NCBI GenBank assembly: GCA_031370785.1
Contig: JANMQY010000124.1
Location: 1 to 38,366, forward strand
Reading direction: 5' to 3'
DNA from: Candidatus Eiseniibacteriota bacterium
GTDB taxonomy: Bacteria; Eisenbacteria; RBG-16-71-46
DNA: 38,366 nt
In this document: positions 1 to 38,366 of the stretch, one piece after another
How positions within the stretch are numbered: position 1 is the first letter of the stretch
Layout of the letters: each line of letters opens with the position of its first letter
Program-made: the position numbers and the translations under genes
The notes under the pieces: generated by a model
What the model saw: the letters and a program-made list of their open reading frames with translations, nothing else
Told to the model about the DNA's origin: nothing
The model's database searches: none

Positions 1-194
1 CCCAGCACGGCCCGGTGCGCGTCGGCCTGTACGATCTCACGGGCCGAGTGGTACACACGTTCGTGGACAACGTGCTGGACGCCGGGGACTACCGCTTCCA
101 GGTCGATCTCGGCCATCTCAACGCGGGCATCTACTTCCTCAAGCTGTGGACCCCCCAGGCCACGCGCCACGAAAAGCTCGTCCTCATGCGGTGA
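1..194 (+). CDS. 3' end of a secreted protein with a T9SS type A sorting / FlgD Ig-like C-terminal domain (partial)
   Basis: Frame 3 reads QHGPVRVGLYDLTGRVVHTFVDNVLDAGDYRFQVDLGHLNAGIYFLKLWTPQATRHEKLVLMR*. The YDxxGR...L.AGIYFLKL...KLV pattern is typical of this domain. Not in the ORF track because the start lies outside the window. Confidence 0.85.
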   Translation, partial: QHGPVRVGLYDLTGRVVHTFVDNVLDAGDYRFQVDLGHLNAGIYFLKLWTPQATRHEKLVLMR

Positions 195-632
195 GATGGA
201 GCGACCCTGCGTCAAGGCGATAATGGAGAAGGCCAGGCGCTTCGACGACGAGTCACGCTGACATTCGAGGCAAAGCCGCAGGACTGTGATCCGTCGGGAG
301 GGTTCGCCCCCCAGGAAGGTTGGCGCCGCGGGCGGATGCAGCACCGCCCATGTTCACGCGCCATGGCCACGATGGTGCCCGCCTCGCTCATCCGCCGATA
401 GCGCGCACACAACGCTCCTGCGCACGGTCTGCGATTGCAAGCACCCGCGCCGGTTGACCCTCGCGGCGCGCTCGCAAGGTCGCACAGATCGCGGGCCGGT
501 GTCGGTGGTGCCATGCCGTCTCGACCAGCAGGCGTCGCACGTGACGGTTCCCGACTTGGTGATCGAGCCGCAACGTTCACGTTCGCCACTCGAGCTCTCG
601 CTCGGCATCAGCCCCACCGAGGCCAAGCTCAA
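195..632 (-). mobile_element. IS110-family element remnant: frameshifted transposase C-terminal part plus 3' non-coding end
   Basis: Three successive frames give GLMPSESSSGERERCGSITKS / GNRHVRRLLVETAWHHRHRPAICATLRARREGQPARVLAIADRAQER / LCARYRRMSEAG-TIVAMARE, matching the Transposase_20 pattern (GLxP..SSG...GxITKxGN..R.LLVE.AW). The N-terminal DEDD domain is missing. A structured tail and a TTGAC (211-215, minus strand) follow. Confidence 0.85.
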
Positions 633-853
633 CGCCCAGATTGCACAGGAGATCTACACGCTTCCGAATCAAGGCGGGGCTCACGCAGAAGCAGCTCGCG
701 GCGCTGGTGACCGACTCGGTGATTTCGCGCCTCGAAGACGCAGACTATGCCGGGCACTCGCTCAAGATGCTGCAGCGGATCAGCGTGGCCCTCAACCGGC
801 GGCTCGAGATTCACCTCGTGCCGCTGCGCGCGCAGCGCAAGATTCGGGCGTAG
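620..853 (+). pseudogene. XRE/HTH_3 (HigA-like antitoxin) regulator, 5'-truncated and frameshifted
   Basis: AKLNAQIAQEIYTL (frame 1) continues after a shift near 663 as RIKAGLTQKQLAALV-TDSVISRLEDADYAGHSLKMLQRISVALNRRLEIHLVP. There is no start codon and it abuts the IS110 fragment. Confidence 0.75.
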
Positions 854-875
854 CTACCCGCAAAACGGCGCAAGC

Positions 876-2180
876 TCACTTTGAGCCCGCCGCTCGCCCA
901 GCAACGGTCCCCGATGACCACGCCCACTGGAAGTTGAACCCTCCCAGTCTCCCCTCGACATCCAGGATCTCCCCGCACAGGAACACTCCCGGCGCCTTAC
1001 GCGATTCGAGCGTGCTCGGATTCACCTCGGAGAGCGTGACGCCGCCCGCGGTGACCTCGGCCTTCTCGTAGCCGAGCGTACCGGTCACGGGCAGCTCGCG
1101 CTCGAGAAGCTGCGAGAACAGCGCGTCGCGCGTTTCCTTGTTGACCTGAGCGATCGGTCGCCTGGAATCGACGCCGCATTCGCGCGCCAGCTCGTTCGCA
1201 ATGCGTTCGGGCACCCAGGTGCGGAGGTGGGTTCGCACGGTGCGCTGGGAATCGCTCGCCACGTAGTCGAACCAGTCGCGAAACAATTTCTCGGGCGTCC
1301 ATCCGGGCGCGAAGCTCGCGGTGACCTTGCGTTCGCCCTCTCCCTCCGCGCGCAGCCAGTGCCGCGAGAGATCGAGCGCGGCGGGCCCGGAGTATCCGAA
1401 GTGCGTGAACAGGAATGACCCGCGTGTGGTGAAGGTCTTCTTCCCCGCGATGCGCAACGTCAGCTCGAGCGGCAGCGTCACTCCCTGCGCGGACTCGCAC
1501 AGCAGATCGCTCGCGGTGAGCGGAGTGAGCGCGGGGATGGGCGGCACGAGCGTGTGACCGAGCGCGGTCACGAGCGCGTAGCCGGTGCCATCGCTGCCGG
1601 TGCGCGGGAAAGAGAGGCCGCCGCTCGCGAGCACCACGCGATCGGCCTCGACCCAGCGGCCGGGCTCGACATCGGGCAGCGGCCAGCGCGCTTCGCCCTT
1701 CGCCTTCACTTCCGCGCCGAGCGCGGCGCTGTCGTGCACGGCCTGCACTCCGAGCCGCCACTTGTCGCCTTTGCGCCCGAGCCGTACCACGCGCGCGCCC
1801 GACTCGATCGAGACTCCGGCGTTTGTCGCGGCGCCGAGCAACGCGTCGAGCACGGTCTGCGCGTCGTCGGTCACCGGGAAGTACTTACCGGTGTCCTCGA
1901 GCTTGAGCTCGACGCCGATCGCCTTCATCCATTCGAGCGCGGCAGCGGGCGGGAACGCGCGCAGCACGCGTGCGACAAACGGGCGCGAGCCGCCGAAGAA
2001 GTCGCGCTCGCTCACCTCGCGATGGGTCACATTGCAGCGCGTCCCGCCGCTCATCAGGATCTTGAGCCCGACTTTGGGATGTGCGTTGAGCAGCGTCACG
2101 CGCGCTCCGCCCTCGGCGGCGCGGATCGCGGCGGTCAGTCCGGCGGCGCCGGCGCCAACCACGCACACGGACTTGCTCAC
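876..2180 (-). CDS. HI0933/BaiN-family NAD(P)/FAD-dependent oxidoreductase
   Basis: VVGAGAAG, KILMSGGTRCNVT, LASGGLSFPRTGSDGTGY, LFTHFGYSGPA, AEVTAGGV and GGFNFQWAWSSG motifs. GTG start at 2180 with GAGG upstream; the ORF-track extension to 2399 overlaps the neighbouring gene. Confidence 0.93.
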   Translation of the reverse strand: MSKSVCVVGAGAAGLTAAIRAAEGGARVTLLNAHPKVGLKILMSGGTRCNVTHREVSERDFFGGSRPFVARVLRAFPPAAALEWMKAIGVELKLEDTGKYFPVTDDAQTVLDALLGAATNAGVSIESGARVVRLGRKGDKWRLGVQAVHDSAALGAEVKAKGEARWPLPDVEPGRWVEADRVVLASGGLSFPRTGSDGTGYALVTALGHTLVPPIPALTPLTASDLLCESAQGVTLPLELTLRIAGKKTFTTRGSFLFTHFGYSGPAALDLSRHWLRAEGEGERKVTASFAPGWTPEKLFRDWFDYVASDSQRTVRTHLRTWVPERIANELARECGVDSRRPIAQVNKETRDALFSQLLERELPVTGTLGYEKAEVTAGGVTLSEVNPSTLESRKAPGVFLCGEILDVEGRLGGFNFQWAWSSGTVAGRAAGSK

Positions 2181-2187
2181 GCGCGCC

Positions 2188-3036
2188 TCATCCAAGCGAG
2201 AGGCACACGCCCGCGCCGAGCGCAAGCACGAGGCCCCAACGCTGGGGCACGCTCCAGCGCTCGGCCAGCACGGCGCGAGCGAGCAGTACGCTGGTCGCGG
2301 GCGCGAGCGAGACGAGCACCGAGACGACGGCAAGCGTGCCGCGCTGAACCGCGGCGACGTACGCGATGGTGCCGAGCGAATCGAGCGCGCCCGTGGCAAG
2401 CGTGACGGTGCGCACCGCAGCGATCGGGATCGGGGATGTGCGCCGGAATGCGAGCAGTGCGCCGAGCACGGCGAGCGCGGTGCAGCGCGACACGATCAGC
2501 GGCTGAAGGCCTGAGCCGGCCTGGACGCGTCCCATGAACACGAGGAAGAATCCTGCCGCAAGCCCGGCCATGATCGCGGGCACGAGCACGCGACGTCCGG
2601 CGGCGCGCCCTGGCTCGTCGTCGTTCGAGCCGCTCTGCGCGAGCAGCGCGACCGCGATCGGCGCGAGCGCGATGCCGATGAGCGCGATCGGCAGCGGCCT
2701 CTCGCCGAGCGCGAAGCCGACCACGACCGGAAGGCAGAGCGCGACGATGCAGAGCACCGGCGAGGCCACGCTCATCGGCCCGATCGCGAGCGCCCGATAG
2801 ATGAGCGTCGCGCCGAGTGCGCCGCTCGCTCCGGCGGCGAGCCCCCACAGCAGATCGGCGGTATGCGCGGCGCCCGGCGTGAACAGCAGGCCCACGAGCA
2901 GCACCGCGAGCCCGGCTAGCCCCGAGAAGAACGTGACCACCACCGCCGAGGCGCGCTTGGCGGCAAGCCCGCCGAAAAAGTCTGCGGCGCCATAGAGCAC
3001 CGAGCCAAGCGCCGCGATCAGGTAGGCGGGGTTCAC
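2188..3036 (-). CDS. EamA/DMT family transporter
   Basis: About 10 hydrophobic segments; YGAADFFGG, YRALAIGPMSVASP and LAERWS..Q..G motifs. The GTG start overlaps the upstream stop (GTGA). Confidence 0.9.
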   Translation of the reverse strand: MNPAYLIAALGSVLYGAADFFGGLAAKRASAVVVTFFSGLAGLAVLLVGLLFTPGAAHTADLLWGLAAGASGALGATLIYRALAIGPMSVASPVLCIVALCLPVVVGFALGERPLPIALIGIALAPIAVALLAQSGSNDDEPGRAAGRRVLVPAIMAGLAAGFFLVFMGRVQAGSGLQPLIVSRCTALAVLGALLAFRRTSPIPIAAVRTVTLATGALDSLGTIAYVAAVQRGTLAVVSVLVSLAPATSVLLARAVLAERWSVPQRWGLVLALGAGVCLSLG

Positions 3037-4571
3037 GCGCTCGGGTCCAAGCGCCGCCAGGACTCGCCTTCGCGCACGGCGCGGCGCTCGGCTTCGAGCT
3101 TGAGCAGGTGCGCGAGCAGCGATCGCTCGGCGTAGGGCCACAGCTCGCGCGGCGTGTCGGCGTAGGCGCGCGGCACGAGGTCGGCGAGCGACTCCGGCTT
3201 CTCGCTGAGCGCGACGGCGACCTTCGCCTCGCGCTCGCGCCGGTGCGCGATCAAGGCGGCGATCCGCCGCATCGCGCCGCCCTGCGGCGAGCCGTGACCG
3301 GGGAACAGCGTCTCGACCGGCTCCGTCATGAGCCGCTCGAGCGAAAAGAGGTACTCGGCCATGTCGCCGTCAGGCGGATCGATGATCACGGTGCCGGCGC
3401 CGCCCGGAATGAGATCGCCGGTGAACAGCGACTTGGTGCGCGGGTGCAGGTAGCACATGTGGTCGCGCGTGTGCCCGGGAGTGTAGAGCGCGCGCAGCGT
3501 CCAGTCGCCTCGGCCGGGCGTGAGCGGGATCCAGTCGCCATCCTTGAGCGCGAGGTCGAGCTTCACGTGCTTCGAGAGTTCCGCATGCCCCGCGACCTGC
3601 ACGCGGCGGTACGCGAGCACCGCGTTCACGCCACCGGTGTGGTCTTCGTGGTGATGCGTGAGCAGGATCAGCTTGAGCTTGCGTCCGTCCGCTTCGAGCG
3701 CCTCGATTAGCTTCATGAGCGCGTCGATCTCGGCGGGATCGCCGCTGCTGGGATCGATCAGGGCCATCTCGGTCTCGCCGACGAGATAGGCATTGGTGTG
3801 GGTCGCGGGCGGCAGCGGCCGCGTCTTCATCGGATGCAGCACGATGCCCCACTTGAGCTCGATGCGCCGCGTCGGAACTCCGGCGCGCTCGGGCCCCACC
3901 GCGAGGCGGTCGGCGATCTGCTCGAGCGTCTCGCCCTCGCCCTTCGACTCCGCCTGCCCGGTCGCCACCTCGGCGAGCGCGATCATCGCGTAGAGGATCG
4001 GCGCGGCGAAGGTGCGCTCGCCCTGCATCCAGCGCGCGAGCGCATCGTGCGGCCGCACCCACTCGCCGCTCGCCAGCTCGCCGACGCGCACGCTCGCCTC
4101 CTGCCCTTCGGGCACGCGCGCCGCGAAAAACACGGTTTCGAAGCGCTGCGAGGCGAACGGCGGGGTCTGCCAGCGCCCCGCAAAGGCGAGATCGGCTGCG
4201 GCGAAACGCCAGCCGTGCGCGCGGGCCAGCGCGGGGAATGTCGCCTCGCCAACCAGCAGCTTGCGCCGAGCTTCGGCGAGGGTCTTGCGGTCGCTGGCGC
4301 CAGCGCGCGACAGGAGCGCTCCGGCTTCCTCGAACGCCTCGCGAATCGCGCACGCGCGCATCACGCGCTCAGGGCCTTCTTCCGCGCCTTCGACCTCGAG
4401 CTCGAGATCCTCGGGGTTCACCTTGCCGCCGAGGAACGCCTGGAAGCCCGGCATGTAGCTGACCGAGTCGCTGCGCTCGACCCAGAACGTCTCGAGCGCT
4501 TCACCTGCGCCGCGAATCAGGATGACGGCGGCGGATTCCTTGAAGCGCGGCAGCTCGGCAGGCGTCGGCAT
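3033..4571 (-). CDS. NUDIX hydrolase / MBL-fold metallo-hydrolase (LACTB2-like) fusion with C-terminal winged helix
   Basis: Interrupted Nudix box FLGGKV...AIREAFEEAG and WQTPPF..RFET.FF. MBL motifs THHHEDH, PGHTRDH, TGD, PGHG. C-terminal AERSLLAHLLKL. Confidence 0.9.
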   Translation of the reverse strand: MPTPAELPRFKESAAVILIRGAGEALETFWVERSDSVSYMPGFQAFLGGKVNPEDLELEVEGAEEGPERVMRACAIREAFEEAGALLSRAGASDRKTLAEARRKLLVGEATFPALARAHGWRFAAADLAFAGRWQTPPFASQRFETVFFAARVPEGQEASVRVGELASGEWVRPHDALARWMQGERTFAAPILYAMIALAEVATGQAESKGEGETLEQIADRLAVGPERAGVPTRRIELKWGIVLHPMKTRPLPPATHTNAYLVGETEMALIDPSSGDPAEIDALMKLIEALEADGRKLKLILLTHHHEDHTGGVNAVLAYRRVQVAGHAELSKHVKLDLALKDGDWIPLTPGRGDWTLRALYTPGHTRDHMCYLHPRTKSLFTGDLIPGGAGTVIIDPPDGDMAEYLFSLERLMTEPVETLFPGHGSPQGGAMRRIAALIAHRREREAKVAVALSEKPESLADLVPRAYADTPRELWPYAERSLLAHLLKLEAERRAVREGESWRRLDPSA

Positions 4572-4688
4572 GAGGCGCAGACGCTAACATCCGCGCGCGG
4601 GAGAACGCGAGCGGGGCGAGTCACTGCATCAGTCGTAGGCGCGCCAGCGCGAACTCCGGTCGCGGGCGCGCTGCGAACCCGATGAGCG

Positions 4689-4937
4689 CTACTGCTTGTA
4701 GTTCTCGACCACCTGAGGCGGACGCAGCTTCGCCTCGTTGGGATCCTTCCCGGCGTTGCGGAGCGCGCGGCGCTGCCGCAGCAGGTCCCACCACTGGTCG
4801 AGCTCGACCTCGATCTGGGAAATGCGATTGTGATCGGGTGCCGCCGACTTGTTCTCGGCCTCGGCGCGGAGACGATGCTCCTCGGCCACGAGCTCGTGGA
4901 CCTTGTGCAGGATGTCCTGGTCATTCGCGGAGTTCAT
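4689..4937 (-). CDS. DUF2630 family protein
   Basis: ELVAEEH.LR...EVELDQWWDLLRQRRA...G.DP.EA..RP..VVENY.Q signature; AGGAGG SD. Confidence 0.9.
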   Translation of the reverse strand: MNSANDQDILHKVHELVAEEHRLRAEAENKSAAPDHNRISQIEVELDQWWDLLRQRRALRNAGKDPNEAKLRPPQVVENYKQ

Positions 4938-5102
4938 GTGCGTCCTCCTGTCGGCGTGGTGGATGCGGGTGCGAAGGAAATCCGTATCCGTATGATGGCG
5001 GCGCCTTCAAGGCGGTTCAATCCCAGAGTTGAAAGGGGGCGCCAGTGTAGTCCTCAGCGCCACGCGAAGCCCCTGAAGGCGTGCCCTCCACAGCGTTCCA
5101 TG

Positions 5103-5936
5103 TCAATGACCGTGCCCCAGCAATGACCGCAGCAGGAGAACTCCACCGAGCACCGTGATCAGGATGGCACTGACGCGCGGGACATACACGGTCAGCCCAC
5201 GCGAGTCGAACATGCGCGACGCCCACCGGCCCGCCTGGACGAAGACGATCCCGATCGCAATCAGAGTCGCAGCGATCCCGAGGCTCATCGCTCCCACCAC
5301 TGCAATACCCGTCGCAGGCCGCCCGACACTTACCGCGGCGAGTAATGCGGTCAATGCTGCGGGGCAAGGCACGAGACCCCCCGAGGCGCCGACCGCGACC
5401 AGCGCACCCATTCCCAAAGGATCCTTTCCCTCTGGAATGCGGGCCTCATGACTATGGCCGTGATGCTCGTGCCCGTGGGAGTGGCGTTGTTCATGCCCGT
5501 GGGCATGCCCATGCACATGGTTAGTTTCGTGCTCATGCTCGTGTGCGTGGGGGTGGTCGGTCCGGTGCCCAGGACCGTGTTCGTGGACGTGCGCGCGAGC
5601 GGCTGACTTGTGCTTCAAGAGATTGAATGTCGTGAGGACCATCCACAGCCCGACGCCCAGCACCAGTACGCCAGAAACGATCTCGAGCCACCAAATCACC
5701 TCTACGGTCGCGAACCTGCCGGCGAGCGAGAGGGCCCCGAACGCCAGCAGGAAGACGATGAGCGTATGGGTGACAGTAACGACCACGCCGAGCAGGAAGG
5801 CGTGCTGAATCCCTCCTCGCGACGCCACCAGATATGCGCCCATGATCGACTTGCCGTGGCCGGGCTCCAGAGCGTGGAGCGCGCCGATACCGAAAGCGAC
5901 TAGCAGGATCCAGCCGAGACTTGCGTTCCAGTCCAT
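5103..5936 (-). CDS. rcnA: RcnA-like nickel/cobalt efflux transporter (NicO superfamily) with His-rich loop
   Basis: HALEPGHGKS, VTHT and GLVPCPAAL motifs, and a very His-rich central loop. Confidence 0.85.
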   Translation of the reverse strand: MDWNASLGWILLVAFGIGALHALEPGHGKSIMGAYLVASRGGIQHAFLLGVVVTVTHTLIVFLLAFGALSLAGRFATVEVIWWLEIVSGVLVLGVGLWMVLTTFNLLKHKSAARAHVHEHGPGHRTDHPHAHEHEHETNHVHGHAHGHEQRHSHGHEHHGHSHEARIPEGKDPLGMGALVAVGASGGLVPCPAALTALLAAVSVGRPATGIAVVGAMSLGIAATLIAIGIVFVQAGRWASRMFDSRGLTVYVPRVSAILITVLGGVLLLRSLLGHGH

Positions 5937-6079
5937 GACTCTTCCCCTTCAAAGTCAGAGGGCGACTTCTTTCAGCTCTGAGCAGGATCCTCGATCGAGC
6001 GGCGCCTCGGTTCGGAATCCCGGGCTTCTTCGCCCATCGCGAGTCTCGGTGCCAAACCGTCTCGATCACGCTGCATCTT

Positions 6080-6973
6080 CTAGACCACGCTGGCCGGCGC
6101 CTGCCCGCATTCCCGGTCGCCACTCTCGAGTTGGATCGTGGTGTGAGCGATGCCAAATCGCTTGTGGAGTTCGGCGCACACTCGCGCCTGGAGCGCGTCA
6201 TCAATCCGTGCGTCCGGTTTGACGAGATGGACTGTGAGCGCCGTTTCCGTCGTGCTCATGGCCCAGATATGGAGGTCATGAACCGCGGTGATGCCTGGAA
6301 CGCTTCGCAAGTAGGCCTCCACGATGCGGACGTCAACGTCGGCAGGAACCGCATCCATGGCGAGGTTGAAGGACTGGCGGAGGAGGCTCCAGGTTCCCCA
6401 GACTATGACTGCACCGATGGCAAGACTGATTGCCGGATCGAGCCAGAACCATCCGGTCTGCGCTATCGCAAGTCCGCCCAGAACGACGCCAAATGAAACG
6501 GCGGCATCGGCCGCCATGTGGACGAACGCGCTTCGCACATTGATGTCCCGTTTCCTGCCAGCCCAGAAGAGAAGCGCCGTCAGGCCGTTCAAGACCATCC
6601 CGACAGCCGCGACCACCATTACCGTGCCGCCTGACACGGATCCCGGTCGACCGATTCGCTGGACCGCCTCCCATGCGATGCCACCCACAGCAATGAGAAG
6701 CAGGATGGCATTGCCCAGGGCGGCCAGGATGGAAGCGCGCCGCATTCCATAGGTGTGTCGCAGCGTTGGCGCACGGCTGGCCAGTGCCGCGGCGCCCCAT
6801 GAGAGGCCCAGCGCAAGCACATCGCTCAGGTTGTGTCCCGCGTCGGCAAGGAGAGCGAGCGACCGGGCCCTCAATCCGAATACGACTTCCACCGCGATAA
6901 AGACGAGGTTCAGCCCGATGCCGAGCGCAAAGGCGCGCGAGCCAGTACTTGGACCATGGTCATGCGTGTGCAC
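6080..6973 (-). CDS. czcD: Cation diffusion facilitator (CzcD/ZitB-like Zn/Co/Cd exporter)
   Basis: SLALLADAGHNLSD, AFVHMAADA, VHDLHIWAMS and HTTIQLE; HD-HD transport site. Confidence 0.93.
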   Translation of the reverse strand: MHTHDHGPSTGSRAFALGIGLNLVFIAVEVVFGLRARSLALLADAGHNLSDVLALGLSWGAAALASRAPTLRHTYGMRRASILAALGNAILLLIAVGGIAWEAVQRIGRPGSVSGGTVMVVAAVGMVLNGLTALLFWAGRKRDINVRSAFVHMAADAAVSFGVVLGGLAIAQTGWFWLDPAISLAIGAVIVWGTWSLLRQSFNLAMDAVPADVDVRIVEAYLRSVPGITAVHDLHIWAMSTTETALTVHLVKPDARIDDALQARVCAELHKRFGIAHTTIQLESGDRECGQAPASVV

Positions 6974-9179
6974 GTGGTTCTCGGCTCGCGTGATCTGGAT
7001 TCGTCGACCGGGTCTGGAGCAGTCGCAGTGCGTTCAGGATCACGAGCAGCGACGCCCCCATGTCGGCCGCGACCGCGCTCCACAGCGTGGCGCGGCCCGC
7101 GAATGCGAGCGCGACGAAGACGACCTTCACGAGCACTGAGAAGACGATATTCTCGCGAATGATCGCCACCGTTCGCCGGGAATGACGAATCAGCCATGGC
7201 AGCCTGGACAAGTCGTCCGACATCAGGGCGATGTCGGCCGTTTCGATCGCCGCATCGCTTCCAGCCGCTCCCATAGCGATTCCCAGACTTGCGGTGGCCA
7301 TGGCGGGCGCGTCGTTCACGCCGTCCCCGATCATGGCCACGGCGCCATGCTGTTTCACCAGCTCGAGCACCGCTGTGACCTTGTCTTCCGGCAAGAGCTC
7401 GGAGCGCACCTCGTCGAAATGGAGGGCTTTGCTCACCACCTCGGCCGTGCTTCGATTGTCGCCGGTGAGCAGGACCAGCCGCTCGACACCGAGCCGGCGG
7501 AGTTCTTCGAGCACTCCCTGAGTCTCAGCGCGCGGGCGATCGGAAAGGGCGATCACTCCGCAGACATGACGCTCGTTTCCAACGACCACGACTGAGCTGC
7601 CGCAACTGGACATGCGTTCGATGATGTCGTGAACTTCGGGCTCCTCTTGCCCACGTTCCTCGAGATACCTGTGCGAGCCAACCCAGAACTCCTTGCCATC
7701 AATACGACCGGTCGCACCCTTGCCGGGGAGCAGGACAGCCTCGTCGGCGGCCGGCGCGTTGATGCCTTTGTCCGCCGCAAACGCCAGCACGGCGCGCGCC
7801 AAGGGATGGGTGGAGCGACTTTCGAGCGCAACCGCTCGCTCGATCAACTCGTGGTCGGTATGGCCGTTCAGGGGCGCCACGGATGACACCTCCAAACGTC
7901 CCTCGGTGACGGTTCCGGTCTTGTCGAAAGCAATCGCCTTGAGCCGGGCGGGGATTTCGAGAAAGAGCCCCCCCTTGACCAGCACGCCAGCGCGCGCGGC
8001 CGAGGCAAGCGCCGCAACGATGCTGACCGGGGTCGAGATCACGAGCGCGCAGGGGCAGGCGATCACCAGCAGCACCAGCGAGCGGTAGAACCACATGCTC
8101 CAGGAGCCCATCGAGAGCAATGGCGGGATCAGAGCGAACGCGAGCGCGAGCACCATGACTGTCGGTGTGTAGCGGCGCGCAAAACGATCGACCCACTGTT
8201 CCGCACTGCCCCGCTTCGACTGAGCGTCACGCACGAGACGGATGATCTTCGCGAGCGTCGTGTCACTGGCGGGCCGCGTGGTACGAACCTCAAGCGCTCC
8301 ATCGCCGTTGATGGATCCGGCGAATACGTCGGCCCCGGGCTCCTTCAGCACGGGCAAGCTCTCTCCTGTGATCGGGGCCTGATTGATGGCGCTGCTGCCA
8401 GCCTCGACGACACCATCGAGCGGCACGCGCTCCCCGGGACGCAAGATGAAGGTCGCGCCCACTGAGACCGTCTCGATCGGCTGGTCTTCCTCCCCGGTGG
8501 CCAGCTTCACCCTCGCCATGGGCGGGCTCAGGTCGAGGAGTGCTGCGACCGCACGTCGCGCACGGCCGATGCTCCATGCTTCGAGTGACAGCGAGAGAGC
8601 GAACAAGAATGCGACGCTCGACGCCTCGAACCACTCGCCGAGGGCGATCGCCCCAATGATGGCGACCGTCATCAGAAGATTCATGTCAGGCCGGAGCCGC
8701 ACAGCGGAGATCCAGGCCTTGCGGAGGACGAACCGCAGCCCCGAGGCGGTCCCGAGCAGATAGAGAACGATCGGAATGATGGGCACTGCGTGGCTGTGTC
8801 CGAGCCCCTCGCGCCCGAGCGCCTGCAAGGGACCGCCAGCCAAGATGGCGTGGGCCGCAAATCCTGCGGCCGAGAAGGCGCCACTCAGGATCGTGTACAA
8901 GTTGCGCTCGCGCCGGTCGTCGTGTATTTGGAGCCCGCTCGTCGGCCTCGACTCTTGAAAGAGCTCAGCACGCATGCCGGTTCGTGCTACCGCGGCGATG
9001 ACGGCGCCGGCTGGGGTCGCGGCATCCACCACCGTCATCGTCCCACCCAGAATGTCGAAGGACAGGCGCTCCGCTCCACCGACCACAGGTCCGACCTCCC
9101 GGCGGAGCGCAGCCACCTCCTCCACGCAGTCGAGGCCGTGAACCCTGAGTCGCAGCTTTCCTGAATCCTTGGTCATCAT
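6960..9179 (-). CDS. Heavy-metal translocating P1B-type ATPase (CadA/ZntA-like)
   Basis: ITGES, ACPCAL, DKTGT, STHP, TGDN and GDGVNDAP motifs; K in TM7 and D in ADMG; N-terminal HMA-like GLDCVEE. Confidence 0.95.
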   Translation of the reverse strand: MMTKDSGKLRLRVHGLDCVEEVAALRREVGPVVGGAERLSFDILGGTMTVVDAATPAGAVIAAVARTGMRAELFQESRPTSGLQIHDDRRERNLYTILSGAFSAAGFAAHAILAGGPLQALGREGLGHSHAVPIIPIVLYLLGTASGLRFVLRKAWISAVRLRPDMNLLMTVAIIGAIALGEWFEASSVAFLFALSLSLEAWSIGRARRAVAALLDLSPPMARVKLATGEEDQPIETVSVGATFILRPGERVPLDGVVEAGSSAINQAPITGESLPVLKEPGADVFAGSINGDGALEVRTTRPASDTTLAKIIRLVRDAQSKRGSAEQWVDRFARRYTPTVMVLALAFALIPPLLSMGSWSMWFYRSLVLLVIACPCALVISTPVSIVAALASAARAGVLVKGGLFLEIPARLKAIAFDKTGTVTEGRLEVSSVAPLNGHTDHELIERAVALESRSTHPLARAVLAFAADKGINAPAADEAVLLPGKGATGRIDGKEFWVGSHRYLEERGQEEPEVHDIIERMSSCGSSVVVVGNERHVCGVIALSDRPRAETQGVLEELRRLGVERLVLLTGDNRSTAEVVSKALHFDEVRSELLPEDKVTAVLELVKQHGAVAMIGDGVNDAPAMATASLGIAMGAAGSDAAIETADIALMSDDLSRLPWLIRHSRRTVAIIRENIVFSVLVKVVFVALAFAGRATLWSAVAADMGASLLVILNALRLLQTRSTNPDHASREPRAHA

Positions 9180-9202
9180 GCTCTCTACCCCGCAGCTCAG
9201 AC

Positions 9203-9541
9203 TCAGATCGCCTCGTCGCCCGACTGACGGCTGCGAATGCTGACAACAGTCTCAACCTCGACCACGAATACTTTGCCATCTCCCTTGCGGCCGGTGTGGG
9301 CCCCGCGCACGAGCGCTTCGACGAGGCCTTCCGCGTCGAGATCACGGCACAGGATCTCGAGCTTCACCTTGGGCGTGAAGTCGACTGCATAGTCGGACGC
9401 ATGGTGCGGATAACTCTCGTCCTTCTCGCGTCCGAATCCTCTCACGTCCGAGACCGTAACCCCATGAACATGGACTTCGCGCAGCTCGTGGAGCACGCGG
9501 GTCAGCATGAATGGCTGAATGTACGCTTCGACTCGCTTCAT
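9203..9541 (-). CDS. P-II family protein (czc-associated type)
   Basis: MKRVEAYIQPF...GVTVSDVRGFGR...PKVKLEI...AHTGRKGDGKVFV.....IR, 112 aa from the ATG at 9541; the ORF-track N-terminal extension is a shadow of the RND gene. Confidence 0.92.
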   Translation of the reverse strand: MKRVEAYIQPFMLTRVLHELREVHVHGVTVSDVRGFGREKDESYPHHASDYAVDFTPKVKLEILCRDLDAEGLVEALVRGAHTGRKGDGKVFVVEVETVVSIRSRQSGDEAI

Positions 9542-9552
9542 CGGTGACTCCG

Positions 9553-12500
9553 CTAGATCTCCACGTCCCGCCGTTCGAGCCAACGGTAGAGGATGGGGAG
9601 CAGGAAAAGGGTCAGGAGTGTGGAAGTGACGAGCCCGCCGACGACCACCGAAGCCAGCGGGCGCTGGATCTCGGAGCCGGGGCCGCTCGCGATCAACAAC
9701 GGGATGAGGCCCAGCCCTCCGACGAGCGCGGTCATCAACACTGGTCGCAGGCGCAGCTCGCCACCGCGCAGGATGGCGTCTTGAAGCGTCGCTCCCTCCC
9801 GGCGGAGCTGGTTGAAGTACGAAACCATCACCACGCCATTCAGAACTGCCACACCGAAGAGGGCGATGAACCCCACCGATGCGGCGACGCTGAGATTCTG
9901 TCCGGAGATGAAGAGTCCAATCACCCCGCCGATCAGTGCGAACGGGATGTTCAGCACGATCAGCACAGCGTTGCGAAGGGATCCGAAGCTCGTGAACAGC
10001 AACAGGAAGATCAGCAGCACGACCAGCGGTACGACGATCGACAGCCGCGCCATGGCGCGTTGCTGATTCTCGAACTGGCCGCCCCAGGTGACGAAGTACC
10101 CGGTCGGAAACGTGACTTCGCGGTTGACAGCCCTCTGGGCCTCCGCGACGAACGAGCCCATGTCCCTCCCGGTGACGTTGCATTCGATGACGATTCGCCG
10201 TTGGCCACTCTCTCGGCTCACCTGGGCAGGGCCCTCGACGACTCGGATGTGCGCGAGCTGGCTGAGCGGCACACGCTGGCCCTCCTCGGTCGTCACCAAC
10301 AGGTCCTGGAGATGAGTGGGGTCGGAGCGAACCAGTTCCGAGAACTTCACGACGACCGCGAAGCTCCGCTGCCCTTCGCGCAGCACCGTCGCCTCGCTGC
10401 CGCCGATGGCGGTCTCGATGATGGTCTGGATATCGGCCACATTGATCCCATAACGGGCGATGCGCTCGCGGTCGATGTCGACCTCGAGGTACGCCGTGCC
10501 GGCGATTCGTTCGAGATTCACGTCGGCGGCGCCGCGAACCTGTCGTATGACGCGCTCGACCGCTTCGCCCTTCTCGAGCAGTATATCGAGATCGTCACCG
10601 AAGATCTTGATCGCCACCTGCGCCTTGACTCCCGAGACGAGCTCGTCCACACGTAGCTGGATGGGCTGCGAGAAGCTGTAGGACATTCCAGGGATGGTCT
10701 CGAGGCGCGCGCGGATCTTCTCCACGAGTTGCTCGCCCGTTTTCGCGGTTTTCCATTCCGATCGCGGGCGCAGGTTTGCGATCACGTCGCTGACCTCGAG
10801 CCCCTCCGGATCGGCCGCGATGTCGGCACGCCCGGTCTTCGAGACCACCGTTGTGATCTCGGGGAACGAGCGGAGGACGCGCTCGACCTCCAGCTCCATC
10901 TGCCTGGAACTCGAGAGCGAGACGCTCGGCAGCCGGAACGTCTGCAGTCCGATCGCACCCTCGTCGAGCGGGGGCATGAACTCTCGGCCGAGCCGCGTGA
11001 ACAGGAGGCCGCTCACGACGAGCCCGCCCAGAGCGAGAGCCACTGGCACCTGCCAGCGCTCGAGGCACCAGCGCAACGCCGGTAGGTAGAGTCGCTTGGC
11101 ACGCGCGACGAGCCAGGTGTCGCGCTCGGAGAGCCGTCCCTTGAGCAGGAATGTCGACAGCACCGGAACAAGCGTCAATGAGAGCACGAGAGAGCCGGCC
11201 AGCGCCGTCGCGATGGTGAAGGCGAGCGGCGCGAACATCTTGCCCTCGAAGCCCTCGAGCGTGAAGAGCGGCAGGAACACCACGGTGATGATCGAGATGC
11301 CGAACACGATCGGCCGCGCGACCTCCAGAGCGCTCTCCCGCACGGCCTCCACGATATTGCTCTTGCCTTGATCCTCGGCCAGATGTCGGAAGATGTTCTC
11401 GGTCATAACCACCGCGCCATCGACGATCATGCCGATGCCGATCGCGAGCCCTCCGAGGGACATAAGATTGGCGGAGTAACCGAAGGCGTTGAGCAGGATG
11501 AAGGCGACCAGTGCCGAAAGCGGCAGCACAAGCGTCACGATCAGCGCGCTGCGAAGGTTGCCGAGGAACAGGATGAGGACCACCAGCACCAGCACCCCAC
11601 CCTCGAGGAGGGCTTTCGTCACGGTGTGCATCGCGCGATCCACAAGCTCGGTGCGATCGTAGAAGGGTACGACCCGGACGTCCTTCGGAAGCGCCTTGTG
11701 GACGGTGGCGAGCTTCTCTTTGACTGCAGCCACCACGTCCCTCCCGCTCGCGCCTTTCAGCATCAGGACGATGCCCGCCACCGCTTCGCCCTTGCCGTCG
11801 CGAGTGACGAGGCCCTGCCTCGGCTCCGCGCCGATCTTCACGTCGGCGATGTCGCGCACGAAGATCGGCGTGCCGCCGCGGTGCGCGACGACGATCCGGC
11901 CGAGGTCTTCGGCGGACTTCGCGAGCCCGAGGCCACGGACGACGTACTGCTCGCCGCTGTGCTCGATGTATCCGCCGCTCGCATTGGCATTGTTCTCGGC
12001 CAGTGCTTCGAGCACCTGGCGCAGCGTCAGGCGAAAGCTCGTCAGTTTTTCGGGGTGCACGAGGACCTGGTACTGCCTCACCAGCCCACCGAAACTGTTG
12101 ACATCGGTCACGCCCGGTACGCCACGAAGGATCGGCCGCACCACCCAATCCTGAAGGGTGCGCAGTTCCATGGCATCCCGGCGGGGGCTCTCGAGCGTGT
12201 ACTGGTAGATCTCGCCGAGCCCGGTCGAAATGGGCCCCATCTCGACATTCACCCCCGGTGGCAGCTTCTCGCGTGCCTGCTGGAGTCGCTCGAAGACGAG
12301 CTGGCGCGCGAAGTAGGTATTGACGTTGTCCTTGAACACGACAGTGACAACCGAGAGGCCGAGCTTCGATTTCGAGCGGACCTGCGTGAGCCCGGGCAGA
12401 CCGCCCATGCTCACCTCGATCGGATAGGTCACGAGCTGTTCCACCTCGACCGGGGCCATGCCGGAAGCCTCGGCAAGGATCTGAACCTGAACATTCGTGA

Positions 12501-12621
12501 CATCGGGAAACGCATCGATCGGAAGCTGCGTGACGGAGTGGACGCCGAAACCAATCAACGCGATGCAGGCGAGAATGACGAGCAAACGCTGGCGCAGAGC
12601 AAGAGTGACGAGGCGGTCCAT
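9553..12621 (-). CDS. CusA/CzcA family heavy-metal efflux RND permease (module 1)
   Basis: LPIDAFPDVTNVQV, TM4 GGLAIGIGMIVDGAVVMTEN, RLRPVLMTA and GSEIQRPLA; ATG at 12621 with GAGGAG SD. Confidence 0.95.
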   Translation of the reverse strand: MDRLVTLALRQRLLVILACIALIGFGVHSVTQLPIDAFPDVTNVQVQILAEASGMAPVEVEQLVTYPIEVSMGGLPGLTQVRSKSKLGLSVVTVVFKDNVNTYFARQLVFERLQQAREKLPPGVNVEMGPISTGLGEIYQYTLESPRRDAMELRTLQDWVVRPILRGVPGVTDVNSFGGLVRQYQVLVHPEKLTSFRLTLRQVLEALAENNANASGGYIEHSGEQYVVRGLGLAKSAEDLGRIVVAHRGGTPIFVRDIADVKIGAEPRQGLVTRDGKGEAVAGIVLMLKGASGRDVVAAVKEKLATVHKALPKDVRVVPFYDRTELVDRAMHTVTKALLEGGVLVLVVLILFLGNLRSALIVTLVLPLSALVAFILLNAFGYSANLMSLGGLAIGIGMIVDGAVVMTENIFRHLAEDQGKSNIVEAVRESALEVARPIVFGISIITVVFLPLFTLEGFEGKMFAPLAFTIATALAGSLVLSLTLVPVLSTFLLKGRLSERDTWLVARAKRLYLPALRWCLERWQVPVALALGGLVVSGLLFTRLGREFMPPLDEGAIGLQTFRLPSVSLSSSRQMELEVERVLRSFPEITTVVSKTGRADIAADPEGLEVSDVIANLRPRSEWKTAKTGEQLVEKIRARLETIPGMSYSFSQPIQLRVDELVSGVKAQVAIKIFGDDLDILLEKGEAVERVIRQVRGAADVNLERIAGTAYLEVDIDRERIARYGINVADIQTIIETAIGGSEATVLREGQRSFAVVVKFSELVRSDPTHLQDLLVTTEEGQRVPLSQLAHIRVVEGPAQVSRESGQRRIVIECNVTGRDMGSFVAEAQRAVNREVTFPTGYFVTWGGQFENQQRAMARLSIVVPLVVLLIFLLLFTSFGSLRNAVLIVLNIPFALIGGVIGLFISGQNLSVAASVGFIALFGVAVLNGVVMVSYFNQLRREGATLQDAILRGGELRLRPVLMTALVGGLGLIPLLIASGPGSEIQRPLASVVVGGLVTSTLLTLFLLPILYRWLERRDVEI

Positions 12622-12625
12622 GCGA

Positions 12626-13738
12626 TCACTCCTCGCCCAACTGGCTCTTGGATGCCTGCGACTTGAGCAGGAACCCGCCGCGGGTCGCGACGCGCTCTCC
12701 CGGGCGGATGCCGCTGAGAATCTCGGCGCGATTCCCGCCCAGCGACCTGACTTCAACCGGCCGGACCACGAACGTGGAGTCCGTGAGGGCGACGTACATG
12801 ACCTTGAGATCACCCTGCGACTGGACGGCGGCTTCATCGACCACAAGGGCGCTCCGCGTCGAGCCGGTGGCGATGCGGGCCGAAACGAACATGCCGGGCC
12901 TGAGTTTGAGGCCAGGATTCATCAGTTCGAGGCGGACATCGAGCGTGCGAGTCGCCTCCTTGATCGAGCCTTCGAGACTGACGACGCGGCCGCGGAAGAC
13001 GAGGTTCGGGAATGCCGTGGTGCTGAGCGCGGCGGCCTGTCCAACGTGCAGCCGGCCGAGGTCACGCTCGTAGGCATCCACCACCGCCCAGACCTCACTG
13101 AGGTCGACGATGCCGAACAGGTCAGTTCCTGCCGCAACCTGACGACCAACACTGGCCTCGACCTCGGTCACGACTCCCGAGATCGGGCTGCGCATTGGCA
13201 GGGTGGGAATCGCCTCGTGGGTGCGATCGAGTCGATCGAGGTCCTCGGCCCCCGCGCCCAGAAGCTCCAGTCGCTGGCGGGCGGAGCGCGCGACGCTCTG
13301 GAACGCGGTGACATCGCCACCGACCGCTTCGGTGCGCGCGTGGGCGAGCAGATAATCGCCCTCCGCCGCCGAGAACTCCGGGCTGTAGAGCGTGGCCAGC
13401 ACCTGGTTGCGGGTGACGTGGTCGCCGATCACGGGTTTGACAGCCTGGATCGTGCCCGACACGCGCGTCGAGACGTGAGCGATATTGAGCGGCTTGGGCT
13501 GGATCTGCCCGCTGACGACGACGGTGTCCGCGAGTGGCTGCTTGATCAAGGTCTCCACGCGGACCTCACCGCTGGACAGGCTCGCGGCGGGGACGTGGAT
13601 GATCGAGTCGGGCGCCGCGGCCGCCGCGGGAGTTTCCTGCTTGGCTGCCCCGCAACTGACAACGGCAAGCTGGCCGAGGAACAGGACGAACAGCAGTAGA
13701 CGACGTGTCCTAGAGTAAGTTCGCATGTCGGTGTTCAC
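12626..13738 (-). CDS. RND efflux periplasmic adaptor (CzcB-like MFP), probable lipoprotein
   Basis: Lipobox-like VVSC; LYSPE, SPISGVV, DLSEVW, TRT..VR and LRPGMF motifs; lies between the OMF and RND genes. Confidence 0.92.
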   Translation of the reverse strand: MNTDMRTYSRTRRLLLFVLFLGQLAVVSCGAAKQETPAAAAAPDSIIHVPAASLSSGEVRVETLIKQPLADTVVVSGQIQPKPLNIAHVSTRVSGTIQAVKPVIGDHVTRNQVLATLYSPEFSAAEGDYLLAHARTEAVGGDVTAFQSVARSARQRLELLGAGAEDLDRLDRTHEAIPTLPMRSPISGVVTEVEASVGRQVAAGTDLFGIVDLSEVWAVVDAYERDLGRLHVGQAAALSTTAFPNLVFRGRVVSLEGSIKEATRTLDVRLELMNPGLKLRPGMFVSARIATGSTRSALVVDEAAVQSQGDLKVMYVALTDSTFVVRPVEVRSLGGNRAEILSGIRPGERVATRGGFLLKSQASKSQLGEE

Positions 13739-14997
13739 TCCGCGACCGCGAGGTCGGTCAGGGCAAGTTCGTAGTTGAGCAGCGCCCGGATGTGTTCGAG
13801 TTCGATCGAGCGGAAGGTCCGCAGGGTCTCGAACAGCTCGAGCCCGGTGATCTGACCGGCCTGGTAGTTCTGGATGGCGGTCCGGAACGCATCAGAGGCA
13901 TCGCTGAGCAGCACGCGGTCGAACTGTTGTACCTGTCGCTCCGCGCTGCGGGCGGATTCGAAGGCGTTGCGCAACGCCAAGTCCACCTCCCGTTCCACCA
14001 CCTCGAGTCGCGCTTGCGCGCTTCCCCGCGTAGCGCGCGCCTCGCTGATCCGCGCTCGCCGATCGGTCCACGGCGCGAACGGCAGGGAGAAAGAGATCTC
14101 GCCGCCCATGCCCGAGCGGTCGGAGCCCGGCACTCGGTCCAGCCCCGCGCTGATGGAGGTGAATGGCAGCATTCCGTTTCGGGCGAGCGCCACCTGTGCC
14201 CCGCCGCGCTCGACCTCGAGCCGGGTCGCTCGCAGGCGAGGACGGGACGCCATGGCCTGCCGTAAGACCGACTCGAGGCTGTCGGAGAGCGGCATGTAGG
14301 TCAGGGAATCCGCGGCCTCCAAAGGCTCGGCGGGGGCGCGAGCCATGAGAGCCTTGAGCGTGTTCCGGTCCTCTCGAAATGCACGCTCGGCCTCGACGGC
14401 ATCGTTTTCGATCCGGATGCGTTCCGACCGGGCACGCAACACATCAAGGTACCGGGCACCGCCGGTGCGAAGCCGCGTGCTGACCATCTGCTCCAGATCT
14501 GCGGCGGTCTTGCGCAGGGTCTCGAGCGTGCGGATGCTGATGGCATCGGCCTGCAGGCGTCGGTAGGCACGGGTGACGTCGCCACGTAGCTTGAGCCCGA
14601 AGGATTCGCGATTCGCCTCGGCGATGGCGACGTCGATGCGGGCAACCGCTTTCGCGCGCCCCCGCCCTCCAGGCGCGCCCAGATCCTGAGACAGGCGAAC
14701 GGCGGCGTCATGTTCCTCGCCGCTCACCGGCGTGCCGAGCTTGCCGGCCTGGTAGCTCAGGCTCGGGGCCTCGAAGGCGCCCGCCTGGCGGAGTCTGGCC
14801 CTTGCGGCCTCGAGCTCTCCGTCGGCTATGCGGAGTCCGGGGTTGCTCTTGAGCGCAAGGGCAACGCACGAATCAAGGGTCAGCGATTGTGCGTGTGCAG
14901 GGCCCGGCGCGATGACCAGCCACGTCGAGACTCCGAACGCGGCGATCGCGAGCGACGAACGCCGCAACCGACAGATGGCATGGAACGACTGATTCAA
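13735..14997 (-). CDS. TolC/CzcC family outer-membrane efflux protein (module 1)
   Basis: AHA signal cleavage site, two OEP repeats (ALKSNP.L, ASRPRL, YQAGQI..LE). Start chosen as TTG 14997 because a GGAGGA SD precedes it; the ORF track gives 15039. Confidence 0.88.
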   Translation of the reverse strand: MNQSFHAICRLRRSSLAIAAFGVSTWLVIAPGPAHAQSLTLDSCVALALKSNPGLRIADGELEAARARLRQAGAFEAPSLSYQAGKLGTPVSGEEHDAAVRLSQDLGAPGGRGRAKAVARIDVAIAEANRESFGLKLRGDVTRAYRRLQADAISIRTLETLRKTAADLEQMVSTRLRTGGARYLDVLRARSERIRIENDAVEAERAFREDRNTLKALMARAPAEPLEAADSLTYMPLSDSLESVLRQAMASRPRLRATRLEVERGGAQVALARNGMLPFTSISAGLDRVPGSDRSGMGGEISFSLPFAPWTDRRARISEARATRGSAQARLEVVEREVDLALRNAFESARSAERQVQQFDRVLLSDASDAFRTAIQNYQAGQITGLELFETLRTFRSIELEHIRALLNYELALTDLAVAE

Positions 14998-15006
14998 GGG
15001 AACACT

Positions 15007-15087
15007 CCTCCGCTGGGCGAGTAGAAGGCTCGGCCTCAATACGAACGACCGCGAGGACCTGTCGGTCTCGCGGCCGCACAGCGGAGG
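15007..15087 (-). promoter_or_regulatory. SD-sequestering stem between leader 1 and OMF gene
   Basis: mRNA CCUCCGCUG(u)GCG (15087-15075) is complementary to CGC(c)CAGCGGAGG (15019-15007), which contains most of the GGAGGA SD. Confidence 0.75.
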
Positions 15088-15090
15088 GGA

Positions 15091-15513
15091 TCAGTTGCGG
15101 AGGATGGTCTTCCTGGAAGGGGCGAACGACGAGCGCGAGTCCCGTTCGGGCGCCAGAGGCGCCTCGTTCAGGGCCGCCGGCGACTGGATCGCAGCAACGA
15201 CCGTGGGGATTGGAGGCGCCATCTCCAGGGCAGTACTCAGGGCGTAGCCACGACCACGCAGGCGGAGCGCGCTCCCAGCAATGGGGATGTCGACGCATTC
15301 GCCACAGCAATCGGACCCGATCTGAGACGCAGCAGGCTCAACGGCGTCGTTCACGGTGGGCGCGTACTGGACGCAAACATTCTGCCCGGCCTCAATGGTC
15401 AGGTGTCCGTTGGGGGCGAGACAAAGCACGGCCTGGCTCGCCCGAACCGGGAGTCCGGCGAGCGTCATGAGCGCCAGGTAACAGCAGATCGTCAGCCGAA
15501 CAGGAGAGCGCAT
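15091..15513 (-). CDS. Small exported Cys-rich leader protein 1 (140 aa, ends TILRN)
   Basis: MRSPVRLTICCYLALMTLAGLPVRA signal-like start; VLCLAPNGH, DCCGECVD; Pro/Ala-rich tail. It fills the gap between two operons and has its own promoter-like boxes. Confidence 0.8.
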   Translation of the reverse strand: MRSPVRLTICCYLALMTLAGLPVRASQAVLCLAPNGHLTIEAGQNVCVQYAPTVNDAVEPAASQIGSDCCGECVDIPIAGSALRLRGRGYALSTALEMAPPIPTVVAAIQSPAALNEAPLAPERDSRSSFAPSRKTILRN

Positions 15514-15521
15514 GCGGTGAA

Positions 15522-15551
15522 AAGCTAGTGGGCCACGCCTTGTGCTGTCAA
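15522..15551 (-). promoter_or_regulatory. Sigma70-like promoter of leader 1 (probably leaderless mRNA)
   Basis: TTGACA (15551-15546), 18 nt, TAGCTT (15527-15522), 8 nt, then ATG; no SD. Confidence 0.65.
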
Positions 15552-15617
15552 ACACGTGGACTGACGCCCGCGCCGGCCGATTCCGTCCCCGCAAGGTGAT
15601 TCGAAATGGGTCTCGCA

Positions 15618-18600
15618 TCAAACCGGGCCAGCCCCACGCTCTGGGCTCCTTGTCCTGTGGGTCACAGCATAGAGAGTCGGCAACACGATGAGCGTGAGAA
15701 TCGTCGAGGAAAGAATGCCGCCAATGACGACCGTTGCGAGCGGCCGCTGCACTTCGGCGCCGGCCCCTGTAGCGAGTGCCATCGGAACGAACCCGAGCGC
15801 AGCGACCAGCGCCGTCATGAGAATGGGCCTCAGCCGTCGAGTGCATCCATCCACAACTGCGAGGTCGACCTCCAGTCCGTCCGCGACTCGCTGCCTTACG
15901 AACGACAGCAGCATGACTCCATTGAGGACCGCGACGCCGGAGAGCGCGATGAAGCCGATCCCGGCCGTGATCGAAAACGGCATCTGGCGCATGGCCAACG
16001 CGAGCACACCTCCGGTGAGCGCCAGGGGAACTCCGCTGAAGACAACCAGCGCGTCGCGTAGTGATCCAAATGCGAGGACGAGGAGCGCCAGAATGAGCAC
16101 CAGTGCCATCGGCACCACGATCGCGAGTCGGTTGCGCGCCGTCACGAGGTTCTCGAACTGCCCGCCCCACCCGAGCCAGTAGCCAGCGGGAAGCGGAACC
16201 GATGTATCAATCGTGTGCCGGGTTTCGGCCACGAAGGAGGCGAGGTCCCGTCCGCGGACATTCGCCTGGACCACGACTCGCCGCTTGCCATTTTCGCGAC
16301 TCACCTGATTGGGTCCCTCCTCGAGTCGGATATGCGCCACGGCGTTCAAGGGCACGAACTCGACGCGCTCGTCACGAGAGGCGCCCGCAGCATCGTGTCG
16401 CCCGGGGATTGGTATCGGAAGCATCTCGAGCGCGGCGACATCATGCCTCGCCGGCTCAGGCAGGCGAACGATGATCGGGAAGCGACGATCCCCGGTAAAA
16501 AGCTCTCCCGCCTGTGTACCACTGAGAGCGGTGCGGACCACGTCCTGAACGTCCGCGAGGTTGATTCCGAAGCGTGCCACGGCCTTCCGGTCGATCTCGA
16601 TGGCGAGCGTCGGCAACCCGATCACCTGTTCGACTTTCACGTCGGTGGCCCCCCGCACGGAGCGAACGACACGGGCGATGCGATTCGCAGTCGTGAGCAT
16701 CGTGTCGAGATCGTCGCCGAATACCTTGATGGCGACATCGCTTCGCACCCCGGCGATGAGCTCGTTGAAGCGCATCTGGATCGGTTGCGTGAACTCGTAG
16801 GCGTTCCCCGGGAGCGACGAGAGCCTCCGCTCCATCTCCTCGACTACCTCCCCCTTTGGTTTCTTCGGGTCCGGCCACTGCCGTCGCGGCTTCAGCATCA
16901 CGAAGGTGTCCCCCGTGCTGATCGGCATCGGGTCATTGGCGACTTCGGCCGTGCCCAACCGCGAGAACACCTCACGCACCTCCGGCATGCTTGCGATCGT
17001 GGCCTCGACCTTGTGCTGCATCGCCACGGCTTGATCGACGCTGATTCCGGGCATGCGCACAGGCTGGACCAGGATGTCCTGCTCATCGAGAGTAGGAACG
17101 AACTCGCCGCCAAGACGCGTGGCGAGAGCGATGCACAGCACCAGAAGCGCAGCAGTTCCGGCAAGGATCGACTTGCGGTGGGCAAGTGCCCAGCGCAGCA
17201 CGGGCAAGTAGATATGCCGGACCCAACGCACCACGTGGCTTTCCGCCTCCGCAACGCGCCCGCGAACGATCAGCGCCATCAGCGCCGGCACGAAGGTGAA
17301 GGCGAGCACCAACGCTCCCGCGAGCGCAAAGAGCACGACCTCCGCGAGTGGGCGGAACATTTTGCCCTCAACGCCGGTGAGAGTCAGAATCGGTAGATAG
17401 ACGATCATGATGATTGCGACCCCAAAGAGGGTCGGGCGGGCGACTTCACGGGCGCCGGCATAGCTTTCGTGGAGCCGCTCGGGAAGGGCGAGAACGCGAC
17501 CGAGTTCGTGTTGGCGAAGGCTCAACCGTCGCAGGATGTTCTCGACCATCACCACAGCCCCATCGACAATGATCCCGAAATCAATCGCTCCGAGGCTGAG
17601 AAGATTGGCGCTGACTCGACCCTCAACCATTCCGCTCACTGCCATCAGCATCGAGAGCGGGATGACGAGCGCCACAATCAGCGCGGCGACCCAATTCCCG
17701 AGCAGCACGAAAAGCACCGCGATCACCAGAAGGGCGCCCTCGAGGAGATTCTTACGCACGGTTTCCAGCGTTGCGTCGACGAGATGAGTGCGGTCGTAAA
17801 CCGGCCGCGCCACGACGCCTGGCGGCAACGAACGATTGATCTCCTTCAGTCGCTCTCCGACACTTCTCGCCACCGCCCGGCTGTTCTCGCCGAACAGCAT
17901 GATGGCGGTGCCGATGACGGTCTCCCTCCCGCGGCTGGTAGCCGCGCCGGTGCGAAGCTCCTGTCCCAGCACGACCCTGGCAACATCGCTGACACGGATC
18001 GGCACGCCGCCACGCGTCGCAACCACGACCTGCGCGATGTCGTCGGGAGAGGACAGTCGCCCGTCGGTGTGAACCAGGTACTGCTCGCCCTTGTGCGGCA
18101 GGAATCCAGCTCCGACCGCCTGATTGTTGTGCTCGAGAGAAAGCAGGATATCGTTGAGCGTGAGGCCATAGGCGCGTAGCCGTGCCGGATCGGGTTGAAC
18201 GTCGTATTGCTTGCGGAATCCGCCGATCGTATTGACCTCGGTGACGCCCGGAGTGTTGCGAAGCTGCGGCTTGATGATCCAGTCCTGGATCTCTCGAAGG
18301 TCGGTAGCCGTATAGACAGAACCGTCGGGCTTGCGCGCGTCGGGTGCGGCCTCCACTTCCCACAGGAATATGTCGCCGAGCCCGGTCGCGATCGGACCCA
18401 TCATCGGCTCGGCGATCCCGCGCGGCAGGTTTTCCCGCGCCTCCTGCAGCCGCTCGTTCACGAGCTGTCGGGCGAAGTAGATATTCGTCCCGTCGCGAAA
18501 CACGACGGTGACCTGAGAGAGTCCGTAGCGGGAGAGTGACCGAGCCTCCACCATCCCGGGGAGGCCTGCCATCGCTGTCTCGATGGGAAAGGTGACCTGT

Positions 18601-18824
18601 CGCTCGATGTCGAGCGGAGGCAACCCCTCGACGACAGTGTTGATCTGCACCTGAACGTTGGTGATGTCCGGCACGGCATCGATCGGCAGCCGTCTGAGAT
18701 TGAACAACCCGTAGCTCGCGAGGGCGGCAGTGATGACGACGACCGACCACCGATGAACGATCGAGAAACGAAGCACGCGCTCGAGGAGCGTCTGCGCTTC
18801 CGGCAGGCTGGTATCAGTCTTCAT
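15618..18824 (-). CDS. czcA: CzcA-type divalent-metal efflux RND permease (module 2)
   Basis: LPIDAVPDITNVQVQIN, canonical TM4 GAIDFGIIVDGAVVMVEN, FTQPIQMRFNELIAGVRSD and GAEVQRPLATVV. Confidence 0.95.
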   Translation of the reverse strand: MKTDTSLPEAQTLLERVLRFSIVHRWSVVVITAALASYGLFNLRRLPIDAVPDITNVQVQINTVVEGLPPLDIERQVTFPIETAMAGLPGMVEARSLSRYGLSQVTVVFRDGTNIYFARQLVNERLQEARENLPRGIAEPMMGPIATGLGDIFLWEVEAAPDARKPDGSVYTATDLREIQDWIIKPQLRNTPGVTEVNTIGGFRKQYDVQPDPARLRAYGLTLNDILLSLEHNNQAVGAGFLPHKGEQYLVHTDGRLSSPDDIAQVVVATRGGVPIRVSDVARVVLGQELRTGAATSRGRETVIGTAIMLFGENSRAVARSVGERLKEINRSLPPGVVARPVYDRTHLVDATLETVRKNLLEGALLVIAVLFVLLGNWVAALIVALVIPLSMLMAVSGMVEGRVSANLLSLGAIDFGIIVDGAVVMVENILRRLSLRQHELGRVLALPERLHESYAGAREVARPTLFGVAIIMIVYLPILTLTGVEGKMFRPLAEVVLFALAGALVLAFTFVPALMALIVRGRVAEAESHVVRWVRHIYLPVLRWALAHRKSILAGTAALLVLCIALATRLGGEFVPTLDEQDILVQPVRMPGISVDQAVAMQHKVEATIASMPEVREVFSRLGTAEVANDPMPISTGDTFVMLKPRRQWPDPKKPKGEVVEEMERRLSSLPGNAYEFTQPIQMRFNELIAGVRSDVAIKVFGDDLDTMLTTANRIARVVRSVRGATDVKVEQVIGLPTLAIEIDRKAVARFGINLADVQDVVRTALSGTQAGELFTGDRRFPIIVRLPEPARHDVAALEMLPIPIPGRHDAAGASRDERVEFVPLNAVAHIRLEEGPNQVSRENGKRRVVVQANVRGRDLASFVAETRHTIDTSVPLPAGYWLGWGGQFENLVTARNRLAIVVPMALVLILALLVLAFGSLRDALVVFSGVPLALTGGVLALAMRQMPFSITAGIGFIALSGVAVLNGVMLLSFVRQRVADGLEVDLAVVDGCTRRLRPILMTALVAALGFVPMALATGAGAEVQRPLATVVIGGILSSTILTLIVLPTLYAVTHRTRSPERGAGPV

Positions 18825-19773
18825 GGCCGCCCGCTTCCTTCTCGAGTTCGGCCTTCAGCCAGAACGCGTTCCTGGCCACGATGCGCGCGCCGCGTTCGAG
18901 TCCCGAGACGATCTCGGTTGTCGTTCCGTCGCTTCGACCAACCGTCACCGGCTGTACCTCGAATCCCGATGAATCGGCGCGGAACACCGCCGCTCCCGTG
19001 CCCATCCGGACGATCGCATCCTCGGGCACGGCGACCGGCACGGTGACGCGTTCGACCACGGCAACCGCTGTCACGAGCCTCCCCGGCTGCCAGCGGCCAT
19101 CGCGATTTGGAAGCACGACGCGCGCATAGGTGCTTCGCGTGTCCACGTCGAGGAGCGGCCCCACGTAGCTGATCGTGCCGGTCGCCGCGATCGAAGGCCC
19201 ACCCTCGGTTCGCACGTGGACCACCTGGCCGCGGCGAATCCGACCCAGATGCTGCACATAGATGGGAAAGTCGAGCCACACGCTCGAGAGATCCGCCACC
19301 GTGTAGAGCACGGATTCGTGATCCACGACCGCGCCCGGGTTGGCGGGACGACCAACGATCGTCCCTGCCATCGGGGCGGTCACGACGTATTCACTGAGAC
19401 TTTCGTTGCTGTAGATCACGCCCAGCGGTTGTCCGCGCGTCACCCAACTTCCAAGCTCTGCCTGCATTGAAACCACGCGACCGGCATAGGTCGGGCGCAC
19501 ATCGACGCTGCGTTCCGCGTTGAGCTTGATCTCGCCGGGAAGCTCGAACGCGACCTCGATTGATTGCGCCCCTGCCCTGCCGAGAACGATTCCGGCGCTG
19601 CGAATCGCATCGTCGGAAAGCTCGACCACGGTCCCGCCATGCGGTCCGGTCGTGTGAGCCTCCTCGTGGTGTTCCTCGGCGGCAGGGTTCGGCTTCCCAC
19701 AGCCAGCGAGCGCCAGGGCGCCTGCGAGAAGCAGGCTGACCGGCACATGTAATCCCGGGATGCGTCGATTCAT
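18814..19773 (-). CDS. czcB: CzcB-like RND periplasmic adaptor, lipoprotein with His-rich N-terminus
   Basis: LAGC lipobox, EEHHEEAH..PHGG, ADLSSVW, TR...ARVVLPN..GRW.PG; ATG at 19773 overlaps the OMF stop and has a GGAGGAG SD. Confidence 0.88.
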   Translation of the reverse strand: MNRRIPGLHVPVSLLLAGALALAGCGKPNPAAEEHHEEAHTTGPHGGTVVELSDDAIRSAGIVLGRAGAQSIEVAFELPGEIKLNAERSVDVRPTYAGRVVSMQAELGSWVTRGQPLGVIYSNESLSEYVVTAPMAGTIVGRPANPGAVVDHESVLYTVADLSSVWLDFPIYVQHLGRIRRGQVVHVRTEGGPSIAATGTISYVGPLLDVDTRSTYARVVLPNRDGRWQPGRLVTAVAVVERVTVPVAVPEDAIVRMGTGAAVFRADSSGFEVQPVTVGRSDGTTTEIVSGLERGARIVARNAFWLKAELEKEAGGHED

Positions 19774-21050
19774 CGCTCCTCCTTCGGGGCGGGCAGCCCG
19801 GTTCCTGCGAGTAGTGCGAGGCGCATGCGTGCGCGCCACAGATCGGCTTGCGCGTCGATGAGAGCAAATTCGGTTTGCAGGAGGTTGCTCTGTTCGGCGA
19901 CGAGATCGAGGTAGCTCGACCGGCCGGCGCGATATCCGCGGAGCAACTCGTCCACCACCTGTTCGCGCGCGGGACGCACGCGAAGTCGCAGGGTGTCGAA
20001 GACCGCGGTGGCGGCTTGAAGCCGCTCGATGGCGGTCATGCGCGCGACGTCCAGCCTCTGCTCGGTTGCCCGCCGCTCTGCGACGGAGGCTTCCAGCTCA
20101 TGACGTGCTCCGGCGATGTCACCGGCCCCGCGATTCCAGAGTGGAAGCGGTACTTCCACACCTGCTACGAACCCGGTGCCGGGAATCTCTTCCAGCCGGC
20201 GCGCCCCGGCCGACAGAACGACGTCCGGAATCCGGGCTGCTGTGGCGACATGAACGCGGGCCATCGCCAGGGCTTCATTCGCGGAGGCACGAGCCAGCTC
20301 GGGATGAGGTTGGGGCTGCGATCGCCACAAGGCCGTATCGTCAGGCGCGGGCGCGACCAGGGAATCGAAGTCGGCCTCGGACGCGCCCCAGGTGAGGGCG
20401 AGTTCCTGGCGAGCAACATCGAGTTCCGACCCGGTGCGCCGCCGCTCCACGGCCTGCGCCAACGCCTGGCTCTGCGCTCGAAGGATCTCCAGCCGTGGCG
20501 ATGCGCCCGCTCGATACCGCTCCGTGGCCGCACGGATGGCTTGATCGGTGAGGTGTTCGCCTTCCCGAAGCTGTCGGAGACGAGTTTGGAGTGCCCAGGC
20601 AGCGATGAAACGATCGGCGGCCACGGCCAGCCCTTCGCTCCCGAGGACGTCGGTCTCGGCAGCCGCCAGCCTGTACTCGGCATCAGCGGTGGCGATGCGC
20701 GCCCGGCGGTCGCCTCCGAGTTCGAACGCCTGGCCGATCGCCGCCGTGGCTTCACGATGGCTCCCGCCCAACTGCCCGCCGAAGTTCTCTTCAGTGGCAC
20801 TCAGGGTCGGGTTCGGGCGGCGACCCGCATCCCCGATTCGCGCGCGCGCCGCCTCGGCGCGCAGGCCGGCGGGTCGAAGTCGCGGCTCGTACCGCCTCGC
20901 GAGCGCGAGGGCACGCTGAAGGGTCAGAGGACCCGTTACGACGGCAATGGTGTCCGGTGGTGTCGGCGCGGCGCCCGCCGTGGCGTCGAACGACGCAACA
21001 GCCACGACCAGCATCGCGCAGCGGCAGCCGGCTCTCGCGGATGAGAGCAC
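19770..21050 (-). CDS. czcC: CzcC/TolC family outer-membrane efflux protein (module 2)
   Basis: PNPTL...EN, Q.FELGG.R.ARI, RIPD, VPLPLWNR and YRAGRSSYLD; GTG start with AAGGAG SD 8 nt upstream. Confidence 0.9.
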   Translation of the reverse strand: MLSSARAGCRCAMLVVAVASFDATAGAAPTPPDTIAVVTGPLTLQRALALARRYEPRLRPAGLRAEAARARIGDAGRRPNPTLSATEENFGGQLGGSHREATAAIGQAFELGGDRRARIATADAEYRLAAAETDVLGSEGLAVAADRFIAAWALQTRLRQLREGEHLTDQAIRAATERYRAGASPRLEILRAQSQALAQAVERRRTGSELDVARQELALTWGASEADFDSLVAPAPDDTALWRSQPQPHPELARASANEALAMARVHVATAARIPDVVLSAGARRLEEIPGTGFVAGVEVPLPLWNRGAGDIAGARHELEASVAERRATEQRLDVARMTAIERLQAATAVFDTLRLRVRPAREQVVDELLRGYRAGRSSYLDLVAEQSNLLQTEFALIDAQADLWRARMRLALLAGTGLPAPKEER

Positions 21051-21059
21051 GCAATGATC

Positions 21060-21131
21060 TCCTTCGAGCCAGGGATGTCCGACCTTGGGCGCGCAAACGC
21101 GCGCCGGTTCAGATTCGGGCAGCTCGAAGGA
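21060..21131 (-). promoter_or_regulatory. SD-sequestering stem between leader 2 and czcC
   Basis: mRNA UCCUUCGAGC directly after the leader stop (21131-21122) is the perfect complement of GCUCGAAGGA (21069-21060), which covers the SD. Confidence 0.8.
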
Positions 21132-21512
21132 TCAACAACGAAGGATTGGCAGGCGCGTTCCGGGGGGTTCGCCGACCCAGAAGACCTGGGTTTCTGCGAC
21201 GAGCGGGGCAAGAACGACCAGGCACGATGCGGTGAACTGTGAGGCCGACACCGGCGCATGAGCCGCAAATGTGCGGGCACTTCTGACGGCGCTGAATGCT
21301 TCGTCCCGGCACGGCCCGCAGTCCGGTGTGCCGGGCGTGCCAATCGCAGCCGCGGCGGTGCCGACACCGACCCATGCGCACGCGCAGTGACCCAACTCCG
21401 GCCTCTCGCTCCCATCCGAAGAGATACAGATGGAGCCGCTCACCATCGGCGGCAAGACGAGGATCAGTTGGAGCAGCACCAGGACTCGGACGCGCCAGCT
21501 CGGAACGCTCAT
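21132..21512 (-). CDS. Small exported Cys-rich leader protein 2 (126 aa, ends PILRC)
   Basis: MSVPSWRVRVLVLLQLILVLPPMVSG signal-like start; ICISSDG..E.GHCAC and DCGPCRD align with the leader 1 motifs. Confidence 0.8.
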   Translation of the reverse strand: MSVPSWRVRVLVLLQLILVLPPMVSGSICISSDGSERPELGHCACAWVGVGTAAAAIGTPGTPDCGPCRDEAFSAVRSARTFAAHAPVSASQFTASCLVVLAPLVAETQVFWVGEPPGTRLPILRC

Positions 21513-21663
21513 GGGCCGATAACTCTCGTGGAAGGGCCGGCAGCGGTCAAGCAGTAGGTCGGCCTCACTCCGCCATTTTGCAGAAGCAGAAAGCCTTGTG
21601 CCTTGCCAAACTGGGCTGGCGAAGGACATGAAGGCCGTGATGGCGCTCCGGACCGACGATTTT

Positions 21664-21720
21664 CACAGCATCACTCCAGAGGTGGGCAACTGTCCCCGGG
21701 GACAATTGCCACAGCATCAC
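21664..21720. repeat. 26-bp near-perfect palindrome flanked by 11-bp direct repeats
   Basis: GGCAACTGTCCCC|GGGGACAATTGCC (21685-21710, one mismatched pair); CACAGCATCAC at 21664-21674 and 21710-21720. Confidence 0.8.
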
Positions 21721-22082
21721 CTCTTGCGGACTGGTTTGGTCTCCGGTTTCTCCTCGACGAGCTGCTTGATCGCCGCGAGGCGCTTGTCCCATTGCTCCGA
21801 GATCAGGTCGAGACAGCTCCCCGCCTCCACGAGCCGCTGCGGCTCGATCTCCCAGCGACTCTCCCGCCCACTGCGGCTGCCGCGCACCAGCCCGGCATCG
21901 GCGAGCATGATCAGATGCTTGGTGATCGCCTGACGCGTGATTGCGGTTCCGGTCGTGAGCTGAGCGATCGACTGGGGCCCGCCCTCAGACAGTCGGGCCA
22001 CCAGCCGCAGCCGCGTTTCGTCCCCGAGTGCGGCGAAGATGGGCGCGGAGGTCCTGAGCCGCGCCCCCGTCGACGCCGCCAT
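21717..22082 (-). CDS. ArsR/SmtB family transcriptional regulator (SRPBCC-associated type)
   Basis: FAALGDETRLRLV.RL, ITRQAITKHL..LADAGLV, GRE..W and QWD.RL motifs; TGATG coupling with the upstream gene. Confidence 0.88.
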   Translation of the reverse strand: MAASTGARLRTSAPIFAALGDETRLRLVARLSEGGPQSIAQLTTGTAITRQAITKHLIMLADAGLVRGSRSGRESRWEIEPQRLVEAGSCLDLISEQWDKRLAAIKQLVEEKPETKPVRKR

Positions 22083-22456
22083 CACTTCGACCGGTTGAGA
22101 TACTCGTCGATCGCCTTCATCTGACCTGCCCAACCCCTCTCGTTCATCTCGAATGCCTTCGCGCGACGAGCGAACGGAATCTGATCGAAGCCGGACTCGG
22201 TCACGGTGAGCACTGTGCCCTCCGCGACCTCCTCAAGGGTAAACTCGACGAGCGTGGTGGGCTCCTTGGAGTAGTCATAGCCGGGTTCGATCGGGTACGG
22301 GTGCCAGCGGAACGAGAACATTCGCTCGAGTTCCATCTTCTCGATCGTGATTTCCAACGGGCAGTCCTCGTATCCCTTGTGCTTGATCTTCCCCTGGACC
22401 CGGGCGCCGACATTCGCGTCGGTCAGGGCGCGCCATACGCGGGAGCGCGGTGCGCG
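22082..22456 (-). pseudogene. SRPBCC/AHSA1 family protein, 5'-truncated with internal deletion
   Basis: RAPRSRVWRALTDA then directly GARVQG...FSFRWHPY..YDYSKEPTTLVEF...VTESGFD...N..GW. The usual N-terminal strand and the FG.WF segment appear absent, and there is no credible start. Confidence 0.7.
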
Positions 22457-22521
22457 ATCGTAAGTCGTCCAGTGGCGCGGCCCTGGGGTACGAATCGGCG
22501 GCGCATCCAGGCCCCTCGTAC

Positions 22522-22878
22522 TCACTCGATCGTGACCTGTCCCTTCATCATGTCCATGCCGCACGCGTAGCTCAACGTGCCCGTATGCCCCGCGGGCACT
22601 TCGATGCGGACCGGCTGTCCGAGCGGCAGATCACGGCGCACGCCGAGGTCGGCGATCACGACTTCGGTCGCGCAGGTCTGGTCGGTCTTGCGCGTGAACA
22701 CGAGCGTCGTCGGCTGGCCGGAGCGCAGTTTGGTCTGGGCCGGCTCAAAGCCCTGGTCGGTGACGTCGATATGGATCTCTCCAGCCTTTGCCACGGCGCC
22801 ACCCTTCTGGCAGGCGACGAGTGTGACGAGTGCGGCAACCGCGACGAGTGAAACCAGGATCCAATGCACTGCTTTCAT
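22522..22878 (-). CDS. Cupredoxin-domain lipoprotein (CupA-like copper binding)
   Basis: LVAC lipobox; GFEP, TCATEV and YACGMDMMKG motifs; ATGA overlap with the cusA stop. Confidence 0.88.
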   Translation of the reverse strand: MKAVHWILVSLVAVAALVTLVACQKGGAVAKAGEIHIDVTDQGFEPAQTKLRSGQPTTLVFTRKTDQTCATEVVIADLGVRRDLPLGQPVRIEVPAGHTGTLSYACGMDMMKGQVTIE

Positions 22879-25800
22879 GACAGACCTCCGGTGAGTGGGG
22901 CTGGGTGAACAGGGGGTGGAGTCGAGGCGGGTTCTGCGTCCGCGACCGCGGCGCGCTCGGGAAGGCGGCGCCCCTTCCACCACGCGAAGATCGCGGGGTA
23001 GACGAGCAGTTCGAGCGCGAACGAGGTGATCACGCCGCCCACCATGGGCGCAGCGATGCGCTTCATGACGTCGGCGCCAGCGCCGTGCCCCCACAGGATC
23101 GGGAGCAGGCCGAACAGGATGGCGCACACCGTCATCATCTTGGGCCGGATGCGATGCGCGGCGCCCTCGACGATGGCCTCGGTGAGCCCGGCACGGTCGC
23201 GGATGCGGCCCGCCGCGTGATGGTCGCGATACGCGAGATTGAGGTAGAGCAGCATCACCGTGCCGGTCTCGGCGTCGAGCCCGGCCAGCGCGATCATCCC
23301 GACCCACACCGCGACGCTCAGGTTGTAGTGCAGCAACCACAGCAGCCAGATCGCGCCGATCAGCGAAAACGGCACGGCCAGCATCACGATGCCGGCCTCG
23401 GGCACCGAGCGCAGGTTGAAATAGAGCAGCACGAACACGAGCAGCAACGTGATCGGGATCACCCAAGTGAGCCGCGCCTGCGCGCGCTCGAGGTACTGGA
23501 ACTGGCCCGACCACTCGATTCGATAACCGGTGGGCAGCGTGACGCGCTCTCCAACCACGCGCTGCGCGTCGCGCACGTAGCTCCCGAGCGGCCGGTCGGC
23601 CACGTCCACCGAGACCAGGCCGACGAGCTGTCCGTCCTCCTCCTGAATCATGGAGGGTCCATTGCGGAAGCGCATCGTGGCAAGGGTCGCGAGCGGAACC
23701 TGCGCGCCGGATGAAGTCGGCACCAGCACGCGCCCGAGCGCCTCGGGATTGTCACGCAGTTCGCGTGCGTAGCGCACGGCCACGCTGTAGCGCTCGCGGC
23801 CCTCGACGGTCTGGGTGACGGCGCTGCCGCCGATCGCGGTCTCGATCACGTCCTCGATGTCGCCGACGGTGAGCCCGTAGCGCGCGGCAGCGTCGCGACG
23901 GATGTCGAAGTCCAGGAACCGCCCGCCGGTGACACGCTCGGCGAACGCGCTGCGTGTGCCGGGCACGTCGCGCACGGCATGCTCGACGGCGACGCCGATG
24001 CGTTCGATCTCGGCAAGGTCGGGGCCGAACACCTTGACGCCGACCGCGCTCCGCACGCCGGTCGCAAGCATTTCATTGCGCGTCTGGATCGGCATCCACC
24101 AGATGTTGGGCATGCCGGGGAAGCGCACCTTGCGATCCAACTCGGCGACCAGGCGCTCCCAGGTCATGCCCGCTCGCCACTCGCGTTCGGGCTTGAGCGT
24201 GATCACGGTCTCGACCATCGAGAGTGGGGCGGGATCGGTCGCGGTGCGCGCACGCCCGATCTTGCCGAACACCGTCGCCACCTCCGGCACGCTCTTGAGC
24301 TGACGGTCCATCTGCTGCAACACCGATCCAGCCTCGGTTTCGGAGATCCCGGGTGGCGCGGTCGGCATGTAGAGCAACGTGCCCTCGTTCAAGGGCGGCA
24401 TGAACTCGCTGCCGAGCGTGAGGAAGATGGGCACCGTGGAGAGCAGCAGCAGCGCGGCCCCGATCACCACGGCCCGGCGCCGGCGCACCACCCAGCGCAC
24501 CACCGGCGCGTAACCGCGCATCAGCGCGCGCGAGATCGGATGCTGATGCTCGCCGCGGATGCGCCCGCGCACGAACCACATGGTCAGCGCCGGCGTCAGC
24601 GTGATCGCGAGCAGCGCCGCGAACGCCATCGACCAGGTCTTGGTGAACGCGAGCGGCTTGAACATCCTTCCTTCGGCCCCCTGCAGCGTGAAGATGGGCA
24701 GGAACGACACGGTGATGACGAGCAGCGCGAAGAAGATCGGATGTCCGACCTCCTGCAGCCCTTCGATCACCGCCGTCGAGCGCGGGCCTTGCCGGCCGCC
24801 CTCCTCCCAGCGCTCGAGCTTCTTGTGCACGTTCTCGACCATGATGATCGAGGCATCGACCATCGCGCCGATCGCCACCGCGATGCCGCCCAGCGACATG
24901 ATGTTCGCGGTCAGGCCCTGCATCGCCATCGGGATGAACGCCAGCACCACCGCCACCGGGAGCGTCAGGATCGGGATCAGGGCGCTGCGGAAGTGGAAAA
25001 GGAACGCCACGATGATGAGGCTGACGATCAGCATCTCTTCGAGCAGCTCACGCTGGAGCGTTCTCGCGGCGCGTTGGATCAGGTCCGAGCGGTCGTAGGT
25101 GACGACGAGCTGGACTCCGGGCGGGAACGAGCCGCGCACCTCGGCCAGCCGCCGCTTGATGCCCTCGATCACACGCAGCGCGTTCTGCTTCTGGCGCATG
25201 ATGACGATGCCGCCCACTACCTCCCCGCGGCCGTTCAACTCGGCGAGCCCGCGGCGCGGCTCGGGGCCGAGATGCACCGCGGCCACGTCGCGCAACAGGA
25301 CGGGCACACCGCCGGGTCCGAGCTTGAGCGGGATCTGCTCGACGTCGGCCACGCTCTTGATGTATCCGCGGCCGCGCACGTAGTGCTCGTGCTCGGCGAT
25401 CTCGACCACGCCGCCGCCCACGTCGCCGTTCGAGCGGCGGATGGCGTCGGCGACGTCGCGGATCGAGAGCCCAAAGCTCTGGAGCTTCGCGGGCTCGAGG
25501 TCGGCCTGGTATTGCTTGACGAACCCGCCGATCGAGGCCACCTCGGCCACGCCGTCCACGCCCTGCAACCAGTAGCGCAGGGTCCAGTCCTGGAACGAGC
25601 GGAGCTGCTGCAGATCGAGTCGGCCCGTGGTGTCGATCAGCGCGTACTCGAACACCCAGCCGACGCTGGTCGCATCGGGACCGATCTGGGGCGTGACGCC
25701 CTCGGGCAGCCGGTTGCGCAGCGACGAGAGGTACTCGATCACGCGCGAGCGCGCCCAGTAGAGATCCACGTCGTCCTTGAACACCACGTACACAAACGAG

Positions 25801-26069
25801 TCGCCGATCATGGACAGCCCGCGCACGTAGCGCACACCGGGCGCGGCGCGCAGCGCGGTCACGATCGGATAGGTGATCTGGTCCTCGACCAGGTCGGGGC
25901 TGCGCCCCATCCACTCGGTCGAGATCACGACCTGGGTGTCGGACAGGTCGGGCACGGCGTCGAGCGGCGTGCGCATCAGCGCGGCGACACCGAACCCGGT
26001 GGCGATCAGCACCGCGGCCACGGTGAACGCGGGCCGCCTGGCGCAGGCGGCGATCAGGCGCTCGATCAT
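22875..26069 (-). CDS. cusA: CusA/SilA-type Cu(I)/Ag(I) efflux RND permease (module 3)
   Basis: PLDAVPDLSDTQV, YWARSRV.EYL, TM4 GGIAVAIGAMVDASIIMVEN; Met-triad contexts LLYMPT, APLSMVET, PIQTRNEML; RIRPKMMT. Confidence 0.95.
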   Translation of the reverse strand: MIERLIAACARRPAFTVAAVLIATGFGVAALMRTPLDAVPDLSDTQVVISTEWMGRSPDLVEDQITYPIVTALRAAPGVRYVRGLSMIGDSFVYVVFKDDVDLYWARSRVIEYLSSLRNRLPEGVTPQIGPDATSVGWVFEYALIDTTGRLDLQQLRSFQDWTLRYWLQGVDGVAEVASIGGFVKQYQADLEPAKLQSFGLSIRDVADAIRRSNGDVGGGVVEIAEHEHYVRGRGYIKSVADVEQIPLKLGPGGVPVLLRDVAAVHLGPEPRRGLAELNGRGEVVGGIVIMRQKQNALRVIEGIKRRLAEVRGSFPPGVQLVVTYDRSDLIQRAARTLQRELLEEMLIVSLIIVAFLFHFRSALIPILTLPVAVVLAFIPMAMQGLTANIMSLGGIAVAIGAMVDASIIMVENVHKKLERWEEGGRQGPRSTAVIEGLQEVGHPIFFALLVITVSFLPIFTLQGAEGRMFKPLAFTKTWSMAFAALLAITLTPALTMWFVRGRIRGEHQHPISRALMRGYAPVVRWVVRRRRAVVIGAALLLLSTVPIFLTLGSEFMPPLNEGTLLYMPTAPPGISETEAGSVLQQMDRQLKSVPEVATVFGKIGRARTATDPAPLSMVETVITLKPEREWRAGMTWERLVAELDRKVRFPGMPNIWWMPIQTRNEMLATGVRSAVGVKVFGPDLAEIERIGVAVEHAVRDVPGTRSAFAERVTGGRFLDFDIRRDAAARYGLTVGDIEDVIETAIGGSAVTQTVEGRERYSVAVRYARELRDNPEALGRVLVPTSSGAQVPLATLATMRFRNGPSMIQEEDGQLVGLVSVDVADRPLGSYVRDAQRVVGERVTLPTGYRIEWSGQFQYLERAQARLTWVIPITLLLVFVLLYFNLRSVPEAGIVMLAVPFSLIGAIWLLWLLHYNLSVAVWVGMIALAGLDAETGTVMLLYLNLAYRDHHAAGRIRDRAGLTEAIVEGAAHRIRPKMMTVCAILFGLLPILWGHGAGADVMKRIAAPMVGGVITSFALELLVYPAIFAWWKGRRLPERAAVADAEPASTPPPVHPAPLTGGLS

Positions 26070-26079
26070 GGCTGCCTCA

Positions 26080-27615
26080 TCATTTCTGGCCCGCCGAGCG
26101 CAGCTGACTCTCGGCGCCCACCAGAAAATTGCCCGAGGTCACGACGGTTTCTCCCGCGGTGAGGCCCGACAGCACTTCGACGTATCCGCCGGCGTGGCGC
26201 CCCAGGCGCACGTCGCGCGGCGCGAGCCGGCCACCACCGAGATCCACGAACACCACGTTGCGCTCGCCCGTCGGGAGCACCGCAGACTCGGGCACCGCAA
26301 GCCGGCGTACCGTGGGCGACATCAGGTCGACATCGACGTAGCGCCCGGGCTGGAGTCGCCCGCTGGGGTTGGAGAGCGTGATGCGAACCTCGGCCGTGCG
26401 CGTCGCGTCGTCGAGTTTCGGGAACACCGAAACCACGCCCCCCGCGAGCGGCCTCGTGTCCGAATAGGGATCGTGGATCGCCGCGCGCATACCCTCGCGC
26501 ACGTCGGTCAGGTCCTCCTGGCGCACGCTTGCCACGACCCAGATCGGGTCGAGCCGCGCAAGGCGGAACAGCACCTGCCCCGCGGTGAACGAGCTTCCCG
26601 CCACCACGTTCTTCTCGAGCACCACGCCCGAGACCGGCGAGCGCACTGGCAGCTCCTCGCGCGGCGCGCCGCGGCGCACGATGGCGGCGATGTCCGCGGG
26701 CGACAGATCCCACAGCGCGAGCCGTTCCCCGGCGGCCCGCGCCAGATCGGCAGAGCCCGAGCCGACCACGCCGCGCGAGCTGTCGGCGGCGGCGGCCTTC
26801 AGCGCCCCGAGGTATTCCTGCTGCGCCGACCACAGTTCGGGGCTGTAGACGGTGAACAGCACTCCGCCGCGGTGCACAGGCTGGCCGCTGACGCTGGCAT
26901 CCAGGCGGCGCACCCAGCCGCCGAACTTGAGCGCGACGTCGGCCTGCTGGCTTTCATCGACCGCGACGCGGCCCGGCACCCGAAGCGTCGCGTTCAGATC
27001 GCGCATCTGGACCGCCTCGGTGCGGATGTCGAGGGTCTGCCGGCGCGCCGTGTCCAGCGTGATGGTTCCCGCGACCGGGTCGCCGCCCGGCGCAGAGCCG
27101 GGCACGCCCGTGGTTCCCGACGCGCCGCCCGGCACAGCTCCCGGCGCCGCGTCGGCATCGCCGCTTCCGCTCAGGTATGCCACGCCGCGGATCGACGTGC
27201 TCACCCGGTACTCCACCTCGAACGGGGCCGCGTTGCGCGGCAGTAGCCGCAGCCGCGCTTCCCACTCGCCGATCATGGACAGCCCATAACCCGCGCGGAA
27301 TTCGCCGGAGGCGGCGCGCGTCACCTTGCCGCGGCTCTCCATGCGCGGCATTGCACCCATCGCTTCCATGACCACCATCATCTCGAGCGTGCCGTCCATG
27401 GGCCGGCCGCTCGAATCGCGCACCACCACGGTGAGCGTGTTGTCGCCGACCCGCGCGGGGTCGGGCGTGTTTCGCACACCGATGCGCCACGGACCCGCGC
27501 GGTCCGGCGTGTCCAGCGCCGGACGCCGGGACAGCGCGCAGCCCGCGGCAAGGAGCACCACCATCGCCGCCGCGCCGATCAACCAACCGCTCCACGAAAC
27601 GCTTCGCCGATTCAT
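26080..27615 (-). CDS. cusB: CusB-like RND adaptor with N-terminal Met-rich YtkA/FixH-like domain
   Basis: ATG 27615 overlaps the OMF stop; AAGC lipobox; MMVVMEAMGAMPRM...LSMIGEW domain, then YSPEL..AQQEYL, SPVSG and VVTSGNFL..AES.L. Confidence 0.88.
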   Translation of the reverse strand: MNRRSVSWSGWLIGAAAMVVLLAAGCALSRRPALDTPDRAGPWRIGVRNTPDPARVGDNTLTVVVRDSSGRPMDGTLEMMVVMEAMGAMPRMESRGKVTRAASGEFRAGYGLSMIGEWEARLRLLPRNAAPFEVEYRVSTSIRGVAYLSGSGDADAAPGAVPGGASGTTGVPGSAPGGDPVAGTITLDTARRQTLDIRTEAVQMRDLNATLRVPGRVAVDESQQADVALKFGGWVRRLDASVSGQPVHRGGVLFTVYSPELWSAQQEYLGALKAAAADSSRGVVGSGSADLARAAGERLALWDLSPADIAAIVRRGAPREELPVRSPVSGVVLEKNVVAGSSFTAGQVLFRLARLDPIWVVASVRQEDLTDVREGMRAAIHDPYSDTRPLAGGVVSVFPKLDDATRTAEVRITLSNPSGRLQPGRYVDVDLMSPTVRRLAVPESAVLPTGERNVVFVDLGGGRLAPRDVRLGRHAGGYVEVLSGLTAGETVVTSGNFLVGAESQLRSAGQK

Positions 27616-28988
27616 CGCGTCTCCTCCTCTGCCGCGTTGGGGGGCGCCTCGCCCACGGCTCGATCCAGGTCGGCGCGCGCCAGCTGGAGCGCGGCCAGCG
27701 ATTCGTCGGCTTCGAGGCGCGCGCGTAGCAGGTCGCGGGACGCATTCAGCAGGGCCAGAAAGTCCGAGCGATTCGCCTCGTATCCGGCGCGGGTCGCGGC
27801 CAGTGCACGCTCGGCGAGCGGCACCAGCCGTTCGCGCGTGATGGCCACGTCGTGCGCCTGCTCGTGAAAGCGGGCGACGGCGTCGGCGACCTCGAGCGCG
27901 ACACGGTCGCGAACGACGGCGCGCTCGGCCTCGCGCCTCGCGAGACGCGCCCGCGCCGCCTCGGCCGCGCTGTTCAGCCGGGTGAACTGGATGGGGAGGC
28001 TGAGCGCCAGACCAACGCTCGGGCGCATCGCCACATCGCTCCACATGCGGTCGTAGCCGGCGCTCACGCTGGTCTCGGGCAGACGCGCCCGGCGCGCGCC
28101 AGCGACGCCGGCTTCGCCCGCTCCCACGCGAGCATCCGCCGCCCTCAGCTCGGATCGTTGCGCGCGGGCCCGCGCCTGCAGGTCCCCGTGCATCGCGCTG
28201 GTGTCGGGCAGCGCCAGCTCGGCAGGCGGCGGCAACGCGGTCTCAGGCGGCTGGTGCATGAGCACGTTGAGCTGCGCCACCGCGACCCGGCGCTCGCGCT
28301 CGAGCATTACGGCCACATGGTCTCGCATCGCCAGCTCGACGTCGGCCTGCAGCGGGTCCTGCTGTCCGACAAGACCCGCCGCGTACTTGGCGAGCGCCAC
28401 CGATCGGAACTGGGAGAGCAGTCCGGCCAGTTCGCGATTGGCCTCGACCGCGCGCGTCACGCGCCAGTAGTCGACGTAGGTCATGCGCGCTTGGCGCACC
28501 AGATCGAGTCGAAGCGCACCCAGGTCATAGCCCATGGCATCGCGCTCGCGCTCGGCCTCGCGGCGCTGCGGCCCGCGCTGCCCGAACAGCGCCAGGGGCT
28601 GCGTGATGCCAATACGATAGCCGGCCTCCACGTCGCTTCGCCCGATCGTCCGGGGCGCGACCATCAGGTCGAGCATCGGGTCCGCCAGCACGCCGCTCGC
28701 GCGCGCTTCTGCCTTCGCTTCTCGCCATGCGGCACGCGCAGCCTCGAGCGAGGGATTGCGCTCGAGCACCCTCGCCAGCACGGCCTCGAGCGCGAGCGTC
28801 GATTCCGCGCCTGGCGTGCCGACGATGGCCGCGCCGGTTGCGTCGGCAGCGGCCGCGTGCGTCGTGACTACCGCGCGCGCAGCGCCGGCGTATGCCGCGC
28901 TCGTGACCAGCGCGACGACGAGCACCGATCGCATCATTCCGCGCCGCGAGCGGCGCGCGGTGCCAACGTTTCGCCCAATGGGCGTCAT
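27612..28988 (-). CDS. TolC family outer-membrane efflux protein (module 3)
   Basis: ERNPSL, LADPML, KYAAG...QQD.LQA, GYEANRSDFL.LL; GGAGGA SD 6 nt before the ATG. Confidence 0.92.
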   Translation of the reverse strand: MTPIGRNVGTARRSRRGMMRSVLVVALVTSAAYAGAARAVVTTHAAAADATGAAIVGTPGAESTLALEAVLARVLERNPSLEAARAAWREAKAEARASGVLADPMLDLMVAPRTIGRSDVEAGYRIGITQPLALFGQRGPQRREAERERDAMGYDLGALRLDLVRQARMTYVDYWRVTRAVEANRELAGLLSQFRSVALAKYAAGLVGQQDPLQADVELAMRDHVAVMLERERRVAVAQLNVLMHQPPETALPPPAELALPDTSAMHGDLQARARAQRSELRAADARVGAGEAGVAGARRARLPETSVSAGYDRMWSDVAMRPSVGLALSLPIQFTRLNSAAEAARARLARREAERAVVRDRVALEVADAVARFHEQAHDVAITRERLVPLAERALAATRAGYEANRSDFLALLNASRDLLRARLEADESLAALQLARADLDRAVGEAPPNAAEEETR

Positions 28989-28992
28989 GAGA

Positions 28993-29089
28993 CTTCCTCC
29001 GGGTTGAGCCGTACCCGCGCATCGGGCAGGACACAGACGAATTCACGCCCCGGCGCATGGCGCGCTCGAAGGCGTGGAACCGAAGGAAG
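28993..29089 (-). promoter_or_regulatory. SD-sequestering stem between leader 3 and OMF gene
   Basis: mRNA CUUCCUUCGG (29089-29080) pairs with CCGGAGGAAG (29002-28993): 10 bp including one G-U, covering the whole SD. Confidence 0.75.
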
Positions 29090-29092
29090 GGT

Positions 29093-29533
29093 CTAGAGTC
29101 TGAGGATGGTGGTGCCGATCGCGGCGAGCGCGAGCGGTGGACTGGAAGTAGCCGCGACGGGCGTCGCGCAGAGAACTTCGGAGGTAGGACTGACCGCGAG
29201 AGCCGGCAGAACGACGAGCGCGGTCATGTGACGCGCATCGTCTCGCCCGGCATCAACCGAAGCGGATTGCGGAAGCGCAGCGGTGGGCGCTGTGGCGCTC
29301 ACGCGACAGCAAGGGCGCGCGGCAGGAGTAGCGGCAGGTCGCGTCGCCCGGTCGCAACCCTGGCAAGCGACCCGCCCGTGCACGGCATCACGCCTGCAAT
29401 CGATGCGCGGGGCGCCGGCGGCCGGTCCGCTCTGCACCACGGCCCACAACGAAAGCAGCACGCCGGTTGCGCGAAGGACGCGCGCCGGGCGCTTGCGACC
29501 GAGCCAGCTCTGGATCGAAGTGTGGAAGTTCAT
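29093..29533 (-). CDS. Small exported Cys-rich leader protein 3 (146 aa, ends TILRL)
   Basis: Basic N-terminus plus hydrophobic segment ending PAAGA; C...CQGC...CC; Pro/Ala-rich tail SSPPLALAAIGTTILRL; first gene of the cus operon. Confidence 0.78.
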   Translation of the reverse strand: MNFHTSIQSWLGRKRPARVLRATGVLLSLWAVVQSGPAAGAPRIDCRRDAVHGRVACQGCDRATRPAATPAARPCCRVSATAPTAALPQSASVDAGRDDARHMTALVVLPALAVSPTSEVLCATPVAATSSPPLALAAIGTTILRL

Positions 29534-29717
29534 GAGGGACTCATAGTGGGTCCGACTACGAAATCACATAGGTAGTATCGGAGCTCCGGCCGGCCCATGC
29601 ATCAAGCTCGTGTGAAGCTTCGGTCATAAGTAGCATTCGAGCGGCCCCCGCCCGGCCCGCGCTGCCAGGGCGGCGCGAGCCGAATCGAGCCCCCCAAGTT
29701 GCGAGGAGCCGCGAGCT

Positions 29718-31070
29718 TCAGGCCGACTTGGCCGCCGCCAGATCGATCGCGCGTCCCAGCACTTCGAGACACTCGTCTACCTCGGCCTCGGTGATGTCGA
29801 GCGGCGGGCGGAAGCGCAGGCTGCGCGTGCCGCACGGCAGGATGATGAGCCCGAGCTCGAATGCATGGTTCGCCGCGGCGTCTCGCGTCGCGCCGTCCGG
29901 CAGATCGATCGCGCACATCAGGCCGCGGCCGCGCGCGGCGCTGAGCACTTCGGGGCGCCGCGCCTGCATGCGCTCGAGCGCGCTCTTCAGGTGCGCGCCG
30001 ACCCTGGCCGCGTTCTCGACCAGCTTCTCTTCGGCCATGATCTCGAGGTAGCGCTGGCAGCGCACCATGTCGACGAGGTTGCCGCCCCACGTCGAGTTGA
30101 GGCGGCTCGAGGTGCGGAACACGTTGTCGGGCTCGCGCTCGATCATCGCGCCGCCGCCCATCATGCCGCACACCTGCGTCTTCTTGCCGAACGCGAGAAG
30201 GTCGGGACGGATGTCGTCGTGCTGGTGCGCCCACATGCGGCCGGTCAGACCCATGCCGGTCTGCACTTCGTCGAAGATCAGCAGCGACTCGTTCTCGTGC
30301 GCCAGATCGCGCAGCGCGCGCAGGAACTCGGGACGGAAATGATTGTCGCCGCCCTCGGCCTGGATCGGCTCGATCAGGATGCAGGCGATGTCGTCCTTGC
30401 GCTCGCGGTAGGCGGCCTTGATCGCATCGAGCGCGAGCTTCTCGCTCTGCCTGACGCGCTCGATCTCGGCGGCATCCACCGGGAAACGCAGCCTGGGGTT
30501 CGGAATTCGCGGCCAGTCGAAGTGCGGGAAGTACTGGTACTTCCTCGGATCGGCGGTGTTGGTCAGCGAGAGGGTGTAGCCCGAGCGGCCGTGGAACGAC
30601 TCGGTGAAGTGCACGACCTGGTGCCCCTTCTCCGTGGTGTGGCCCTTGCGAAAGTTCTGGCGCACCTTCCAGTCGAAGGCCGCCTTGAGCGCATTCTCGA
30701 CGCCGAGCGAGCCGCCGGCGACCAGGAACAGGTGCGGCAGGTACTCGGGCATCGCGATGCGGCCGAAGGTGTCCACGAACTCGGCCATCTCGACCGTGTA
30801 GATGTCGGAGTTGGTCGGATTGACGAGCGCCGCGCGAGTCAGCTTCTCGAGGAACTCCTTGTCGCGCATCTTCGGGTGATTGATCCCGACCGGCAGCGTC
30901 GCGAAGAACGAGAACAGGTCCAGGTACCAGCGATCCCCGCGCGAATCGTAGAACTTGCGGCCCTTGCTCTTCTCGAGATCGAGCACGATGTCGTAGCCGT
31001 CCACCAGCATGTGGCGGCCGAGCACCGCATGGACATCGCCCGGAGTGATGCGCGGAGTGCGCGGGGTCAT
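29718..31070 (-). CDS. lat: L-lysine 6-transaminase (class III PLP aminotransferase)
   Basis: HMLVDG..IVLDL, YLDLFSFFA, ENALKAAFDWK, FHGRSGYTLSLTNT, EPIQAEGGD, FDEVQTG, AFGKK and SSRLNSTWGG; ATGA overlap with the lrp-like gene. Confidence 0.93.
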   Translation of the reverse strand: MTPRTPRITPGDVHAVLGRHMLVDGYDIVLDLEKSKGRKFYDSRGDRWYLDLFSFFATLPVGINHPKMRDKEFLEKLTRAALVNPTNSDIYTVEMAEFVDTFGRIAMPEYLPHLFLVAGGSLGVENALKAAFDWKVRQNFRKGHTTEKGHQVVHFTESFHGRSGYTLSLTNTADPRKYQYFPHFDWPRIPNPRLRFPVDAAEIERVRQSEKLALDAIKAAYRERKDDIACILIEPIQAEGGDNHFRPEFLRALRDLAHENESLLIFDEVQTGMGLTGRMWAHQHDDIRPDLLAFGKKTQVCGMMGGGAMIEREPDNVFRTSSRLNSTWGGNLVDMVRCQRYLEIMAEEKLVENAARVGAHLKSALERMQARRPEVLSAARGRGLMCAIDLPDGATRDAAANHAFELGLIILPCGTRSLRFRPPLDITEAEVDECLEVLGRAIDLAAAKSA

Positions 31071-31564
31071 GACGTCTCTCCTTTCACACCGGTCGAGATG
31101 TAGCTCTCTTCTTTTGCCGTCGAGAGCGCCATGATGGTGCGGGTCTGGCGCACGCCCTCCATGGAATTGAGCTGGTGGAGCAGCAGCTCCTTCAAGCCCT
31201 CCATGTCGCGCGCGCGCACCTTGAGCAGCAGCGAGAACTCGCCGGTGATGTGATGGCACTCCTGCACTTCGTCCAGCGACAGCACGCGCTCGAGGAACGG
31301 CTTCTCGAAGCGCGGATGCTCGATGAACACCTCGACGAACGCGGTGACCGTGATCCCGAGGGCCCGCGGATCCACCTGCGCGGTGAAGCGCCGGATCACG
31401 CCCGAGTGGTCGAGCTTGCGCAGGCGCTCATTGACCGCCGCGGTCGAAAGCCCGACGCGCTTCGCAATCTCGGCCTGCGAGAGCTTCGCGTCCTTCTGCA
31501 CCAGCGCCAGGATGTGCCGATCCCGGGCGTCGAGGTCCTGATAACTGTTCGTTCGAATAACCAT
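31067..31564 (-). CDS. Lrp/AsnC family transcriptional regulator
   Basis: LDARDRHIL..VQKDAKLS..EIA..VGLS...V.ERLRKL...GVI; ECHHITGE; TRT. Confidence 0.95.
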   Translation of the reverse strand: MVIRTNSYQDLDARDRHILALVQKDAKLSQAEIAKRVGLSTAAVNERLRKLDHSGVIRRFTAQVDPRALGITVTAFVEVFIEHPRFEKPFLERVLSLDEVQECHHITGEFSLLLKVRARDMEGLKELLLHQLNSMEGVRQTRTIMALSTAKEESYISTGVKGETS

Positions 31565-31570
31565 GGCACA

Positions 31571-31599
31571 AGTATATGTTCGGCCAATCTAATTAGCAA
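31571..31599 (-). promoter_or_regulatory. Sigma70-like promoter of lrp-lat (leaderless)
   Basis: TTGCTA (31599-31594), 17 nt, TATACT (31576-31571), 6 nt, then ATG, in an AT-rich patch. Confidence 0.7.
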
Positions 31600-31639
31600 C
31601 TGAACTTTTTATCGCGTCGGCTGTGTCAGGCCGGTGAAT

Positions 31640-32362
31640 TCAGGCGCCAGCCGCAATCTCCCGCCCCCATTTCAGTAGCGGGGTGGGGTCGGTGACGCTC
31701 TCGAGGAGCAGATCGGGCGCGTGCGGGGCCAGGTCCGTGAGCTTGTGCCTGCCGGTGGCGACCGCGACCACTCGAGCTCCGGCGGCGCGGGCGCAGGTGA
31801 TGTCGTTCTCGGTGTCGCCGACCACGACGCAGCGCCTGGGCGGCACGCCGTAGCGCTCGGCGGCGCGAGCGACCGCGATCCGCGCGAGGCCATCGCGATC
31901 CGCGGCCTCCTCGCCGAAGGTGCCGAAGGCGAAGCGCTGGCGCAGGCCGAAGCGGTCGAGCTTGATCCCGGCCATCTCGGTCATGTTGCCGGTCAATAGC
32001 CCGAGCACCCAGCCGGGCTCGCGATCGATGCTCTCGAGCAGCTCCGGAATGCCGGCAAGCATGTAGCCGCGCGGCGGCACCAGCAGCGCCCGCATGCGCT
32101 CCAACGCCACGCGCCAGAACTCTGCCTCCTCGGCGCCAGTCATGCGGGCGCCGTGGGCAACGAGAATGTCGGCGAGGATCAGGGGCTCGGTTCGGCCGTC
32201 GAAGCGGATGCTCTTGAGGTCGTTTTCGACCCCGAGATGCTCGCGAAGAGCCCACGAAAACGCCTCGCGGCTCGCTCCCTCGGTCAGGAGCAGCGTGCCG
32301 TCCACGTCGAAAAGCCACACCAGCCGCACTGAATGGACACCGTGGGATCTGGGCTCGGACAT
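31640..32362 (-). CDS. HAD superfamily hydrolase (phosphoglycolate phosphatase-like)
   Basis: FDVDGTLL, LLTGN, K, VVGDT.ND and VAVATG motifs. Confidence 0.92.
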   Translation of the reverse strand: MSEPRSHGVHSVRLVWLFDVDGTLLLTEGASREAFSWALREHLGVENDLKSIRFDGRTEPLILADILVAHGARMTGAEEAEFWRVALERMRALLVPPRGYMLAGIPELLESIDREPGWVLGLLTGNMTEMAGIKLDRFGLRQRFAFGTFGEEAADRDGLARIAVARAAERYGVPPRRCVVVGDTENDITCARAAGARVVAVATGRHKLTDLAPHAPDLLLESVTDPTPLLKWGREIAAGA

Positions 32363-32417
32363 GGGCGAGGCATGCTAGCATAGGGGGCGCTCTCCACCCT
32401 CCCATTCGAGGACCCCA

Positions 32418-33596
32418 GTGATCCGACGACTGTCCTGCGCGTATCTGGCTGCCTGGATGCTGGTCGCCGCGCCCGCCCATGGCGCCACCGCGACGCCCGC
32501 CGCCTCCTCGCCGATCCGCGCCCGGCTGGAGTGCACCACGCCGCGAGTCGAAGCCACAGACGACTTCATCTGGAACGTGCCGTTCGCGCTCGCCAACTAC
32601 AGCGATCGCGGCATCTACTCGGACAGCATGACCTGCGAGATCGAGGATCTGGACCCGGGCCTCACCCACGCGCCGCGCATTTCGCGGGCGGTGACCACCA
32701 TGGGCCGGATCGCCTCATCCTTGAGCGCGGGCGACAGCACGGTCTTCCAGGTCCAGGTCCGCGCCACCTGCGAACACGCGCGCCTCTCCTGCCGGCTATA
32801 CGTTCGCGACGGCGAGCACAACACCGCGACGTTCGATGCTGCGACCGAGACCGACCCCGCACCTATCGCGGTGGCCCACCCGTCGCAGTTCCTCAAAGGG
32901 CCTTCGGGCCAGGTCGAATTCGTGAGCTTCGCCGCTCCGGCCGAATCGCTGAACGCGGCGGGAATCCTGCTGATCCACGACGATGGCCAGCACGCGCGCT
33001 CGATGCTCCCAGTCGCCGCGCTGCTGCAGAATCGTGCCTATGCCGTCTTAGCGGTGAGCGTGCCGGGCTACGGCCGCTCCGGCGGTTTCCCGGATTTCGC
33101 GGGGCCGCGCACGGTGGAGGCCGTTGCCCTTGCATTCGAGGCACTCGAGAAGACGCCAGGGGTAGGCAAGTCGCGCATCGCGGTGTGGGGCATCGGACGC
33201 GGCGCGACCGCTGCGGCGCTGCTCGCCGCGCGCCAGCACGAAGTGCGCGCGCTGATCCTCCAATCGGGCGGCTACGATCTTCCCGCGGTCGCGCGCGGCA
33301 CGCAGGATCGCGCGTACGCGGCGTCTCTCGCCGCTGAAGTCGGCGCGGACAGCGCCGCGTGGCGCGATCGCTCGCCGGCACTTGCGGCGGGACGCATTCA
33401 TTCCGCGGTGCTGCTGATTCACGGCGACCAGGATCGGCGCATGCCGGCAGCTCAGGCCCGCGCGTTCGCCGCCGATCTCAAGGCGCGCGGCGTCGATGTC
33501 GAATCGCGCTTCCTGCCCGCCGCGGGCGCAACTGTGTCACCTTTCGAAGTCCGGCGTGCGACTCTCGACTTTCTGCGCCTGCATCTCGCACCCTAG
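32418..33596 (+). CDS. Secreted alpha/beta-hydrolase-fold (S9 peptidase-like) protein, catalytic residues apparently lost
   Basis: AHG/A signal peptide; PGYGRSGG.PDFAGP, RIAVWGIGRGA, SG.YD and LLIHGDQD; GTG start with GAGGA SD. Confidence 0.82.
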   Translation: MIRRLSCAYLAAWMLVAAPAHGATATPAASSPIRARLECTTPRVEATDDFIWNVPFALANYSDRGIYSDSMTCEIEDLDPGLTHAPRISRAVTTMGRIASSLSAGDSTVFQVQVRATCEHARLSCRLYVRDGEHNTATFDAATETDPAPIAVAHPSQFLKGPSGQVEFVSFAAPAESLNAAGILLIHDDGQHARSMLPVAALLQNRAYAVLAVSVPGYGRSGGFPDFAGPRTVEAVALAFEALEKTPGVGKSRIAVWGIGRGATAAALLAARQHEVRALILQSGGYDLPAVARGTQDRAYAASLAAEVGADSAAWRDRSPALAAGRIHSAVLLIHGDQDRRMPAAQARAFAADLKARGVDVESRFLPAAGATVSPFEVRRATLDFLRLHLAP

Positions 33597-33688
33597 GAGT
33601 CCCGGCCGCGGCGCGTGATAGGATCGCGCGCGCCACAGCATTCCTGACCCGAGGACAACGCGATGCGAAGCACGGAGCTGCCGCGCCC

Positions 33689-35563
33689 GTGAGCGGACTC
33701 GCCTGGAAGCTGCGCCGGCTGCGCGCGATGACCGCGCCCGAGATCCTGCATCGCGCGCGCATCGCGGGCCGCGACCGGCTCGCGCCGCCCTCCTACGAAC
33801 GCCGCACTCCCGCCGAAGCCTTTCGCCAGCTGTTCGCGGGCAAGCCGGACGAAGTCCTCGCCTCGAGCCGGCTCGCCGCGCTCATGCACAGGCCTTCGCC
33901 CAAGTCGTCGCGCAGGGCGTTCGCTGCCGAGATCGCGGCCGCCGATGGGCTCATGCGCGGCGAGTGGAGCGTGTTCGGGCGCCCGGTTCCCATCGCCGAT
34001 CCGCCGCGCTGGAACGCGCACCCGCTCACCGGCACCGAATGGCCGGATGCGCCGAGCCGCGCGCTCGACTACCGGCGCATCGATATCGCCGGCGGCGCGC
34101 GTTACGTGTGGGAGACGGGCCGGCTCACCACGCTCCCGACCCTCGCGCTCGCGGCGCGGGTCACGGGCGAGGCGCCCTACGCCGAGCGCACGATCCGCTG
34201 GCTCGACGACTTCGTCGCGCGCAATCCGCTCGGGCGCGGCATTCATCACACCAGCGGGATCGAGATGGCAATCCGCGTGATAAACGTCACCTGGACGCTG
34301 GCGCTGCTCGGCAAGCATGCGCCGGATGTGGCGCTCGAGCCGTGCCTCGGGCTGCTCGCGCAGCAGGCGCTCCACTGCAGAGACCACCTGAGCCTGGGGT
34401 CGAGCGCGAACAACCACCTGATCGCCGAGTACGCGGCGATGACCACGCTCGGCGCGGTCTTCCCCGCCGCGCGCGGCGTTGAAGCGCTGCTCGACCGCGG
34501 TCTTGCAGGGCTCGAGCGCGAGACGCTGCGCCAGTTCGATCCCGACGGAGTCAATCTCGAGCAGTCGTTCGGCTATCTGCCGTTCGTGTGGGAGCTGCTG
34601 CTCTATTCTTTCATCGCAGCCGAGGCGGCGGGGCGCACCGTTCCGCGCGCAGTGCGCGAGCGGCTCGCCAAGTCACTCGAGTTCGCGCGCCTGGTTCGTC
34701 TTCCGGACGGACGCACACCTCAGATCGGCGATGAAGACGATGGCCGATTGATGCTGCTCGCAGAAGATGCGACGCGCCTCGACCTGGTGGGCAATGCGCT
34801 CGCGGCGTGGCTCGGCCGCAACGCGCTCTCGGAGCGCGGCGGTGAGCTCGCGACGTTGCTGTTCGGCACCGCGACCGAGGCGCGCGTGGCGCTGGATGGC
34901 GTGCGCGATACCGCGGGCTACACCGTGTGGCGCGAGCGCGGGCTCCACGTCACGTTTGATCACGGGCCGCTCGGGCTCTTGCCGCTCGCCGCGCACGGCC
35001 ACGCCGATGCGCTCGCTGTGACCATTTTCCGAGGAGACGATGCGATCGTGATCGATCCCGGCACCTTCGCGTACCACGAGGATCCTGCCGGGCGCGCCCG
35101 CTGTCGCTCGACGCCATACCACAGCACCGTGAACTTTGGCGGGCGCAGCCAGGCGGTCATGGCCGGACCATTCCTGTGGGAGTCGCTGCCCGGTGTGCGC
35201 TCCATCACCTCGACGCGCAAAGGCGCGCGCGCTGCCGAATGCCAATGGACCTCGGGCGAGACTCACGAGCGCAGCGTGACCGTCGACAACGGCGAGGTGC
35301 GCATCGAGGACTTCGCGGGCGGCGCCGAACCCGAGATCGTGTTCGTCCTGGGCCCCGGCGCGCGAGCCGAGCTCTCGGGCGCCAGAGCCACGGTCTTCAT
35401 GGGCAACACCCGCGCCGAGTTCGAGACCACGGAGCTCGCCCCGTGGCGCATCGAGCTGAGCGAGTGCGCACCACGCTTCGGGCTAGTGACACCGACGCTG
35501 CGACTGATCACAGCCCTGCGCAGCGACCTGTGCGTCACGACCGTGCGCGTGGGACCGGCGTGA
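33689..35563 (+). CDS. Heparinase II/III-like family protein (alpha/alpha-toroid plus HepII/III C-terminal domain)
   Basis: VWETGRL, NP.GRGI...SGIEMAIR, SSANNHL, DG...EQ..GY, IGDEDDG, AAHGHAD.L, IDPGTF.Y and RST..HSTV. The start is approximate (GTG 33689). Confidence 0.85.
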   Translation: MSGLAWKLRRLRAMTAPEILHRARIAGRDRLAPPSYERRTPAEAFRQLFAGKPDEVLASSRLAALMHRPSPKSSRRAFAAEIAAADGLMRGEWSVFGRPVPIADPPRWNAHPLTGTEWPDAPSRALDYRRIDIAGGARYVWETGRLTTLPTLALAARVTGEAPYAERTIRWLDDFVARNPLGRGIHHTSGIEMAIRVINVTWTLALLGKHAPDVALEPCLGLLAQQALHCRDHLSLGSSANNHLIAEYAAMTTLGAVFPAARGVEALLDRGLAGLERETLRQFDPDGVNLEQSFGYLPFVWELLLYSFIAAEAAGRTVPRAVRERLAKSLEFARLVRLPDGRTPQIGDEDDGRLMLLAEDATRLDLVGNALAAWLGRNALSERGGELATLLFGTATEARVALDGVRDTAGYTVWRERGLHVTFDHGPLGLLPLAAHGHADALAVTIFRGDDAIVIDPGTFAYHEDPAGRARCRSTPYHSTVNFGGRSQAVMAGPFLWESLPGVRSITSTRKGARAAECQWTSGETHERSVTVDNGEVRIEDFAGGAEPEIVFVLGPGARAELSGARATVFMGNTRAEFETTELAPWRIELSECAPRFGLVTPTLRLITALRSDLCVTTVRVGPA

Positions 35564-35880
35564 GGCCGTTCGCGTCTTGGTCTGCTTCAGGGTCAGCTTG
35601 TCCTTGACGCCCTCGAACATCGTTCTGCCCTTGCCGAGAACGATGGGATCGACCACGACCTGGTACTCATCGATCAGACCCGCCTGCGCAATGGTGCCGC
35701 TTCCCATGATCACCATGAGTGGTCCAGTGGCATCCTTCACATCTCGCTTTCGCCTTTCGTGCTGTCTGCGACGAACGCATTCCATTCCGCGTCCTGCTCG
35801 TGCGCCCAGTTCATGTCGCCGTTCACGCTCGAGAAGTAACCATCCAGCCTGACCGAATTGAAAACCGTCAACCTGCGCAT
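35564..35880 (-). pseudogene. Dihydrofolate reductase / RibD C-terminal family remnant
   Basis: MRRLTVFNSVRLDGYFSSVNGDMNWAH...EM* then, in another frame, MVIMGSGTI-AQAGLIDEYQVVVDPIVLGKGRTMFEG. The central part and C-terminus are missing. Confidence 0.8.
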
Positions 35881-35883
35881 GAA

Positions 35884-36456
35884 TCATCTCCCTTGCGTGA
35901 GACGCAGCCGTCCGGCCTTTCGCGCCCTCCCCAGCTCCGAGAGGAAGCTTCCGTAGCCCTCAAGGTGCCCTTCGCTTCGACTCCATTTCCAAATCTTGTT
36001 GAGAGCCACTCGATTGCGTACGGCGATCGCTACCGCCGCCGCAAGGCTCTGCCGGTCGTTCCAATGGTAAAAGGCCGCGAGCCGATCCCGGCAGGCGTCG
36101 GTTGCCGAGAGCGCCAGAGTCTTTGCCGTGCGGCGGCTCTTCCAGACTGGTCGGATTTGGAAATCATCCCCGATTCCAAGGGGCCCGCGGGGGAATTCGA
36201 CGAAGAAGAGAACGAGCCGATGAACGTAGCGGTCGCGCTCGCGCTTGAAGCCAAGCGTCGCGAGAGCACTGTCCAGATCCTCCGTGGTGCATGGCCCGAT
36301 GAGCACGAAGTCCGCGTCGAGAGACTGGTACTCGCCGCCCGAGTACAGATTCGCACAAGCCCCGCCGGTGAGCACCGCGCGAATCTCGGCCCGCCGCAGG
36401 GCATCGCCGACCCCGACGGCTACGTCGGCCAGCGAGGACCGAGCGCTGATCTTCAA
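35884..36456 (-). CDS. Putative pol-beta-fold nucleotidyltransferase (AbiEii/DUF6036-like)
   Basis: AVLTGG.C..LYS.G.Y.S.DADFV carries the GG...DxD signature; the TTG start overlaps the upstream stop. Confidence 0.65.
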   Translation of the reverse strand: MKISARSSLADVAVGVGDALRRAEIRAVLTGGACANLYSGGEYQSLDADFVLIGPCTTEDLDSALATLGFKRERDRYVHRLVLFFVEFPRGPLGIGDDFQIRPVWKSRRTAKTLALSATDACRDRLAAFYHWNDRQSLAAAVAIAVRNRVALNKIWKWSRSEGHLEGYGSFLSELGRARKAGRLRLTQGR

Positions 36457-36791
36457 AGTGGTTTGCCGGATCGACGAGGCCTGCGGCGCAGGCCGGCGGC
36501 CCGAGTGCGAAGGTCGACCTCGGACTCGAGGAGTTGCTCGAGATAGCGCTCGAGCTGCTGTCGGGCGGGCGCGCGGGGACTCAGCCGGTAGAGCCGCGTC
36601 CGGCCCGCAGCGCGACCCACGACCAGACCGTCGCGCTCGAGCGACCGGAGCGCCTTCTGGACTCCCGACAGGCTCAGCTCCAGAAACCGCGCGAGCTCAC
36701 GCGCGTAGGTCTCCGCCAGCAGTCGCAGTGCCAGCAACACTCGCGTTCGCGCGTAGCTCCCGAACGGGCTCGAAGTAGTCGTGACCTTCAT
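36453..36791 (-). CDS. Winged helix-turn-helix protein (ArsR/MarR-like)
   Basis: FGS..RTRVL..L....ETYARELAR......SGVQKAL..LE..GLV.....GRTRLY.L. Confidence 0.85.
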   Translation of the reverse strand: MKVTTTSSPFGSYARTRVLLALRLLAETYARELARFLELSLSGVQKALRSLERDGLVVGRAAGRTRLYRLSPRAPARQQLERYLEQLLESEVDLRTRAAGLRRRPRRSGKPL

Positions 36792-36829
36792 TGGCGGTCA
36801 TATGACCACCGAACAAGGTCATCTGTCAA
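36782..36829 (-). promoter_or_regulatory. Promoter with palindromic operator-like repeats upstream of the wHTH gene
   Basis: Perfect palindrome GGTCATATGACC (36796-36807); degenerate copy GGTCATCTGTCA (36817-36828) overlapping TTGACA (36829-36824); half-site TGACC at 36782-36786. All fall on a 21-bp period. Confidence 0.7.
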
Positions 36830-36904
36830 GACCGAATCCGGACGATGCCCCGAATGCCTGGTGTCTCCAATCGTCTGTGCCGCTTCCGGCCAACGCCGCC
36901 CCGA

Positions 36905-38272
36905 TCACCGCTTCGGCTTGAAGTACCAATTCGGCTTGCCCTGCTCCCACGGACGATACTCCTCCGCCGTGGTGATCCGCTCGATCAGCGGCGGGTGCGT
37001 GTACTGGAACACCTTGAGCATCCGCCCCGGCTCCGGATTCGACTTGTTCTGCATTCCGAGCTTGATGAACGCGCGCGCGCCGGCATCGTTGAGATGCGTG
37101 ATCTCGAGCGCGTAGAGGTCGGCCTCGTGTTCGATCGTGCGAGTCCGCGCGTTGATCAACGGCTGCGCGATGAACGAGACGATGGTAAGCGTCACTGCCA
37201 GCAGCGGCAACGAGGCGATGTCATGCAGCTCGGTGAAGCCCCAGCGCGGACCGAAGCGCCTCACCGACCAGCGCATGATCACGAAGCTCGCGTAGAACAA
37301 TGCCACGCTCAGGAGTGAGATCAGGGCGATTCCCTTCCAGACGTGACCGAGCTTGTAGTGCCCGATCTCGTGTCCCATCACGAACAGGATCTCGTCCTCC
37401 TTCATCGCCTTGAGCGTCGTGTCCCAGAGCACGATGCGCTGCGAGGCGCCGAAGCCATTCACGTAGGCGTTGATCTTCCTGGTCTGCGCGCTCTTGTCGA
37501 CCTGGTAGACGTTGTGCGCCGGAATGCCGGCTTTGGCGGCGAGCGCCAGGATCTCGCCCTTCAGGTGCTGGTCCTGGAGCGGCGTGAACTTGTTGAAGAT
37601 CGGATCGACCACGATCGGCTGGATCAGATCCGAGAACACGATCACCGGCAGGGCGCCAAGTGAGAGCCACAGCCACCAGCGGCGCGGACTCTTCTGGATC
37701 GCCATATAGACGAGCGACAGCAGCGGGATCACGCCGAGAAACACGATGCTGATCGCCTGCCCCTTGACCTCGTCCGCGAGCCAGGTGCTCAAGCCCTGGT
37801 TGGACAGCCCGAACTGATGTTCAAGCGCAAATCCCGCGTACCACGCGATCGGGAAGGTGAGCACGAAGCCGACCACCGTGTAGAGCGTGAAGAACACCAG
37901 GATCTGCACGTAGCGGCGATGCCCGATGCTGTACGCAATATCCCGCATACGCGCCGAGAGCCCCGAGAACAGGATGACCAGCCCCACCGCGATCGCCCAC
38001 AGCGGCTCGAGAAATCCCAGCATGGTGCGCCGCGCGGCGTACGCGCGGTTCTCGGGCGTGAAGTTGGCGCGCACCTCCGCGAGGTAGTCGCGAGGCGGGG
38101 CAGGCGCCGCAGTCGAAACGGTCGTGCTGTCGGGCGCGTGAGTCGAATCAGTCGCGGCGAGATTCGACGCGGGATCGGCGTCTTGCGCGAACGCGAATGC
38201 AAGCGCAATCGCGGCGAGCGCTGTGAGGGCAAGCGTGACGAGCAACCAACGGCGTGGGGCGGCGCGGGTCAT
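36905..38272 (-). CDS. M48 family (Ste24/CAAX protease-like) membrane zinc metallopeptidase
   Basis: PIFNKFTPL, NAYVNGFG...RIVLWDT, HEIGH, EHEADLY and THP motifs. Confidence 0.93.
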   Translation of the reverse strand: MTRAAPRRWLLVTLALTALAAIALAFAFAQDADPASNLAATDSTHAPDSTTVSTAAPAPPRDYLAEVRANFTPENRAYAARRTMLGFLEPLWAIAVGLVILFSGLSARMRDIAYSIGHRRYVQILVFFTLYTVVGFVLTFPIAWYAGFALEHQFGLSNQGLSTWLADEVKGQAISIVFLGVIPLLSLVYMAIQKSPRRWWLWLSLGALPVIVFSDLIQPIVVDPIFNKFTPLQDQHLKGEILALAAKAGIPAHNVYQVDKSAQTRKINAYVNGFGASQRIVLWDTTLKAMKEDEILFVMGHEIGHYKLGHVWKGIALISLLSVALFYASFVIMRWSVRRFGPRWGFTELHDIASLPLLAVTLTIVSFIAQPLINARTRTIEHEADLYALEITHLNDAGARAFIKLGMQNKSNPEPGRMLKVFQYTHPPLIERITTAEEYRPWEQGKPNWYFKPKR

Positions 38273-38311
38273 GAGGTCTGCTCCGGGCAGGAAGGGACTC
38301 AGGACCGCGCC

Positions 38312-38340
38312 ACGATAGAGTGGGCTTCCGCGAGGCGCAA
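38312..38340 (-). promoter_or_regulatory. Possible sigma70-like promoter of the M48 peptidase gene
   Basis: TTGCGC (38340-38335), 17 nt, TATCGT (38317-38312). Confidence 0.45.
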
Positions 38341-38366
38341 TGACGGTGGTTGGCCCCCTGCCGCTA

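Follow-up and report, generated by a model that had tools for sequence, protein, structure and literature searches.

What is the role of the small open reading frames that precede each of three efflux operons in a 38,366-nt stretch of DNA (hereafter the window) from a Candidatus Eiseniibacteriota bacterium (contig JANMQY010000124.1)? An earlier note had proposed that they encode leader peptides whose translation unmasks the following OMF gene's Shine-Dalgarno (SD) sequence, in response to metal. The masking of the SD, and the coupling of OMF translation to that of the leader, are well supported, whereas the pause at the leader's tail and the sensing of metal are only inferred.

The ORFs of 140, 126 and 146 aa head three OMF-MFP-RND operons with the coordinates formerly given for them, and the OMF genes start, as had been read, 81 to 104 nt past the leader stops (Table 1). 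All leader, arm and OMF features lie on the minus strand, and the OMF-MFP-RND junctions are tight in all three operons (overlaps or gaps of at most 10 nt). All three are heavy-metal RND operons, their RND proteins, of CusA/CzcA type, scoring above the TIGR00914 cut-off. A fourth leader paralogue (G000:C56, L004) is situated elsewhere in the same genome, and the gene directly after the leader is an OMF gene in 68 of 71 homologous loci.

Table 1. Positions of leaders, arms, pump genes and putative promoter elements in the window.
Feature	Position	Strand	Remarks
Leader ORF 1	15091..15513	-	140 aa; signal-like N-terminus, CCGEC motif, tail SRKTILRN-TGA
Leader ORF 2	21132..21512	-	126 aa; tail TRLPILRC-TGA
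Leader ORF 3	29093..29533	-	146 aa; tail IGTTILRL-TAG
OMF gene 1	13735..14997	-	TTG start at 14997, 93 nt past leader 1 stop
OMF gene 2	19770..21050	-	GTG start at 21050, 81 nt past leader 2 stop
OMF gene 3	27612..28988	-	ATG start at 28988, 104 nt past leader 3 stop
MFP, RND, operon 1	12626-13738, 9553-12621	-	downstream of OMF 1; overlaps or gaps of at most 8 nt
MFP, RND, operon 2	18814-19773, 15618-18824	-	each overlaps the preceding gene
MFP, RND, operon 3	26080-27615, 22875-26069	-	downstream of OMF 3; YtkA-like domain in MFP
Anti-SD arm 1	15079..15090	-	tcccctccgctg; begins at first base past leader 1 stop
SD arm 1	15005..15015	-	cagcggaggag; includes OMF 1 SD; 9 contiguous pairs with arm 1
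Inner hairpin, operon 1	15049..15073	-	enclosed by arm/SD helix
Anti-SD arm 2	21122..21131	-	tccttcgagc
SD arm 2	21060..21069	-	gctcgaagga; 10 pairs with arm 2
Inner hairpin, operon 2	21088..21105	-	ggcgcgc-gttt-gcgcgcc; coordinates counted by hand
Anti-SD arm 3	29080..29089	-	cttccttcgg; begins 3 nt past leader 3 stop
SD arm 3	28993..29002	-	ccggaggaag; 10 pairs with arm 3, one of them G-U
TTGACA box, operon 1	15546..15551	-	38 nt before leader 1 ATG
TAGCTT, operon 1	15522-15527	-	separated from leader 1 ATG by 8 nt

The leaders belong to an unannotated protein family (127 cluster representatives, lengths tightly around 141 aa), and sequence comparison supports their being real, conserved, exported-type Cys proteins. 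A hydrophobic N-terminal stretch is found in 104 of 107 members and a second such stretch in only two, and four Cys (C31, C47, C70 and C73, including a CxxC) are invariant or nearly so. The signal-like N-termini and clustered Cys formerly described are present in all three leaders of the window; the CxxC at the family position is not shared by leader 3, which possesses CC there and a CQGC further upstream. Despite a non-conserved linker, the distance from CxxC to the C-terminus amounts to 64-72 aa in 89 of 104 members, with a mode of 67-68. The ILRx-stop end noticed in the window proved to be part of a wider conserved tail, R-T-x-[IV]-L-[RL]-x-stop: among 128 proteins, Leu occupies position -3 in 117, Ile or Val position -4 in 105, Arg (90) or Leu (25) position -2, and Arg position -7 in 79. 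This tail is a family hallmark maintained at the amino-acid level: Arg(-2) is encoded by six different codons among 35 loci, and Leu(-3) by four codons.

Concerning known motifs, no arrest signature was recognised in the tails of the family members scanned, neither poly-Pro nor RAPP, the absence of which had rightly been stated, and only 40 of 107 members have PP among their last 15 residues. An affinity to DUF2946 or CzcI had also been considered: the DUF2946 model did not detect the family, and a comparison of its profile with CzcI by hhalign reached 40% probability, aligning the signal, the first Cys and DCGxC. The AlphaFold model (mean pLDDT 69) consists of a signal helix, a small three-strand unit containing Cys, and a tail without secondary structure. 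The leader diverges much faster than the neighbouring sequences, nucleotide identity between the two closest paralogues being 57.6% in the leader, 84.9% in the intergenic region and 74.2% in the OMF gene; over the leader's final 30 nt, identity rises to 90%.

In all four copies present in the genome, the OMF gene's SD region is paired with the 9-12 nt that follow the leader stop. The segments of 9-10 nt, 0-3 nt past the stop, to which attention had been drawn in the window indeed form 9, 10 and 10 pairs. The helix is contained in both the minimum-free-energy and the centroid folds of the intergenic regions of the three operons and the fourth paralogue, with Z-scores against shuffles between -2.1 and -4.2. 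No terminator-like sites were called in the leader-OMF spacers.

The earlier note had further held that the pairing, and not the sequence of the arms, is conserved, and both energies and covariation bear this out. For 35 non-redundant homologous loci, duplex energies were calculated between the stop codon plus the following 18 nt, on the one hand, and the 22 nt that precede the OMF start, on the other. Own pairs average -19.1 kcal/mol, a mean reached in none of 20000 SD permutations, and pairs with SDs swapped among loci average -14.3; for the 22 loci with dissimilar arms the values are -18.4 and -13.4, and 29 of the 35 duplexes reach -15 kcal/mol or better. When a 21-nt window was slid from -150 to +45 around the stop in these loci, a sharp minimum appeared at offsets 0 to +3 (-19.1 against -10 to -13 elsewhere), and in 23 of the 35 the best of up to 66 offsets lay at most 6 nt from the stop. 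The pattern recurs, in weaker form, in an independent second set of 28 loci from metagenomes (GC 33-66%; own -10.8, swapped -8.75, 0 of 20000 permutations), where offsets 0 to +3 again hold the minimum. A weak helix, or none, is seen in 6 of the 35 loci and in about 17 of the 28.

Among 16 OMF1-type loci, 80.7% of the outer-helix cells pair, as compared with 41-55% when partners are slid and all cells of three helices are counted jointly, and 4 of 12 outer pairs are changed on both sides. Where the SD flank changes from CAGCGAAG to CAGTGAAG, the post-stop arm follows and the last codons of the leader do not. Pairing of the post-stop arm with the OMF SD, and covariation of arm sequences with the SD flanks, are supported by the comparison of loci. 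Pyrimidines make up 81% and 76% of the first 10 nt past the stop in the two sets, as opposed to 55% and 58% of the 50 nt that follow, and a U directly follows the stop codon in 17 of 35 and 28 of 43 loci. In E. coli, U in this position is a context favouring efficient termination.

Upstream of the leaders, 27 of 34 loci carry TTGAC at -40 to -36 relative to the ATG, and only 4 of the 34 have an SD-like tetramer. The TTGACA box and TAGCTT of leader 1, which lacks such a tetramer, look like a promoter giving a near-leaderless transcript, and the conserved box at 36-40 nt together with the missing SD suggests the same for the family; the box of leader 1 was not called by a consensus promoter scanner. 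An ArsR-type regulator is encoded upstream of leader 2, where transcription may accordingly be under metal control. None of the public runs listed as containing this DNA is recorded as RNA.

A mechanism can be proposed as follows. Transcription would begin at or a few nt from the leader ATG, as the fixed distance of the TTGAC box and the absent SD indicate. In the free mRNA, the 9-12 nt past the leader stop hide the OMF SD, as folding and comparative covariation show, in a helix enclosing one or two inner hairpins. Ribosome footprint and helicase activity are well established, and only a ribosome on the leader's last codons or stop would be expected to cover and unwind the arm, so that OMF initiation would be confined to that dwell; the position of the arm fits an opening of the helix by a ribosome at the stop codon. 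MFP and RND would follow by tight translational coupling. This sequence of masking, unmasking by the ribosome, and coupling is in our judgement likely to be correct. More tentatively, and with somewhat less than even confidence, we propose by analogy a regulated pause at the tail which responds to periplasmic metal. The conserved tail may slow the last elongation steps or termination, and the length of the dwell may depend on the condition of the four-Cys domain, which the linker of about 68 residues and fixed length would set just outside the Sec channel when the stop is reached. By analogy to CutF, thiol-bound metal would replace disulfide folding, and less pulling would mean a longer dwell and pump synthesis. 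The same force-sensing logic could equally well yield a metal-off response. Also counting against the proposal are the weak or missing helix in part of the loci, the U behind many of the stops, the lack of a known arrest signature, the missing family CxxC of leader 3, the ArsR-type regulator upstream of leader 2, and the periplasmic role reported for CzcI.

The coupling could also be constitutive, with the mature leader product binding metal in the periplasm and assisting or braking the pump, as has been reported of CzcI. In that case the helix would tie OMF translation to passage through the leader, for stoichiometry or for silencing spurious transcripts, without programmed pause or nascent-chain sensing, and the tail would serve the mature protein for docking or sorting. 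The arm/SD helix alone accounts for such coupling, and the lack of a known arrest signature, the predicted Cys-containing sheet and the hhalign match all agree with it; CzcI, encoded at the head of czcCBA, quenches CzcCBA as a periplasmic protein according to the accessible part of PMC10127602. However, the segment between CxxC and tail, unconserved and without predicted structure, is held in length within about 4 residues, which is unusual in a docking tether but characteristic of CruR/DUF2946 leaders, whose Cys motif lies a fixed 45 residues from the C-terminus (PMC9426467, accessible part). Furthermore, the leader diverges far faster than the adjacent OMF gene, the conserved motif stops exactly at the stop codon in lineages of 33-70% GC, and CzcI itself, on inspection of its sequence (115 aa), ends in a different tail (QWQRLA), followed by a hairpin that holds no SD. 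We regard this explanation as rather unlikely.

Less probable still is a signal at the RNA level, where the tail would reflect that the last codons (AUC CUC CGN, GUC CUU CUG) make up a second anti-SD tract, rich in pyrimidines, and tandem tracts and inner hairpins would serve mRNA stability, processing or Rho/terminator control, irrespective of peptide identity. In 27 of 33 loci, where the background is 0.53, Leu(-3) is indeed CTC or CTT (32 of 42 in the metagenome set), the scan dips shallowly along the final codons (-13 to -14, as opposed to about -11.5, in the first set; -10.2, as opposed to about -8.6, in the metagenome set), the intergenic region is the best-conserved stretch of the locus, and CruR works via Rho (PMC9426467, as far as accessible). 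Yet the amino-acid tail is kept through synonymous codons, its positions -7 and -6 (R, T) contribute nothing to a pyrimidine tract, and the SD flank change is matched by the arm and not by the codons; the spacers, without called terminators, are strongly structured and hence poor loading sites for Rho. That pyrimidine-rich stretches simply pair with any GGAGG-type SD of a GC-rich genome, the ORFs being unlinked to OMF, is already disfavoured and most improbable. Swapped pairs at about -14 kcal/mol show part of the energy to be generic CCUCC/GGAGG complementarity, but own pairs beat every permutation in both sets, the minimum is restricted to the stop codon, the flanks covary, and OMF genes follow almost throughout.

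The best explanation in our view, at about even odds, is that each operon is headed by a sensor-leader of CutF type which acts in cis, is exported during its translation and belongs to another, unannotated family. Among established systems, SecM-secA and MifM-yidC2 open an SD-hiding helix by a ribosome held near the end of an exported upstream ORF, the arrest being modulated by the pull of export, and TnaC is arrested at the termination stage. What these systems sense is export capacity or tryptophan, and their arrest motifs bear no relation to the present tail, for which arrest is proposed by analogy.

CzcI of Cupriavidus metallidurans pMOL30 is likewise a small signal-bearing ORF immediately upstream of czcC, with an early Cys and DCGxC about 40 residues later, but differs in size, tail and post-stop hairpin, and, according to the accessible part of PMC10127602, brakes the pump as a mature periplasmic protein. 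A leaderless state has been reported for czcI2. CruR (Bp2923, Bordetella pertussis, DUF2946) resembles the leaders as an exported-type upstream ORF heading a metal-related operon, in which the spacer between CxxC and a C-terminal motif is conserved in length but not in sequence. It differs in its RAPP three residues before the end, in Rho-dependent termination within an unstructured spacer of 162 nt, and in being copper-off and controlling an uptake transporter (PMC9426467, accessible part), whereas the spacers studied here are 60-116 nt long, strongly folded and mask an SD.

According to the accessible part of PMC9973294, the genes most often found downstream of CutF-like/DUF2946 leaders are those of RND outer-membrane factors, and CzcI and CzcI2 are without the Pro motif. 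Metal RND operons headed by an exported Cys leader have therefore already been published as a bioinformatic observation. A literature search brought up no description of the present family's tail motif or its stop-adjacent arm. In CutF (Rhodobacter capsulatus, cutFOG, DUF2946), as far as its accessible descriptions go, a small ORF also heads a metal-detoxification operon and bears a Sec-type signal, four Cys within its mature portion and a conserved C-terminal motif, and an anti-SD-bearing stem masks the SD of the next gene. Its first Cys lies near mature residue 5 and its CxxxC near residues 41-45 (PMC9973294; bioRxiv 10.1101/2025.02.05.636593); if the signal is cleaved near residue 26, the corresponding Cys of the leaders would be at about 5 and 44-47. 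In contrast to CutF, the present switch is a candidate proposed from the comparison of sequences, its leader family escapes the DUF2946 model, the tail is without PPP or a Pro-rich run, and the Cys motif is situated about 68 and not 45 residues from the C-terminus. The anti-SD begins 0-3 nt past the stop, so that unmasking would occur with the ribosome on the stop codon itself; an entire OMF-MFP-RND pump is the target, with four copies per genome and a transcript that is probably near-leaderless. The candidate leader switch looks like an undescribed relative-by-design of the copper-sensing CutF switch.

The OMF genes of operons 1, 2 and 3 start 93, 81 and 104 nt past the leader stops, respectively, and the nucleotides right after each stop (the arm) are, as the earlier note had stated for both distance and pairing, complementary to the Shine-Dalgarno (SD) region of the OMF gene, with 9-10 contiguous pairs per window operon and the SD situated inside the partner strand each time. 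In the fourth paralogue of the genome (L004, on contig C56), the arm makes 12 pairs with the SD region, and compared to operon 1 the outermost position is altered on both sides (U/U to G/C). The helix is found in the minimum-free-energy as well as in the centroid folds of all four spacers (Z-scores of -2.1 to -4.2), where it encloses one or two inner hairpins; an SD-masking stem with an anti-SD between leader and next gene, as expected of a CutF-type switch, is present. Searches with Rfam at gathering thresholds yielded no family in the whole window, and the consensus scanner no terminator in its leader-OMF spacers. In the fold of operon 1 (window 14985-15105, minus strand), the bases right after the OMF start (GAAUCAGU) are paired too, their partner being the last sense codon with the stop (ACUGAUC), so that the start codon region may likewise be enclosed.

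After removal of duplicates, 35 homologous loci were left (set 1), among which arm and SD flank change together, e.g., CTTCGCTG/CAGCGAAG, CTTCACTG/CAGTGAAG, TCCTTCGAG/CTCGAAGGA, and TCCCGGAGTC/GACTCCGGGA. The energy of the duplex between the stop plus 18 nt and the 22 nt preceding the OMF start, for which SDs permuted among loci served as control, was on average -19.1 kcal/mol with the own and -14.3 kcal/mol with permuted SDs, the observed value being reached in 0 of 20000 permutations; for the 22 loci with dissimilar arms the means were -18.4 and -13.4 (likewise 0 of 20000). Values of -15 kcal/mol or better are exhibited by 29 of the 35 loci, the ones falling short being L013, L026, L030, L032, L010, and L039. 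In a position scan (21-nt windows, -150 to +45, within-locus composition control), the mean was -19.1 at offsets 0 to +3 and between -10 and -13 elsewhere, with the best offset at most 6 nt from the stop in 23 of the 35 loci. Pair counts were restricted to the 16 loci with an OMF that shares 50% identity or more with OMF1, a criterion independent of the RNA, because the MAFFT alignment of 34 spacers puts the arms of the subfamilies in different registers. In these 16 loci, 80.7% of the outer-helix cells are paired, and four of the 12 outer pairs exhibit changes on both sides; for the three helices together, 75.1% of the cells pair, compared to 41-55% when the partners are slid by 1-3 columns, and the observed percentage was reached in 0 of 500 column shuffles.

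For a second set of loci, metagenomes were scanned with another family branch, whose tails read ..LRTV[IV]LLI, and 66 loci were returned; these comprised 43 non-redundant complete leader ORFs, of which 37 possessed a downstream start and SD according to an automatic rule and 28 of the latter were without near-identical arms (set 2). The signal is weaker here and has the same shape (own -10.8 vs permuted -8.75, 0 of 20000 permutations; scan minimum at 0 to +3), with 11 of the 28 loci at -12 kcal/mol or better; the automatic choice of the start was wrong in at least one locus (L098), and errors of this kind weaken a signal but do not produce one. Pyrimidines constitute 81% (set 1) and 76% (set 2) of the first 10 nt after the stop, as compared to 55% and 58% of the next 50 nt. 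As to the covariation of the arm with the SD, for which the earlier note had proposed a test, own pairs beat permuted ones in both sets, and in set 1 the arm changes together with the SD flank.

The leaders themselves have 140, 126, and 146 amino acids and end in TILRN-TGA, PILRC-TGA, and TILRL-TAG, as already described in that note, and the leader of the C56 paralogue ends in TILRN-TGA. Neither Pfam nor NCBIfam assigned the three leaders to a family, and a profile search of PDB sequences gave nothing at E<=1. A word-index protein search returned only the query protein and one relative; the full profile search found more, i.e., 127 proteins at E<=1e-3, of which 29 remain at E<=1e-10, among 1.84 billion cluster representatives. 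The leader profile detects homologues in 32 genomes (that of the window included) out of 206 from the same phylum, in 20 of 121 among the high-quality genomes, and in seven loci of a species-representative collection, three of which are titled Planctomycetota or subgroups. On sequence grounds, the leader ORFs are a real protein family, and the leader arrangement occurs in four copies in one genome as well as in several phyla.

For the family alignment (A4), the three window leaders were combined with 104 of 128 proteins, the other 24 (copies of window proteins, and truncated, tail-less, or N-terminally long-extended proteins) having been dropped by eye. C31 is invariant in A4, and G36, E41, C47, C70, C73, D75, and L138 are each conserved in at least 90%. 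The family possesses a conserved CxxC/CxxxC motif, with C70 and C73 as well as C47 nearly invariant; leader 3 of the window has no CxxC at the family position. A hydrophobic 10-mer is situated within the first 45 residues in 104 of the 107 members, preceded by K or R in 98, and a second hydrophobic stretch occurs in only two; these counts and the helix predicted at residues 3-20 indicate an N-terminal Sec-type signal peptide. AlphaFold2 on A4 (mean pLDDT 69, pTM 0.36) predicts, after this signal helix, short strands at 28-32, 38-42, and 74-77 and a short helix at 80-86, whereas everything from residue 87 onwards is predicted to lack secondary structure. The linker between the CxxC and the C-terminus is rich in Ala, Pro, Ser, and Leu and not conserved in sequence; it measures 64-72 residues in 89 of 104 members, with 67 or 68 (the mode) in 49. 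The leader diverges fast: between operon 1 and the C56 paralogue, nucleotide identity is 57.6% over the whole leader, 90% over its last 30 nt, 84.9% over the 93-nt spacer, and 74.2% over the OMF gene.

Concerning the C-terminal tail, the consensus among the 128 proteins (P0004-P0131) is R-T-x-[IV]-L-[RL]-x-stop, with R at position -7 in 79, T or S at -6 in 93, I or V at -4 in 105, L at -3 in 117, and R (90) or L (25) at -2; the last residue is C in 35, N in 33, and I in 31. Nearly all 35 loci of set 1 end the ORF with ..[TP][IV]LR[NCI]-stop, with the pyrimidine tract directly after it. RAPP is absent from the three window leaders, and the family tail has neither RAPP nor a proline-rich motif as consensus; PP is found inside the last 15 residues in 40 of 107 members. 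Six codons are used for Arg(-2) and four for Leu(-3) in set 1, and the lower-GC set encodes the same tail residues by still other codons; as judged from these comparisons, the tail is under selection as a peptide. Leu(-3) is encoded by CTC or CTT in 27 of 33 set 1 loci (background 0.53) and 32 of 42 set 2 loci; because the loci are related, the binomial p exaggerates this bias. Given the bias and the shallow dip that the position scan shows there, the last codons may supply a weaker second pyrimidine tract that is also able to pair with the SD region. The ILR codons as the main anti-SD were rejected, the dip there being only shallow.

Upstream of the leaders, TTGAC is situated 36-40 nt before the start in 27 of the 34 loci with enough upstream sequence, and the pattern TTGACN-17/18 nt-TAnnnT, with the start 7-10 nt further on, is found in 19 of them; an SD-like tetramer precedes the leader in only four (L006-L041 among the loci scanned). 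Within the window, leader 1 alone exhibits the full pattern, leader 2 has a TTGACC box only, and leader 3 has neither. A generic sigma-70 consensus scanner called no promoter in 14900-29800, so that the arrangement rests on comparative counts. The arrangement suggests a promoter whose transcript would have no more than a few nt of 5' untranslated region, so that the mRNA for the leader is probably near-leaderless; a leaderless transcript has been reported for czcI2 of C. metallidurans (PMC10127602).

The window corresponds to contig C24 in a metagenome-assembled genome of 3.44 Mb, and its minus strand carries a metal-resistance island. The three RND proteins score 1231, 1499, and 1114 bits against TIGR00914 (the CusA/CzcA heavy-metal model, cut-off 701), and HlyD_D23 and OEP domains are found in the window operons; with RND, MFP and OMF present, these operons are of the HME-RND (CusCBA/CzcCBA) type.

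Features of the metal-resistance island and of the leader ends and spacers (window coordinates)
Feature	Position	Strand	Remark
Leader 3, OMF, MFP (YtkA-like domain), RND	29533..22875	(-)	
MFP of operon 3	26080-27615	(-)	N-terminal YtkA-like domain (PF13115) before CusB-type barrel-sandwich domain
AHSA1/SRPBCC gene	22082-22564	(-)	between RND 3 and leader 2
ArsR-type HTH gene	21717-22133	(-)	between RND 3 and leader 2
Leader 2, OMF, MFP, RND	21512..15618	(-)	
Leader 1, OMF, MFP, RND	15513..9553	(-)	
P-II-like gene	9203-9550	(-)	directly 3' of RND 1
Zn/Cd-type P1B ATPase	6960-9179	(-)	
CDF transporter	6080-6973	(-)	
NicO-type transporter	5103-5936	(-)	
Arm 1 / SD partner	15079-15090 / 15005-15015	(-)	operon 1
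Arm 2 / SD partner	21122-21131 / 21060-21069	(-)	operon 2
Arm 3 / SD partner	29080-29089 / 28993-29002	(-)	operon 3; one pair G-U
Last leader codons (possible weaker second pyrimidine tract)	15094-15111, 21135-21152, 29096-29113	(-)	
TTGAC/TAnnnT pattern of leader 1	15522-15551	(-)	comparative counts

The OMF-MFP and MFP-RND junctions of the window operons overlap or are at most 10 nt apart, so that the leader-OMF spacer of 81-104 nt is the sole long gap per operon; control of OMF initiation could spread downstream along the operon through coupling. An OMF homologue is the next gene after the leader in 68 of 71 loci, and the remaining three without a match are truncated or degenerate. In L013 (minus strand), an intact leader ending in TILRN-TGA is followed by a CGCCTCCG arm, yet by no OMF gene or SD, and the downstream sequence appears degenerate. 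A fifth OMF and CusB-like MFP locus of the genome (L111, G000:C68:24000-30500, at 593-3453 on the minus strand) is without a leader of this family; the 212-aa ORF upstream of its OMF has no Pfam family. No regulator gene was identified beside the operons of leader 1 or leader 3, and a transcriptional metal sensor may act on operon 2 as well, since the ArsR-type gene lies upstream of leader 2.

Folds and comparative counts together show the SD of the pump's first gene in a predicted helix whose other strand starts 0-3 nt past the stop of an ORF for an exported-type Cys protein. The mRNA channel of the ribosome and its helicase extend around 11-13 nt beyond the first P-site base, so that a ribosome with the stop codon in the A site would keep the first 5-9 nt of the arm single-stranded. 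Only a ribosome on the last leader codons, and nothing short of that, would keep the arm open, and OMF initiation would thereby be tied to its dwell time there. We consider it quite probable that SD masking is relieved by leader translation in this way, with OMF initiation tied to the time the ribosome spends at the leader end; this part of the earlier interpretation agrees with the fold, the permutations, and the scan, whereas its pause and metal sensing are what we only infer.

According to the accessible text on CutF (PMC9973294; bioRxiv 10.1101/2025.02.05.636593), nascent CutF binds Cu in the periplasm, forms no disulfides, and stays arrested, and the anti-SD stem melts. On this model, progress through the last steps would be slowed by the invariant tail, and the fixed linker of around 68 residues would set the four-Cys module just past the Sec channel at that moment; how strongly the chain is pulled, and thus how long the ribosome dwells, would depend on the metal or disulfide state of the module. 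The sensing part, which follows CutF by analogy, is tentative and in our view somewhat doubtful, and the metal-on sign of the switch is a guess from physiology. As regards stalling, the signs are indirect and consist of the invariant tail at the stop and the linker of fixed length. As a still more specific proposal, which we regard as rather unlikely, R-T-x-[IV]-L-[RL]-x-stop would constitute a new, proline-free class of arrest peptide by which the ribosome is held at termination or on the last codons and, together with the linker of around 68 residues and the four-Cys periplasmic module, a transmembrane sensor through which the periplasmic thiophilic-metal load directly unmasks the ribosome-binding site of the OMF gene on a near-leaderless mRNA; if this were true, whole heavy-metal RND pumps would be switched on without a dedicated transcription factor. 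Against sensing stand the tail, which matches no known arrest motif, the U that directly follows the stop (17 of 35 loci, and 28 of 43), the weak helix in a minority of loci, leader 3 with its lack of the family-position CxxC, and the ArsR-type regulator preceding leader 2.

The main rival reading, which is compatible with sensing, is constitutive coupling combined with a leader product that is functional in the periplasm in the manner of CzcI. For CzcI, quenching of CzcCBA by the mature protein has been reported (PMC10127602), and the family profile aligns with CzcI of pMOL30 over 68 columns comprising the signal, the first Cys, and DCGxC (hhalign, 40% probability, pairwise E 2.9e-4); however, the tail of CzcI is unrelated to the family tail, and the hairpin after its stop is without an SD. 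As regards the sensing reading, its confirmation would mean a sensing principle independent of polyproline or EF-P and a candidate new arrest or termination-pause motif, and it would explain the control of heavy-metal RND pumps in uncultured sediment bacteria, because no regulator gene was identified beside the leader 1 and leader 3 operons. Leader and spacer form a compact, portable cassette that is directly testable in reporters or cell-free systems.

Of the known systems named in the earlier note, DUF2946 gave no match at gathering score, and CzcI gave the alignment at 40% hhalign probability; NCBIfam contained no match for the leaders. PF11162 (DUF2946) matched none of the three leaders at E<=10 and two of the 107 family members below threshold (best E 0.025); a six-frame search of the genome at E<=10 gave matches elsewhere and none at the leaders, and in the Atlas a cluster with 23% DUF2946 is listed among the distant neighbours only. 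Judged by the profile that defines DUF2946, the present family thus falls outside it. The best DUF2946 match of the genome (L042, G000:C52:4754-5020; 21.5 bits, cut-off 23.7) contains three in-frame stops and may be a decayed or miscalled CutF-like gene. In the czcI-czcC spacer of pMOL30 (L044:45525-45600), a hairpin of around 12 bp (cggcgagacga...tcgtctctcgccg) is situated directly after the czcI stop and contains no recognisable SD for czcC.

The available part of PMC9973294 describes CutF-like leaders as most often preceding RND OMF genes, and CzcI and CzcI2 as lacking a Pro motif, so that the general idea is already in print; PMC12992588, in the part accessible, concerns RAPP-like motifs only. 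In the literature text compared, no description was found of the family, its tail, or an anti-SD abutting the stop; 40 of the 107 members would pass the PP filter of PMC9973294, and members may already figure in its list of CutF-like proteins (File S1). CzcI may resemble the family over the signal, the first Cys, and DCGxC, and the tails differ. With the DUF2946 leaders, the family shares the architecture of signal, early Cys, CxxC, ruler-like spacer, and C-terminal motif, and it may be their distant relative. According to the available text of PMC9426467, fixed spacing between Cys motif and C-terminal motif is a hallmark of DUF2946 leaders; it amounts to 45 residues there, whereas it is 64-72 in this family, and the C-terminus carries RAPP or a proline-rich motif in DUF2946/CutF-like leaders, whereas it is R-T-x-[IV]-L-[RL]-x here. 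Metal sensing by a nascent exported chain has so far comprised two studied cases (CruR 2022, CutF 2023-2025), with Pro-based motifs and from one Pfam family; the present leaders constitute a well-defined second family, characterised by an invariant non-proline tail ending at the stop, a ruler-like linker, and a covarying anti-SD adjacent to the stop.

Follow-up and report, generated by a model that had tools for sequence, protein, structure and literature searches.

A conserved helix linking the stop codon of a small ORF to the SD of a heavy-metal RND operon: a predicted translational gate in Eisenbacteria

The window, that is the whole stretch of 38,366 nucleotides analysed here from a Candidatus Eiseniibacteriota bacterium (contig JANMQY010000124.1), carries an HME-RND operon, operon A, headed by a CzcC-like gene with its start at TTG 14997 and followed by P-type ATPase, CDF transporter and NicO genes. 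The element under study, Leader 1, is the 93-nt spacer between a 140-aa small ORF (15513..15091) and this CzcC-like outer-membrane gene. Its name comes from an earlier note on this DNA and is misleading, the element being an intercistronic spacer behind a real, conserved 140-aa ORF and not a 5' leader. All Leader 1 coordinates are on the minus strand in window numbering, and the features of the locus are the following.

9553..13738, minus strand: membrane-fusion protein (MFP) gene (12626..13738; HlyD_D23, 4.5e-56) and RND transporter ORF (9553..12846; ACR_tran, 1045 bits)
13735..14997, minus strand: outer-membrane efflux protein (OEP, CzcC-like), first pump gene of operon A (Pfam PF02321, E 1.1e-41)
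14995..14997, minus strand: TTG start codon of the OEP gene; orthologues have TTG or GTG here
15007..15019, minus strand: 3' arm of the closing helix with the SD GGAGG (15011..15007), from sequence and folding
15018..15032, minus strand: small hairpin CGAG-N7-CUCG with the pyrimidine-rich loop CCUUCUA, from alignment and constrained fold
15049..15073, minus strand: inner GC-rich hairpin of 10 bp with one bulge and a GACA loop, from folding and compensatory changes
15075..15087, minus strand: 5' (anti-SD) arm of the closing helix, starting 3 nt past the stop codon
15091..15513, minus strand: small ORF A, 140 aa and TGA, tail SRKTILRN-stop, from translation and family alignments
15097..15104, minus strand: second anti-SD copy UCCUCCGC, lying in the Ile-Leu-Arg codons as a direct repeat of the arm past the stop
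15522..15527, minus strand: -10-like hexamer TAGCTT, 8 nt before the small ORF ATG, read as a pattern
15546..15551, minus strand: -35-like hexamer TTGACA, read as a pattern before small ORF A

The true start of the operon A RND gene is probably near the MFP stop. The TTG start of the OEP gene, which the earlier note had called weak and likely, is supported by comparison, close orthologues keeping TTG or GTG 9 nt after GGAGG. Matches to OEP by blastx start at residue 1 in 7 loci outside the window (L006, L004, L020, L035, L022, L008 and L009), and the next in-frame TTG of the OEP gene is without an SD (duplex energy +1.2 kcal/mol).

Small ORF A ends in TGA (15093..15091), and the anti-SD arm CCUCCGCUGUGCG (15087..15075), which starts 3 nt later, is complementary to CGCCCAGCGGAGG (15019..15007) in 12 of 13 bp, with U/C at 15078/15016 as the sole mismatch. 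This 3' arm contains the SD GGAGG, located 9 nt 5' of the TTG. The arm just past the stop, its pairing and the hairpin enclosed by the arms (15073..15049) had all been proposed in the earlier note, and sequence and folding confirm this picture of a stop-adjacent helix hiding the SD. The stop-to-start RNA (99 nt) reaches -48.6 kcal/mol in RNAfold, with z about -4.27 to -4.5 and none of 200 shuffles as good, and its MFE structure keeps the outer 9 bp, CCUCCGCUG with CAGCGGAGG. A 4-pair lengthening of the inner hairpin competes with the last 3 bp of the claimed helix, and this stretch can therefore form in either of two ways. With 45 nt more of upstream sequence in the fold, the MFE structure pairs the SD with the UCCUCCGC codons and not with the post-stop arm. 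Folded alone, the inner hairpin has an energy of -16.8 kcal/mol (z -4.2; 0 of 200 shuffles as stable), and 6 of 7 pairs of its helix 2 show both-sided, compensatory changes among close orthologues. The hairpin at 15018..15032 is not significant when folded alone (z +0.28). No Rfam covariance model matched at gathering score in the whole window, nor at E<=1 in 14950..15150. In a terminator scan (GC stem and T run of at least 5/8), the inner hairpin was not called in 14700..15800, and no terminator was called in 20900..21800.

The genome contains four copies of this layout, each with different arm sequences: Leader 1, two paralogues within the window and one on another contig. OEP, MFP (HlyD_D23) and RND (ACR_tran) genes lie behind each of the three small ORFs of the window, those of modules B and C included.

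21048..21512, minus strand: module B, small ORF 21512..21132 (PILRC-stop) and GTG start at 21050; fold z -3.8, P 0.77
21131..21122 and 21069..21060, minus strand: 5' arm of module B, directly after the stop, and 3' arm with the SD, from folding
28986..29533, minus strand: module C, small ORF 29533..29093 (TTILRL-stop) and ATG at 28988; fold z -3.6, P 1.00
29089..29080 and 29002..28993, minus strand: 5' arm of module C, 3 nt past the TAG, and 3' arm with the SD, from folding

Over 52 related loci, the mean probability that the SD pairs within the 20 nt beginning at the stop codon is 0.79, versus 0.22 for dinucleotide shuffles, and it is at least 0.5 in 47 of the 52. By comparison, 55 of 377 (15%) other co-directional SD-led spacers of the same genome reach 0.5, a control built on crude gene calls from GC3 and ORF length in which some pairs will be wrong. 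The 47 helix-positive loci correspond to 32-34 sequence-distinct groups. In an alignment of 16 sequences, 75.6% of the helix cells are paired, versus 39-55% when the partners are slid, and the covariation score of the helix was matched by 0 of 500 shuffles; pair 10-92, for example, is CG in 9, UA in 5 and UG in 2 sequences. The inner sequence varies across loci, and RNAalifold retains only the stop-to-SD helix. The geometry is kept as well: in 46 of 52 loci, the MFE partner of the SD that lies furthest 5' is found 1-9 nt away from the start of the stop codon, and the spacer measures 75-104 nt in 41 of 52 loci, 13 of them with exactly 93 nt. A TTG start is found in 15 of 52 loci, versus 39 of 377 controls. 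An OEP gene follows in 46 of 56 loci, and 5 of the other 10 have less than 400 nt of downstream sequence. In 5 of 52 loci, the helix is absent and the tail of the small ORF is retained. Among the Planctomycetota, where 33 ORFs were matched and 22 scored (10 had no SD-led start found and 1 was too short), the helix is seen in 10 of 22 scorable loci, a rough lower bound. By eye, some of the failed Planctomycetota loci show a stop-adjacent pyrimidine arm.

The default state with a sequestered SD that the earlier note had proposed agrees with the predicted folding, and its wording of 'tightly off' stands as a thermodynamic prediction only, with an RBS opening cost of 13.9 kcal/mol for Leader 1. 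The note had also suggested folding with the bases next to the stop constrained. When these first 12 nt (the stop codon and the 9 bases after it) are blocked, the mean RBS opening cost over the 52 loci falls by 5.7 kcal/mol, from 17.8 to 12.2 kcal/mol, with a drop of at least 5 kcal/mol in 33 of 52, and the mean probability of an unpaired SD rises from 0.16 to 0.34. Unmasking of the SD at equilibrium is thus only partial, about 10-12 kcal/mol of opening cost being left after blocking. The answer is weaker for Leader 1 than for most copies: its SD re-pairs locally, the unpaired probability going from 0.14 to 0.03 and the opening cost from 13.9 to only 9.9 kcal/mol. The constrained fold shows the CCUUCUA loop of the 15018..15032 hairpin as the alternative partner of the SD once the 5' arm is blocked. 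In coupling by RNA unfolding, the RBS is paired with a segment that upstream ribosomes cover, and this is the arrangement found here, with the anti-SD 0-12 nt past the stop. Takyar and colleagues (2005) reportedly described the mRNA footprint and helicase site of the ribosome, by which an anti-SD at this distance would be within reach of a terminating ribosome.

Upstream of the small ORFs, the pattern TTGACN, 17-18 nt, TAnnnT, 7-10 nt and start codon is found in 21 of 54 related loci, and in 38 of 54 with a relaxed -10; shuffles give it once in 10800, and the other starts of the same genome once in 377. A stricter promoter scan did not call the promoter of small ORF A, and the promoter claim rests on this pattern count. 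Just 2 of the 54 small ORFs are preceded by anything resembling an SD. The small ORF mRNA therefore appears to be leaderless or near-leaderless, with the transcription start placed from the position of the -10 pattern.

Small ORF A is composed of a signal-peptide-like N-terminal helix, a conserved Cys/His/Glu/Asp core, a variable linker and a conserved tail. Basic residues followed by a hydrophobic stretch are present at the N-terminus of 14 of 14 aligned members, and the AF2 model of small ORF A has a helix at residues 3-20 and an unstructured stretch over the last ~50 residues. From these N-terminal features, the protein is predicted to be exported with cleavage of its signal peptide. Across 135 sequences of the family, C31 is invariant and G36, E41, C47, C70, C73 and D75 are kept in at least 90%; a CGxCxD motif is present, a Cys-based metal motif with putative metal binding. 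The small ORF A family has no Pfam or NCBIfam match, and a word-index protein search returned only 2 proteins, one of them the window's own. A search for related loci in genome contigs with a smaller alignment gave 8, and a full HMM search gave at least 1574 representatives, clustered at 50% identity, at E<=1e-3. Of the genomes searched, 53 of 206 from Eisenbacteria and 60 of 301 from Planctomycetota carry the small ORF.

Strong conservation marks the tail R-T-x-h-L-R-x-stop, whose logo reads L R T [TVI] [IV] L R [CIN]. In 151 proteins, residues -3/-2 are LR in 113, LL in 20 and LQ in 5, and R-x3-L-[RLQ]-x-end is found in 89 of 150. The Arg codons of the tail vary synonymously (CGC 36, CGT 5, CGA 4, AGG 3, CGG 2, AGA 1), so conservation acts on the protein. 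Retention of the Leu-Arg codons for an anti-SD-like RNA was considered and rejected as the main cause, given the synonymous variation of both Leu and Arg codons and the conservation of R-7 and T-6 as well. The stop is TGA in 52 of 56 loci and TGAT in 33 of 56, versus 62% and 11% genome-wide. In 150 small ORF proteins, R[AGS]PP does not occur in the last 20 residues, and PPP occurs in 9. We know of no stalling activity of R-T-x-h-L-R-x.

The reading that we favour, held tentatively and at slightly less than even confidence, is that the spacer is a predicted translational gate for the heavy-metal RND operon, opened at the small-ORF stop and probably working as a CutF-like metal sensor. The operon mRNA would start at or beside the small ORF ATG, and the small ORF product would be an exported protein with four conserved cysteines and the R-T-x-h-L-R-x tail ending exactly at the stop. 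In free mRNA, the bases 0-12 nt past the stop would pair with the SD of the OEP gene ~80 nt downstream, Leader 1 having a second copy of the anti-SD bases in its Ile-Leu-Arg codons; the inner hairpins would hold the arms together, leaving the pump genes untranslated. Only a ribosome on the last codons or the stop of the small ORF would cover and melt the anti-SD arm and free the SD. The conserved tail may lengthen the stay of the ribosome at the stop, for a time set by metal binding to the already exported N-terminal part, as shown for CutF, and pump synthesis would then track periplasmic metal. Against such a gate speak the tail itself, which is without the proline repeat or RAPP-like motif that stalls CutF and CruR and could instead serve the mature protein, the absence of a detectable relation to DUF2946, the only partial unmasking of the SD at equilibrium, the loci in which the helix is missing (the 5 of 52, and the Planctomycetota with only 10 of 22), and the re-pairing of the Leader 1 SD with the internal pyrimidine loop, at which its unpaired probability falls.

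The conserved spacer design closely resembles the copper-sensing CutF switch, yet belongs to an unannotated protein family. As described for CutF-cutO of Rhodobacter capsulatus and for CutF-like/DUF2946 proteins including CruR of Bordetella pertussis (PMC9973294; bioRxiv 10.1101/2025.02.05.636593), the first cistron is small and lies upstream of transition-metal homeostasis genes, its product carries a Sec-type signal (predicted here) together with a Cys-based metal motif and conserved C-terminal residues, and a stem whose anti-SD sits where the small ORF ends hides the SD of the gene behind it. Compared to the CutF switch of these accounts, the helix here is long-range, with about 80 nt enclosed, and not a local stem-loop; the anti-SD lies past the stop, so that the acting ribosome would be terminating and not elongating; the target is an HME-RND pump, in Eisenbacteria and Planctomycetota hosts; and the gate is predicted from sequence. 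The small ORF family also differs in having neither a PF11162 match nor a proline or RAPP-type motif. None of the 3 window small ORFs matches PF11162 at E<=10, and 135 family members give 1 match at E<=1 (best E 0.097). Aligned by hhalign to CzcI, which itself matches PF11162 at E 0.026, below the cut-off, the family profile reaches a probability of 2%. Homology of the family to CzcI or DUF2946 is thus not demonstrable. In the Atlas, DUF2946 is the nearest Pfam-bearing cluster, carried by 23% of its members. The CutF authors count CzcI/CzcI2, encoded upstream of czcCBA, as CutF-like without the proline motif (PMC9973294; bioRxiv 10.1101/2025.02.05.636593). CzcI of Cupriavidus metallidurans pMOL30 (L109:35177-35524) resembles the predicted small ORF A product in being small, secreted and rich in Cys/His motifs; its gene lies immediately ahead of czcC in the same transcript, as reported in PMC10127602, where czcI2 is given as leaderless. 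It shares the CGxC motif and differs in ending with QWQRLA, and the czcI-czcC spacer of pMOL30 (75 nt) has a hairpin after the stop and no predicted SD masking.

Long spacing is also seen in the examples of RNA-unfolding coupling given in PMC12548453 (E. coli rpmI-rplT at +52 nt, MS2 coat-lysis, f1 gene VII-IX), where, as in Leader 1, the spacing lets a second ribosome bind while the first remains. Unlike in those examples as described, the arm here is outside the ORF and abuts the stop, the spacing is longer (93 nt), and the upstream ORF has a conserved tail suggestive of programmed pausing. TnaC is an arrest peptide acting at the stop codon. PepNL of E. coli arrests at UGA (PMC11890864). A nascent-chain motif ending at the stop, with the strong UGA preference noted above (52/56), is shared with both, whereas these are described as short cytoplasmic leader peptides and the protein here is a 140-aa one, predicted to be exported, without sequence likeness to them and with a putative arrest. 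SecM, VemP and MifM are likewise encoded by upstream ORFs of 100-170 aa, their products being exported or membrane-targeted, as is predicted here, and combining a variable body with a C-terminal motif that is conserved (PMC7897499, PMC10987492), and their stalled ribosome is described as melting the stem that hides the SD of the next gene (PMC7897499, PMC10987492; bioRxiv 10.1101/2025.02.05.636593). They differ, by the same accounts, in monitoring Sec/YidC, in stalling during elongation at RAPP/RAGP-like motifs and in controlling secretion genes.

All of the structural evidence would fit equally well with plain obligatory coupling by RNA unfolding and no sensing, where each finishing ribosome briefly opens the mask and the amount of pump made follows that of the small periplasmic protein, without which there would be none; we consider this a serious possibility, although not a probable one. 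The small protein would then be a CzcI-like pump modulator, with a tail that has its function in the mature protein, such as docking on a pump subunit. Both the RNA-unfolding model and long spacings (rpmI-rplT, MS2) are presented as established in PMC12548453, and periplasmic CzcI, encoded before czcC, is reported to quench CzcCBA in C. metallidurans (PMC10127602); moreover, the tail lacks known stalling motifs and persists in the helix-less loci. However, an anti-SD past the stop, reachable only by a short-lived terminating ribosome, would be inefficient for constitutive coupling, and the tail, which is predicted to be unstructured, is the best-conserved stretch besides the Cys core and always ends one residue after L-R at the stop. 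Homology to CzcI is not demonstrable either, and the pMOL30 spacer shows no predicted SD masking. Improbable, but differing in kind, is an element acting on the transcript, either a partial terminator or attenuator or a processing or stability site that splits the small-ORF and pump messages, the SD pairing being incidental. It would account for the moderately U-rich stretch that comes after a strong GC hairpin in Leader 1 and in the orthologues nearest to it, and finds parallels in C. metallidurans, where PMC10127602 reports czcI-only and czcICBA transcripts and an mRNA abundance falling from czcI to czcC, and in the hairpin 5 nt past the stop in the pMOL30 spacer. Yet the terminator scan was negative at the element, the inner hairpins of paralogues B and C have no U tract after them, and a terminator role leaves the stop-to-SD helix unexplained while the inner sequence varies across loci.

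The narrowly kept spacer length and the enrichment of weak start codons (TTG 15/52 vs 39/377) could also reflect termination-reinitiation, the fold placing the stop beside the SD and start so that the same 30S or 70S transfers to the TTG or GTG without leaving the mRNA. Scanning and reinitiation models are discussed in the review PMC12548453, according to which coupling efficiency drops steeply with distance, already at increases of less than 20 nt; with this and a strong conserved SD, which suits fresh 30S binding, we find such a transfer quite improbable. The least credible of the explanations, and a very remote one, is an RNA that senses a ligand or temperature (riboswitch or RNA thermometer), or else a chance GC-rich fold. 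The SD is masked, as in many such expression platforms, but the Rfam search of the window and of 14950..15150 was negative, the unconserved interior offers no candidate binding pocket, a thermometer would need a much less stable fold than the one here (about -40 to -50 kcal/mol as a whole), and conservation and the genome control argue against chance.

Going further than the gate favoured above, the small ORF proteins might constitute a second large family of exported nascent-chain metal sensors, leaderless, with a proline-free tail that pauses termination and a stop-adjacent, long-range helix that switches on heavy-metal RND pumps when periplasmic metal is sensed. We hold this rather unlikely, though worth stating, for a family not detectably related to DUF2946 and with at least 1574 representatives in Eisenbacteria, Planctomycetota and other phyla.

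The usual view places heavy-metal RND pumps under two-component systems or MerR/ArsR-type regulators, to which a conserved translational gate before the pump genes would add a fast post-transcriptional layer. For annotation, the small ORFs are unannotated or mis-started, and the TTG and GTG starts of the pump genes are easily miscalled. The proline-free tail would count as a new arrest motif, provided that it really does pause termination. If true, the gate would widen the CutF principle, in which extracytoplasmic metal is sensed via a nascent exported chain, to a protein family missed by current models, a new class of target genes and little-studied phyla.

The intercistronic RNA ahead of the operon A pump genes (Leader 1) had been described in an earlier note as an anti-SD (Shine-Dalgarno) arm 3 nt past the upstream stop, enclosing a hairpin; both the sequence and RNAfold confirm this, and the arms are indeed complementary at 12 of 13 positions. 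The label 'leader' does not hold, since a separate 140-aa ORF (ORF A) lies upstream, making the element an intercistronic spacer and not a 5' UTR. The gate and its surroundings comprise:

15551..15546, minus: -35-like TTGACA
15527..15522, minus: -10-like TAGCTT, 18 nt past TTGACA and 8 nt before the ATG
15513..15091, minus: ORF A, ATG 15513 to TGA 15091, 140 aa, with a basic-then-hydrophobic N-terminus, conserved cysteines and the tail ...SRKTILRN
15093..15091, minus: stop TGA of ORF A
15087..15075, minus: 5' anti-SD arm CCUCCGCUGUGCG, beginning 3 bases past the TGA
15073..15049, minus: inner hairpin
15019..15007, minus: 3' arm CGCCCAGCGGAGG, containing the SD GGAGG, 29 nt beyond the inner hairpin
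14997, minus: TTG start of the operon A outer-membrane gene (OEP; PF02321, 1.1e-41), 9 nt past the 3' arm

The 99-nt stop-to-start RNA folds at -48.6 kcal/mol (RNAfold, z -4.27), a value that none of 200 shuffles equals, and a 116-nt version at -52.3 kcal/mol (z -4.45); the inner hairpin by itself reaches -16.8 kcal/mol (z -4.2). The MFE structure retains the outer nine pairs of the closing helix; an extended form of the inner hairpin competes with the remaining three. When upstream sequence is included, the place of the arm can be taken by the Ile-Leu-Arg codons of ORF A, which repeat it directly, and a terminating ribosome would cover this copy too. The repeat occupies 15097..15104 and 15081..15087 (minus); the same duplication occurs in paralogue B, with AUCCUUCG at 21146..21139 and again at 21132..21125 (minus).

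Profile searches with the small ORF gave hits in 13 of the 61 close relatives and, across the phylum, in 53 of 206 genomes, and 56 distinct related loci were gathered. An OEP lies within 1.5 kb downstream in 46 of them (blastx against the window OEPs); five of the other ten have less than 400 nt of downstream sequence, and in L037, L024, L025, L048 and L071 this search gave no OEP match despite sufficient sequence; there the genes gated by the family may be of a different type. An SD-led start could be placed in 52 loci; most of their spacers measure 75-104 nt, and 13 are exactly 93 nt long. Each locus was scored by the probability of pairing between the SD and the first 20 nt, starting at the stop codon. 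Of the 52, 47 reach 0.5 or more, representing 32-34 sequence-distinct groups, and L047, L023, L024, L049 and L071 stay below it; the mean is 0.79, versus 0.22 for dinucleotide-shuffled spacers. In 46 of the 52 loci, the 5'-most MFE partner of the SD is located 1-9 nt from the stop's first base. As a genome control, rough gene calls yielded 377 co-directional spacers of 40-160 nt with an SD-led start; scored identically, these gave a mean of 0.18, with 55 at 0.5 or above and 7 at 0.8 or above. In a MAFFT alignment of 16 spacers, RNAalifold retains the stop-to-SD helix alone, with double changes at 4 of 8 pairs. Imposing the full Leader 1 structure on this alignment leaves 75.6% of cells paired, slid partners giving 39-55%, and the covariation score is reached by none of 500 shuffles. 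Outside the phylum, 60 of 301 Planctomycetota genomes carry the family; of the 22 loci there in which the start finder worked, 10 scored positive for the helix.

The same arrangement recurs within the genome. Small ORFs of this type, 25-30% identical to ORF A with Ile-Leu-Arg invariant, precede operons B and C and end in ...PILRC-stop and ...TTILRL-stop, respectively. In both spacers an individual anti-SD arm sits 0-3 nt past the stop and pairs with the SD of the same spacer (UCCUUCGAGC with GCUCGAAGGA; CUUCCUUCGG with CCGGAGGAAG); the enclosed inner hairpins differ, and the folds have z-scores of -3.8 and -3.6. A fourth copy of the module lies on contig 56. The three tandem HME-RND operons, each with its small ORF and gate, form a metal-resistance island (5103..29533, minus). 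After the operon A OEP come the membrane-fusion gene (MFP, HlyD_D23), the RND transporter (ACR_tran) and the genes for the P-II-like protein and three transporters listed here in transcriptional order, followed by the OEPs of B and C:

9206..9553, minus: P-II-like gene, operon A
6960..9179, minus: P-type ATPase, operon A
6080..6973, minus: CDF transporter, operon A
5103..5936, minus: NicO-type transporter, operon A
19770..21050, minus: OEP of operon B, with its own MFP and RND genes
27612..28988, minus: OEP of operon C, with its own MFP and RND genes

The RND transporter of the preceding operon ends at 15618, and ORF A is distinct from it. The operon C MFP (26080..28044, minus) is an unusually long ORF of 654 aa, with a YtkA-like domain (PF13115, 8e-08) N-terminal to the HlyD_D23 part. 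Downstream of RND transporter C, 22082..23514 (minus) holds an AHSA1/SRPBCC-type protein and a protein with a Cupredoxin_1 domain, which spans residues 226-329 of the ORF as listed.

The small ORF has no match in Pfam or NCBIfam; searched against 1.84 billion representatives, its profile hits 1574 proteins at E<=1e-3, with 76 at E<=1e-10. C31 is invariant, and G36, E41, C47, C70, C73, D75 and L138 are conserved. The C-terminal eight residues, directly followed by the stop, are L R T [T/V/I] [I/V] L R [C/I/N], and among 151 proteins positions -3/-2 are LR in 113, LL in 20 and LQ in 5. The Arg and Leu codons of this tail vary synonymously, and the constraint therefore acts on the peptide. An AF2 model (135-sequence alignment, pLDDT 68.8) has a signal helix, a short helix and, around the cysteines, a small beta unit, leaving the last ~50 residues, including the tail, unstructured. 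TGA serves as the stop in 52 of 56 loci (62% genome-wide), and TGAT is present in 33 of 56 (11% genome-wide).

The TTG at 14997 is corroborated as the OEP start: the closest orthologues also start there, with TTG or GTG placed 9 nt past GGAGG, and alignments to this OEP begin at residue one. Starts across the 52 loci are GTG (25), TTG (15) and ATG (12), compared to 171, 39 and 167 in the 377 controls under the same picking rule; weak start codons seem to be part of the design. Upstream of the small ORF, 21 of 54 loci carry the pattern TTGACN-N17/18-TAnnnT-N7-10-start (38 with a relaxed -10); it turned up once among 10800 shuffles and once among 377 other starts. The promoter scan's own rule made no call at this site. 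An SD-like sequence precedes only 2 of 54 small ORFs, and we infer from these patterns that the first cistron is probably leaderless.

The sole structure retained across lineages is the helix joining the post-stop bases to the SD. According to what Takyar reportedly described in 2005 for the ribosome footprint and helicase position (as cited in PMC12548453), a stop codon in the A site leaves the next ~9-12 nt covered; only a ribosome finishing the small ORF would therefore open the mask. The post-stop position of the anti-SD, together with a tail that ends exactly there, points to a ribosome in termination and not in elongation. When the first 12 nt, starting at the stop codon, are blocked, the computed opening cost of the RBS averages 12.2 instead of 17.8 kcal/mol, and 33 of 52 loci show a drop of 5 kcal/mol or more; at equilibrium the effect is weaker, the mean SD-unpaired probability rising only from 0.16 to 0.34. 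For Leader 1 itself, the expected effect of such a block holds for the opening cost (13.9 to 9.9 kcal/mol) and not for the SD-unpaired probability, which drops from 0.14 to 0.03 as the pyrimidine loop 15028..15022 becomes the new partner of the SD.

Coupling by plain RNA unfolding, known from rpmI-rplT (PMC12548453), is the conservative alternative, which we consider somewhat doubtful. We tentatively favor regulated pausing at the small-ORF stop, itself short of probable, because the tail is unstructured and sharply conserved, because the arm would be reachable by a terminating ribosome only, and because CutF offers a precedent; these are arguments and not tests. Arrest at UGA is reported for PepNL of E. 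coli (PMC11890864).

CutF of Rhodobacter capsulatus (PMC9973294; bioRxiv 10.1101/2025.02.05.636593) is a small Sec-exported protein that combines a CxxxC motif with a proline motif at its C-terminus; DUF2946 includes CutF and CruR, and CzcI/CzcI2 are listed by the CutF authors as CutF-like without the proline motif. CutF shares the architecture of the present gate, but the family here lacks two of its defining features. The small ORFs do not match PF11162, for which none of 206 Eisenbacteria genomes is above the cut-off, and in the last 20 residues R[AGS]PP occurs in 0 and PPP in 9 of 150 proteins. Alignment of the family to CzcI of C. metallidurans pMOL30 by hhalign gave a probability of 2%. 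From 5 nt past the czcI stop, the 75-nt czcI-czcC spacer of that plasmid (L109:35522-35602) forms a strong hairpin (-25.6 kcal/mol, z -3.7), equalled by none of 200 shuffles, with no pairing to an SD predicted. In another Eisenbacteria genome, a sub-threshold DUF2946-like ORF (L110:1377-1926, minus; PF11162 E 4.9e-4) with an HHH...CAVC motif ends in ...RAPPLG-stop and is followed, before the next ATG, by a stop-adjacent anti-SD helix of the same kind (GCCUCC... with ...GGAGGU); the closing helix is in the MFE, and the whole fold is no better than shuffles (z -0.14). A similar ORF in L111 ends in ...RAPPVLLPA.

Sequence, folding and related loci confirm the original observation and support its reading. 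The element is best modeled as a conserved SD-masking gate at the stop of an unannotated, putatively exported Cys-rich ORF before heavy-metal RND pumps. It is a candidate new variant of the CutF-type switch, with putative stalling, metal sensing, leaderless start and off state.

Follow-up and report, generated by a model that had tools for sequence, protein, structure and literature searches.

The stretch of DNA analysed here, referred to as the window, comprises 38,366 nt of contig JANMQY010000124.1 from assembly GCA_031370785.1 of a Candidatus Eiseniibacteriota bacterium, and all coordinates are positions within it. It contains three heavy-metal efflux pump operons, each headed by a small Cys-rich leader ORF (L1, L2 and L3; Table 1), with the next gene on the same strand after gaps of 93, 81 and 104 nt, respectively. 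All three pumps pass the TIGR00914 cut-off. Three Met residues, which we take to be the mark of CusA-type pumps, are present in pump 3 and absent from pumps 1 and 2; the CusA or CzcA class is used here as a reading of this triad. No Rfam family was found in positions 12000–31000, and searches for a sigma-70 promoter and for a plasmid match returned none. Two RNA runs contained only a relative with about 92% likeness, in the form of a single flat contig, possibly DNA, and are uninformative on expression.

Table 1. Features of the three leader-headed efflux operons (positions in the window)
Feature	Position	Strand	Details
Leader 1 (L1)	15091..15513	-	140 aa; signal-like N-terminal part, Cys/His core of scaffold A, linker of Pro/Ala/Ser, ILRN-TGA end
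L1 signal-peptide-like segment, aa 1-28	15430..15513	-	hydrophobic 13-mer mean 2.14; cleavage site judged by eye
L1 scaffold A core	15289..15429	-	C31, H37, E41 on predicted beta-hairpin, C47, CxxCxD 70-75; invariant columns
L1 tail-codon arm (first arm), can pair with tolC1 Shine-Dalgarno region	15097..15103	-	RNAalifold consensus
L1 post-stop arm (second arm), pairs with tolC1 Shine-Dalgarno region	15079..15089	-	z=-3.4
tolC1 Shine-Dalgarno arm	15005..15015	-	likely tolC1 start TTG at 14997
tolC/czcC-type outer-membrane factor 1	13735..14997	-	PF02321
czcB-type adaptor 1	12626..13738	-	PF16576
CzcA-type RND pump 1	9553..12618	-	TIGR00914; no Met triad
Leader 2 (L2)	21132..21512	-	126 aa; divergent scaffold A, ILRC-TGA end
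L2 stop codon and next bases, pairing with tolC2 Shine-Dalgarno region	21121..21134	-	z=-2.6
tolC2 Shine-Dalgarno arm	21055..21070	-	likely tolC2 start GTG at 21050
tolC/czcC-type outer-membrane factor 2	19770..21050	-	PF02321
czcB-type adaptor 2	18814..19773	-	start approximate
CzcA-type RND pump 2	15618..18824	-	TIGR00914; no Met triad
Leader 3 (L3)	29093..29533	-	146 aa; scaffold B (C...CxxC...CC), ILRL-TAG end
L3 post-stop arm pairing with cusC Shine-Dalgarno region	29080..29089	-	z=-1.9; weakest of three
cusC Shine-Dalgarno arm	28993..29002	-	cusC start ATG at 28988
cusC-type outer-membrane factor 3	27612..28988	-	PF02321
cusB-type adaptor with N-terminal YtkA-like domain	26080..27615	-	PF16576, PF13115; start approximate
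CusA-type RND pump 3	22875..26069	-	TIGR00914; Met triad present

The three leaders share a signal-like N-terminus consisting of a basic start and a hydrophobic stretch (13-mer means of 2.14, 2.78 and 1.64 for L1, L2 and L3). L1, which starts with ATG at 15513, carries C31-x3-NG-x4-E41-x-G, C47 and CC-x2-C-x-D at residues 69–75 and ends in ILRN, and L2 carries C29-x3-DG-x4-E39-x-G, a CxC, CxxCxD at residues 65–70 and an ILRC end. These motifs lie at the places given in an earlier note on this DNA, which took L1 and L2 for diverged homologues with a common Cys scaffold, termed scaffold A here. Pairwise BLASTP gives nothing significant among L1–L3 (E=0.099 for L1 and L2, not above chance). The likeness is clear between profiles, where eight L1 relatives match L2 plus two orthologues at 86.5% and 19 L1 relatives, with the L2 clade left out, do so at 95.8% (E=8e-9) over the signal and Cys core; by this measure the homology claimed in the note holds. 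A His that is near-invariant in the family is absent from L2, which reaches 5.5 bits for the scaffold A core, with three of its four orthologues at 16–20 and the fourth at 1.3, and L2 is by its sequence a divergent member of the scaffold A family. L3, which lies beyond the span 15091–21512 that the note gave, is on a different scaffold, as the note had it: its motifs are C46-x10-CxxC, CC at residues 75–76 and an ILRL end, its family profile overlaps with that of the L1 family only in the last nine columns (26%), and it does not meet that of L2 (2.3%).

A low-confidence structure model of L1 (mean pLDDT 58.9, pTM 0.25) has a helix at residues 3–20 and strands at 28–32 and 38–42, with no structure after residue 45. 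A word search with L1 returned a single relative and a locus search with a single protein query one locus; the L1 family comprises 3587 clusters at 50% identity. Pfam and NCBIfam searches assigned no family to L1–L3 or to 48 relatives, the best score being that of DUF6660 for one HPP-type leader (17.8 bits, cut-off 27), and no literature on the L[RL]x-stop tail or on the scaffold was among the matches listed. An ESM Atlas cluster with 23% DUF2946 members lies near L1 and L3 at 0.93–0.94, which is a lead only.

Judged by their substitution patterns, the leaders are under purifying selection, the absence of which the earlier note would have counted against its reading. The dN/dS ratio is below 1 in all 27 leader pairs (0.06–0.69), and over the last 12 codons pN is below pS in 26 of the 27. 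The values are 0.29–0.49 for L1 (five pairs) and 0.41–0.50 for L2 (three pairs), and two distant pairs give 0.59 and 0.75 for L3.

The note had also proposed that the Cys motif is a sensor that tracks the pump class. Among 107 pump-centred loci the L1/L2 scaffold accompanies 38 CzcA-type and no CusA-type pumps and the L3 scaffold 22 CusA-type and no CzcA-type pumps, so that no scaffold type crosses the boundary and the two are correlated, with the proviso that relatives in these leader counts are not independent. In 29 further L1-type leaders the pump is readable for 15 and is CzcA-type in every one, and a CDF (ZitB-like) exporter lies directly behind two of the 29. Each class has several scaffolds, three being named for CzcA-type and two for CusA-type pumps, and scaffolds have changed at least 11 times within classes. 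Pump class, on the other hand, switches only once on the pump tree, and since the class split is a single branch, co-descent contributes to the association. The proposal therefore stands as a correlation that is partly due to co-descent.

A model of the signal and Cys core alone, which does not require the tail, recovered 74 distinct scaffold A leaders. L[RL]x ends 65 of these and RAPP none, with R or L at position -2 in 70 and Pro never, even though Pro accounts for 35% of the R/L/P/H/Q residues in the linkers. Genome-wide the L[RL]x end is rare (32 of 2498 genes, from crude gene calls). The distance from the Cys cluster to the end is also fixed, at 58–70 residues from the last CxxC in 60 of 61 scaffold A leaders and 66–73 residues from the last CC in all 13 scaffold B leaders. 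The stop codon of the 74 is TGA in 71 and TAG in none, against a genome background of 29% TAG. Of the 74, 27 have PP among their final 15 residues; so do L2 and L3, though not L1, and RAPP is absent from all three. The ILRx tail, which the note regarded as constant, is so in this window; elsewhere RAPP and HPP/HVPK take the place of L[RL]x-stop in some leaders, with 11 changes, and near-identical CusA pumps are preceded by L[RL]x leaders in some cases and RAPP leaders in others. In a second phylum (301 genomes) the same tail and a TolC neighbour are found in the best nine of 12 matches.

The codons of the tail are constrained as well. The Leu codon at -3 is CTY in 63 of 70, compared with 55% in the rest of these genes. 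Pyrimidine-ended codons are seen at -4 and, in 70 of 70, at the last codon (-1), whereas the R and L residues at -2 draw on almost the full set of their codons, including AGR and TTR. Chemically, the residue at the end is of mixed kind (C, I, N or L). From this codon pattern, the conservation of the tail is in part at the RNA level. The common effector tail envisaged in the note needs the qualification that its codons also act as RNA, in an arm that can pair with the ribosome-binding site.

The ribosome-binding site of tolC pairs with an arm beginning at the leader stop codon, where the pairing energy peaks, and this pairing is new here; the hairpin that hides the Shine-Dalgarno (SD) sequence is known here from computed folding. 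Pairing of at most -13 kcal/mol is seen at 53 of 66 leader loci and in 54 of 250 control gene pairs. Among 77 LRx leaders, 56 have their best pairing window within -6 to +6 of the stop, as against none of 14 RAPP leaders, in which the SD-hiding arm is shifted by about 18 nt. For L1, pairing in the post-stop helix reaches 88.2%, and 6 of 14 rows carry a C-G/U-A swap (covariation). The tail-codon helix, which RNAalifold favours, has 92.9% of its cells paired; it loses one pair in 4 of 14 rows in which the post-stop helix compensates. For the L3 post-stop helix, 10 of 200 shuffles are equally stable. The post-stop arm is best in only four of nine cases in the second phylum, where some starts may be mispicked. 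Ranked against the arms of other loci, the cognate arm is the best SD partner in just 6 of 91, a weak result because all the SDs look alike.

In folding models, opening the SD costs 10.9 kcal/mol in the free RNA, 11.1 with a ribosome footprint 30 nt upstream and 6.9 with the footprint at the stop, control gene pairs costing 6.6 and 6.5 kcal/mol. A drop of 2 or more with the footprint at the stop is found for 45 of 65 leaders compared with 17 of 250 controls. For L2 a footprint at the stop takes the cost from 11.3 to 3–4 kcal/mol; L1 retains 9.4 kcal/mol after masking, and the drop for L3 is about 2 kcal/mol only. A stall at the upstream PP was considered as the switch and rejected, since only 7 of 65 leaders show a decrease of at least 2 in the opening cost with a footprint there.

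On balance, L1–L3 appear to be CutF/CruR-like, metal-sensing, cis-acting leaders with a proline-free arrest at termination, in which both the stall and the metal binding are putative; they probably represent a form of a known type of regulator in which the proline signal that normally causes stalling is missing. In sequence and folding models, the tolC or cusC ribosome-binding site is masked by the bases after the leader stop, together with a second arm in the last codons, and this masking is opened by a ribosome footprint only at the last codons or the stop. During co-translational export the fixed-length linker would set the Cys cluster beyond the membrane with the tail at the peptidyl-transferase centre. 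By analogy to CutF, metal on the Cys cluster may then lengthen a termination pause imposed by the [TV][IV]L[RL][CINL]-stop tail, which would keep the ribosome-binding site open and allow the pump to be translated. The gene context suggests that scaffold A (L1, L2) would serve divalent metals (Zn, Co or Cd, for instance) and scaffold B (L3) Cu(I) or Ag(I).

CutF of Rhodobacter capsulatus stalls at a PPP and melts an SD hairpin (PMC9973294; bioRxiv 10.1101/2025.02.05.636593). A survey of CutF-like proteins (Ozturk et al. 2023, PMC9973294) was restricted to proteins that have PP among their final 15 residues and found 29 clusters with varying Cys/His motifs, OEP genes (CusC/CzcC/SilC) being the commonest neighbours. 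L1–L3 are set beside CutF by architecture, context and predicted hairpin rather than by sequence alignment. They agree in size and gene order with the working definition of that survey (<150 aa, same-strand next gene within 1000 nt) and, like CutF-like proteins, have a putative Cys metal motif, form the first gene of a metal-handling operon and have the SD of the next gene in a hairpin, which is computed for L1–L3; the Sec-type signal of CutF may have its counterpart in their signal-like N-terminus. The conserved element is L[RL]x-stop instead of PPP, L1 has no PP in that region, and, unlike the CutF PPP stall, a ribosome at the upstream prolines leaves the SD closed in the folding models. CruR (Bp2923, DUF2946/PF11162) of Bordetella pertussis (Roy et al. 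2022, PMC9426467), for which arrest has been shown (PMC12992588), is likewise an upstream ORF in which the spacing between CxxC and a C-terminal motif is conserved. In CruR, however, CxxC lies 45 residues before RAPP, whereas the leaders here lack RAPP and have a spacing of 58–73; its signal peptide is dispensable, and it works through Rho termination with Cu repressing an importer, whereas these leaders precede exporters. PF11162 matches neither L1–L3 nor 48 leaders at E up to 1, and exceeds its cut-off in none of 206 genomes of the phylum. NSP-stop, NAP-stop and DGMK-stop leaders are known to arrest with a stop codon in the A site (2024, PMC10987492), as L1–L3 would. They resemble L1–L3 in an N-terminal export signal, which is predicted for L1–L3, and in a motif at the very end, but differ in their motifs, in having sec genes downstream and in having no metal site.

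It counts against the CutF/CruR-like reading that plain translational coupling requires the same post-stop arm, as do the partial RNA constraint on the tail, the mixed last residue, the small or partial opening in L1 and L3, the low share of best post-stop arms in the second phylum, the poor ranking of cognate arms and the non-independence of the relatives. With coupling, each terminating ribosome would briefly open the hairpin, the tail would be mostly a by-product of the second anti-SD arm, no stall would occur, and any metal control would lie elsewhere, in transcription or in a pause in the Pro-rich region through which fewer ribosomes would reach the stop. The CTY bias at -3, the pyrimidine-ended codons at -4 and -1, the extent of tail-codon pairing and the PP near the end of many leaders, including L2 and L3, all accord with it. 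Coupling is nevertheless rather unlikely, as Pro never occurs at -2 although CCN would pair equally, the R and L codons there are nearly unrestricted, the motif stays in a single frame at a constant distance from the stop, and the fixed Cys-to-end distance is left unexplained; moreover, the tail-codon helix is broken in rows where the post-stop helix compensates, and L1 lacks the PP.

Apolar C-termini serve as periplasmic protease signals. The leaders could be trans-acting periplasmic metal-binding pump accessories, with the tail as a protease or PDZ-domain signal, in the manner of CzcI of Cupriavidus metallidurans, which is reported as a periplasmic quencher of CzcCBA (PMC10127602; PMC9973294). 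The czcI gene has the same position, both being genes for a small exported protein (predicted to be exported here) directly upstream of czcCBA-type genes, and the predicted signal peptide and putative Cys/His ligands also agree. The Pfam and NCBIfam searches with the leaders brought up no link to CzcI. Such a role alone is improbable, for it explains neither the fixed Cys-to-end spacing, nor the stop-tied SD-hiding arm and its shift in RAPP leaders, nor the stop codon preference of scaffold A leaders, and the L1 model is unstructured beyond residue 45. The leaders may have an additional trans role. Equally improbable is CruR-like transcription control, whereby a ribosome at the leader end would block Rho-dependent termination before tolC: CruR acts so (PMC9426467), over their final 60 nt the leaders are rich in C and poor in G (skew 0.35, compared with 0.12 upstream of that) and no intrinsic terminator was found behind the leaders, but the skew may stem from Pro/Thr/Ser/Leu codons and the conserved SD pairing suggests translation instead, although a Rho effect could add to the CutF/CruR-like mechanism as polarity.

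In the CutF and CruR literature, tests of nascent-chain metal sensing concern copper and proline-based stalls alone, and surveys were selected on PP or RAPP; the leader family described here lacks a Pfam or NCBIfam entry, and some of its members would escape such filters. A wider proposal, made tentatively and with slightly more doubt than confidence, is that [TV][IV]L[RL]x-stop constitutes a so far undescribed termination arrest motif without proline in thousands of metal-sensing leaders of several phyla, freely exchangeable with RAPP, the position of the mRNA switch following that of the stall, and that scaffold A is a ribosome-tethered periplasmic Zn/Co/Cd sensor, as opposed to copper for the tested leaders CutF and CruR. 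The family allows it to be asked whether arrest at a stop codon can be placed under ligand control by a tail without proline and whether a swap of the Cys scaffold changes the metal sensed. As both scaffold types occur on one tail within the window, they form a ready set for domain-swap reporters, and the family is a possible source of modular metal biosensors.

The minus strand of the window carries three consecutive tolC-adaptor-RND operons, each beginning with a leader ORF of 126–146 amino acids that opens with a basic-hydrophobic stretch, continues with a Cys cluster and a linker of Pro, Ala, Ser and Thr, and ends in ILRx. These leaders (L1–L3) have no Pfam or NCBIfam match and are not DUF2946 members. 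A set of three Met residues cleanly separates some 140 pumps of this class into two clades. From the CusA Met triad, the three-Met clade is taken to be CusA-type (Cu/Ag) and the other CzcA-type (divalent metals). The tolC1 start is most likely TTG (14997) and that of tolC2 GTG (21050), each with a strong Shine-Dalgarno sequence (SD) before it, and such starts occur in many relatives within both clades; the tolC1 start given by the longest ORF, 15039, is unlikely to be correct, and L1 as called in the database (P0004) lacks its first 15 residues. A fourth leader, of L1 type (L253, G000:C56:7-429), heads a second copy of operon 1 whose TolC is 76% identical.

Leaders, pumps and other genes of the window
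Feature	Positions	Strand	Remark
L1	15091-15513	-	leader of operon 1
L2	21132-21512	-	leader of operon 2
L3	29093-29533	-	leader of operon 3
RND pump 1	9553-12618	-	without three-Met set
RND pump 2	15618-18824	-	without three-Met set
RND pump 3	22875-26069	-	three-Met set present
P-II-like gene	9203-9559		behind pump 1
P1B ATPase	6960-9179		behind pump 1
CDF exporter	6080-6973		behind pump 1
RcnA/NicO-like gene	5103-5936		behind pump 1
Cupredoxin-like gene, then AHSA1/SRPBCC gene and ArsR-type regulator	21717-22878		cupredoxin-like gene ends CusA operon
Winged-helix gene, 190-aa ORF, RibD-C/DHFR-like gene fragment	35483-36791		ORF without Pfam match

Positions 5103-21600 form a metal-resistance island, most of which has a GC content of 0.63-0.66 against 0.69-0.73 in the flanks. 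The contig of a relative matches 21615-30500 and diverges from the window below 21615, and because the match stops there the two CzcA operons may have been inserted beside the CusA operon.

The Cys motifs of all three leaders are those of the earlier note, L3 lying outside the range it named. Its proposal that L1 and L2 are diverged homologues could not be seen by BLASTP of the pair (not significant, E=0.099) and emerged with profiles built from hand-picked ORFs lying ahead of TolC genes related to the three here: a profile of 19 L1-type leaders, without the L2 clade, matched one of L2 and two orthologues (95.8%, E=8e-9) over both the signal and the Cys core, so that by sequence profile the two are homologous. 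The L3 family meets the L1-type profile in the tail only. Scaffold A reads C-x5-H-x3-E...C...CxxCxD and scaffold B C...CxxC...CC. Among 1.84 billion representatives, the scaffold A profile found 3587 clusters at E<=0.001; 137 of the 150 hits read end in L[RL]x and none in RAPP, the profile itself including the tail. Ten clusters looked up were unnamed or 'hypothetical protein'. Carriers outside the phylum include one Nitrospiraceae genome and Ca. Sumerlaeia, with Planctomycetota and Myxococcota clusters of the ESM Atlas as leads.

The association with pump class was surveyed from the pumps rather than the leaders. TIGR00914 matched 251 times in 151 genomes; 150 of these matches were taken and 136 fetched, 3 being the window's own and 11 having too little upstream DNA; with 4 regions reached via TolC and the window's three, the upstream operon gene was available at 140 loci. 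A picking rule blind to the tail gave a leader at 111 and none at 29, several of the latter lying at contig ends and several having a visible leader below a threshold. One pick (L148) was discarded as false, and 107 of the remaining 110 have a classifiable pump. When the cores were clustered without labels, none of the five clusters with more than one member contained both CusA and CzcA types. Scaffolds A (38 loci, 34 by profile score and 4, L2 included, by cluster), C (23) and D (6) precede CzcA-type pumps and never CusA-type, whereas B (22) and E (7) precede CusA-type and never CzcA-type; 11 of the 107 leaders fall outside these scaffolds. The earlier suggestion that the motif tracks pump class thus stands in the absence of any crossing in 107 loci, but since the pump tree has a single change of class, against at least 11 of scaffold, the cross-class result rests on one phylogenetic split. 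Within a class, scaffolds move among distant subclades without crossing. A leader-first survey added 29 scaffold A loci, of which 15 have readable pumps, all nearest CzcA-type, 6 have TolC with no pump in view and 6 are ended by the contig. The other two leaders (L263, L275) stand immediately ahead of a CDF exporter, closest to ZitB, instead of tolC; that the new partner too exports divalent metals is the strongest indication of a functional link.

Some loci depart from the usual layout. A Cys-free, His-rich leader with an LLI-stop end (L083, G043:C24) lies ahead of a CzcA-type pump, and at G138:C111, among the CDF-exporter loci, a second leader stands head to head on the opposite strand. In one pump subclade (leaders L107, L122, L133, L134, L187) leader and czcB are separated by a small ORF that is lipoprotein-like and repeats a Trp-Cys-x-x-His motif.

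A constant tail, also proposed earlier, was not borne out: the 110 leaders end in L[RL]x (70), HPP/HVPK-like (25), RAPP/RGPP (11) or other (4) sequences, with 11 changes of tail type on the pump tree. Very close CusA pumps are preceded by RAPP in some loci and L[RL]x in others, and scaffold B carries both (20 L[RL]x, 2 RAPP). Among scaffold A leaders the tail hardly varies: a signal-and-core-only profile run over all loci in the collection found 74 distinct scaffold A leaders, 65 ending in L[RL]x and none in RAPP, with TGA as stop in 71 and TAG in none. In a second phylum (301 genomes, 12 hits) the best nine hits have such a tail (eight L[RL]I, one LHI), eight with a TolC match downstream. The identity of the last residue also varies with the stop codon, Leu preceding TAG in 17 of 22 and Cys, Ile or Asn preceding TGA in 43 of 44, which may reflect descent or release-factor dependence.

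The last Cys motif lies 58-70 residues from the C-terminus in scaffold A and 66-73 in scaffold B, a fixed distance despite poor conservation of the linker. Some 30-40 residues fill the exit tunnel and 20-30 the translocon, lengths that would bring the Cys cluster to a point just beyond the membrane once the ribosome is at the stop.

At all three window loci, the SD of the following gene pairs with bases at and after the leader stop (z of -3.4, -2.6 and -1.9 for L1, L2 and L3). Over 66 L[RL]x loci a sliding window places maximal RBS pairing at the stop (-16.2 kcal/mol vs about -9.5 elsewhere), with a flat profile in 250 ordinary gene pairs of the same genome, drawn from crude gene calls; SDs were ranked with an anti-SD nonamer. 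The best window lies within 6 nt of the stop in 56 of 77 L[RL]x leaders; in 14 RAPP leaders it is never at the stop, lying 9-33 nt upstream over C-rich Pro codons, which is partly trivial. The post-stop helix is 88% paired across 14 aligned loci, and in 6 rows C-G and U-A are exchanged, the rows being relatives and the count no probability. A second anti-SD arm is computed within the tail codons. Opening the L1 SD costs 13.9 when free, 14.8 and 15.1 with one arm masked, and 9.4 with a footprint over both. Averaged across 65 loci, opening costs 10.9 kcal/mol in the free RNA, 11.1 when a ribosome sits 30 nt upstream and 6.9 when it is at the stop; as only the stop-site footprint brings the cost to the control level (6.6), the switch would be built for a ribosome at the leader's very end.

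Purifying selection on the ORFs, whose absence the earlier note had named as a refutation, is seen in dN/dS of 0.06-0.69 in 27 of 27 pairs at >=50% identity, a choice of alike pairs that biases the ratio down; values are 0.29-0.49 for L1 (5 relatives), 0.41-0.50 for L2 (3) and 0.59-0.75 for L3 (2). In 26 of 27 pairs, the last 12 codons changed less at non-synonymous than at synonymous sites. CTY encodes the Leu at -3 in 63 of 70 leaders (55% elsewhere), and the final codon has a pyrimidine at its third position in every case, as the second arm would need; position -2 is R or L in nearly any codon, never Pro, and the frame is fixed. The tail is hence read as a peptide motif laid over an RNA arm. 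The main rival is plain translational coupling, from which this reading does not set a true arrest apart.

In the published accounts, CruR arrests at RAPP with a CxxC 45 residues upstream and acts through Rho termination (PMC9426467; PMC12992588), CutF is exported and its Cu-induced PPP stall melts an SD hairpin (PMC9973294; bioRxiv 10.1101/2025.02.05.636593), stop-codon arrest is demonstrated for other motifs (PMC10987492) and CzcI is reported as a periplasmic quencher (PMC10127602). The CutF survey has CusC/CzcC genes as commonest neighbours and motifs that vary from cluster to cluster, so it is already known that sensor leaders can precede metal pumps; its PP filter is passed by L2 and L3 and failed by L1, and some members of the present leader family may be among its proteins. 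No paper on the L[RL]x tail was among the matches listed in the literature searched, mostly non-subscription papers. The homology of L1 and L2, the selection, the partition of scaffolds by pump, the constant spacing and, by computation, the places of the RNA arms are shown; for the leaders we infer export, stalling and metal binding, together with the direction of control and metal specificity. On balance they are real and conserved, and most likely, with moderate confidence, a proline-free variant of the CutF and CruR type of leader that acts at the termination site.
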